DNA of 38,773 nt. It comes from Chloroflexia bacterium. GTDB taxonomy: Bacteria; Chloroflexota; Chloroflexia; QHBQ01; JADMIH01. A model generated the notes under the pieces. The model did no database searches, had not been told where the DNA came from, and saw only the letters and a list, made by a program, of their open reading frames with translations. Below are positions 1 to 38,773 of this stretch, piece after piece (position 1 is the stretch's first letter; each line of letters opens with the position of its first letter). Where the stretch lies: NCBI GenBank assembly GCA_038246925.1, contig JBBRVL010000002.1, positions 1-38,773 on the forward strand, written 5' to 3'. Both the position numbers and the translations under genes were made by a program.

Positions 1-48
1 CATGCGGCCAGGCATGATGCTTCTCACCGAGTATGACGAAAGGAAATC

Positions 49-1305
49 ATGATGCTTACTGTGCAACCAGCAGCACATCATACCAACCCGACTTATAACT
101 TACCTGATGCAAGCGGCCATTTTGGAGCATTCGGTGGCAAGTACGCCCCTGAGGTTCTCATGCCCGCACTCGAAGAGCTTGAGCGTGAATACACCCGCGC
201 GAAGAGCGATCCAGACTTCTTATCCGAGCTTCGCCACCTCGAACAGCACTACGTGGGCCGGGCCACGCCGCTATATTTTGCCGAGGGATTGACGCGCCGC
301 GCAGGTGGAGCGCGTATCTACCTTAAGCGCGAGGACCTGGCGCATACCGGCGCGCACAAGATCAACAATGCGCTCGGTCAGGCTTTGCTTGCGCGAAGGA
401 TGGGGAAGAAACGCGTAATCGCCGAGACGGGCGCGGGCCAGCATGGGGTCGCTACTGCCACGATTTGCGCGAAACTGGGCATGGAATGTGTCGTCTACAT
501 GGGCGAGGTCGACATCGAGCGGCAGTCACTCAACGTCTTCCGTATGAAACTGCTTGGGGCAGAGGTGCGTCCCGTCTCCTCGGGAAGCCGGACCCTCAAA
601 GACGCCATCAACGAAGCTGTGCGCGACTGGGTCACGAACGTTGAAACGACCCACTACCTGATCGGCTCGGCTGTCGGGATGCACCCATACCCCATGATTG
701 TGCGTGACTTCCAGAGCGTCATCGGAAAGGAAGCCAGGGAGCAGTCCCTCGAGCAGACAGAGCGCCTACCGGACTACGTGGTTGCGTGCGTGGGCGGCGG
801 CAGCAATAGTATCGGCATCTTTTATCCATTTATTGATGACCGGGACGTAAAGTTGGTGGGAGTTGAGGCCGCGGGTGAGGGCATCGAAAGCGGCAGGCAT
901 TCCTCAACTCTGATGGCGGGATCGGTAGGTGTGCTGCACGGATCGCGTTCTTACATGCTGCAAGACGAGCACGGACAGGTGATTGAGACGCATAGCATAT
1001 CTGCGGGTCTCGATTATCCGGGCGTCGGTCCCGAGCACAGCTATCTCAAAGAGACCGGCCGCGCCCAATATGTGAGTGTTACTGACGCCCAGGCTCTCGA
1101 AGGTTTCCGGCTGCTATGCGAAACCGAAGGCATCATCCCTGCTCTAGAATCGTCGCACGCGATTTTCTATGCCGCACAACTGGCAGCAACACTTGCGTCT
1201 GACAGCATGATTATCGTGAACCTTTCAGGCAGGGGAGATAAGGACATGGCTACCGTAGCCGGGGCGCTCAATATCACGCTCACCGGGCAGGCGTCTCGTC
1301 AGTGA
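49..1305 (+). CDS. trpB: tryptophan synthase beta chain
   Basis: 418-aa ORF with TrpB hallmarks: HTGAHKINN (PLP lysine region) and the GGGSNSIG loop. The start ATG overlaps (ATGA) the stop of an upstream frame that is open from the window edge to 50-52. The 3' end overlaps trpA by 4 nt (GTGA). Confidence 0.97.
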
Positions 1306-2111
1306 GCCGTATCCCAGCAGCCTTCCGGCGGCTTAAGAAGAATAACGAAGCGGCCCTGGTTCCCTATCTCACAGTCGGATACCCATCAATAGAAGCGACC
1401 CGTACTTTGCTGCCGGTGATTGCCCGTCAGGGTGCCGACCTGATTGAGCTAGGAGTACCCTTCAGCGACCCGCTCGCCGACGGCGCTACTATTCAGCGTG
1501 CGTCACAGGCTGCTCTCGAAGCAGGAATTACCCTCTCTGATTGCCTACAAGTGGCCGCAGAAGCTCGCCGCTCGAATGAAGTGCCGCTCCTGATGATGAG
1601 CTACTTCAATCCGATCCATAAGTACGGCCAGAAGCAATTTGCCGAGGCTGCTTCTTCCTCCGGCGTCGATGGCCTTATCGTACCTGACCTCCCACCTGAT
1701 GAGGCGGGGGAATTCAAGGCTGCATGCGACGAGCGCAACATAGACCTGATTTTTCTGCTGGCTCCTACCAGTACCGACGAGCGCATCCGGCGCGTCACCG
1801 AGATGGCGAGCGGTTTCATTTACTGTGCATCGCTTACCGGGGTGACAGGCGCACGCACAGAATTGAGCCAGGCCCTGCCTGACCTTATCTCTCGCATACG
1901 CCCGCATACCGATCTCCCATTAGTAGCCGGATTTGGGATCAGCACGCCGGAGCAGGTAGCGGACGTAGTCAAAGTGGCAGATGGAGCCATAGTCGCCAGC
2001 GCCCTGATCAACCTGATCGAGACCTTGCCCGCGGACGACCTTATCATAGGCGTGTCCGACTTCATCCGTAGCATGAAAGAGGCGACGGTGGGGTTAGGGG
2101 TTAGGGGTTAG
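1302..2111 (+). CDS. trpA: tryptophan synthase alpha chain
   Basis: 269-aa ORF with a GTG start coupled to the trpB stop. TrpA-like motifs are present: [18 protein letters not shown] and YLTVGYP. The last 6 codons (GLGVRG) and the TAG stop are encoded by the GGGTTAG repeat. Confidence 0.95.
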
Positions 2112-2168
2112 TAGCCAATGCATAAGTCAAGGCTTCACGTTTCCAATCCCTAATCCCTAACCCCTAAC
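2091..2168. repeat. heptamer-repeat inverted pair: GGGTTAG x3 / CCCTAAY x3
   Basis: GGGTTAG x3 lies at 2091-2111, and its last TAG is the trpA stop. A 36-nt loop follows, then CCCTAAT/CCCTAAC/CCCTAAC at 2148-2168. The arms are complementary with one mismatch. It could act as a trpA terminator hairpin. Confidence 0.9.
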
Positions 2169-2228
2169 CCCTTATGTTATACTGGAAGTACCCCCTTCCC
2201 ACGCATGACAGAATTGGAGGTTGCTCCC

Positions 2229-3251
2229 ATGACTTTGCACGACTTGAACGACATGCAGCGGTACCTGGTAGAAGAGGAAGCTGAGAAGTGGCACGAGGGC
2301 CGGATTACCCGGCGTGAGTTGATGCGCCGGGTTTCTCTACTGGTTGGAGGAGCAGCGGCGGCTAGCAGCCTCCTGGTGACGCTCGGCTGCGATCCGAACA
2401 GCCCCGAAGTGGCCCCCGCCGCGACGGCCACCAACATAGCATCTGCCGCCACGCAAGGTACGGAACCATCTCCCGCCGTGTCGGACACGACCCCCACAGC
2501 AGGTCAAGCCAGCGCAAGCCCCAACCACGTCCCTGAGAACGACTCGTCTGTACGCGCCGAGATGGTTGACATAACCTCTTCTGAGGCAGGTGTGAAGTTG
2601 AGAGGCTACCTTGCGGTTCCGGCTGTGCCTGCGATGGGTATGGCAAAGCCTGCGGGTGTCCTGGTTATACACGAGAACAGGGGACTGACTGATCATATCA
2701 AGGATGTAGTCCGGCGCTTCGCTAAGGCCAATTACACGGCGCTGGCGGTAGACCTTGTATCACGCGAAGGCGGAAGCGAGGCCCACCCCGACGAGGCAGA
2801 GCGGACCGCCATCCTGGGGAATCTATCGGCTGATCAGATCATCTCAGACCTCTCTGCTGGTCTGGACCACCTGAAGGGTAAGGCCGAGGCGAACCCAGAC
2901 AGGCTGGCTGTCATCGGATTCTGCTTTGGAGGTGGCTATACCTGGCGAATCGCTACTAAACGTCCCGACCTCAAAGCGGGGGCTGCCTTTTATGGCCCCA
3001 ATCCACCCCTCGAAGATGTGCCGAACATCAAGGCTGCCATGTTGGGCATCTACGGCGGCAACGATACACGTATAACAGGTCAGGCGCCTGCGCTCGAAGA
3101 CGCCCTCAAAAAGGCAGGCGTCAAGTACGAGATAAAGATATACGAAGGCGCCGACCATGCCTTCCACAATGATACGGGCGACCGCTACAACGCCACGGCT
3201 GCTCAGGATGCGTGGGCCAAGACGTTGGAGTGGTTCGGCGCTAATCTGTAG
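2229..3251 (+). CDS. dienelactone hydrolase family protein, probably Tat-exported, possibly a lipoprotein
   Basis: The DLH fold motifs are IHENRGL, the GFCFGG nucleophile elbow and DHAF. The N-terminus has TRRELMRRV followed by a hydrophobic stretch ending LVTLGC, then a Thr/Ala/Pro linker. GGAGG at 2216-2220 lies 8 nt before the ATG at 2229. The ORF track start at 2205 is an alternative. Confidence 0.85.
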   Translation: MTLHDLNDMQRYLVEEEAEKWHEGRITRRELMRRVSLLVGGAAAASSLLVTLGCDPNSPEVAPAATATNIASAATQGTEPSPAVSDTTPTAGQASASPNHVPENDSSVRAEMVDITSSEAGVKLRGYLAVPAVPAMGMAKPAGVLVIHENRGLTDHIKDVVRRFAKANYTALAVDLVSREGGSEAHPDEAERTAILGNLSADQIISDLSAGLDHLKGKAEANPDRLAVIGFCFGGGYTWRIATKRPDLKAGAAFYGPNPPLEDVPNIKAAMLGIYGGNDTRITGQAPALEDALKKAGVKYEIKIYEGADHAFHNDTGDRYNATAAQDAWAKTLEWFGANL

Positions 3252-3295
3252 AGTGGGTGTCCTATCTTCACAGCACGAAATTAGAAAGGAAATAA

Positions 3296-3712
3296 ATGCA
3301 AACCAATCATGCAGACTTCGCCCGCACCGAAGAGATCAATGCTATACTCGACATGAAGAAGATAGCAGTTGTGGGACTGTCATCGGACCCATCCCGCGCC
3401 AGCTACGGGGTCGCCAGGTATATGCAGAGGCACGGTTATCAGGTTATCCCGGTCAACCCAAACGAAGCTGAAATCCTGGGTGAGAAAGCCTATCCAGGCC
3501 TGCCCGATCTGCCTGAGCCTCCTGAAGTGGTTGATGTTTTCCGCAGGCCCGAGCATGTCGCCGGAGTCGTGGACGAGGCCATAGCCGCAGGCGCAAAAGC
3601 AATCTGGTTACAGCTAGGAGTGATAGACAAGCAAGCCGCTCAAAAAGCCCGCAATGCAGGCCTGTTGGTGGTCATGGACAGGTGTATCAAGATCGAACAC
3701 GCGGCCAGATAA
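3296..3712 (+). CDS. CoA-binding domain protein (YccU/YneT-like)
   Basis: 138-aa ORF with IAVVGLSSDPSRASYGVARYMQRHGYQVIPVNPN, typical of the CoA_binding_2 family. An AAAGGA ribosome-binding site precedes the ATG. Confidence 0.85.
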   Translation: MQTNHADFARTEEINAILDMKKIAVVGLSSDPSRASYGVARYMQRHGYQVIPVNPNEAEILGEKAYPGLPDLPEPPEVVDVFRRPEHVAGVVDEAIAAGAKAIWLQLGVIDKQAAQKARNAGLLVVMDRCIKIEHAAR

Positions 3713-3758
3713 ATGCTTTCAGGAGTGCCTTTACCCACATAAGTTGCCGGCGTTCAAT

Positions 3759-3790
3759 CCATAATTCATAACTCAAAAACCATAATTCCC
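3759..3790. repeat. solo C-type heptamer block (CATAATT/CAAAAAC words)
   Basis: The sequence is ccataattcataactcaaaaaccataattccc, just upstream of the mtnP RBS. It uses the same word family as the right arm at 14603-14637. No complementary arm is seen nearby. Confidence 0.7.
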
Positions 3791-3802
3791 GAAGGGAAGA
3801 GG

Positions 3803-4675
3803 ATGCAGACAGGCGTAATTGGTATCATAGGCGGTTCGGGCTTTTACAACATGGCGGGCATCAGCGAAGTGCGCACCGTCAACATTGACACTCCCTTTGG
3901 AGCGACCAGTGACTCTGTATTATTGGGCAAGATCGCGGGCCGGGACATCGCCTTTATAGCACGCCACGGCAAGGGCCACCGCGTGAATCCCACCAACGTG
4001 CCGGTGCGAGCTAATGTATTCGCGCTCAAAGCTCTCGGAGTAACACATCTTATCTCGGTTAGCGCGGTAGGCAGCATGAGGGAAGAGATCGAGCCACTCC
4101 ACATGGTTGTGCCCGACCAGCTTTTCGACCGCACCGTCCACCGCCCCCGCACTTTCTTCGATGACGGCCCGGTAGTGCATATCGCCTTCGCCGAGCCATA
4201 TTGCCCCGATCTGCGCTCGAGGTTGCTGAACGCTGCCCAAACGGCAGGCGCGACGGTTCATGGCGGCGGCACGTACATATGCATTGAAGGCCCGCAGTTT
4301 TCCACCAGGGCCGAGTCGGTCCTGTACCGCCAGTGGGGCATGTCGGTGATAGGTATGACGGCACTCCCTGAAGCGAGGCTCGCCCGCGAGGCCGAGATGT
4401 GCTACGCGACCCTGGCAATGGCTACCGACTATGATACCTGGCACCCGGACCACGACAGCGTTACGGTAGACCTAGTCGTCCAGAACCTTAGCCATAATGT
4501 CCGGCTTGCTCAGGCGACAGTGGCTGCTCTCATCCCGGCTATATCGCAAAGCCGGATGTGTGCCTGCGGAAACGCTCTGGAGAGCGCCCTTATGACCCAG
4601 CCTGATCTCGTGCCCGATGAGACCAAGAGCCGCCTGGGGCCTCTCCTGGCGCGTTACCTGGGAGCCGGAAAGTAG
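3803..4675 (+). CDS. mtnP: S-methyl-5'-thioadenosine phosphorylase
   Basis: 290-aa ORF starting GIIGGSGFY, with ARHGKGH and MTALPEARLAREAE, typical of MTAP/PNP-family phosphorylases. GAAGGGAAGAGG RBS. Confidence 0.93.
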   Translation: MQTGVIGIIGGSGFYNMAGISEVRTVNIDTPFGATSDSVLLGKIAGRDIAFIARHGKGHRVNPTNVPVRANVFALKALGVTHLISVSAVGSMREEIEPLHMVVPDQLFDRTVHRPRTFFDDGPVVHIAFAEPYCPDLRSRLLNAAQTAGATVHGGGTYICIEGPQFSTRAESVLYRQWGMSVIGMTALPEARLAREAEMCYATLAMATDYDTWHPDHDSVTVDLVVQNLSHNVRLAQATVAALIPAISQSRMCACGNALESALMTQPDLVPDETKSRLGPLLARYLGAGK

Positions 4676-4685
4676 GTATCGTGGT

Positions 4686-6083
4686 ATGAGTCTTACATCG
4701 CCTTATAAACCCGTACCTAGAACGCCCAGCCAGCGCAATTTCTGGTCGATTGTACGTGGGTTTCGATGGCGTGAGTTCCGGTTGCTCCTTGCCCCCTCAC
4801 TCTTAAGCATCGTAGGTATGCTGATGGTCATCCTTGTGCCGACGGGAGATGTCCAGTGGCAGTGGAAAGACATCTGGATGAGCTTTCTCTTCATCGGGCT
4901 TGTCTACGGAGTCCATGCCTGGCTCAACGTAACTCGGCCTAATGCCGACCAGGTGCTGCTCCCGATCACTGCGACGGCGATGGTGCTTGGCCTGGTGATT
5001 ATCCAGCGCCTCGAGCCTGCCCTGGTGAGCAGGAGTCCCGACTTTGAAGGGATCGCCCGAAAGCAAGTCCTCTGGATCACGCTCGGCATGCTGGCGCTTT
5101 GGTTCACGGCATCTGTAGTGCGCGACATCAATATACTCCGCAAGTACAAATACTCGTTCGCCATCCTGGGTATCGGCCTGGTAGCGGCTACCCTGGTCTT
5201 CGGCACTGACGGTGGCAGCGGCAGCGGGGTGCGCCTCTGGTTCGACTTTGGCTTCTTCCAATTCCAACCATCTGAGCTATTAAAGATACTGCTGGTCATC
5301 TTCCTTGCCGGATACCTGGACGACAAGCGCGAGCTACTTGCATCGCCATATAAGATAGGCCCTTTCAAGCTGCCGCCACTTCCATATCTTGCGCCCCTGC
5401 TCTTGCTTTGGGCCCTTGCTCTGGTCTTGTTTGTCGTGCAAAGAGACCTCGGTAGCGCGATGCTTTTCTTCGGCATATTCCTGGCTATGCTCTACGTCGC
5501 AAGCGGGCGACCTTTTTATGTAGTCGCCGGGCTGTCTCTCTTCTTCGCTGCCGCCTATTCGTTGAACGCCTTTTTCTCTTCTCAGTTCACACACATCCAG
5601 CGCCGCGTGAACATCTGGCTCGACCCGTGGCCGGTTGGGCAAGACGCAGGCTACCAGATCGTCCAGTCGCTCTATGCCCTTGCTTCGGGCGGAGTGCTTG
5701 GCAAAGGTATAGGGTTCGGCTCGCCTGGCTACATCCCGGCTGTACAGACCGACATGGTTATCGCTGCTATAGGCGAGGAGCTTGGGTTGGCCGGAACTCT
5801 CGGGGTGGTCGCGCTCTTCATGCTGCTTGTCTATCGTGGCTACCACATCGGCCTCATGGCGCGCACAGGTTACGAGCAATTGCTGGCCGTGGGCCTCACC
5901 ACTATCCTCGGCCTCCAGACGATTATTATCATCGGTGGGGCTATCAAGATGATCCCCCTGACCGGCATTACTTTACCCTTTATCAGTTATGGCGGTTCGT
6001 CCCTGATAACTAACTGCATTATTATCGGCCTCCTGCTGCGTATTTCCGCGCCCCGTGCCGTACGCACCGAACGCTTGAAGTGA
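4686..6083 (+). CDS. FtsW/RodA/SpoVE (SEDS) family peptidoglycan polymerase, RodA-like by context
   Basis: Multi-pass membrane protein with SEDS motifs: QPSELLKI, the DLGSAML region and PLTGITLPFISYGGSS. The ATG at 4686 begins MSLTSPYK, just after the mtnP stop. The ORF-track start at 4617 overlaps mtnP. A class-B PBP follows directly. Confidence 0.9.
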   Translation: MSLTSPYKPVPRTPSQRNFWSIVRGFRWREFRLLLAPSLLSIVGMLMVILVPTGDVQWQWKDIWMSFLFIGLVYGVHAWLNVTRPNADQVLLPITATAMVLGLVIIQRLEPALVSRSPDFEGIARKQVLWITLGMLALWFTASVVRDINILRKYKYSFAILGIGLVAATLVFGTDGGSGSGVRLWFDFGFFQFQPSELLKILLVIFLAGYLDDKRELLASPYKIGPFKLPPLPYLAPLLLLWALALVLFVVQRDLGSAMLFFGIFLAMLYVASGRPFYVVAGLSLFFAAAYSLNAFFSSQFTHIQRRVNIWLDPWPVGQDAGYQIVQSLYALASGGVLGKGIGFGSPGYIPAVQTDMVIAAIGEELGLAGTLGVVALFMLLVYRGYHIGLMARTGYEQLLAVGLTTILGLQTIIIIGGAIKMIPLTGITLPFISYGGSSLITNCIIIGLLLRISAPRAVRTERLK

Positions 6084-6157
6084 TTTTCGTCGGGTACTAA
6101 AGGCTGTCCACGCTTTGATGTCCTGATCCTTAGTTTGAATCTAGCCTAGAAACAATC

Positions 6158-7903
6158 GTGTACTATATGCTAAGAAGCTTTGTCCGCACCCTGGCCCTCG
6201 CAATAGCCCTCATCTTGCTACTCTTCGGATTCGTCAGCGGGGTCTTTCCTGCTGCTCCTGCTGAAGCGCTGACGCCACCAAATGATAACATTTGGCTACT
6301 CTGCCTCGCGGGTGCCTTCCCACTTCTCCTTATCTATGTGTGGCTACCTGGGACAGACCCCAACGCACCTCAACGTCTCACCCTGGATGCTCGCTTCCGC
6401 CATAACGTGCAGCAGCTTGGCGGCTTCCTTCTTGTGGGGTTTGTGCTAATCAGCCTGCACCTTCTGCGCGAGCAGATTGTTGCTGCTTCGGCGATCAAGA
6501 GCGCCACGGTCATCACCGAGACAGGCGCAGTAATACAGGACCCTCGCAAAGTACCCGAGCAGCTGCGTGTTCGTCGTGGCTCGATCTTCGCCGGGGACAA
6601 AGTTATCGCCGCGAGTGATGTCATTTCACCCTCGCGCTACGTTCACCGCGTCTACCCTGAGCCTAACCTGTCATATCTGGCCGGATATTACAACCCCACA
6701 ATCTATGGATCGGCGGGGCTGGAAGCATCCTTCGATGCCTATCTCTCCGGCAGCGAGGCACTTGACCCGATACTAAAGCAGCAGCGGGATATCCTGCATC
6801 GCCCGGTTATAGGCAACGACATTCGGCTCACGATTGACCCGGCGCTCCAGAACGTGGCACAAGAAGCCCTCGGCGAGCGCAAGGGCGCGGTGGTGTTGCT
6901 TGATGCTCAGAGCGGAGCTATACTGGCGATGGCCTCTTACCCCCATATCGACCCGCAGCAGTTGTCCTTCGACCCCAATCAGGACGATTGGAGTGTCGAG
7001 AACAAGCGCATCATCGATTACTACGAAGGGGTGCTAAACGACCCTTCTAACCCGCTCATCATGCGCGCCACGCAGGGACTCTATCCACCAGGCTCCACGT
7101 TCAAGACCGTTACGTCGGCAGCCGCGATAGACACCAACACCGCGCAGGCGATGTCTGTGTTCAGCGACACGAACGGCAAGGTGAAGGTAGAGGCGGGCAA
7201 CTACGTTCACGCCGACTGCGCCACCTGCCGCCCCGGCAATCACGGCCCCAATTTCACCCTTATTGAAGGATATAAATGGTCACTCAACGTGGTATTTGCC
7301 GAGCTTGGGGTGGCCCTCGGTCAGAACCGCATGGTAGAGTATGCGCGCCGCTTCGGCTTCGGCACACGCTACGACATAGGCGTGCCTGTTGAGGCAAGCC
7401 GTGTGGCGTCCGATCCTGACTTGCTAAAGGGTAAGAACCTGCTCGCTGCCACAGCATACGGACAGGGTGAAGTGCAGGCGACGGCCCTTCAGATGGCGTT
7501 GGTGGCCGCGACAGTGGCTCATGGAGGAGAGGTTCCCGCGCCCTATCTTGTAGCGTCAGTCACCGACCCTGAGACAGGAGCGCCCATCTGGCAGTTCCAG
7601 CCTCGAAACATACAGAGGGCAATCTCACCTCAGACCAACGAAACTGTGAAGCAAATGATGATTACCTCTACTGTGTCGGGTTGGGCAAAGGGTGCTGCAA
7701 TTCCAGGTACTACAGTGGGCGGCAAGACAGGCACCGCCGAGACAGGCCGTGACAGTTCTCACTCATGGTTCACCGGCTTCGCGGGCAAGGACCCTAACCG
7801 CCCGCAATATGCGATAGCTGTGGTCGTAGAAGAGGGTGGTGAAGGTACGCGTGTGGCGCTCCCCCTGGCGCGGACGGTGCTTGTAGCGGCTCTGAACAGG
7901 TAA
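6158..7903 (+). CDS. class B penicillin-binding protein (PbpA-like transpeptidase)
   Basis: N-terminal TM anchor. Transpeptidase motifs are STFK (PGSTFKT), SLN and KTGTAE. Its position directly downstream of a SEDS gene resembles the rodA-pbpA pairing. The start is uncertain: GTG 6158 or ATG 6167. Confidence 0.9.
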   Translation: MYYMLRSFVRTLALAIALILLLFGFVSGVFPAAPAEALTPPNDNIWLLCLAGAFPLLLIYVWLPGTDPNAPQRLTLDARFRHNVQQLGGFLLVGFVLISLHLLREQIVAASAIKSATVITETGAVIQDPRKVPEQLRVRRGSIFAGDKVIAASDVISPSRYVHRVYPEPNLSYLAGYYNPTIYGSAGLEASFDAYLSGSEALDPILKQQRDILHRPVIGNDIRLTIDPALQNVAQEALGERKGAVVLLDAQSGAILAMASYPHIDPQQLSFDPNQDDWSVENKRIIDYYEGVLNDPSNPLIMRATQGLYPPGSTFKTVTSAAAIDTNTAQAMSVFSDTNGKVKVEAGNYVHADCATCRPGNHGPNFTLIEGYKWSLNVVFAELGVALGQNRMVEYARRFGFGTRYDIGVPVEASRVASDPDLLKGKNLLAATAYGQGEVQATALQMALVAATVAHGGEVPAPYLVASVTDPETGAPIWQFQPRNIQRAISPQTNETVKQMMITSTVSGWAKGAAIPGTTVGGKTGTAETGRDSSHSWFTGFAGKDPNRPQYAIAVVVEEGGEGTRVALPLARTVLVAALNR

Positions 7904-7944
7904 ATCTTCCTGTATATACTCTGTTCAATTCATAGCAGATCACC

Positions 7945-7974
7945 TTGATTATTTGCCACTAAATATGGTACTAT
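7945..7974 (+). promoter_or_regulatory. candidate hicAB promoter (TTGATT-N18-TGgTACTAT)
   Basis: -35-like TTGATT at 7945-7950 and an extended -10-like TGgTACTAT ending at 7974, about 20 nt before the hicA ATG. It is flanked by a 7-bp inverted repeat: ttcatag at 7929-7935 and ctatgaa at 7971-7977. Confidence 0.3.
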
Positions 7975-7994
7975 GAATAGGGGCAGATTAAGTC

Positions 7995-8234
7995 ATGTCA
8001 AAGCGGAACAAGAGGCGCGAGGCACTGGCACACAACCCCAAGGCGGTTCGGCCTGAGGACTTGGATGCAGTTCTGCGGGCAGAGGGCTTTATAGTACGCC
8101 AGCAGAGTGGTAGTCACCGAATCTATGTGCGTGACAAACAAGTTATCTCCGTTCCGCAGCGCCATCCCTTCTTATTGCCTACTTACGTAAAGCAAGCGTT
8201 GTCCTTGCTGGGAACTGAGGACGAAGATGACTAA
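7995..8234 (+). CDS. hicA: type II toxin-antitoxin system HicA family toxin
   Basis: 79-aa basic protein with the HicA GSHRIY motif. It overlaps the downstream hicB by 8 nt. Confidence 0.9.
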   Translation: MSKRNKRREALAHNPKAVRPEDLDAVLRAEGFIVRQQSGSHRIYVRDKQVISVPQRHPFLLPTYVKQALSLLGTEDEDD

Positions 8235-8682
8235 AATAGCTAACACCAAGCAGATTATCAGTAAAGTCGAAGAGCATATGGCTTTATCATACCGCATCGA
8301 GATGGTACCTGATGTTGATGGTTGGTTTGTCAGCATCCCGGACTTGCCTGGCTGTATAAGTCAAGGCGCTACCCCTGAAGAGGCCCTCGAAATGATCCAA
8401 GATGCTCAGCGTCTCTGGTTGCAAGTATCCCTGGAGCAGGGGCACGATATTCCTGTGCCCAGCACGCAAGAGGACTACATATATAGTGGCAAATTCAACG
8501 TGCGCGTTCCAAAGGATTTGCACCGTGACCTGGCTAATTCGGCTGAGGCACAAGGCGTCAGTCTACTTCTTTTTGTTGCAACCACACTTGCAAGTGCTGT
8601 GAACTCCAAAAGAAAATCCAGACCACCAGCGCCGAAGACGAATTCTATGGGGAATAAGCCACGCGTTGCCGTAAAGAAGTAG
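8227..8682 (+). CDS. hicB: type II toxin-antitoxin system HicB family antitoxin
   Basis: 151 aa. The N-terminal HicB fold contains GWFVSIPDLPGCISQGATPEEAL. The C-terminal ribbon-helix-helix-like segment is GKFNVRVPKDLHRDLA. Confidence 0.88.
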   Translation: MTKIANTKQIISKVEEHMALSYRIEMVPDVDGWFVSIPDLPGCISQGATPEEALEMIQDAQRLWLQVSLEQGHDIPVPSTQEDYIYSGKFNVRVPKDLHRDLANSAEAQGVSLLLFVATTLASAVNSKRKSRPPAPKTNSMGNKPRVAVKK

Positions 8683-8686
8683 TAAC

Positions 8687-9247
8687 CTAGCCGAGCGCCT
8701 CACTCACAGAAACAACAGTATCCGATCCTATGGGTACGGCCAGCATGTCGCCTGATTTGGCTTTGCTTACTTTTCGGTAGGCTCCACCGACTGGATCAGC
8801 GTATACCTCTACCACATTCTCAACCAGGTTGACTATCCAAAGCTCAGGCACGCCCGCCTCTGCATAAAGCGGCGCCTTCGCAGTCTTATCGCGGGCAACG
8901 GAACTGTCGGCTACTTCTACCAGGAGCAAGACATCCTGGGGTGTGGGCCGCGCTTCGCTGTAGAAATCGGCGGAGGGCTTGAGCAATGCAACATCAGGCT
9001 CCGTCATCGAATGGCCTTCTATTCGGATAGGATTTTGGGCCCACACGATAGCCACGTGCCCGACCCTCCTCTCGAAAAGCTTGGTAATTCACGCTACACA
9101 TGCCGCATGGCGAAGACCAATGGGTACCTTCTTTATGATCTCGCCGCGAATAAGCTCAACACGGTCGTCCTCCCCAAGGATACCTGTCTCGATCATCTTT
9201 TCGTATTTGTCGACTGTGAATAGGATGCGCTCGATGTCGACTGCCAT
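8687..9247 (-). pseudogene. Uma2 (DUF820) family endonuclease interrupted by an in-frame TGA
   Basis: The minus-strand ATG at 9247 opens MAVDIERILFTVDKYEKMIETGILGEDDRVELIRGEIIKKVPIGLRHAACVA, followed by TGA at 9091-9089. The same frame then continues ITKLFERRVGH into the 122-aa track ORF (8687-9055), which contains QNPIRI, LLLVEVADSS and ELWIVN. Total length of 186 codons matches intact Uma2 proteins. Confidence 0.8.
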
Positions 9248-9302
9248 ATTGCTACCTACAGTTCAAGATAAATTTACTGCGCTTTTGGTTAGTTGTAAGA
9301 GT

Positions 9303-9331
9303 ATGATAGCACCCTGGGACGAGCCTTACAA
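9303..9331 (-). promoter_or_regulatory. candidate promoter for the Uma2 gene (TTGTAA-N17-TATCAT on the minus strand)
   Basis: The reverse complement of 9326-9331 is TTGTAA and of 9303-9308 is TATCAT, with a 17-nt spacer. It lies about 55 nt upstream of the ATG at 9247. Confidence 0.4.
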
Positions 9332-10102
9332 CTACCGCTCTTGTTTCTCGTCCACGTTCACTTTGGGGCCGAGGAACCTGGGCTGGTCGTTCATGAGGAT
9401 CCTAAACGCGTTACCTGCCAGGGCTATGTATTCACGGACCTCGTTGTAATCGGTGCGGTAGGCTTGACGGTCGGCTGCTACGCCTACTGCCTTCACGTTG
9501 AGATGGTTGCATGTGTGTAGCGCCCGTGGCAGGTGAAAGCGCTGCGTTACCAGCGTGGCCGCTTCCAGGCTGAATACTTCACGTGCCCTGTAGCAGCTAT
9601 CCCATGTGTTGAAGCCTGCGTAATCGAGCACGATATCTTCATCAGGCACACCCAGCTGCTGCGCCGTTTGACGCATCGCCTCGACCTCATTGTAGTTCAC
9701 CTCGCCGTTATCTCCGGTCATTAGCAGCTTGTTCACTTTGCCGCTATTGTAGAGGTCTGCTGCGGTGGCTACCCGGTCGTAAAGGATCGCGGAGGGTCCA
9801 CCCGCCCTGTTCAATCCGGCCCCGAAGACCAGCGCCACGTGATTTTGAGGCAGATTGGGCGAGTCGATCTCATAGATCAGGTCGGCTGTCTGCACGTCAA
9901 CCCACAGCTTGTAGGCGAAAGTGCTCAGAACTGTGAGCACTACAGCGCTCACGACAAGCCACACGGCCCGCTTGAACAGCAGGCCGAGTGTGCTCCGCCG
10001 TGATACGGGCTGGTGGTAGGCAAAGCGCCTCGGACCCATTTTGTGCGAGTCGGTTATGGGCGGCGGTCTGGTTGCTACGTACTTATGGTGCGGCCTGCTC
10101 AC
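9332..10102 (-). CDS. sanA: SanA/YdcF (DUF218) family envelope protein
   Basis: N-terminal TM anchor, then a DUF218 core: LVFGAGL...PSAILYDRV...LLMTGDNG...YNEVEAM...GVPDEDIVLDYAGFNTWDSCYRA. The start is uncertain: 10102 or the Met at MGPRRF. The 5' end overlaps the upstream gene's stop. Confidence 0.85.
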   Translation of the reverse strand: MSRPHHKYVATRPPPITDSHKMGPRRFAYHQPVSRRSTLGLLFKRAVWLVVSAVVLTVLSTFAYKLWVDVQTADLIYEIDSPNLPQNHVALVFGAGLNRAGGPSAILYDRVATAADLYNSGKVNKLLMTGDNGEVNYNEVEAMRQTAQQLGVPDEDIVLDYAGFNTWDSCYRAREVFSLEAATLVTQRFHLPRALHTCNHLNVKAVGVAADRQAYRTDYNEVREYIALAGNAFRILMNDQPRFLGPKVNVDEKQER

Positions 10103-11723
10103 TTTTCACCCTTTCCCATACATCGTCCATCTCTTCGATGCTCATCCCACTGAGCTTGTCGCCACCCTCTACAATTGCCTGCTCCATCGCAGTGAACCTG
10201 CCGATGAACTTATCATTGGCCCGTCGCAACGCCTCTTCCGTATTCACCCCCATCCATCGCCCGAGGTTCACCAGCGCGAAAAGCAGGTCGCCCAACTCCT
10301 CCGTTCTTTTCTTGGTGCTTTCTTCCGCTTCAAGCTCAGCTATCTCTTCCCGCACCTTATCGAATACATCCTTTACGTCAGACCAGTCAAACCCGACACG
10401 CGCAGCGCGCACCTGCAATTGTTGAGCGCGCTCCAACGACGGCATCGCCCTGGGGACGCTCAATAATAGTCCTGTGCCTTCGAGGCCCTGCTCGGCGGCC
10501 TGCGCGGACTCGAACTTGCGCCCTGCTTTCGCCTTGGCTTCCCTCTCTCCCGCCTTTATCACTTCCCAGTTCTTTATGACGTGATCCGCGCCCGTTACCT
10601 CGACATCGCCGAAGACGTGCGGGTGCCTTCTGATCAGCTTGCTCACGATATGTCCGACTACATCAGCGAGGGTAAACTCCTCATTCGACACCGCGAGTTG
10701 CGAGTGAAACACGACTTGGAGGAGCAAATCTCCAAGCTCCTCGGCAAGCGTATCCGGGTCGCCCGCATCCATCGCATCGACTGCTTCGTATGCCTCTTCG
10801 AGGAGGTGATGCTTGATGGAGTCGTGCGTTTGTTCGCGGTCCCACGGGCAGCCGCCCGGCCCTCGCAGCCTACCCATCACGTAAACCAGCGAGTTGAACT
10901 CTCTCGGTAGTTGGAGCGGCTCCAGGGGCGGGAGGTAAATGCACGCCAGGTGGTTGATGCCGTGCCCACGATCCATCTCCGTCAACGTGGTCTCTATGAC
11001 CTTTTCCTGTCCCGCCACGCCTGCATTAAGCACAACTCTGACAGGGTGTTCATCCGGGTACCGTTCCATCAGCATCAGCTTGCAAGCCGAAGCGACCCTG
11101 TCGTTATATACCTGGCAAATAAGCACGGGGTACATTGGAGAGAGGCCCGCGTTCGCGGAGAATGTTTCAGGGGCCATAGGCATCGAGTATGGGCTGAAGA
11201 GAAAAGGCTCTTCCGATTTTGGATTTTGGATTTTGGATTTTGGATTGTCTGTGCTGCTATTATCCCCACTGGTGAAGCTCGCTAGTTCTGTGCCGTCCAT
11301 AATTTGCAGGCCCCGCTCCAAAGGGTCTATTTCGAGCGCCGTGCATACTGGCTCTATGAAGGAAAGCCCCGACACAAGCCGTAGTTTCACGCCTCGCTCG
11401 GCTGCGTTAGCCCGTAAATGCCTGACTGAAGCCTCACCAATTGCGGGATGGCCGGGAACGCAGTAAATAACAGGGTCACGGCCCTTGACAGCCAGGGAAA
11501 CCAACTCTTCGGCTATCTGCCGGTATATCTCCTCGAACCGTGCTTCACGCTCGTAAAGGTAGTCGAACGTGCGCACGTCAAGATGGCCGGGGAGGTGGTC
11601 GGCGGTAGGGTGGGTCCTTGTGCGTAAGTAGATGGTGCTGGCTGCATCGAGGAGAGCTTTCACCTCGAGAGTAACCTGCTCCCAGGCTCCGGGGCCGAGG
11701 CCTGCGCATACGATTGTTGGCAT
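10083..11723 (-). CDS. YabN-like fusion: tetrapyrrole-methylase-fold domain plus MazG nucleoside triphosphate pyrophosphohydrolase
   Basis: The N-terminal part, IVCAGLGPG...VPGHP, is a methylase-superfamily fold. The C-terminal part has tandem MazG repeats: EEAYEAVDA...ELGDLLLQVVFH and EEIAELE...ELGDLLFALVNL. The start was chosen at MPTIVCAG (11723). The track ORF extends to 11816. Confidence 0.85.
   Translation of the reverse strand: MPTIVCAGLGPGAWEQVTLEVKALLDAASTIYLRTRTHPTADHLPGHLDVRTFDYLYEREARFEEIYRQIAEELVSLAVKGRDPVIYCVPGHPAIGEASVRHLRANAAERGVKLRLVSGLSFIEPVCTALEIDPLERGLQIMDGTELASFTSGDNSSTDNPKSKIQNPKSEEPFLFSPYSMPMAPETFSANAGLSPMYPVLICQVYNDRVASACKLMLMERYPDEHPVRVVLNAGVAGQEKVIETTLTEMDRGHGINHLACIYLPPLEPLQLPREFNSLVYVMGRLRGPGGCPWDREQTHDSIKHHLLEEAYEAVDAMDAGDPDTLAEELGDLLLQVVFHSQLAVSNEEFTLADVVGHIVSKLIRRHPHVFGDVEVTGADHVIKNWEVIKAGEREAKAKAGRKFESAQAAEQGLEGTGLLLSVPRAMPSLERAQQLQVRAARVGFDWSDVKDVFDKVREEIAELEAEESTKKRTEELGDLLFALVNLGRWMGVNTEEALRRANDKFIGRFTAMEQAIVEGGDKLSGMSIEEMDDVWERVKSEQAAP
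11215..11247. repeat. in-CDS heptamer repeat: GATTTTG x4 plus GATTG (CCAAAAT on the sense strand)
   Basis: The tandem 7-mers lie inside the yabN-like ORF and are translated as DNPKSKIQNPKSE in the inter-domain linker. The block is nearly identical to the intergenic block at 36133-36165. Confidence 0.9.
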
Positions 11724-11832
11724 GGATTTCGCTCTTTTCCAGGAGGTGGAATCTGCCGTCGCCACGTGGTGGGGCGGAAGCATCCTCATAATACCACGAG
11801 AGATGCCCGGCGGCAAAAGATTTATGGTTTCA

Positions 11833-11875
11833 CCGCAGAGGCGCGGAGAACGCAGAGTGGATTAGGATTAATTAG
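11833..11875. repeat. low-complexity block: CGCAGAG-like units followed by GGATTAG/GATTAAT
   Basis: The sequence is ccgcagaggcgcggagaacgcagag tggattaggattaattag, between the methyltransferase stop (11872-11874) and the yabN 5' region. The GATTAGG words also occur at 38056-38068. Confidence 0.5.
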
Positions 11876-13119
11876 CCGAGAACTACCGCGCTTTCTTTCA
11901 GGCTGAAGCCGTGGGAGGATGACCTTCTGGTCCGCATTACCCTCACTTCGGCGTGGTCATATCCCGCTATCTTGCCTAGCTCGGCTGCTAGGTCGGGGAC
12001 AGGTACCAATATGCCTGCATGGGCCGACTCACCCAGGATGAGGACTAGCTTTGCGCCGGGGGCGAGCATCGGCTTAACTGATTCCATCGCTCGGAGGAGG
12101 CCGCCGAAGTAGTTTCGCGTCATGCGCCCATAGTCCCAACCCCAGCCTTTATCCTCCAACTTGTCGTCTATAGCCTTCGAGACGGTTGCTATCGTAGGTA
12201 TCTCCTCAACGCGCTTCCAATCCTCGATCTCTTTGTAAGTGGCCTTGGTATCGCAAATCATCATCTTCTTGCGCAGCCTTTTCAACCCCTCCATGTCGCT
12301 CACGAAGCCGAGGAAAAATAGCTCCATACGCGTCTGCATGGTGTAATCGAGGTTGTTCAGGTAGGGCGGAGAGCCTATCGCCAGCGCCGCCGGGAGCAGT
12401 TCGTGTTCTAGCCCACCGCTTGCTCTCACGTCTCCTTCGACCACCTCGGCCCGCCCAAGCCCATCTTGCTCCTCAAGCCATTCGATATCGGCGATCATCT
12501 TCTTGAGTTTCTGCTCGAACATGCACATTACGGGTGCGTCGTGCTTTACCACACGCGATCCGAAGGCATGGGGCGACAGCTTCATGTTGCTCGCTCCCCT
12601 CAGCAACGAGGCCAGCGCCAGCATCGGCAAGTCGCGTACTCTCTCGCTCGTGTTCTCCCCGATACACTCGCGTAAAGCCAGGATTTTCCATACAACCCGC
12701 CGCGATATCCATTGTTCCAGCCTCGGCATATCGGGCAGATCGTCCACCAGCGAGAGAGGACCGGTATCGACCAATCTATCAAGAGCGGCATTGGCCTTTT
12801 TGAGCAGTGTTGCACTCTCCAACCGAAGCAGGGGCAAATCGAAATCCTCCCTCGCCTTGGTTCGACTCGCAAAACAGAGGAATGGGTTCACCTCTATACC
12901 CAGCGCATCGCACCCAGCCAACTTCGCCGCAACGAGAGTAGTGCCGGTGCCGCAGAATGGGTCGAGCAGCGTCTGGCCTTTGCGGATGCCGAACTCTGCA
13001 ATGGCATCGGTCACGAGGGGCGCCGAATAGGCCTCCGGCATAAGATACCAGTCATGGAGAGGCATGTTTTTGTTGAGGACAGCCGTAGTGGAAGCGAGCA
13101 TAAAGCGCTCCTCCTTCAT
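11872..13119 (-). CDS. SAM-dependent (S)PPY-motif methyltransferase, probable DNA N4-cytosine/N6-adenine MTase
   Basis: 415 aa. Motif I is LLDPFCGTGTTLV, near the N-terminus. Motif IV is GSPPY, mid-protein. No restriction endonuclease-like ORF is adjacent. Confidence 0.85.
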   Translation of the reverse strand: MKEERFMLASTTAVLNKNMPLHDWYLMPEAYSAPLVTDAIAEFGIRKGQTLLDPFCGTGTTLVAAKLAGCDALGIEVNPFLCFASRTKAREDFDLPLLRLESATLLKKANAALDRLVDTGPLSLVDDLPDMPRLEQWISRRVVWKILALRECIGENTSERVRDLPMLALASLLRGASNMKLSPHAFGSRVVKHDAPVMCMFEQKLKKMIADIEWLEEQDGLGRAEVVEGDVRASGGLEHELLPAALAIGSPPYLNNLDYTMQTRMELFFLGFVSDMEGLKRLRKKMMICDTKATYKEIEDWKRVEEIPTIATVSKAIDDKLEDKGWGWDYGRMTRNYFGGLLRAMESVKPMLAPGAKLVLILGESAHAGILVPVPDLAAELGKIAGYDHAEVRVMRTRRSSSHGFSLKESAVVLG

Positions 13120-13275
13120 ACCAGGTGGATTGGGTGAGCCTGATTATACTCTACTTGCCCTGGCAATTTCCAGCGATCTACTGATTAGATTCCAGAAATG
13201 AGGGGGAGATATTTATCTAATTAGGGCCATAACTACGTATAACGTCGTATCCTAGCCTCCAAAGACGCCATTTGC

Positions 13276-13305
13276 TTGACATACCATTGAGCACTGGCAT
13301 ATAAT
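13276..13305 (+). promoter_or_regulatory. consensus sigma-70-type promoter upstream of mreB (TTGACA-N18-TATAAT)
   Basis: TTGACA at 13276-13281 and TATAAT at 13300-13305, in an AT-rich 369-bp intergenic region. This predicts a leader of about 175 nt before the mreB ATG at 13489. Confidence 0.55.
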
Positions 13306-13488
13306 CTCAAGGCAGGGTCCAGCCTGTTTACTATATGCTGTCTAAGTTATATTATTAGCTTCTAAGTGCACCGTCGCCTTACGTGAAGCTTAGCCAATCA
13401 CGCAATACGTTTGCTTTTCAGTGAGTTTACTTATCTCCGAGCAAATAAACCGGTGGGTTACCGCTTGCCGTAAGGAGATCCAGACATA

Positions 13489-14559
13489 ATGATAGGCCCT
13501 TTGAACGCGTTGTTCGGCCTTTTCAGCCGCGACCTGGGTATCGACCTGGGTACAGCCAATACGTTAGTTCATGTGAGGGGTAAGGGCATCGTAGTGTCCG
13601 AGCCCTCTGTTGTTGCAATAGACAAGCGCACGCGCAAGCCCTACGCGGTCGGCGCTGAGGCTAAGGCGATGGTTGGCAAGACGCCGGGCTACATCGTCGC
13701 TATTCGCCCCCTCAAGGATGGCGTCATCGCCGACTTTGACATGGTCGAAACGATGCTCAAGCACTTCATCAAGAAAGTGCACTCGCAGGGTATAATGACA
13801 CCCAAGCCACGTGTCGTTATCGGCATCCCGTCGGGTGTGACCGAGGTGGAGCGCCGCGCTGCACACGACGCCGCTATCAACGCAGGCGCTCGTGAGGCAT
13901 ACCCTATAGAGGAGCCGATGGCCGCCGCTATAGGCGCCGGGCTTCCCGTGCAGGAACCGATAGGTTCGATGATAGTCGATATCGGTGGTGGCACCACCGA
14001 GGTTGCTGTCATCTCATTGGGTGGTATCGTGATCAACCACTCGATACGCACCGCAGGCGACGAGATAGACGAATCTATCGTATCGTACGCCCGCCGCGAG
14101 CACAATCTGCATATCGGTGAGCGCATGGCAGAGGCCGCTAAGATAGCCGCCGGGTCTGCCTACCCGTTGGACGAAGAGCTTTCTGTCACCCTGCGTGGCC
14201 GCGATGTAGTAACGGGCCTGCCCAAAGCAATAGATGTAAGCAGCGTGGAGCTGCGTGAGGCTATATCAGGGCCGGTATCCGAAATAATAGAAGTGGTCAG
14301 GACCGCGCTCGAAGAAACGCCTCCGGAGCTTGTAGCCGATATTATGCAGAACGGCATAACGCTGGCCGGTGGCGGCGCGCTCCTCAAAGGCATTGACCGT
14401 CGCCTCAGCATCGAAACGAAGATGCCTGTGTATATCGCCGAAGACCCCCTCACCTGTGTGGTGAGAGGTGCCGGCCGTATTGTCGAGGCGCTCGAGCAGT
14501 ACGATCGCATCTTGAAGTCGAGCGCACAGAACCGTCGAGCAGTTCTAGTACACAACTAA
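13489..14559 (+). CDS. mreB: rod shape-determining protein MreB
   Basis: 356 aa with the actin-fold motifs DLGIDLGTANTLV and DIGGGTTEVAVISLGG. AAGGAG RBS. Confidence 0.97.
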   Translation: MIGPLNALFGLFSRDLGIDLGTANTLVHVRGKGIVVSEPSVVAIDKRTRKPYAVGAEAKAMVGKTPGYIVAIRPLKDGVIADFDMVETMLKHFIKKVHSQGIMTPKPRVVIGIPSGVTEVERRAAHDAAINAGAREAYPIEEPMAAAIGAGLPVQEPIGSMIVDIGGGTTEVAVISLGGIVINHSIRTAGDEIDESIVSYARREHNLHIGERMAEAAKIAAGSAYPLDEELSVTLRGRDVVTGLPKAIDVSSVELREAISGPVSEIIEVVRTALEETPPELVADIMQNGITLAGGGALLKGIDRRLSIETKMPVYIAEDPLTCVVRGAGRIVEALEQYDRILKSSAQNRRAVLVHN

Positions 14560-14567
14560 TACTCATT

Positions 14568-14637
14568 GGGAATTATGAGTTTTGAATTAGACGGAAGCAA
14601 ACAATTCATAATTCAAAACTCATAATTCATAATTCCC
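14568..14637. repeat. heptamer-word inverted pair (GGGAATTATGAGTTTTGAATTA / complement)
   Basis: The left arm is 14568-14589. The right arm 14609-14627 is its exact complement for 19 nt, followed by an extra CATAATT unit and CCC (to 14637). It fills the mreB-mreC spacer. Confidence 0.9.
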
Positions 14638-14659
14638 AAAGGGTAATTGAACCATAATT

Positions 14660-15499
14660 ATGAAGCCGAAGGAACGCTCCCTCTCCTGGACGCGAACCCT
14701 CTATCTGCTGGTCGCACTTGTCCTCGTTAGTCTCGCTTTTATTCTTCTGAGCCAGGGCAGGCACCTCCAGCCGTTGGAGAGCGCGGCCAATACTGTTCTC
14801 ACTCCCATACAGCAGGCAGTGCATGACGCCACAGCCGGTGTTGGGGGTTGGATCGATGCTATCCGCCGCGTAAACGACCTCCAGGAAGAGAACCGCAAAC
14901 TGCGCGCAGCCCTCGACTCGGTTACGTCCGAGAACGTGCTTTACCAGGAATACCAGCGCGAGAACGAGCAGCTTCGCGCCATGCTCAAGTTCCAGAGCGC
15001 GCGACCTGAAATAAAAGCCGTGCTAGCCAGCAATATAGGTGGCGACCCGAGCGGCCTGCTTGAAATACTCACCATCGACAGAGGGACCGCAGCAGGTATC
15101 GATATTGGGATGGCGGTAGTAAGCCCGGGTGGTATCCTCGTTGGGCAGATCTCCGATGTAAAGGCTGATCGAGCCACTGTGTTGCTCATCACAGACGTCA
15201 AATCATCCATACCCGTGGCAACCCAGCGGATGCAAGTGCCGGGCGTAGTCGATGGGCAGTGGCAGAAAGGAGGGCGGCTTTTGATGCGCCATATCCCGCG
15301 TGACGCCGACGTAAAAGATGGCGACATCCTTCTTACCTCCGGCTTAAGCGGCGCGTTCCCCAAGGGAATAATCGTCGGGCAAGTATCAACTGCACCCCAG
15401 AGCGACGTTCAAATGGAGAAAGAGGCAGAGGCATATCCGCTCGTCCAACTAAACGCTCTCGAAGACGTGCTTGTAATCACCAGCGGCGCTGAGAAGTAG
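14660..15499 (+). CDS. mreC: rod shape-determining protein MreC
   Basis: 279 aa with an N-terminal TM anchor and a coiled-coil (LQEENRKLRAAL). The MreC beta-barrel region contains GMAVVSPGGILVGQI and LLTSGLSGAFPKGIIVGQV. Confidence 0.92.
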   Translation: MKPKERSLSWTRTLYLLVALVLVSLAFILLSQGRHLQPLESAANTVLTPIQQAVHDATAGVGGWIDAIRRVNDLQEENRKLRAALDSVTSENVLYQEYQRENEQLRAMLKFQSARPEIKAVLASNIGGDPSGLLEILTIDRGTAAGIDIGMAVVSPGGILVGQISDVKADRATVLLITDVKSSIPVATQRMQVPGVVDGQWQKGGRLLMRHIPRDADVKDGDILLTSGLSGAFPKGIIVGQVSTAPQSDVQMEKEAEAYPLVQLNALEDVLVITSGAEK

Positions 15500-15503
15500 C
15501 TTC

Positions 15504-15547
15504 GGGAATCATGAATTTTGAGTTATGAATTACAAAACCCAAAATCC
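15504..15547. repeat. G-type heptamer block (GGGAATCATGAATTTTGAGTTATGAATTA) plus CAAAACC/CAAAATC
   Basis: The first part is a variant of the left arm at 14568-14589. It is followed by CCAAAAT-family words. It fills the mreC-mreD spacer, and no complementary arm is present. Confidence 0.7.
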
Positions 15548-15555
15548 TGAGACAG

Positions 15556-16065
15556 ATGGTCTATCTTGCGCCCGTAATCTTGTTTATAGCCGCTCTGGTG
15601 CAGTCGGTGGTGCTACCCCAGGCTGTGCCTATATCGGTACGACCCAACTTCGTGGTGCTGCTGGTTGTTTCAGTCTGCCTGGTCGAAGGGCTGTATGACG
15701 CTACGATATGGGGTTTCGTGGGTGGTATCATGCTCGACCTGATGAGCGGGCCGGCCTTTCCGCTTGGGGGTAATGCGCTAATCCTGGTCCTTGTGGCTTT
15801 GCTGTCAAGCATGGGCCAGGCGAATCCGTTTCACAGCATGTTCTTTGTGCCGCTGGTCACTATCTTTGGGGCCACGGTCTTTTATCATATTATGACGATG
15901 GGCCTTTTGACTGCTACCGGGCGCGTAGAACCTGCGTTCGTAGATAACATGTTGCGCGTGGCCCTTCCGGGGGCTTTACTTAACGTCATTTTGATGCCGG
16001 TCGCCTATAGCTCGATGCTCTGGATGAGTGAGAGAATAGGCCGGAGGGTAAGGGTAGAATGGTAG
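15556..16065 (+). CDS. mreD: rod shape-determining protein MreD
   Basis: 169-aa polytopic membrane protein between mreC and mrdA. It overlaps the mrdA start by 7 nt. Confidence 0.85.
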   Translation: MVYLAPVILFIAALVQSVVLPQAVPISVRPNFVVLLVVSVCLVEGLYDATIWGFVGGIMLDLMSGPAFPLGGNALILVLVALLSSMGQANPFHSMFFVPLVTIFGATVFYHIMTMGLLTATGRVEPAFVDNMLRVALPGALLNVILMPVAYSSMLWMSERIGRRVRVEW

Positions 16066-18326
16066 AACTACCGCCAAAGCGTCCATATCGCGCCCTGCAT
16101 GTAGGGCTGGTGCTGATGTTTGTGCTGCTCACGGGGCAACTGTACAACATGCAGATACTCCAGGGCGAGAGCTATAAAGCAAAGGCCCAGGGCAATCGTG
16201 AGCGCACCTTGCCGCTCGAGGCTACGCGCGGCGTTCTATACGACCGAAACGGCAAGCGACTTGTCACCAACAATCCGTCATATTCGATCGCAGTCACAGC
16301 CGCAGATGTAGAAGATATCAACTGCTCAGCCGGGCCGGGTGCGCTAGAGTCCCAGGTGCTCACTACCAGGCTTTTCACTGACCTGGCCGCCACGCTCAAT
16401 CAGACGCAGACCACTACTTTGACCACAACCGCCGAGCCGTTGGTGAAATATGTGATAACGGTCAAGCCAAAAGAACTGCCGCTCGACAAGGTGGGAGAGG
16501 TGGCTAACCGGCTCTCGGTCCCATTGAAGGCTGTCAACTACAAAGAGACGATACTTGCCCCGCTCACCCAGACGGTATCCGCCAACCCCACAAGCGAGAA
16601 CCTGTTCTTGCTCAGGAAAGATGTGACTGAAGCCGAAGCGCAGTCTATACGGGCGCAGTCGGAGTTCCTGCCCGGCATACAGGTCTACAACGAGCTTGAG
16701 TACAACTTTATCAGGGGGTTCAGCAACTGCTTGAAGCCGGTAGTCGTCAAGCGTGGTGTCGATTACAACCCCATGCAGTCTGTTGCCTCGACGCTAAGCA
16801 AGCTTCCCGGCGTAAGTGTTGAGCCTGAGCCTATACGACAGTACGCGGACGGCTCGTTGCTCTCCCATCTTCTCGGATTCGTAGGCCCCATTTCACGGGA
16901 GGATTACGAGCAGTCGCCCGGTGTGTATGAGCCAGACGACAAGGTAGGGCAGACCGGCATCGAAGCGAGCATGGAGAAGGAGCTTCGCGGCGCTAAGGGC
17001 GAGTCGCGCGTCATGGTCAACTCCAAAGAGCGCATTGTGACTGAAGTTTCCTCAAGGCCACCCATCACCGGCAACAATGTAACGCTAACCCTCGACACCG
17101 AACTTCAAAGGGCTGTCACATCGGCCCTGCAGGATGGTATCACCAAAGCAAATGTGAAGTCGGGTGTGGCTATCGTGATGCGCGTCGATAATGGGCAGGT
17201 CCTGTCGATGGTATCTCTCCCATCCTATGATAACAACCTCTTCTCGGCGGGCATCTCGCAAGCAGATTTCGACCGCCTGAATACAGACCCCGCTCTTCCC
17301 ATGTTCAATCGCGCCATCGGAGGAGCTTACCCACCCGGCTCTACTTACAAGATGATTACCGCTTCGGCGGCTTTGCAGGAGGGGGTCGTGACTGCGGACA
17401 CGACCTATGTGTGCCCCGGCTACATCGAGGTGCCTTATACATGGGACGAAAAGACACGTAATCCTTTCCGAGATTGGCGCGCCCAGGGCCACGGTACGAT
17501 CAATGTAGTCCAGGCGTTGACCGTCTCCAGTGACGTCTTCTTCTATATCGCGGCGGGGCCTAAACAGGAAGACCGCAAGACAGTAAAGCAAGATGGTAGT
17601 GAAGAGATATTGTGGACCCGGTATTACACGCCGGGCGCGAAGAAGTACACCGAGTTCAACGGCCTCGGCATAGATAAACTTGAGCGTTACGCTACAGCCT
17701 ATGGACTCGGAAAGAAGACCGGTATCGAGCTGCCCGGTGAAGTCGCGGGACTGTCGCCCAACCCCGCATGGAAAGAAAAACTTGATCCAGACAACAAGTG
17801 GTCGATGGGTGACACGCTGGTGACGGCTATCGGCCAGGGCTACAACCTTATGACCCCCTTGCAGCTTGTGAATGTAACAGCGGCGGTCGCGAACGGCGGC
17901 ACACTTTATCAGCCGCAACTTGTGGAGAAGGTCACAGACTGGTCTGGAAATGTGGTAAAAGATTACCAGCCGAAAGTGCTCGGTCAGGTGCCGGTCTCTC
18001 CCGAGAATCTTGCCCTTGTCAGGAAAGGCATGAGGCAGGCCATCGCCGATAAGGTCAAGGGAACGGCCGCTAACCGTTTCACACTGAAGAGCATACCTGT
18101 TGCGGGCAAGACTGGGACCGCCGAGTATGGCGAGATCGTTTCAATAAAGAACGGCAAGGAAACCAGGCGCTCCCATGCCTGGTTCACCGCTTTTGCGCCT
18201 TACGACAAGCCGGAGATCGCGGTCGTAGTATTGCTCGAAGGCGGGCAGGAAAGCCTTGAAGGCTCGACCTTTGCTGTGCCGGTGACCGATGCTATTATGA
18301 AGGCCTACTTCAAGGTGAATGAGTAA
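16059..18326 (+). CDS. mrdA: penicillin-binding protein 2 (elongasome class B transpeptidase)
   Basis: 755 aa with an N-terminal TM anchor. The motifs are STYK (PGSTYKM), SSD and KTGTAE. It lies immediately after mreBCD. It is longer than typical PBP2 because of an extra segment in the N-terminal pedestal region. Confidence 0.93.
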   Translation: MVELPPKRPYRALHVGLVLMFVLLTGQLYNMQILQGESYKAKAQGNRERTLPLEATRGVLYDRNGKRLVTNNPSYSIAVTAADVEDINCSAGPGALESQVLTTRLFTDLAATLNQTQTTTLTTTAEPLVKYVITVKPKELPLDKVGEVANRLSVPLKAVNYKETILAPLTQTVSANPTSENLFLLRKDVTEAEAQSIRAQSEFLPGIQVYNELEYNFIRGFSNCLKPVVVKRGVDYNPMQSVASTLSKLPGVSVEPEPIRQYADGSLLSHLLGFVGPISREDYEQSPGVYEPDDKVGQTGIEASMEKELRGAKGESRVMVNSKERIVTEVSSRPPITGNNVTLTLDTELQRAVTSALQDGITKANVKSGVAIVMRVDNGQVLSMVSLPSYDNNLFSAGISQADFDRLNTDPALPMFNRAIGGAYPPGSTYKMITASAALQEGVVTADTTYVCPGYIEVPYTWDEKTRNPFRDWRAQGHGTINVVQALTVSSDVFFYIAAGPKQEDRKTVKQDGSEEILWTRYYTPGAKKYTEFNGLGIDKLERYATAYGLGKKTGIELPGEVAGLSPNPAWKEKLDPDNKWSMGDTLVTAIGQGYNLMTPLQLVNVTAAVANGGTLYQPQLVEKVTDWSGNVVKDYQPKVLGQVPVSPENLALVRKGMRQAIADKVKGTAANRFTLKSIPVAGKTGTAEYGEIVSIKNGKETRRSHAWFTAFAPYDKPEIAVVVLLEGGQESLEGSTFAVPVTDAIMKAYFKVNE

Positions 18327-18342
18327 AGCCCGTTATGAGGTG

Positions 18343-18462
18343 ATTTCAAAACAGGCAAAAGGAACGTAGGGGCATGAGCGTAGCGGGGGCGTGTGTTCAC
18401 CCTTGCCCGAGTACCATCCCCAACAGGGCTGACACACGGGTCCGCCCCTACGATTTTGAAAT
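18343..18462. repeat. long imperfect inverted repeat / structured element between mrdA and minC
   Basis: atttcaaaa (18343-18351) pairs with ttttgaaat (18454-18462). cgtaggggc (18365-18373) pairs with gcccctacg (18444-18452). cgtgtgt (18390-18396) pairs with acacacg (18432-18438). Confidence 0.45.
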
Positions 18463-18500
18463 GTGCTTTATGTAGTGTTATTAGTCTATGAGGACTAACT

Positions 18501-19247
18501 TTGCAAGTGTCAGAAGCTGTCATTATAAAGGGAGTGCGTGAAGGGCTGTTGCTCATCCTGGATGACGACGTATCATTCTCGCAGATCCTGACCGCCCTGG
18601 TAGAACGTATAAAGGCGCAGCCCAACTTCTTCAAAGGCGCGCCAGTAACCATCAACGCAGGCCACCGTGTTATAGATAGGCCAGAGTTCGACGTGCTCTA
18701 CCGTATGCTCACACGCAACGAGATGAAGGTACAAACCTTCGTCAGCCTCTCAGCGCAGAGCCGCATGGTCGCCGAGGGTTACGGAGTCGCCAGCCGCCCG
18801 CCTTCATTTGCCGCAGGCGACGCAGGTGTGCAGGTCGGCCTCAAGGGGCGCGGCGCATATGCCACTTCTCCTCTCGGCCCGGATATGGTAGCTAACGGCG
18901 GAGCGGAGGCAGGTAATGGTTTGTTCTTGCGGCGTAACCTCGGTCCAGGCCAATCTCTGCGCTACGGAGGCGACGTTTGCATCCTGGGTGATGTCGAGGC
19001 GGGAGCGGAAATCATCGCCGATGGTGATGTAGTTGTGTGGGGTGTGCTGCACGGTTATGTTCATGCAGGCGTGGCCGGGGACGACGAAGCGGTTGTCTGT
19101 GCGCTCCAGATGGTGCCGTCGCAGCTAGGGATCGCGGGCCTCGTCAGCAGGTTCCCCAACTCCGACGCTCCCCCGCGCCCGGAGCTTGCCCGCCTTTCCT
19201 CAGGCCGCATTGTCGTGGAGGCATGGCAGGCCGATAGCCCGCTTTGA
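18501..19247 (+). CDS. minC: septum site-determining protein MinC
   Basis: 248 aa with a TTG start. The C-terminal beta-helix signature is GDVCILGDVEAGAEIIADGDVVVWGVLHGYVHAG. The N-terminal domain has an FKGAPV-type segment. Confidence 0.88.
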   Translation: MQVSEAVIIKGVREGLLLILDDDVSFSQILTALVERIKAQPNFFKGAPVTINAGHRVIDRPEFDVLYRMLTRNEMKVQTFVSLSAQSRMVAEGYGVASRPPSFAAGDAGVQVGLKGRGAYATSPLGPDMVANGGAEAGNGLFLRRNLGPGQSLRYGGDVCILGDVEAGAEIIADGDVVVWGVLHGYVHAGVAGDDEAVVCALQMVPSQLGIAGLVSRFPNSDAPPRPELARLSSGRIVVEAWQADSPL

Positions 19248-19340
19248 GGTAATTCTATCCTAGACTTGCTTTCTATTATCTTTCAGTTTCCTAAGATGCC
19301 TCTCAATAATAAAAGAGGTGCGGGCGGAGATGGAGAAAGA

Positions 19341-19790
19341 ATGAATCTTCATGCCAGCAATGGCTCCTCATTTCACCTTAATATCATCGGCTATGAATTC
19401 CCCGAACAAGAGCAAGACGACTGGCTCACGATCTATATGGCTGTTGAGCTTCCGCAAGGCTCTTGGTCAGTTACTGACCCATTTCTTCAGACTTATGAGG
19501 TAAAGAGTCTATCTGACTGGTTTGAGGCTGTAGCTGCTCAGACACAGACAGAGAATGAGATAGGGTTTACTGAGCCGAATCTATCGTTCGATTTAATTAA
19601 GACAACTTATGGAGCGAGATGCCTTCGCATACACTTCGCAATAGAATGTCTACCGCCCTGGGCACATAGGACCAAGTACGGAACAGAAGATGTATTCGCT
19701 GACTTTCCTCTATCGGAAATTGACCTGCGTGCAGCAGCTGAAGCTCTACGGTCTCAACTGAAACTTTACCCGCAACGCGCGGCGCGCTAG
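19341..19790 (+). CDS. hypothetical protein resembling the WapI-type immunity protein family (recalled similarity)
   Basis: The ATG at 19341 has a GGAG RBS. The track ORF starts at 19266. Motifs are IIGYEFPE...DDWL, W.V.DPFL.TYEV..L.DWF, FTEPNLSF and LYPQR. The gene is visibly more AT-rich than its neighbours. The family assignment is from memory and was not searched. Confidence 0.55.
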   Translation: MNLHASNGSSFHLNIIGYEFPEQEQDDWLTIYMAVELPQGSWSVTDPFLQTYEVKSLSDWFEAVAAQTQTENEIGFTEPNLSFDLIKTTYGARCLRIHFAIECLPPWAHRTKYGTEDVFADFPLSEIDLRAAAEALRSQLKLYPQRAAR

Positions 19791-19812
19791 GTGTATTAGG
19801 TGTTCTAAATAC

Positions 19813-19845
19813 AAGAGGGACATGCATCGGATGCATGTCCCTCTT
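19813..19845. terminator. bidirectional intrinsic terminator hairpin
   Basis: A perfect 15-bp stem, aagagggacatgcat (19813-19827) with atgcatgtccctctt (19831-19845), and a 3-nt loop. T-rich tails lie on both strands. It sits between convergent genes. Confidence 0.75.
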
Positions 19846-19878
19846 TATTCTGGCTTTGGCAATGCCATACGCTCCGTC

Positions 19879-20109
19879 TCAGGCAGCCGTGCGCGGTTCC
19901 AACAACTCCCCTTGTCCTACCCAGAAGTGGTTCGGCCTCACGTATTCAGCCACTTTGACTTCTACACCGTCACAGGTAGCAAGGTCATCGGCGTTCACCA
20001 GGCAGATGTTAGGGGCTTCACCGAACCTGGCAACATATCTCTCTACAGCTTCCTCGATCTTCTCGGCAGGGCTTTTCTTTTTTTCATCATCAAACCAACC
20101 TAGAAACAT
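19879..20109 (-). CDS. small hypothetical protein (76 aa)
   Basis: The ORF begins MFLGWFDDEKKK, with an AAGGAG RBS 9 nt upstream of the ATG at 20109. The track start at 20130 lacks an RBS. A consensus promoter lies upstream and a terminator hairpin downstream. Confidence 0.6.
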   Translation of the reverse strand: MFLGWFDDEKKKSPAEKIEEAVERYVARFGEAPNICLVNADDLATCDGVEVKVAEYVRPNHFWVGQGELLEPRTAA

Positions 20110-20176
20110 AGCACACTCTCCTTCGCTCAAATCTTGTATCTGAAAGCAATCTGGCGTAACTAGAACTTATGTTCCC

Positions 20177-20205
20177 ATTCTAGCACGGGTTACGTGTGCT
20201 GTCAA
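20177..20205 (-). promoter_or_regulatory. near-consensus promoter on the minus strand (TTGACA-N17-TAGAAT)
   Basis: The reverse complement of 20200-20205 is TTGACA and of 20177-20182 is TAGAAT, with a 17-nt spacer. It lies about 65 nt upstream of the small gene's ATG. Confidence 0.55.
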
Positions 20206-20260
20206 TAGGAAATCAAGCAGGAGTTGTACACATAAACGAGGAGATGGAGGCGTAGAATCA

Positions 20261-20300
20261 ACAGGGCGGTCCGGGAGACGTATTCCCCGGACCGCCCTGT
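20261..20300 (-). terminator. GC-rich hairpin downstream of the ABC binding-protein gene
   Basis: A 15-bp perfect stem, acagggcggtccggg (20261-20275) with cccggaccgccctgt (20286-20300), and a 10-nt loop. It lies 18 nt past the stop at 20319-20321. There is no clear U-tract. Confidence 0.5.
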
Positions 20301-20318
20301 CACTATAGCTGGGTGAGC

Positions 20319-21731
20319 CTATTTTTCGCTGCTACCTTGCGCGAACAGGTCTGTCGTTTCCTTTGTTGCCATATCGATAGCATCGTCGATCGACTTCAGC
20401 TTATAGAGGGCCTGTTCAAGCTCCTCATTTACGATGCCTTCGATTTGGGGCCATGTGGAAAGCACAGGCACAAGCTTGACTGTTGGGATGACATCGAGGA
20501 ACATCTTGCTATTGGCCGGGGACTGAGTTGGGTCGAGGAAAGCGGGTGACTCGGCGACACTCTTGAGAGAGGGCACCGTTCGACCCAGTTTGGCAGCTAT
20601 CGTCTGGCCTTCGACACCCTGAGCATACTCCACGAAGGCCCAGGCCAGGTCTTTGTTCTTCGAGGCCGCCGCTATACAGTAGGCGTCGCTGTGTAGGATA
20701 GTAGCCTTTTGCTTGCCCATAGGAAGGGGCACTACGTCCCACTGAAAGCCCTTGATCTCGCGGAACGAGGGTGTTGCCGCTCGGCTCTGCAATATCATGG
20801 CGACCCGCCCATTCATGAAGGCTGTTTCGCCGTCTTCTGCCTTCGCTTCTGCTTCCGTCGGCACCACACCCTGGGTGCGCAGGTCCATGAAGAACTGCAC
20901 AGCCTCACGTGCCGCTCCCTCCTTAAGAGTGAGCGTGGTTGGCTTCTCGGTGTTGTCCACTATTTCACCGCCGTTTTGCCAGATGAAGGGGGCAAGACGG
21001 ATTAGCTGCGGCTCGACGCTGACGCCGTAGATGTCGGTCTTGCCGTCGCCGTTGGTATCCTGGGTGAGGGTCAGAGCAGCATTCAGAAAGTCATTCCACG
21101 TCCAGTCTGCCTTTGGCTCAGGTACGTTCTTGGCCTTGAACATATCCTTGTTGTAGTAGACGGCAAGACTCGATATATTCTGTGGGATGCATTGCAACAC
21201 GCCCTTGTAGCGGAATGCCTCCAGCACCTGTGGGTAGTACATATCTTCTTTCAGGGTGCTGCTCTTGGCGAGAAGCGGCCCGGCAGGCTCGAGGACGTTC
21301 TTGGCTGCGAACTGGCCGAACCGCCTGTAGTTGATGAGGAAGACGTCGGGAGGCTCACCCGCCGCGAACGCCGCCGATATCTTGCTCATGTGGTCGCCCT
21401 GGTTGGGGACATGTATGATGTTCACCGTAGGGCCTGGGTGCGCTTTGCTGAACCCGGCCACTACTTCCTGGAACACATGCAGCTCGGCGGGATCACCAAA
21501 GACCTGGAAGCTGATGCTGCCGGTCATGCCTGCTTGGCTGCTGGGGGTTGATTCGGCGGTAGTCATACTGCCTGAAGTGGCCGTAGACTCGACAGTAGCC
21601 TCTGCCGTCGGCGATGTGGCTGTAGTTGCGGTAGGTTGTGCAGCCGGGGTCTCCGGCCCGCATGCTGAAGCTACCATGCTCAGGATGACTAGCAGGCAAA
21701 TCGCTAGCCCTTGTGGTTTATGTCTTTGCAC
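20319..21731 (-). CDS. ABC transporter extracellular solute-binding protein (family 1, sugar type), probable lipoprotein
   Basis: 470 aa with a GTG start and a GGAGG RBS. The signal peptide ends MVASAC, followed by a Thr/Ala/Ser-rich linker. The SBP_bac_1-like body contains NQGDHMSKISAAFAAGEPPDVFL and WQNGGE. Confidence 0.9.
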   Translation of the reverse strand: MQRHKPQGLAICLLVILSMVASACGPETPAAQPTATTATSPTAEATVESTATSGSMTTAESTPSSQAGMTGSISFQVFGDPAELHVFQEVVAGFSKAHPGPTVNIIHVPNQGDHMSKISAAFAAGEPPDVFLINYRRFGQFAAKNVLEPAGPLLAKSSTLKEDMYYPQVLEAFRYKGVLQCIPQNISSLAVYYNKDMFKAKNVPEPKADWTWNDFLNAALTLTQDTNGDGKTDIYGVSVEPQLIRLAPFIWQNGGEIVDNTEKPTTLTLKEGAAREAVQFFMDLRTQGVVPTEAEAKAEDGETAFMNGRVAMILQSRAATPSFREIKGFQWDVVPLPMGKQKATILHSDAYCIAAASKNKDLAWAFVEYAQGVEGQTIAAKLGRTVPSLKSVAESPAFLDPTQSPANSKMFLDVIPTVKLVPVLSTWPQIEGIVNEELEQALYKLKSIDDAIDMATKETTDLFAQGSSEK

Positions 21732-21863
21732 TTTGTTTTCCTCCTATGTGGACATGAATACTAACAGGTCCCGCGCTTACGAGCGCAGGTTCCTAACCCG
21801 AAAGATACCTATCTCTCGGCTTCTATCTTCAAGTTCGCTTCTAAAGCGAAGCTGCTACTGGGG

Positions 21864-22487
21864 TTATATGTAGCGTGGGGGTGGGGTTGGGGCCTTGCCG
21901 CGCCAGGTGATCGGCTCAAATACCGGCACCTGGAACCGAACATATTCGGGGCTGTCCGATGGCTGCGCGTCGTTGTGCTGTGTCGCTGGCACCTCGTTGC
22001 CCGGTAGGTCCGGGGTATGGTGCGTTCTGCGGATCGCCTTCCCGGCCATCTGGCCCAGGCGGTCATCGTGCTTGCCGAACACCTCCAGCTCTTCGCGTTC
22101 CTGGTGATCTTCGAACGCCTGGTAGAGCATATAGACTTCGTAACGTTCGTACTCCTCGTCGTCCCCGCGTCCCTGGCGTGCGGCCCTGTAATCGACCTCG
22201 GCTGCCAGGTCAGGCTCCTGCCTTACGAGCCACCTGGCCCGCTCGCTGTTCAGTACAGAAAAGTCAACAGCCTTGTATTGTTCTCTTATGGATAGCCAGA
22301 CGGCGTCTTCATGGTCGGCAGGGATCTCGCACGGCATGTACACCAGATGGGTGCCGGGGTGCCGAGCTACCGACGCGGCATGAGTGACTGTCGACGTAAG
22401 CATGATCAGTGTGCAGCATGCAATGAGGGCAGATGCCCAATCGAACACTTTTCTATTGGCTCTCTGCCTTACCATACAGACCTTCAC
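21864..22487 (-). CDS. hypothetical secreted or membrane-anchored protein
   Basis: 207 aa with an N-terminal hydrophobic anchor (ALIACCTLIMLTSTVTHA). An acidic, Arg-rich body and a Pro-rich tail follow. Codon pattern looks coding. No recognisable family. Confidence 0.6.
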   Translation of the reverse strand: MKVCMVRQRANRKVFDWASALIACCTLIMLTSTVTHAASVARHPGTHLVYMPCEIPADHEDAVWLSIREQYKAVDFSVLNSERARWLVRQEPDLAAEVDYRAARQGRGDDEEYERYEVYMLYQAFEDHQEREELEVFGKHDDRLGQMAGKAIRRTHHTPDLPGNEVPATQHNDAQPSDSPEYVRFQVPVFEPITWRGKAPTPPPRYI

Positions 22488-22545
22488 TCTCTGATGAGTT
22501 TATCTTTTCGGTAGCCCCTGGCAAACATTATAAACAATTACTCGC

Positions 22546-23460
22546 CTAGCGTCCCAGCCAACCCGCGCCTCTCGTCTCGTCCAGGAAATATTTCTGGGCG
22601 AAGACGAACATGATAACAACCGGTATGGTGATCATGACCGCGCCCGCCATCAACAAAGGGAACTGCGTGGGGACCATCTGCTTCAGGGCTTGCAAGCCCA
22701 GGGGCAAAGTGTAGTTTGTCTGGCTGTTTAGATAAAGCAGAGGGTCGATGAAGTTGCTCCAGTAGTAAACGAACGACAACACGGCAACGGCGACTATGGA
22801 AGGGCGCACCAGGGGCAGCCCTATCGTCGCCCACACTCGGAAGGCACTCGCGCCTTCCAGCCTTGCGGACTCATACAGTTCGATAGGTATACGGGTGAAA
22901 GCCCAATGGAAAAGCAGCACATAGAAGGGGCTTGTGCCCATGAAAGCGGGCAGTATCACCGCCCAGAGCGTGTCGAGCACACCCAACCACTTGTAAACCA
23001 GAAAACGTGTTATCCAGAGAGCTGTGACCGGGACCAGGAGCGTGGCAAGCGATATTACTATGAGCATGTTCCTGGGCCGGGGGTTGATCTGTGCCATCGC
23101 GAACCCCGCCCAACTGGCTGTAATTACCGTCAGTGGAACGGCGAGCAGCACCACCTTCAGCGAGTTGGCCAGGTAAGTTCCGAACGGCAGCAGATCGTTG
23201 TATACAGTTGCATAATTCGATAGCACTACCGGCTGGGGTATCCATTCCAGGCGTGACGGCGGTGCCAGGTCCGGCTGCCGAAGTGACGCGGTAAACATCC
23301 AGATAAGCGGTATGATGAAGATAAGGGCTGCACCCACGGTCAGGAGATGATGCGCGACGTTGGATGCATCATTCGTCCAGCGGGTTAGGCCCTCGTCTAC
23401 CTCGTCCTGCGTCGGGTAGTGGTGCTGCACGGCATAAGTGTCGGCCTGCTCTCTAAGCAT
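22546..23460 (-). CDS. carbohydrate ABC transporter permease (MalG/UgpE-like)
   Basis: 304 aa and polytopic, with the EAA loop ESARLEGASAFRVWATIGLPLVRP. It overlaps the upstream permease by 8 nt. Confidence 0.93.
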   Translation of the reverse strand: MLREQADTYAVQHHYPTQDEVDEGLTRWTNDASNVAHHLLTVGAALIFIIPLIWMFTASLRQPDLAPPSRLEWIPQPVVLSNYATVYNDLLPFGTYLANSLKVVLLAVPLTVITASWAGFAMAQINPRPRNMLIVISLATLLVPVTALWITRFLVYKWLGVLDTLWAVILPAFMGTSPFYVLLFHWAFTRIPIELYESARLEGASAFRVWATIGLPLVRPSIVAVAVLSFVYYWSNFIDPLLYLNSQTNYTLPLGLQALKQMVPTQFPLLMAGAVMITIPVVIMFVFAQKYFLDETRGAGWLGR

Positions 23461-24403
23461 TGATTCCCCCTCGCCACTTCCTTATTACCAGGAATTGCAG
23501 GGCTATGATGGCTGCTGTAATCGCATACATAACCCATGTCATGCCTGCCGCATAACCGAACCTCTGGTGCTCGGTGATGTACTGCCACACATAGGCAGGG
23601 AGGAACAGGGTTGCGTAATAGGGTGATCCGCCCTCGAACGTGATCAGCGAAGGCACGAAGGTAGTCTGAAAACTGAGGGCTGTATCGCGGAAGACCAGCA
23701 GAATAAGGGCGGGTGCGAGCAGGGGCAGTGTGAGAAACCGGAAGCGCTGCCACCCGGTCGCTCCGTCGATCCTCGCGGCCTCCTCCAGCTCGCCCGGTAT
23801 ATCTTGAAGGGCCGCCAGCATGAGGACGAACCCCTCGCCTATCGGCAGGAGCATCATAATTACCACGGCAAATTTCGCGGGCCACGGCTCCAACAGCCAG
23901 CCTTCGGCTTTCTGGCCGAATACCGGCAAGACCCAGTTCAGAGGCCCATATAAGGGGTTGAATATGTAAAGCCACAGAAGCGCATAAGCCACATCCGGGA
24001 TGATGGTTGGGAGGTAGACGATGCTCCTGAATACCTTGTTCGATCTGCGCCGCCTGTGCAGCAGAAAGGCGAGCAGCATTGCGCCCAGCGCCCTGAGCGG
24101 AATGGCAGTGACAATGAAAAAGAGGGAAACACCAAGCCCGTTCCAAAAGAGCCTGTCGGAAAACATCTCTCGGAAGTTGTCGAGGCCCACCCATTCAGGA
24201 GGACTCAGCGCATCATAGTCGGTGAAGGCAAAAGGCACGGAGAGCAGCGCAGGCAGCAACACCAGCACGATCAGCCCCAGCAAGTAAGGGAGCAGCAGGA
24301 TCCACAGCTGGCGCTTGTAAGTAATACGCGCCAGAAGAGGGGCCAAGGGTGATACCGGCTTATCTTCGCTTCTGGCCGGACGCTCCTCTGTAGCCACGCT
24401 CAT
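23453..24403 (-). CDS. carbohydrate ABC transporter permease (MalF/UgpA-like)
   Basis: 316 aa and polytopic, with the EAA loop EAARIDGATGWQRFRFLTLPLLAP. Confidence 0.93.
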   Translation of the reverse strand: MSVATEERPARSEDKPVSPLAPLLARITYKRQLWILLLPYLLGLIVLVLLPALLSVPFAFTDYDALSPPEWVGLDNFREMFSDRLFWNGLGVSLFFIVTAIPLRALGAMLLAFLLHRRRRSNKVFRSIVYLPTIIPDVAYALLWLYIFNPLYGPLNWVLPVFGQKAEGWLLEPWPAKFAVVIMMLLPIGEGFVLMLAALQDIPGELEEAARIDGATGWQRFRFLTLPLLAPALILLVFRDTALSFQTTFVPSLITFEGGSPYYATLFLPAYVWQYITEHQRFGYAAGMTWVMYAITAAIIALQFLVIRKWRGGINA

Positions 24404-24604
24404 GCTGCATCCCAGCTTATGAAGGAGTAGAACGAGGGGAGAGGTTGTGGACTGTGTATTTTAGATGGGTGGCGTAAGATGTTCGGGGTCGTCCTTTCTG
24501 GATAGCATCGAGGTACTGCTATTACCGTGGCGTTTATGATCTCAGGCCGAGGGCGGGGAATATAGGCAGTATAAAGGGAAACGCACGAGCCGCGCAAGAA
24601 TACC

Positions 24605-24652
24605 TTGCCTGCCTATACCAATCGTGTTATGCTGGTTGCTGTACTTGTACAG
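24605..24652 (+). promoter_or_regulatory. candidate promoter (TTGCCT-N17-TATGCT) followed by the palindrome CTGTACTTGTACAG
   Basis: -35-like at 24605-24610 and -10-like at 24628-24633. A perfect 14-nt palindrome at 24639-24652 lies just downstream, about 20 nt before the ATG at 24675. Confidence 0.3.
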
Positions 24653-24674
24653 AAAGGGCACAGAAAGGACATTC

Positions 24675-25427
24675 ATGAGCCGTACCGGGCCTCTATATGA
24701 CTTACAGCAAGTAGACAGCGCTTTGGATAGCCGCGTCGCCCGCATGCGCCTTATCGATGAGCAGACGGTCGAAAGCGCCGAGCTGCTCGCCGCCCGTGCT
24801 GCCCAGGAAGAAGCCGCCACCCACTTGAAGGAGATGCAGGCCAGGCTGAAGAAGACCTCTCACGAATCTGATGAGACGGCCTCGCGCATACGCACCCAGG
24901 ACAAACGGCTCTATGATGGCTCTATCAAGAACCCAAAAGAGCTGGGGCAGGTGCAGGAGGAGGTCGGCCACCTGAAGTTGCGCTTGAAGTCCCAGGAGGA
25001 CACGGCTATCGACGCGATGATGGAGGTCGAAGCGGCGGAGGAAGCAGCCAGGGCGCGAGAACAAGAGCTTGACGGCGTTACAAAGGAATGGGAGCAATTT
25101 CAGGCCGGGTTAGCTGAGGAAAAAGAAACGCTCTTCTCCCAGGCAAAGGTGTTGCAGGTGAAGCGCCAAAGAGCAATAACTGATTTGCCGTGGGCCGATC
25201 TTCAGGTGTACGAGCGTCTGCGGCGGAGCAAGGGCGGCGTGGCGATAGCGGGGGTGCGTGATGGGCTTTGTAATGGGTGCGGTGTAGCGGTGCCCGCGCA
25301 GATACTTCGGCAGGCTCGCGCAACTGACGAGCTGGTTCCCTGCCCAACCTGCCATCGAATACTCTACCCGTTGGGCAACATAAAGTTCGCCGAGTTCGAC
25401 CACGGCCTCGATAACATCAATCGCTGA
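24675..25427 (+). CDS. COG1579/DUF164 coiled-coil protein with C-terminal C4 zinc ribbon
   Basis: The start at MSRTGPLYDLQQVD has an AAAGGA RBS. The track ORF begins at 24624. A long coiled-coil is followed by CNGCGV...CPTCHRILY. Confidence 0.8.
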   Translation: MSRTGPLYDLQQVDSALDSRVARMRLIDEQTVESAELLAARAAQEEAATHLKEMQARLKKTSHESDETASRIRTQDKRLYDGSIKNPKELGQVQEEVGHLKLRLKSQEDTAIDAMMEVEAAEEAARAREQELDGVTKEWEQFQAGLAEEKETLFSQAKVLQVKRQRAITDLPWADLQVYERLRRSKGGVAIAGVRDGLCNGCGVAVPAQILRQARATDELVPCPTCHRILYPLGNIKFAEFDHGLDNINR

Positions 25428-25455
25428 TGATGTTTCGTGTGAAGCAAAGCCGTAG

Positions 25456-26898
25456 ATGAGAAACCCTGTGCTTGTAGCGGCGGTTGCAGCCGGTAAAGCC
25501 TCAGGGCTTGCCACCCGCTTCCTGGGGCGCGGAGGCGGCACCGCTTTGCCGGGCTTGATAGCACAGGCCATGTATCCCGGTGTCTTGCGCGCCCTCACCT
25601 CACAATTGCCCGCCGGTGCGCTTGTAGTGACCGGCACCAACGGCAAGACGACCACTTCTCGCATGCTAGGGTCGATTCTGGAGGAGGCAGGCCTGGAGCC
25701 GCTCCATAACCGTTCAGGCTCAAACCTTGAGCGCGGGCTTGTCTCTACGATGGTTGATGCCGCCACGCCCTCAGGCGGCCTCCCCTCCGACCTGAAGGCA
25801 GGACTGTTTGAAGTTGACGAGGCTGCCCTGCCTGTCGTGCTCGGTAGCATACGCCCGAAGGTAGCTCTGTTCAACAACCTCTTCCGCGACCAGTTAGATC
25901 GCTATGGCGAGATCGACACGATACACCGCAAGTGGCAGGCGGCGCTACCTCGGCTTGGCCCAGCTTCAACATTAGTGCTGAACGCTGATGACCCGGCGAT
26001 TGCCTCCCTCGTCACTACGCCAGGTCTACGTGCAAAGCCTCTGCTCTTTGGCATCGACGACCCACGATATGCCCTCGATGCGCTGCCTCATGCCGCCGAC
26101 TCGATCTTGTGTCCTCGGTGCGCCAGCCGCCTGGATTACAGCCTTATACTTCTAGGCCACCTGGGTCACTGGCGTTGCCCATCTTGCGGCCTGGAACGCC
26201 CGCGCCCGGAAGTAGTGGCAACCAAAGTTGAACTGCATGGGACTGAGTCCAGCAACTTGATAATTGAGACACCGGCGGGCAAACTTGTGGTAAAACTCCA
26301 GGTGCCCGGCCTCTATAACGCTTACAACGGCCTCGCCGCAGTAGCCGCCGCTCTGGCGTTCGGAATTGCCCCCGAAAAGATCAAGGCGGGTATCGAGAAG
26401 TTCACGGCGGCCTTCGGGCGCATAGAGCGGGTAGATGTGCCTGGTGGCAAACAGCTTTTGATGGCGCTCGTGAAGAATCCGGTCGGTTTCAACGAAGTGT
26501 TGCGAATGCTTTTCCCCATTGAGGAACGATTGGGAGAGCAGGAAGTCACACCCAAGCGGCTCTTAATCATCATCAACGATCTTATAGCTGATGGCCGCGA
26601 TGTGTCCTGGCTTTGGGATGTAGACTTTGAGATAATCTCCGCGGCTTCAGGCCTGGTCAGCTCGGTTCACGTGTCGGGCATACGCGCCTCTGACATGGCG
26701 GTGCGGCTCAAGTATGCAGGTGTGGATGCGGACATGATTCATATAGAGCCTTCCATTGATGCCGCCCTCGATGAGGCATTAGGCTCACTGCCGCAGGGTG
26801 AAACACTCTACGTGCTGCCTACATACACCGCAATGCTGGCCTTCCGCAAGATGCTGCATGGTAGGGGTTGGGTCAAGAGCCAGTTCTGGGAGCAATAA
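25456..26898 (+). CDS. murT: lipid II isoglutaminyl synthase subunit MurT (Mur ligase family)
   Basis: 480 aa with the P-loop VTGTNGKTTTS. A MurT-type Cys4 ribbon, CPRC...CPSCG, follows, and the C-terminal region is DUF1727-like. gatD follows 3 nt later. Confidence 0.9.
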   Translation: MRNPVLVAAVAAGKASGLATRFLGRGGGTALPGLIAQAMYPGVLRALTSQLPAGALVVTGTNGKTTTSRMLGSILEEAGLEPLHNRSGSNLERGLVSTMVDAATPSGGLPSDLKAGLFEVDEAALPVVLGSIRPKVALFNNLFRDQLDRYGEIDTIHRKWQAALPRLGPASTLVLNADDPAIASLVTTPGLRAKPLLFGIDDPRYALDALPHAADSILCPRCASRLDYSLILLGHLGHWRCPSCGLERPRPEVVATKVELHGTESSNLIIETPAGKLVVKLQVPGLYNAYNGLAAVAAALAFGIAPEKIKAGIEKFTAAFGRIERVDVPGGKQLLMALVKNPVGFNEVLRMLFPIEERLGEQEVTPKRLLIIINDLIADGRDVSWLWDVDFEIISAASGLVSSVHVSGIRASDMAVRLKYAGVDADMIHIEPSIDAALDEALGSLPQGETLYVLPTYTAMLAFRKMLHGRGWVKSQFWEQ

Positions 26899-26901
26899 TA
26901 A

Positions 26902-27636
26902 ATGGACCTACGAATAGCATTTCTCTATCCGGAGTTGATGAATATATATGGCGACAGGGGCAACATCCTGGCGTTGAGCCGTCGCGCGCAATGGCGAGGT
27001 ATAGATGTGCAGGTAGAGAATGTGAGCATTGGGAATGATATTGACCCTAACTTCTACGACTTCTACTTCTTCGGCGGTGGACAGGACAAACAGCAGATAG
27101 CCGTCTCGGAAGACCTACAAGGCCGAAAGGGTGATGCTATCAAAGAGGCAGTCGAGCGTGGCGCAGTCATACTCAGCGTGTGCGGAGGCTATCAACTGCT
27201 TGGAAAATACTACCGCCCCTTCGACGGTGATGCCCTTCCCGGCATCGGCCTGTTTGACGCCCACACGGAGGCAGGGGACAGGCGCTATATAGGTAATGTA
27301 TTAGTTGATTGCGCCGTGCCGGGTGTCGGGACGATAGTGGCATTCGAGAACCACTCCGGCCTTACCTTCCTCGGCCCGGGATGCTCTCCCCTCGGCAAGT
27401 CGATCATAGGCGGTGGCAACAACGGCAAAGACGGCACCGAGGGTGCAATCTACAAGACCGCCTACGGCTGCTACCTGCACGGCTCTCTCCTTCCCAAGAA
27501 CCCCCGTTTTGCCGACCACCTCCTCACTCAGGCGCTCGGTCGCCGCCATGGGCCGGTAGAACTTTCTCCCCTGGACAACAGCCTCGAACAGATGGCCCAC
27601 ACCACCGCAACGTCTCGCGCCCGCGAAACTCGGTAG
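26902..27636 (+). CDS. gatD: lipid II isoglutaminyl synthase glutaminase subunit GatD
   Basis: 244 aa, a CobQ/CobB-type amidotransferase. It contains LYPELMNIYGDRGN, the catalytic SVCGGYQLLG, FENHSG and YLHGSLLPKNP. Confidence 0.9.
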   Translation: MDLRIAFLYPELMNIYGDRGNILALSRRAQWRGIDVQVENVSIGNDIDPNFYDFYFFGGGQDKQQIAVSEDLQGRKGDAIKEAVERGAVILSVCGGYQLLGKYYRPFDGDALPGIGLFDAHTEAGDRRYIGNVLVDCAVPGVGTIVAFENHSGLTFLGPGCSPLGKSIIGGGNNGKDGTEGAIYKTAYGCYLHGSLLPKNPRFADHLLTQALGRRHGPVELSPLDNSLEQMAHTTATSRARETR

Positions 27637-27723
27637 TCAGTGGTCGGTGATCGATGTTTCTCTTGTGATCCTACCCATAGGTCCCTTTGCGACTGATAAC
27701 CGACCACTGACTACCGACCACTG
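27631..27723. repeat. heptamer-word inverted pair (GTCAGTG/GTCGGTG words and complement)
   Basis: cggtagtcagtggtcggt (27631-27648, containing the gatD TAG stop) is perfectly complementary to accgaccactgactaccg (27699-27716). The loop is 50 nt. The right arm extends with ACCACTG to 27723. Confidence 0.9.
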
Positions 27724-27740
27724 TCAAAGTGTGGAAACGC

Positions 27741-27768
27741 TTGCAATGCTCTCCGAACAGTCTATAAT
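27741..27768 (+). promoter_or_regulatory. candidate dcw (Pmra-like) promoter TTGCAA-N16-TATAAT
   Basis: TTGCAA at 27741-27746 and TATAAT at 27763-27768. It is flanked by AAAGTG(T)GG boxes, about 120 nt upstream of the mraZ ATG. Confidence 0.5.
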
Positions 27769-27778
27769 GTGAGAAATT

Positions 27779-27823
27779 GTGGAAAAAGTGGCGAAAAGTG
27801 GGGAAAAGTGGGGAAAAGTGTGG
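27779..27823 (+). promoter_or_regulatory. putative MraZ operator: five direct (A)AAGTGG boxes at 9-10-nt spacing
   Basis: GTGG starts at 27779, 27788, 27798 and 27808, and GTGTGG starts at 27818. Each is preceded by an A-run. One more AAAGTGTGG box lies at 27726-27734, upstream of the -35. Confidence 0.65.
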
Positions 27824-27887
27824 ACAAGTCGGGCTATTGGGGTTGTGGGTCAGTGTTCAACAGCAAGACCAATGGGTGTGGAGAGCG

Positions 27888-28316
27888 ATGTTTTTAGGGC
27901 GGTTCGAGCATTCTGTGGACAACAAAGGGCGTATGGCGGTCCCCGCGCGCTTCCGTGACAAGCTGTCGGGCGAGTTGATCATCACTCGCGGCAACGACCG
28001 CTGCCTATACCTGTTCACGCAGGACTCGTGGGAACCGTTAGCCGCCAAACTCGAAGCGTTACCCACAGGCGATGCAGACGCCCGCAATTTGCGCCGCGCC
28101 GTCTTCTCCGCCGCCGAGCCTGTCGAACTGGACAAACAGGGCCGCATGATGATCCCCGGCCACCTTATCCAGTATGCGAATATATCGGGCAACGTCGCTA
28201 TCATCGGCCTTGGCAGCTACATCGAAATCTGGGACCAGGAGTCTTGGCAGACCCTCGACAGCAATATCGAGAAGAATGTAGATGTAATTTCCTCCCACCT
28301 CGCCGGGCAGTATTGA
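27888..28316 (+). CDS. mraZ: transcriptional regulator MraZ
   Basis: 142 aa starting [23 protein letters not shown], with a second SpoVT/AbrB-like repeat ([13 protein letters not shown]). The track ORF start at 27777 merely translates the operator repeats. Confidence 0.95.
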
Positions 28317-29302
28317 TGCCAGAGGTCCAGGGATCGGGGTTCAGGGATCGGGGGTCGGAAGAGCCGCATATACCAGTTCTGCTTGAGGAAGTTATCACGG
28401 GACTACAGCCACGGCCCGGCGGTTCGTATATTGACGGCACGGTTGGGGCGGGAGGCCACTCTGAGGCAATACTGGCGTTGGCTGCTGGAGCAAGGTTGCT
28501 TTGCCTCGATGTCGATACTATGGCCTTCGATATTGCCCGTGAGCGTCTTGCACCCTATGTGAAAAGTGGACAAGTGCATCTGGTTCATTCCAACTTCGAG
28601 CGCTTGGACGAAGTAGCTATTGCTGAAGGATTTCCACAGGTAGACGGGGTACTGCTTGATCTGGGTGTATCATCTATGCAGCTTGATAGGCCGGAGCGTG
28701 GTTTCTCGTTCCGTGAAGATGGCCCGCTCGATATGCGCCTGGACTCTGGTGCCGGGGAGACAGCAGCGGATCTAGTGAACACGCTACCTGAGGAAGAACT
28801 GGCAAACTTGATTTACAAATACGGGGAAGAGAAGGCATCCCGCCGTATAACCCGCCGCATCGTAGAAGCACGAGAGCGCGGTCCAATTACTACCACTTCG
28901 CATCTTGAAGCGATTATATACGGCGCGCTAGGCGGAAAGGTGGCGGGCCGGACGCGCAATCCAATTCATCCAGCTACAAAGACGTTTCAGGCACTACGGA
29001 TCGCTGTCAACCGCGAGCTTAAAGTGTTGGAGAATGGCCTTGCGGCGGCGGTGCGCGTGCTCAAACCGGGCGGCAGGCTGGCGGTGATTTCTTTTCATTC
29101 GCTGGAAGACCGCATTGTAAAACTCTTCATCAGGCAGGAGCAGAAGGGCTGTATCTGCCCGCCTGAGTACCCGGCTTGCGTATGCGGGCGTACACCTACC
29201 CTGAAGGCGGTGAACAACAAGCCGCTCGAAGCGTCTGCCGAGGAAGCACGTCGCAACCCCAGAAGCCGCAGCGCCAAGCTGAGGATAGCAGAGAGAATAT
29301 AA
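28316..29302 (+). CDS. rsmH: 16S rRNA (cytosine1402-N4)-methyltransferase RsmH
   Basis: The ATG overlaps the mraZ TGA (TGATG). Motifs are [31 protein letters not shown] and SFHSLEDR. The track start at 28028 is an out-of-context extension inside mraZ. Confidence 0.95.
28328..28355. repeat. in-CDS 14-nt direct repeat (CAGGGATCGGGGTT / CAGGGATCGGGGGT)
   Basis: Two adjacent 14-nt copies (2 x 7 nt) lie in codons 5-14 of rsmH and encode GSGFRDRGS, in an N-terminal tail ahead of the conserved HIPVLL. Confidence 0.8.
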
Positions 29303-29303
29303 G

Positions 29304-29867
29304 TTGCTAGCTTCACAACCACCAGAGTTCGCAGCATCTAATGACGCACATAACGAAAACTCCAGGCCAGCCATGACCAACCGTCGAAGAAACCAGGCAC
29401 AGGCATCACCCAAGCGACGCAGGTTTGCGCCTTCTTTGCAGTTGGTGCCGCGCCCGCTCATCTCCAAGGTGTCGGCTGCTGGGCAATCGGTGTCGAGCAT
29501 CAGGCCGAGCCTGTTGCGTGGGCTTGACCTTCCACCGGCGCTCGCGTTGCTGGTCGGTGCGGTCATCCTGGCCGTTATCTGCTTCATCTACCTGACGCAG
29601 ATAACGGCGGTCAGTAACGCCAATTTCACTCTACAAAGCCTTGAGAGTAAGCACACCGACCTCCTGCGCGAGCGACAGGACCTGCAACTCCAGATTGGAC
29701 GCGCCCAGTCGCTCCCCAGCATAGAGAAAATCGCTCGTGAGAAGCTACAAATGGTGGCCGTCGGCGACCATTACACTTACATTTCCGTGAGTGGTGGGCC
29801 GCTGGGCGCAGTGCCACCGCTCCCGACGCCTGTCCTTCCCACAGCCACACCCTCCGAAGGGCCTTAG
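29304..29867 (+). CDS. ftsL: cell division protein FtsL-like (septum formation initiator family)
   Basis: A single TM (LALLVGAVILAVICFIYL) is followed by a coiled-coil (LESKHTDLLRERQDLQLQI) and IEKIAREKLQMV. It sits between rsmH and ftsI. The start is uncertain: TTG 29304, adjacent to the rsmH stop, or ATG 29373. Confidence 0.7.
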   Translation: MLASQPPEFAASNDAHNENSRPAMTNRRRNQAQASPKRRRFAPSLQLVPRPLISKVSAAGQSVSSIRPSLLRGLDLPPALALLVGAVILAVICFIYLTQITAVSNANFTLQSLESKHTDLLRERQDLQLQIGRAQSLPSIEKIAREKLQMVAVGDHYTYISVSGGPLGAVPPLPTPVLPTATPSEGP

Positions 29868-29979
29868 GACGAGGATGAGCAATACCCGGTAGCAAGTGCA
29901 TCCTGTCTGCTATTATTGGCCCCGATCCCTTTTGCTACTATTCCAACCGACTCTTCCACAACCCCAAGGCGAGGTATAA

Positions 29980-31788
29980 ATGGCCCAAAACACACTCAAC
30001 CAGAGAGCACAACAAGCATCACGCCACCGGCGCGTCGATTTGTGGCGGCTGTGGGTGGTGATGATCGTCTTCGCCCTCTTCGGGGTCTACAACGCGTGGA
30101 AGGTCTTCAACCTCCAGGTATTGCGATATAGCGACATGTACGCCAGGGCCGAAAAGTTGATCAAGTGGAAAGACACCCTCCAGCCCAGGCGCGGCGCTAT
30201 CTACGACTCTAGGGGCCAGCTTCTCGCGGGCAACACCACCGCTGAGGATGTCTATATCGATAAGATGCACGCCGATGATGAGGACTTGCACAGGATAGCC
30301 GACCTCCTCGGCCCCGTGGTCGGCAAGCAGCCGGGCGATCTCTATACCAACTTAAAAGAAGCGTCCGGCACCAACGTCAGGCTCGCCAGCAAGCTGAATG
30401 ATGAAACGACCGCTAAGGTCCGCGACCTGGTGGACAAGAACAAGGCGCTGCTTCGATATAAACTCTATCTCGACCCCCAGCCGTTGCGGCAATACCCTGC
30501 CGTCAACATTATGCCGGATGGACGTTTAACCGGGCTTGCCGCCTCTGTCCTCGGATTCACCGATCACGAGAACGAAGGGCATTACGGCGTAGAGGAGTTT
30601 TATAACAGCACGCTCGGTGGCGAGCCGGGTTGGATATTCGCGGAGCACGATGCGAGCGGCAGGCCCCTCGTCCTTCAGCAGCCGGAGATGCAGCCCGCTA
30701 AGGATGGCTCCGACATCGTGCTCACCATAGATAGCGCCATCCAGTACCTCGCCGAACGAGAGCTTACCGCTTCTCTGGCAGAGTTCAAGGCGGAAAGTGG
30801 CTACGTGGTGGTGCAAGACCCTAATACAGGCGGCATCCTCGCTATGGTCAGCCTCCCTGGTTTCGATTCAAACAAGTTTAATGAAGTGACCGATTACGGC
30901 GTCTTCCGCAATCCTATGGTCAACGACGTGCGTGAGCCTGGGTCTACCATGAAGATATTGACTTATGCCTCGGGAATAGACGCAGGCGCTGTCATGTCAA
31001 GCACCACTTTTTTCGGCACCGCCTGTGATCAACAGTATGGCCTATGCAACGCCACCCAAACGGCCTACGGGCTGCAGACTATGACTATGGGCCTCGGGCG
31101 CTCAGACAATGTTGCTTCTATGTTCGTGGCCAGGCAATTAGGAGAGGACCGCTTCTATGAATACCTGAAGGCTTTCGGCATCGGCCAGCGCACTGGTATA
31201 GACCTCTCCGGTGAGGTGGCGGGTCTGCTCAATTACCCCGGTGAAGAGGGCTACTGGCCGATCAACCTCTACACCAACTCGTTCGGCCAGGGTGTGGCAA
31301 CTACTCCCATCCAGCTCGTGAATGCGGTGTCGGCTGTTGCCAATGGTGGCAGGCTCCTCAAACCGCACGTCCTGAAAGAGATCAGACGTGTAGATGGCAC
31401 GATCGAGCCGTTTGAAACAGAGGAGGTTCGGCGGGTAGTCAGCCCCGAGACCAGCCGCGACATTGCCGATATGCTTGCTTATGGGGTGGAGAATGGGCTT
31501 GTCGCTCGTTTCTCCCAAGTGCCGGGCTATCACGTATCGGTCAAGACAGGCACCGCGCAGATAGTTGGTGATGGTGTCTATACCGATGGTTCGTTTGCCT
31601 CAGCTATGGGTTGGGGACCGTCGCATGATGCGAAGTTTACTCTTTATATAGGTATACTCAATCCGCAGACGAGCCAGTGGGGCGAGAACACTGCTTCGAT
31701 CTCCTGGGGTCGCCTGGCAAAAGAGCTTCTCCTCTACCTCAACGCACAGCCGTCCGAGCCGCTACCTACCCCCACAGTCACTCCCTGA
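29980..31788 (+). CDS. ftsI: class B penicillin-binding protein, divisome transpeptidase (FtsI-like)
   Basis: 602 aa with a TM anchor. The motifs are STMK (PGSTMKI), SDN and KTGTAQ. It occupies the canonical position after ftsL. Confidence 0.9.
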   Translation: MAQNTLNQRAQQASRHRRVDLWRLWVVMIVFALFGVYNAWKVFNLQVLRYSDMYARAEKLIKWKDTLQPRRGAIYDSRGQLLAGNTTAEDVYIDKMHADDEDLHRIADLLGPVVGKQPGDLYTNLKEASGTNVRLASKLNDETTAKVRDLVDKNKALLRYKLYLDPQPLRQYPAVNIMPDGRLTGLAASVLGFTDHENEGHYGVEEFYNSTLGGEPGWIFAEHDASGRPLVLQQPEMQPAKDGSDIVLTIDSAIQYLAERELTASLAEFKAESGYVVVQDPNTGGILAMVSLPGFDSNKFNEVTDYGVFRNPMVNDVREPGSTMKILTYASGIDAGAVMSSTTFFGTACDQQYGLCNATQTAYGLQTMTMGLGRSDNVASMFVARQLGEDRFYEYLKAFGIGQRTGIDLSGEVAGLLNYPGEEGYWPINLYTNSFGQGVATTPIQLVNAVSAVANGGRLLKPHVLKEIRRVDGTIEPFETEEVRRVVSPETSRDIADMLAYGVENGLVARFSQVPGYHVSVKTGTAQIVGDGVYTDGSFASAMGWGPSHDAKFTLYIGILNPQTSQWGENTASISWGRLAKELLLYLNAQPSEPLPTPTVTP

Positions 31789-31796
31789 TAGATACT

Positions 31797-31895
31797 GAGT
31801 GGTGAGTGATGAGTGGTGAGCGTTCTGTGCTATAATACTCGCCGGATAACACCTGTATTTACAGCTTCTCACCACTCACCACTCACCACTCACCC
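31797..31895. repeat. heptamer inverted pair GAGTGGT-type / CACCACT-type
   Basis: The left arm 31797-31820 (gagtggtgagtgatgagtggtgag) is complementary to 31868-31891 with one mismatch. The loop is 47 nt and contains TGcTATAAT (31828-31836). The right arm ends 3 nt before the murF ATG region. Confidence 0.9.
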
Positions 31896-31898
31896 ATT

Positions 31899-33293
31899 AT
31901 GTTCACCCTGGCAGATATTCTTGAGGGTACGCAAGGCCACCTTGACGAGGCAACGGGCGCGCTCGCAATGACCGGCCTCGGCTTCAGCGATGTCGTTACA
32001 GACTCGCGGGCTTCTCTGGGTGGGGCGCTTTTCGTCGCGCTCATGGGCGAGCACGTTGACGGACACAACTTTGTGCTGGATGCGGTGGGGCATGGGGCAC
32101 GCGGCGCGGTGGTTCGCTACGATTGGCATGGGCCTGAGGCTCTTCCTTCCGGTGTGGCCCTCATCCGCGTGGACGATCCGCTCTCTGCTCTCCAGAAGCT
32201 GGCGGCGTGGTGGCGGGCACGACACGAAGTGCAAGTAATCGGCGTCACAGGCAGCATAGGCAAGACCTCTACTAAAGAGGTAATCGCCGCCGTCCTCTCC
32301 AGCCGGTTCAACACCCTTAAATCTATCGGCAATCTCAACAACGAGATCGGCCTTCCACTAACGCTCCTTCGTCTCACGTCCGAACATGAGAAGGCGGTGC
32401 TGGAGATGGGCGCCGGGTACGCACTTGGCGAGTTGACGATGCTTTGCGAGATAGCGCGGCCCGAGATAGCGGTCGTCACGAACGTCGGCCCCGTACACCT
32501 GGAACGGATGGGTACAGTGGAGAACATCGCTTTAAATAAGAGCGAATTAGTGCGCGCCCTTCCAGCATCAGGCACGGCTGTCCTCAACGCCGACGACCCT
32601 CGCGTGTCCCAGATGCGCGAAGTGACCAGCGCCAGGATTATCACCTATGGCCTCGATACTGAGGCCGATCTGTGTGCCTGCGACATTGAGAGCCACGGTT
32701 TGCAAGGTGTCCACTTCACGCTTCAATTTGGCCCTGATGCTCAGGAGCAGCGCGTTCGCTTGCCCTTACTTGGCAGGCACAGCGTGCATACGGCACTGGC
32801 GGCGGCGGGAGCGGCTTATGCTGCCGGTATGACCTGGGACGAGATTATTCCCGCTTTGCAGGCGCTGGGAGCGCAGGTGCGGCTTATAGTTGTTCCGGGT
32901 TACAATGGGTGTACGTTGATAGACGATAGCTACAATGCTTCCCCCGACTCCACGATTGCGGCTCTGAACCTGTTGGAAGAGATGCCGGGCAGGAGAATAG
33001 CGGTCCTGGGCGATATGCTGGAGCTTGGTAGTTACGAGCAGGAAGGCCATCTGAAGGTGGCTCGACGGGCGACTGTCGCTGCCCAGAGGCTGGTTGTCGT
33101 GGGGAGCCTGGGCCGTCTCATGGGTGAGGAAGCGCTCAAGGCAGGTATGTCCCCGGAGCGTGTCTTCTTTGCAGCCGACAACGCACAAGTTGTAGACTAT
33201 TTACGAAGCATACTCAAGCCGGGCGATCATGTCCTGGTGAAAGGCTCTCGCGGCCTCCGTATGGACGAGATAGTGGACGCACTCAGGGTTTAG
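31899..33293 (+). CDS. murF: UDP-N-acetylmuramoyl-tripeptide--D-alanyl-D-alanine ligase
   Basis: 464 aa with the Mur ligase P-loop GVTGSIGKTSTKE, plus DDSYNASP and VLVKGSRG. No Shine-Dalgarno sequence is present. The leader is the CACCACT repeat. Confidence 0.95.
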   Translation: MFTLADILEGTQGHLDEATGALAMTGLGFSDVVTDSRASLGGALFVALMGEHVDGHNFVLDAVGHGARGAVVRYDWHGPEALPSGVALIRVDDPLSALQKLAAWWRARHEVQVIGVTGSIGKTSTKEVIAAVLSSRFNTLKSIGNLNNEIGLPLTLLRLTSEHEKAVLEMGAGYALGELTMLCEIARPEIAVVTNVGPVHLERMGTVENIALNKSELVRALPASGTAVLNADDPRVSQMREVTSARIITYGLDTEADLCACDIESHGLQGVHFTLQFGPDAQEQRVRLPLLGRHSVHTALAAAGAAYAAGMTWDEIIPALQALGAQVRLIVVPGYNGCTLIDDSYNASPDSTIAALNLLEEMPGRRIAVLGDMLELGSYEQEGHLKVARRATVAAQRLVVVGSLGRLMGEEALKAGMSPERVFFAADNAQVVDYLRSILKPGDHVLVKGSRGLRMDEIVDALRV

Positions 33294-33302
33294 AAGGAAA
33301 TA

Positions 33303-34448
33303 TTGATTACGCTATTGCACACTATACTCTCAATTCTGCCAGTGGAAGCCTGGTCGGGCTTCGCATCCGAATTCGGCAGTCTTCTCCTAGGTGTGCTGGC
33401 GCAAACCCCAACCCCAACGCCGCAACCTGGGCTGGGCGGGGGGACGAGCCTACCCGCGGCCGTGATGGTGCGTGCCCTGACGCTCGGCGCGGTGGCTTTC
33501 TTGATTGGGTTAGCGGTTGGCAAGCCGGTAATCAACTGGCTGAGGGATCACCGCATCGGCAAGCACATCCGCATCGAGGGGCCGGAGCGTCACCAGATCA
33601 AGACAGGCACGCCAACCATGGGTGGGCTAATATTCATTATCCCTCTTGTAATCGTCACAGCAGTCTTCATGGACATCCCAAAATATAATTCGCTGCTGTT
33701 GCCTCTGGGTATAATCATAGCTTGCGGCATCCTGGGCGGCTTTGACGACCTGTTGAGCACCGTTGTGCGCAACCGTGGCGGTATGGCGGGACGCTTCAAA
33801 ATGGTGTGGCTTGTGGTAATAGCCGGGATTGCCGCCTGGATACTGGTCTACCAGCTCAAGGTCAATTATGTCTTCATCCCGTTCGTCACCGGGAAGGATA
33901 CGCCGTTTCCCCAGGGTATACTGTTGGGCGACTTCCTCCTGCCTATAGCGGTTCTGGCTATTGTAGGTGCGGCTCATGGGGTCAACCTGACGGATGGGCT
34001 GGATACTCTTGCCGGTGGCACATCAGCCATCGCTTTTGTGTCGTACGGGATCATCGCTTATTTGCAGGGACAGGAGCCTGTGGTCTCCCTCTGTTTCGCT
34101 ACGGTGGGCGCGCTGCTGGCGTTTCTATGGTTCAATGCTCACCCTGCCATGGTCTTCATGGGAGACACCGGTGCGCTTACTCTGGGCGCACTTTTGGCCG
34201 TATGCGCTTTGATGACAGGGCAATGGCTACTGCTGCCTTTGATCGGCATCGTGTTCGTAGCCGTGACCCTCTCAAGCCTGTTGCAAGTACTTTATTTCAA
34301 GCTCACGGGAGGCAAGCGGCTCTTCAGGATGGCTCCCCTGCACCACCACTTCGAGATGATAGGCTGGTCTGAGACCCAGATAACTATGCGCTTCTGGCTG
34401 GTGAGCATACTGGCGGCCATGCTCGGTGTGGCACTAGCACTTACGTAA
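33303..34448 (+). CDS. mraY: phospho-N-acetylmuramoyl-pentapeptide transferase
   Basis: MraY motifs are GTPTMGG, GFDDL, VNLTDGLDTLAGG and APLHHHFE. The TTG at 33303 has an AAGGA RBS. The alternative ATG at 33465 (MVRALTLG) would remove a 54-aa N-terminal extension. Confidence 0.93.
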   Translation: MITLLHTILSILPVEAWSGFASEFGSLLLGVLAQTPTPTPQPGLGGGTSLPAAVMVRALTLGAVAFLIGLAVGKPVINWLRDHRIGKHIRIEGPERHQIKTGTPTMGGLIFIIPLVIVTAVFMDIPKYNSLLLPLGIIIACGILGGFDDLLSTVVRNRGGMAGRFKMVWLVVIAGIAAWILVYQLKVNYVFIPFVTGKDTPFPQGILLGDFLLPIAVLAIVGAAHGVNLTDGLDTLAGGTSAIAFVSYGIIAYLQGQEPVVSLCFATVGALLAFLWFNAHPAMVFMGDTGALTLGALLAVCALMTGQWLLLPLIGIVFVAVTLSSLLQVLYFKLTGGKRLFRMAPLHHHFEMIGWSETQITMRFWLVSILAAMLGVALALT

Positions 34449-34525
34449 GCTATCAGCTATCAGCCATCAGCCGTCAGCTATTAGTTCAAGGTTCGAGGTT
34501 ACTAATCCCTAATCTCTCATCCCCA
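34449..34525. repeat. eleven consecutive 7-nt units (GCTATCA x5 variants, GTTCAAG/GTTCGAG/GTTACTA, ATCCCTA/ATCTCTC/ATCCCCA)
   Basis: The block starts the nucleotide after the mraY TAA. Strict 7-nt phasing is kept across three successive word families. No complementary arm is present in the spacer. Confidence 0.85.
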
Positions 34526-34596
34526 AAATAGTCTGCGATGAACGAAGTGAACTATTGCTCCCTCTGTGTCTTTGCGTTTTATAAAACAATAAAACT

Positions 34597-34631
34597 CTTG
34601 GCGTTTTCTTGGCGCTCTTGGTGTCTTGGCG
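34597..34631. repeat. four direct CTTGGYG repeats just upstream of murD
   Basis: CTTGGCG at 34597, 34608 and 34625, and CTTGGTG at 34617, with irregular 8-11-nt spacing. They lie 23-57 nt before the murD ATG. The track ORF translates them. Confidence 0.5.
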
Positions 34632-34653
34632 GTTCCGTACTTACGCTTCTCGC

Positions 34654-36060
34654 ATGAACTACACAAATAAAAACATCCTGGTGATGGGCCTCGGCGTGCA
34701 TGGAGGTGGGCTGGGTGTGGCCCGTTTCATGGCTCGCAATGGCGCGAACGTGCGTGTCACCGACCTTCGGACCGCCGATAAGATGCAAGACTCCATTAAC
34801 GCCCTTGCCCAGGAAGGTCTTCGGCTCGATTACACGCTGGGTGAGCATCGGGAAGAGGACTTCAAGTGGGCCGATGTGATAGTGAAAAACCCTGCCGTGC
34901 CACGCGACTCCCCCTGGATGCAGCTTGCGCGCTCCCTCGGCAAGCCTATCGAGATGGAGATAAGCATCTTCCTGCGCCTCTGCCCTGCCCCGGTGATAGG
35001 GGTCACAGGCACAAAGGGCAAATCGACTACCGCTACCTGGACCTGGGAGATGCTGCGGCACTGGCGTCCTGATGCCGTTCTCGCGGGCAATCTGCGCGTG
35101 TCCGCCCTCGAAGCTCTCCCGAAGATTTCGCCCGATACGCCGGTTGTACTGGAGCTTTCGAGTTGGCAGCTTGAAGGCCTGGAAGAGCTGCGCCTGTCGC
35201 CACATATCGGGGCGGTTACCAACCTGTCGCCCGACCACATGGACCGCTACAACGGTATGGAAGATTATGGTGAGGCCAAGAAGCTGATCTTCGCCAACCA
35301 GCGTAAAGAGAACGACGACTGGGCCGTGCTGAACGCAGACGATCCTATCGTGAGACAATGGCGTGGGGCGGCTCCGGCAGGTGTTGCCTGGTTTGGCAAA
35401 AGGGTGCCTGCTATGGACTTTCCCGGTATGTCGATCTCCCGCGATTTCCTCGTATGGAACGGGCCGGAAGGCGGCACTACTCATGTGGCCTCATATTCAG
35501 ACATCCAGGTGCCGGGCGAACACAACCGCGCAAACGCCGCCTGTGCCGCTACCATCGCATTGCTCGCCGGTGCGCCGATGGAGGCGGTACGCAAGGGCCT
35601 GCGCTCGTTCCAGGGCGTGCCTGACCGCCTGGAATATCTGCGTACGGTAAGCGGCGTCCGCTTCTATAACGACACCACTTCCACTACCCCTGCCTCTACT
35701 ATGGCGGCGGTGAAATCTTTAGATGGCCCGATAGTGTTGGTCGCGGGCGGCGCGGACAAGGGCCTCGACTTCTCCACGCTCGCGCCGGTGGTTGCATCGA
35801 ATATAGCTTCTGTAGCTCTTCTGGAAGGCACCGCCACACCCCTAATGGAGGAGCAGTTCCTACGGGCAGGCGTGACCCTCCTGGGGCGTTACAGCGTCTT
35901 TGAGGAGGCTGTGCGTGCCGCCTGGCAAGCTTCGCCTCCCGGCGGGGCCGTCCTCCTCTCGCCCGCCACCGCATCTTTCGGTATGTTCCGCAACGAGTTC
36001 GACCGTGGCGACCAGTTCCGCGCCATAGTCTCCTCACTTGTGGAAAACCCCTCTGTATAG
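34654..36060 (+). CDS. murD: UDP-N-acetylmuramoylalanine--D-glutamate ligase
   Basis: The start is MNYTNKNILVMGLGVHGGG. The P-loop is GVTGTKGKSTTA, and DRLE and NDTTSTTP are present. The track start at 34609 reads through upstream repeats. Confidence 0.95.
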   Translation: MNYTNKNILVMGLGVHGGGLGVARFMARNGANVRVTDLRTADKMQDSINALAQEGLRLDYTLGEHREEDFKWADVIVKNPAVPRDSPWMQLARSLGKPIEMEISIFLRLCPAPVIGVTGTKGKSTTATWTWEMLRHWRPDAVLAGNLRVSALEALPKISPDTPVVLELSSWQLEGLEELRLSPHIGAVTNLSPDHMDRYNGMEDYGEAKKLIFANQRKENDDWAVLNADDPIVRQWRGAAPAGVAWFGKRVPAMDFPGMSISRDFLVWNGPEGGTTHVASYSDIQVPGEHNRANAACAATIALLAGAPMEAVRKGLRSFQGVPDRLEYLRTVSGVRFYNDTTSTTPASTMAAVKSLDGPIVLVAGGADKGLDFSTLAPVVASNIASVALLEGTATPLMEEQFLRAGVTLLGRYSVFEEAVRAAWQASPPGGAVLLSPATASFGMFRNEFDRGDQFRAIVSSLVENPSV

Positions 36061-36102
36061 CCCCCGCTAGTCTAAACTAACCTCTACACCCGCTTCATCA
36101 CC

Positions 36103-36165
36103 GTGAAACGTGAAACGTGAGCGCAGGCGTAAACAATCCAAAATCCAAAATCCAAAACCCAAAAT
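36103..36165. repeat. nine phased 7-nt units: GTGAAAC x2, GTGAGCG, ..., CCAAAAT x4
   Basis: The sequence is gtgaaac gtgaaac gtgagcg caggcgt aaacaat ccaaaat ccaaaat ccaaaac ccaaaat, ending 6 nt before the ftsW ATG. The CCAAAAT block is nearly identical to the one inside yabN (11215-11247). Confidence 0.9.
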
Positions 36166-36171
36166 CGAAAG

Positions 36172-37386
36172 ATGTCTCGTTCCCGAAGATTTGAACGCCC
36201 TGATTACTGGATACTGGCCGTGGTCGGCATCCTTTGTACCATTGGCGTGCTCATGGTCTTTTCGTCGAGCGGAGTTGACGCTGATAATCCAACCTACCTG
36301 ATCAACCGCCACGTTCAGTGGCTGGTGCTCGGCTCGATAGCTCTTCTCGTCACGATGAGCGTGCCCTACACGCGCTGGCGGCGCTATTCTGTGCCCTTCA
36401 TTGGCCTTACACTGATACTTCTCGTCCTCGTGCTGGTTGGGCCTTCATTCATTTCTGAAGAGGTAAACGGTTCCAAACGCTGGCTGTCGCTGGGCAATCT
36501 TCCAATATCGTTGCAGCCTTCGGAACTGGCAAAGCTCGCCTTTATTCTCTATCTGGCCGATTGGTGCTCCACCAAAGGGGATAAGGTACGCAACTTTTCC
36601 TATGGCCTGCTCCCTTTCGGGATTATGATGGGCTTGCTGGGTGGCTTGGTATTCATCGAGCCGGATATGGGCACAACGCTGGTGATATTTTCGATAGGCG
36701 TCACGATATTTTTCGTATCGGGCGCGGCGCTCAGCCATATGGCACTTGGCCTGCTGGTTGCGGTACTTACCTTTGCGATGGCGGCGGTGGCCGCGCCCTA
36801 TCGTATGGACCGCGTAGTGGCTTTCTTCGCGAAGGACCCTTTCGACAACGATCCTCTGGGCATCAGTTTCCATATCGTCCAGTCTCTCCTGGCTATCGGC
36901 TCCGGCGGGCTGACCGGGTTGGGGTTGGGTGCGTCCCGCCAGAAGTTCGGCTGGTTGCCTGAGCACTCGACCGATGCCATCTTCTCGGTCTGGGGACAGG
37001 AGATGGGTTTCATCGGCTCGGTCCTGATGATTATGCTCTTCCTGGTCGTAGCCTGGCGGGGATACCGCGTGGCGAGGAATGCTCCCGACGGCTTCGGCGC
37101 GCTCCTAGCAACAGGCGTTACTACCTGGGTTATCTTCCAGTCTATGCTCAATATCGGCGCGGTGAGTGGAGCCATTCCCTTTACCGGCGTGCCTCTACCT
37201 TTTATAAGCTATGGTGGCTCATCACTCGTCATAACCATGTCGGCTATCGGGCTACTGCTGAATATCTCAAAGTACTCTAACTCGCCGGTGTCCGAAGCGC
37301 CTTCTCCTTCCCGTTCTCGCGTACTCAAGATCGATCCGAGGCTCAAGGCCCGCCCGGTTATGGCAGAGTACCGGGAGCGGCATTGA
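36172..37386 (+). CDS. ftsW: SEDS family peptidoglycan polymerase FtsW
   Basis: 404 aa and polytopic, with QPSELAKL, EPDMGTT and PFTGVPLPFISYGGSS. It occupies the canonical position after murD. Confidence 0.92.
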   Translation: MSRSRRFERPDYWILAVVGILCTIGVLMVFSSSGVDADNPTYLINRHVQWLVLGSIALLVTMSVPYTRWRRYSVPFIGLTLILLVLVLVGPSFISEEVNGSKRWLSLGNLPISLQPSELAKLAFILYLADWCSTKGDKVRNFSYGLLPFGIMMGLLGGLVFIEPDMGTTLVIFSIGVTIFFVSGAALSHMALGLLVAVLTFAMAAVAAPYRMDRVVAFFAKDPFDNDPLGISFHIVQSLLAIGSGGLTGLGLGASRQKFGWLPEHSTDAIFSVWGQEMGFIGSVLMIMLFLVVAWRGYRVARNAPDGFGALLATGVTTWVIFQSMLNIGAVSGAIPFTGVPLPFISYGGSSLVITMSAIGLLLNISKYSNSPVSEAPSPSRSRVLKIDPRLKARPVMAEYRERH

Positions 37387-37411
37387 TGACACACCTAGTT
37401 GGGTTGGCGCT

Positions 37412-38035
37412 ATGGTAATTAACCTTGAGTGGTGGCAGTGGCTCCTTCCGGCGGTGATAGCCGCCGTGGTCGTTGGCGTCTACATGGGGTGGCGCGTCAT
37501 GGCGATCTGGACCCTGGGCGTCTATTTCAGCGGCATCACCGCGCAGTTCATGGGGCCAAAGCTGGAGAAGCTTATCAACAAGTTCCTGAGCGTCTTCGCG
37601 CAGTTCTTTGCCATAGCTACTGACAAAGATGAATCTACTATCACCTCCCCCCAGATCGATATTGCTTCGCCATGGGAGCCGTTCGCCACAGCCATCCTAT
37701 TTGTGTCGCTCGTATTTTTCTCCTGGTGGATAGCACGTAAGCTAACGGCCCGTGGTGAGCTTGGCTTGATCGGGCACCTGCTTGGCGGGGTATTCGGGGG
37801 GTTCGCCGCCGTCCTCGGTCTGTCGCAGGCGCTCAATTATTGGGCTGATTTTGTATCGCGCAGCGGGTCCAATCCCTCCACAGGCGCGGGTCTGACTGTT
37901 CCACAGATTTCCGTAGGTGTAGCCCCCCTTCCAGACGCCAATCCTCTGGCGACGATGGCAGGCCCGATCATGGGCCTTTTTATCCTCCTCATAATTGTGT
38001 ACACTGTGTGGCGAGTGTTCCGCACTGCTGCGTGA
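37412..38035 (+). CDS. uncharacterised integral membrane protein, weakly CvpA-like
   Basis: 207 aa with 4-5 hydrophobic segments. The Gly-rich helix LIGHLLGGVFGGFAAVLGL is reminiscent of the CvpA family (from memory, not searched). It starts 25 nt after ftsW, where murG usually sits. Confidence 0.6.
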   Translation: MVINLEWWQWLLPAVIAAVVVGVYMGWRVMAIWTLGVYFSGITAQFMGPKLEKLINKFLSVFAQFFAIATDKDESTITSPQIDIASPWEPFATAILFVSLVFFSWWIARKLTARGELGLIGHLLGGVFGGFAAVLGLSQALNYWADFVSRSGSNPSTGAGLTVPQISVGVAPLPDANPLATMAGPIMGLFILLIIVYTVWRVFRTAA

Positions 38036-38038
38036 TTA

Positions 38039-38214
38039 GCGATGAGTGGTGAGTGATTAGGGATTAGGAGGATATTTCATACGGAAGGGAACGGATTCTT
38101 CACTTCGTTCAGAATGACAATGGGGAGTGGGTTCGTGTCTCTTCAGGTTTCCACTCATCGCTCACCACTCACCACTCACCACTCACCACTCACCACTCAC
38201 CACTCATCGCTCAC
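38039..38214. repeat. largest heptamer element: GCGATGAGTGGTGAGTG + ATTAGGGATTAGG ... CCACTCATCGC + CACCACT x6 + CATCGCTCAC
   Basis: 38039-38055 is perfectly complementary to 38194-38210 (17 bp). 38039-38049 also matches 38151-38161. Six tandem CACCACT units lie at 38163-38204. The element fills the spacer before murC. Confidence 0.9.
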
Positions 38215-38226
38215 AATAGGTCCGAG

Positions 38227-38773
38227 ATGAATCTTGCTTCCCAACACTGGCATTTCATAGGCATAGGCGGGGCCGGGATGAGCGCACTTGCTTCGGCATT
38301 GCTTGACCTGGGGGCGACCGTCTCAGGCTCCGACCTCTCGCCGTCCGATGCTACTCGCTCGCTTGAAGCAAGAGGCGTAAGGGTCTTTGTTGGCCATTCG
38401 GCCTCCAACCTGGCGGGCGCTACCCAGGTCGTGCTCACGGGCGCGGTGCCGGAGGACAATCCTGAGCTGCTGGCCGCAAGGCAGATCGGACTACCGATAG
38501 TTAAGCGGGCTGCCCTCCTCGGTCAGCTAATGGAGACAAAGCGCGGGGTGGCTGTCGCAGGCACGCACGGCAAGACCACCACCTCCGCCATGATCGGGTG
38601 GGTGCTGGCAAAGGCCGGACGTGACCCTTCCTACATGGTAGGAGGCACGATACTTGGCCTGGGCAGCGGCGGGCACTGGGGTACGGGGCCTGAGCTTGTG
38701 GCCGAAGCCGACGAATATGACCGCTCTTTCCTCCACTTGCGACCGGAAGTGGCCGTTATCACCAACATCGAGA
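38227..38773 (+). CDS. murC: UDP-N-acetylmuramate--L-alanine ligase (5' part, runs off the window)
   Basis: The frame is open from the ATG at 38227 to the window end. It translates as MNLASQHWHFIGIGGAGMSALA...VAGTHGKTTTSAMIGW...ADEYDRSF. It is absent from the ORF track because no stop is reached. The two minus-strand track ORFs here are shadows. Confidence 0.93.
   Translation, partial: MNLASQHWHFIGIGGAGMSALASALLDLGATVSGSDLSPSDATRSLEARGVRVFVGHSASNLAGATQVVLTGAVPEDNPELLAARQIGLPIVKRAALLGQLMETKRGVAVAGTHGKTTTSAMIGWVLAKAGRDPSYMVGGTILGLGSGGHWGTGPELVAEADEYDRSFLHLRPEVAVITNIE

Follow-up and report, generated by a model that had tools for sequence, protein, structure and literature searches.

Why are essential-pathway genes of a Chloroflexia bacterium, among them those for cell wall and cell shape, separated by runs of 7-nt units, often arranged as facing inverted arms and differing in word from one junction to the next? 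We addressed this question in one genomic window (the whole stretch of DNA analysed, 38,773 nt) and in related loci, designated here by L numbers.

Period-7 arrays and their arms in the window

Arrays were located by TRF and by a separate scan of the window. The 7-nt arrays are real: ten strong period-7 runs are present, against 0-1 for every other period scanned (4-6, 8-12) and a mean of 0.14 (maximum 1) in 100 dinucleotide shuffles. Eight of the ten fall in intergenic DNA, which represents 9.7% of the window sequence (binomial p = 3e-7), and the phased heptamer arrays reported by the first-pass annotation are thus borne out. Period-7 coordinates are 2090-2111, 2145-2172, 11215-11246, 14603-14635, 31796-31820, 31868-31894, 34448-34481, 34502-34523, 36102-36120, 36135-36170 and 38151-38214. 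The annotation had counted at least twelve junctions; we find clear arrays at seven, one more array inside the yabN ORF, and weak 2-unit or period-14 traces at about four junctions (3760-3796, 15503-15547, 11859-11874 and 28324-28353). Arrays take up about 20-50% of the spacers, which had been described as consisting largely of them. The features are the following.

2090..2111, +: (GGGGTTA)x3.1, G-type arm; overlaps the 3' end of trpA (final 7 codons and TAG)
2145..2172, +: (CCCTAAC / AATCCCT)x3.6-4, C-type arm; pairs with 2090-2111; upstream of a YghX-like hydrolase gene
3760..3796, +: weak C-type copy of the composite GGGAATTATGAGTTTTGAATTA family; directly upstream of mtaP
11215..11246, -: (AAAATCC)x4.6 on the sense strand; inside the yabN/mazG ORF, in frame, encoding NPKSKIQNPKS
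11859..11874, +: weak, 2-unit GGATTAG trace; overlaps the stop of a minus-strand methyltransferase gene
14560..14594, +: G-type arm (GAATTAT/GAGTTTT) with conserved head; begins 1-6 nt past the mreB stop
14603..14646, +: C-type arm (AATTCAT/AACTCAT); pairs with 14560-14594; upstream of mreC
15503..15547, +: mreC-mreD spacer; additional copy of the GGGAATCATGAATTTTGAGTTATGAATTA element, then CAAAACCCAAAATCC
27630..27653, +: G-type arm (GTCAGTG/GTCGGTG); gatD stop (27634-27636) within the stem
27695..27723, +: C-type arm, unit variants in mirrored order; upstream of the mraZ promoter (27741-27768)
31796..31820, +: (TGAGTGG)x3.6, G-type arm; begins 8 nt past the ftsI stop
31868..31894, +: (CTCACCA)x3.9, C-type arm; ends 4 nt short of the murF ATG
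34448..34481, +: (AGCTATC)x4.9, unpaired; begins at the mraY stop; exception to the pattern of a G-type arm after the stop
34502..34523, +: (CTAATCC)x3, unpaired, C-type, GGGATTA word family
36102..36120, +: (CGTGAAA)x2.7, unpaired; word found in 5 genomes
36135..36170, +: (AATCCAA)x5, unpaired, G-free; ends right before the ftsW ATG
38038..38068, +: G-type arm, GATGAGTGGTGAGTG then GATTAGGGATTAGG; begins 3 nt past the stop of a 207-aa ORF
38151..38214, +: (CCACTCA)x9.1, C-type arm; ends 13 nt short of the murC ATG; pairs only in part

The trpA stop lies within its array, whose units encode the final 7 residues of the protein, VGLGVRG. Paired arms are found at five junctions: trpA-hydrolase (2090-2111 / 2150-2171, 22 nt, 95% complementary, 38 nt between arms), mreB-mreC (14565-14589 / 14609-14633, 25 nt, 92%, 19 nt), gatD-mraZ (27630-27652 / 27695-27717, 23 nt, 96%, 42 nt), ftsI-murF (31796-31820 / 31868-31892, 25 nt, 96%, 47 nt) and 207-aa ORF-murC (38038-38055 / 38194-38211, 18 nt, perfect, 138 nt). 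The earlier description of five junctions with one arm at the stop and the other before the start therefore holds, with stems of 18-25 bp that are 92-100% complementary; the upstream arms begin a few nucleotides from the stop codon, and in the gatD-mraZ arms the unit variants run in mirrored order. Four of these junctions fold at -45.6, -31.9, -45.3 and -50.0 kcal/mol (z -6.3 to -8.1), and the fifth, 207-aa ORF-murC, folds more weakly (z -1.9). The mraY-murD and murD-ftsW arrays, compared for pairing, exhibit no complementarity. The loop of the ftsI-murF hairpin contains TGcTATAAT at 31826-31836.

The left arm has more G than C in 20 of the 24 period-7 inverted pairs. The rule that the G-type arm comes first on the coding strand is thus statistically real, but it is equally true of the other strand: a G-rich arm followed by a C-rich one is unchanged by reverse complementation, so that this polarity gives no strand information and the arrangement cannot be called transcription-oriented. 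The C-type AGCTATC array stands directly after the mraY stop, unlike the G-type arms of the five pairs. Of the arrays close to start codons, about 27 are poor in G on the sense strand by our tally, and 3-4 are exceptions; the C-type words CTCACCA, AATCCAA, CCACTCA, CTAATCC and CCCTAAC of the window lack G altogether. The G-rich CGGAGTG and GGACGGC arrays located 10-30 nt upstream of rsmH in L001, L007 and L012 are exceptions to the G-avoidance idea developed below.

Turnover and dispersal in related genomes

Related Chloroflexia MAGs contain 4-17 period-7 runs per 13-21 kb; such runs also occur at some Anaerolineae loci, and none were found at most other Chloroflexota loci. Orthologous junctions share the same architecture with different words. 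Whether an array is present, and with which word, changes far more quickly than the genes on either side. In the relative L072, whose MreB is 97% identical in amino acids (mreB 91% and mreC 82% nucleotide identity), the mreB-mreC spacer has no heptamers and cannot be aligned with that of the window, and other relatives have TAGGGAA/TTCCCTA (L073) or TCAGGTA/ACCTGAY x13 (L084) at this place. The mraY-murD spacer of the window is 204 nt long. In L034 (MurF 92%) it is about 66 nt and carries other arrays, and in L002, L003 and L012, where arrays are absent, it is 33-43 nt.

Arrays grow, shrink and swap words by gain or loss of whole 7-nt units. The ATCACCC array at orthologous positions in L040 and L011 (96% identical) is 49 nt, or 7 units, longer in one than in the other, and its unit variants are not the same. 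Facing arrays are complementary and both arms swap word together: L007 and L012 (86-88% nucleotide identity) differ in this concerted manner at three pairs, GACGAAA/TTTCGTC versus GACGACG/CGTCGTC, GGATTTT/AAAATCC versus GAATTTT/AAAATTC, and AGTCGAA/TTCGACT versus AAAGTTC/GAACYTT. Arm pairs recur at ftsI-murF in 4-5 of 8 genomes and at 207-aa ORF-murC in 5-6 of 8, and the longest stem, in L012, reaches up to 47 bp.

A small vocabulary of words is spread over many gene borders of a genome and is common to several genomes. At least 8 unrelated words are present within the 39-kb window and more than 50 across its relatives; AAACGTG occurs in 5 genomes, AAAATCC forms 7 arrays across 3 genomes, and ACGCATC, ACGACGG and ACGATAG are each found in 3. 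TTCAAAA even lies upstream of genes in Nostoc and of murC in L012, and thus across phyla. A composite element of about 35 nt exists in four copies with a common non-periodic head, CCYTTYGGGAAT. The arrays are not confined to operon junctions, as had been thought: in-frame arrays are present inside yabN in the window and inside MurT of L001, the latter missing from the orthologue, and in L012 a full array set (G,G,G then C,C) occupies a divergent spacer, ahead of a TATAAT box. Depending on the genome, the hairpin loop either includes or excludes the GTTATGCTTT/TATAAT motif found upstream of murF. Other small dispersed palindromes occupy the same spacers as the heptamer arrays.

Origin and maintenance of the arrays

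We favour, with a probability of roughly 0.6, the view that these are heptanucleotide microsatellite arrays of the STRR class, driven by slippage, with arms homogenised through hairpins and confined to gene borders by selection. Unit turnover would correspond to replication slippage. In single-stranded DNA, the arms could fold back on each other, and one arm could then be corrected or extended with the other as template (intrastrand template switching); with arms templating each other, a hairpin would outlast the complete replacement of its sequence without any need for selection. Purifying selection would set where arrays persist: they would be lost from coding sequence unless in frame and stop-free, and would come no closer to a start codon than about 5-15 nt. 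Beside the start, mRNA would tolerate only the G-poor strand; G-free units present neither ATG, GTG or TTG nor Shine-Dalgarno-like runs. A G-poor arm at the start automatically makes the partner arm by the upstream stop G-rich, and the universal order of G then C would result from this start-side avoidance of G. As a by-product, read-through transcripts would contain perfect stems of 18-47 bp bringing the stop beside the ribosome-binding site of the next gene. Stems of this kind may influence RNase III processing, translational coupling or the stability of mRNA 3' ends. Such an RNA role is possible, but these effects would be secondary and local rather than the reason why the elements exist. 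The first-pass suggestion of a hairpin-propagating selfish repeat comes close to this reading, which the comparative data favour. Simple slippage does not predict the placement of arrays at spacer edges around unique mid-spacer sequence, and words common across genomes and phyla hint at a sequence-specific selection or mechanism that slippage leaves unexplained.

It is possible, though in our opinion doubtful, that the arrays are instead adaptive intercistronic RNA hairpins, in which selection keeps a long perfect stem and the word is irrelevant; they could protect the upstream 3' end, provide an RNase III site uncoupling the stabilities of the cistrons, or bring stop and start together for re-initiation or translational coupling. 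Four stems indeed fold far better than shuffled sequences, the arms adjoin the stop codon and finish about 5-15 nt before the start, and pairs are seen at the same junctions in several genomes. RNase III substrates have about two helical turns of stem, the size of the stems found here (18-25 bp, up to 47 bp in L012). The joint word change between L007 and L012 amounts to covariation; recurrent pairs and compensatory word changes are also expected under selection on RNA structure, which we could not tell apart from a mechanistic coupling of the arms. The same roles were put forward for cyanobacterial STRR hairpins (PMC2670836), and a parallel is offered by Anabaena nif transcripts, which are stabilised by stem-loops at processing sites (PMC4284476). 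However, the corresponding junction has no hairpin in the close relatives L072 and L003, many arrays have no partner (mraY-murD, murD-ftsW), and others sit inside ORFs or in a divergent promoter spacer. Moreover, arm mismatches on the sense strand are mostly A.C (24) rather than the G.U (8) that a sense-RNA helix would tolerate, and thus give no sign of selection on the sense RNA. That murF and murC have no Shine-Dalgarno sequence reflects the genes themselves and not the arrays.

Very small mobile elements, MITE-like or resembling small dispersed repeats, with arms of heptamer units, inserted at gene borders and now and then in genes, and later reshaped by slippage, are an unlikely source. 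The four composite copies with their common head, the same words at unrelated loci and in different genomes, the in-frame insertions in yabN and L001 MurT, the replacement of an entire spacer between close relatives and the further palindromes in these spacers all fit such a history. Nevertheless, neither target-site duplications, nor a fixed element length, nor an associated transposase were seen in about 400 kb (window and related loci), the arms stand on either side of conserved, native spacer sequence such as the motif upstream of murF, and the arrays of L007 and L012 clearly share ancestry, having diverged in place.

We regard it as very unlikely that the arrays are binding sites for a protein reading 7-nt steps (for instance an RNA-bound OB-fold protein of the cold-shock or S1 type, or else a regulator or nucleoid protein bound to DNA) and regulating translation or transcription of the downstream gene. 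The strong one-strand bias of start-proximal arrays would agree with such a reader, as would the heptamer footprint reported for CspB, the same proposal having been made for the Beggiatoaceae TAACTGA repeats (PMC4679880), and the altered reporter output after deletion of heptamer repeats for Nostoc recO (bioRxiv 10.1101/2022.06.06.494920). However, the sheer number of unrelated words in the window and its relatives makes a sequence-specific reader unlikely, orthologous sites switch word freely, and half of the arrays would be tied up in base pairing with the partner arm. Still less credible are intrinsic terminators or attenuators between genes, a role proposed by the first-pass annotation: a stable hairpin does lie immediately past the stop codon at five junctions, that of gatD just ahead of the separate mraZ promoter, but a scan for loops of 3-8 nt followed by a T run gave no terminator-like hit at any heptamer hairpin (loops of 19-138 nt), terminator-like sites are not enriched overall (13 found versus 10.8 expected), the hairpins separate essential-pathway genes needing co-expression, and the downstream arm finishes at the next ribosome-binding site.

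Relation to known repeat families

Proteobacterial REP/BIME elements are dispersed, hairpin-forming intergenic repeats within operons that can stabilise upstream mRNA, and REPs are copies of one conserved imperfect palindrome of 35-40 nt mobilised by a RAYT transposase. The elements described here are likewise hairpin-forming, dispersed and intergenic (REP/BIME being tolerated between genes, not within), but they consist of tandem 7-nt units with free word choice. The early literature on STRR sequences includes the original description, by Mazel and colleagues (1990), and Jackman and Mulligan (1995).

In filamentous cyanobacteria, 7-bp STRR hairpins lie between cistrons such as hupS-hupL, with stability, coupling or termination as proposed functions (PMC2670836), and the likening of our arrays to STRR repeats is apt. 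Both consist of tandem 7-nt units with several unrelated words per genome at many intergenic sites, both form hairpins from inverted arrays between co-transcribed genes (hupS-hupL, nif spacers), their spacers are very variable among close relatives yet structured, and the same functions (transcript stability, translational coupling or termination) have been suggested. The host, a member of the Chloroflexia, belongs to another phylum and has a full dcw cluster; the words are also different, although TTCAAAA and GGGATT-like words overlap those of Nostoc. The reverse-complement-symmetric polarity of G then C, the concerted replacement of words in two arms and the in-frame copies within essential genes were found to be undocumented for STRR in the literature consulted.

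The claim that the paired arrangement cannot be assigned to a described element is not supported, given these cyanobacterial precedents (PMC2670836) and those of Xanthomonas (PMC4692102) and Chloroflexus aurantiacus (PMC6749651). The latter, of the same phylum and class, has tandem arrays in the form of heptamer-derived satellites, (GATAGRA)n, 22 of them from one heptamer (Subirana & Messeguer, 2019, PMC6749651), and L007, L012 and L087 contain a related word, GACGATA/ACGATAG. That survey gives satellite counts only, and does not describe gene position, arm pairing, polarity or turnover; in contrast to its one word, the clade of the window uses many. The GGGAATC / GGGGAYT repeats of Xanthomonas and Nostoc are also intergenic, with some inverted heptamer pairs on opposite strands in Xanthomonas, and vary in length and sequence at the same genes between related species (Rehm et al., 2015, PMC4692102). 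GGGGTTA, GGGATTA and TAGGGAA resemble their words, but those repeats are defined by G-quadruplex-capable G-tracts, whereas here G-tracts occur in one arm only (GGGGTTA x3) and most words could form no G4. The TAACTGA direct repeats of Beggiatoaceae, cyanobacteria and Bacteroidetes share arrays finishing a few nucleotides before starts in a fixed orientation, poor Shine-Dalgarno sequences at the affected starts, and copies that overlap the end of the upstream ORF or sit translatable within ORFs; they differ in having one dominant word instead of many and inverted pairs in 1 of 170 sets, pairs being common here (MacGregor, 2015, PMC4679880). On the reading favoured here, a type of repeat already known, though mechanistically unsolved, gains a new host lineage in this Chloroflexia bacterium.

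Period-7 arrays at the gene borders of the window

The heptanucleotide arrays of the window are real, non-random and lineage-wide. Tandem Repeats Finder detected eleven period-7 arrays in the window, and our own scan found ten strong period-7 runs there, against none or one for each of the periods 4-6 and 8-12, while 100 dinucleotide-preserving shuffles gave a mean of 0.14 strong period-7 runs and a maximum of one. Eight of these ten lie in intergenic DNA, which makes up 9.7% of the window (p = 3e-7; gene borders were taken from NCBIfam matches and inspection of start codons). The two others are coding. The units of the trpA-proximal arm encode the last seven residues of TrpA (VGLGVRG) and the stop codon, and (AAAATCC)x4.6 lies in frame in yabN/mazG on the minus strand, where it gives the linker NPKSKIQNPKS. 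The first-pass annotation had put the repeats at no fewer than twelve junctions, which overstates their number: we found seven clear junctions, about four weak ones (three spacers with weak 2-unit traces and one with a period-14 repeat) and one intragenic array. Rfam returned no family at the gathering threshold anywhere in the window.

The window carries trpBA, a RodA/PBP pair, mreBCD-mrdA-minC, MurT/GatD and a complete mraZ-rsmH-ftsL-ftsI-murF-mraY-murD-ftsW-(207 aa)-murC cluster, and its nearest homologues belong to uncultured Chloroflexia (MurF 67-76%, MreB up to 97% identity). A cyanobacterial host is ruled out by this gene content, namely the mraZ-rsmH-ftsL-ftsI-mur cluster and MurT/GatD, together with these homologues. 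C-rich (C-type) arrays end 4 nt before the ATG of murF, 7 nt before that of ftsW and 13 nt before that of murC; in relatives, arrays end about 5-19 nt ahead of the start codon.

An inverted-repeat search recovered five pairs of complementary arms, at the trpA-yghX, mreB-mreC, gatD-mraZ, ftsI-murF and 207-aa ORF-murC junctions, with stems of 18-25 bp and loops of 19-138 nt. Four of the predicted hairpins reach -32 to -50 kcal/mol (z -6.3 to -8.1); the fifth, at 207-aa ORF-murC, is weaker overall (z -1.9), yet holds a perfect 18-bp stem. The mraY-murD and murD-ftsW arrays were also tested for pairing and are not complementary to each other. At gatD-mraZ, the units are heterogeneous (TCGGTAG, TCAGTGG, TCGGTGA) and their order is mirrored in the opposite arm.

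The order of the arms is clearly non-random: G exceeds C in the left arm of 20 of the 24 period-7 inverted pairs (two are neutral and two are at -1), and no spacer in about 200 kb has a C-type array before a G-rich (G-type) one. This bears out the earlier statement that the G arm comes first on the coding strand, except for its description as transcription-oriented. A G block followed by a C block is unchanged by reverse complementation, and the pattern is the same on both strands, in co-directional, convergent and divergent spacers, so the polarity cannot serve as evidence of orientation to transcription. The rule is logically equivalent to a sense strand that is G-rich after stops and G-poor before starts in all three spacer types. 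By our own tally, start-proximal arrays are G-poor in about 27 cases against 3-4 exceptions and stop-proximal arrays G-rich in about 24 against 1-2; several C-type words of the window lack G altogether. To our knowledge, no bacterial start codon is without a G, and neither is the core of the Shine-Dalgarno sequence. Since a 7-nt period reaches every frame, a G-rich array would offer start-like or Shine-Dalgarno-like sequence in all three frames; beside a start codon only the G-free strand would then be tolerated, which would fix the chirality of the pair. Three relatives depart from such G-avoidance, since G-rich arrays (CGGAGTG and GGACGGC) precede their rsmH.

Several other repeats and promoter-like motifs lie in the spacers of the window. 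Related loci and contigs are designated by L and a number (L001 and so on).

Other repeats and motifs in the spacers (window coordinates)
19813-19845: perfect 16-bp palindrome AAGAGGGACATGCATC / GATGCATGTCCCTCTT with a 1-nt loop, in a convergent spacer after a 174-aa ORF; possible bidirectional terminator
27741-27768: strong sigma-70-like promoter of mraZ, TTGCAA-16-TATAAT
27784-27833: five 10-nt repeats AAAAGTGGGG after this promoter, some 55 nt ahead of the mraZ ATG, an arrangement conserved in L005; they look like candidate MraZ operator boxes
28324-28353: period-14 G-rich repeat GGTCCAGGGATCGG x2.1 filling the short mraZ-rsmH spacer, where relatives have CGGAGTG and GGACGGC
31826-31836: TGcTATAAT in the ftsI-murF loop
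34596-34632: octamer-like run TCTTGGCG x4 upstream of murD; near-identical in L012 (20340-20376), where it separates the G-type from the C-type heptamer arrays in an unrelated divergent spacer
36040-36073: promoter-like GTGGAAAAC ... TAGTCT in murD-ftsW, overlapping the murD end
38095-38118: dispersed palindrome GTCATTCTGAGCGAAGCGAAGAAT / ATTCTTCGCTTCGCTCAGAATGAC, unrelated to the heptamers and found also in L005 (14958, 15028), L007 (5300, 5384, 9787, 9843) and L084 (959, 1067); a half-copy lies inside the 207-aa ORF-murC hairpin loop

The GTGGAAAAC ... TAG(A/T)CT motif is conserved in the murD-ftsW spacers of L002, L003, L005, L006, L007 and L012 and looks like an internal ftsW promoter; the murD-ftsW arrays lie downstream of it and would thus belong to the 5' leader. 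Upstream of the -35 in the mraZ promoter there is likewise a TGTGGAAA.

Recurrent architecture and rapid turnover in relatives

Eight related Chloroflexia loci are syntenic with the window in the dcw region, and five of them show an excess exclusive to period 7, with 4-17 runs per 13-21 kb. A period-7 excess also occurs in a few Anaerolineae loci (Ca. Leptofilum, Promineifilaceae), and most other Chloroflexota loci examined have no period-7 runs. A Herpetosiphonaceae MAG, Roseiflexus and Chlorohelix showed no window-like arrays in 21-kb samples, which are too small to call these lineages array-free; the Roseiflexus sample has just two period-7 runs, both short and rich in G+C.

At orthologous junctions the architecture recurs and the words differ. 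Arms pair at 207-aa ORF-murC in the window and in L001, L006, L007 and L012, with a separate word in each, and the ftsW-207 aa spacer, just 25 nt in the window, is paired in L007 and L012. At mreB-mreC, the relative with 97% identical MreB (L072; nucleotide identity 91% in mreB and 82% in mreC) can be aligned as far as the mreB stop and from the mreC start onward, and the 87-nt spacer between them is unalignable and free of heptamers. At the same junction L073 (91%) has TAGGGAA/TTCCCTA, its contig ending within the array, and L084 (81%) has TCAGGTA opposite 13 units of ACCGGAC/ACCTGAY. Ten contigs with identical MreB (P0006; L074-L083) carry there a GC-rich palindrome of about -70 kcal/mol, which still folds in an L081 variant with a 27-nt deletion; being a non-heptamer palindrome, it makes them of no use for heptamer strain polymorphism. 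L076, L077 and L083 have a 142-nt duplication upstream of mreB.

Words at ftsI-murF (first/second arm)
Window: TGAGTGG/CTCACCA
L002: TGATGCG/TCACGCA
L007: AGTCGAA/TTCGACT
L012: AAAGTTC/GAACYTT
L001: two non-complementary arrays
L003: no heptamers

The suspicion that arrays inflate otherwise compact junctions proved correct, since the mraY-murD spacer measures 204 nt in the window and 33-43 nt in L002, L003 and L012, where it has no arrays. It is about 66 nt in L034 (MurF 92%), which has (TCACGTT)x3 in place of the window's arrays; this single close relative from the MurF metagenome scan is a 2.8-kb contig that informs one junction only. Long spacers without arrays also exist, such as ftsI-murF in L003 (317 nt). 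In L001 the mraY-murD spacer (13795-14288) contains a small ORF resembling four-helix-bundle (23S rRNA intervening-sequence) proteins, inserted between two arms, GATTTTG by the stop and ATCCAAA by the following start. mraY itself is tandemly duplicated in L001, L004, L005 and L006 (two tblastn hits each) and single in the window, L002, L003, L007 and L012.

Two comparisons illustrate how the arrays change. In two 96%-identical Anaerolineaceae loci (L040 and L011), a shared ATCACCC array differs by 49 nt, exactly seven units, and its predominant unit variants differ too. Between L007 and L012 (86-88% identical), the word has been switched in both arms at all three shared paired junctions, and the outer ends of the L012 arms keep remnants of the older word.

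Word changes from L007 to L012 (both arms)
First junction: GACGAAA/TTTCGTC to GACGACG/CGTCGTC
Second junction: GGATTTT/AAAATCC to GAATTTT/AAAATTC
Third junction: AGTCGAA/TTCGACT to AAAGTTC/GAACYTT

The 49-nt difference, the concerted arm words and the mirrored unit order show, at the level of sequence, that arrays evolve unit by unit in place and that the two arms are coupled. This coupling could be mechanical, through fold-back template switching, or selective; sequence alone does not decide between them.

The vocabulary of the clade exceeds 50 words, several of them dispersed. AAACGTG arrays occur at non-orthologous sites in five genomes, AAAATCC forms seven arrays in three genomes, and ACGCATC, ACGACGG and ACGATAG are each found in three. 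Within the 39 kb of the window, GGGATTA-type words occupy four sites, AAAATCC three, GAGTGGT two and the GAATTAT composite three; this composite element, CCYTTYGGGAATTATGRNTTTTGAGTTATGAAT, has four copies spread over three junctions, its non-periodic head included. In the GC-rich relative L084 an octamer family, ACACGGAG / CTCCGTGT, occupies six intergenic sites (among them 4756-5028, 6641-6664 and 8544-8568). Two sites begin exactly 16 nt past a stop codon and some fold as hairpin pairs, and the family looks like a counterpart of the heptamer arrays with an 8-nt unit.

Arrays are not limited to operon junctions. In the MurT of L001 (2827-2921), about 26 codons built from (GACGAAC)x4 and (ATCCAAA)x4 are inserted in frame, and the window's MurT lacks them. 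The rest of the protein is conserved, and the inserted peptide, NP(R/K)SKIQNPKS, is the same as that of the yabN array. A divergent spacer of L012 carries GACAACG x9, GAAACGT and GACGATA on its G side, followed by TCACGYA and TCCGTCG on its C side, the whole set lying upstream of a TATAAT box.

A known class of repeats in a new host lineage

The class of element is already known, and its presence in Chloroflexi was noted earlier in passing. Short tandemly repeated repetitive (STRR) heptanucleotide sequences have been known since 1990 and have served as fingerprinting targets. Hairpins of such 7-bp repeats were described, in a study of Nostoc hydrogenase proteases, as 'not unusual in filamentous cyanobacteria', with an example in the hupS-hupL spacer of four species; transcript stability, translational coupling and termination were proposed as roles, and their function was stated as unknown (PMC2670836). 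Rehm et al. reported GGGAATC heptamers between genes of Xanthomonas, a part of them in inverted pairs, along with GGGGAYT in Nostoc, and cited a 2007 finding that heptamers are over-represented among bacterial SSRs, together with the idea of polymerase slippage (PMC4692102). For Beggiatoaceae, cyanobacteria and Bacteroidetes, MacGregor described TAACTGA arrays that stop a few nt ahead of start codons (PMC4679880), and in the survey of Subirana and Messeguer Chloroflexus aurantiacus was the bacterium richest in satellites, 22 of them from the heptamer GATAGRA (PMC6749651). For Nostoc, a preprint reports TTCAAAA arrays close to start codons and altered reporter output on deletion of heptamer repeats (bioRxiv 10.1101/2022.06.06.494920); L012 has (TTCAAAA)x5 ahead of murC. 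We found no description in the literature of the anatomy, polarity, concerted arm evolution or turnover of such arrays in Chloroflexia.

The best classification for the arrays is as heptanucleotide repeats of the STRR type in a new host lineage. They share with STRRs the tandem head-to-tail 7-nt units, several distinct words dispersed over two to four sites each in the 39-kb window, with words also shared across genomes, a mostly intergenic position (8/10) and hairpins, here at five junctions. The host is a member of the Chloroflexia and not a filamentous or heterocystous cyanobacterium, so that we class them with the STRRs in kind, though in a different phylum, and not as the cyanobacterial families STRR1-3. 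With TAACTGA repeats they have in common one-orientation direct repeats ending a few nt from a start codon; that family has a single dominant word, which is absent here, whereas this clade uses many. REP/BIME elements are copies of a single imperfect palindrome, conserved and about 35-40 nt long, in contrast to the junction-specific words of the window, and CRISPRs have 24-48 nt direct repeats with unique spacers of comparable length in between, in contrast to contiguous 7-nt units. G-quadruplex heptamers (GGGNATC type, at least four units with G3+) were rejected, as G-tracts are found only in GGGGTTA x3.1 and the words GAATTAT, GTCAGTG, GAGTGGT, CGTGAAA and AGCTATC have none.

Origin of the arrays and what they mean

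We favour, with a probability of about 0.6, a scenario in which the arrays are driven by slippage, their arms are homogenised via hairpins, and selection confines and orients them at gene borders.

An adaptive role of the hairpins as RNA between cistrons is a serious alternative, though in our view less likely. The stems are stable and of a length that suits RNase III, and their arms adjoin the stop codon and the ribosome-binding region. Pairs recur at the same junctions with compensatory word changes between arms, but close relatives do without the hairpin, and other arrays are unpaired or lie in ORFs or in a divergent spacer; the lack of an Rfam match also counts against this role. Arm mismatches on the sense strand are A.C in 24 cases and G.U in 8, the opposite of the wobble signature sought for sense-RNA pairing, a result that is only suggestive because one unit variant, present many times over, accounts for many of the mismatches. 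Classical intrinsic terminators, which have a short GC-rich stem, a 3-8 nt loop and a U tract, are rejected: none of the 13 hits of a scan for a 3-8 nt loop plus T run coincides with a heptamer hairpin, whose loops of 19-138 nt fall outside that limit, and terminator-like sites are not enriched overall in the window. As the ftsI-murF loop contains TGcTATAAT and a GTTATGCTTT motif is conserved in related spacers, murF may also be transcribed from within the loop, and such transcripts would have only the unpaired G-free arm as leader. murF and murC lack a Shine-Dalgarno sequence in all relatives, array or not, and there is thus no array-specific signal of this kind.

A second serious alternative, that the arrays are small mobile elements, is less likely still. 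The dispersal of words is a hallmark of the STRR family and leaves room for some copying between loci, and the composite head is conserved in its four copies. MITEs have defined ends with terminal inverted repeats, target-site duplications and a uniform length; no target-site duplication or fixed length was recognised here, and the arms enclose native spacer sequence. No RAYT (IS200/IS605-like) transposase was seen in the window and in the 13-21 kb pieces of relatives.

In the boldest reading, to which we give little credence, the arrays would not be passive microsatellites: a dedicated, lineage-restricted process would write or propagate a limited heptamer vocabulary as self-complementary pairs at gene borders, and the cell would use the stems to bring a stop beside the next start. 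Such a process would be common to filamentous bacteria of several phyla (cyanobacteria, Beggiatoaceae and some Chloroflexota), and ribosomes or RNases would treat a spacer of 100-200 nt as a few nt, by shunt-like re-initiation or programmed processing in essential operons. Mildly suggestive of it are the words that recur between genomes and phyla, a strict G-then-C chirality, the joint replacement of both arms and the position of arrays at spacer edges.

On the slippage scenario as on any other, a mechanism has to account for change by whole units, for word change concerted in both arms, and for a fixed chirality that does not depend on which way the genes are transcribed, the G-rich strand leading inward from the gene border. 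For annotators of Chloroflexota MAGs, such arrays are to be expected: they inflate N-terminal ORF calls and break short-read assemblies, as in L073. Many words, intergenic sites, inter-cistron hairpin pairs and rapid turnover, that is, an STRR-like anatomy, are not peculiar to cyanobacteria, which we do not expect to surprise specialists. Orthologous junctions with, without or with other arrays in genomes that are 80-97% identical provide natural experiments, and this Chloroflexia clade offers a second, independent system in which to address the long-standing question of the origin and function of STRRs.
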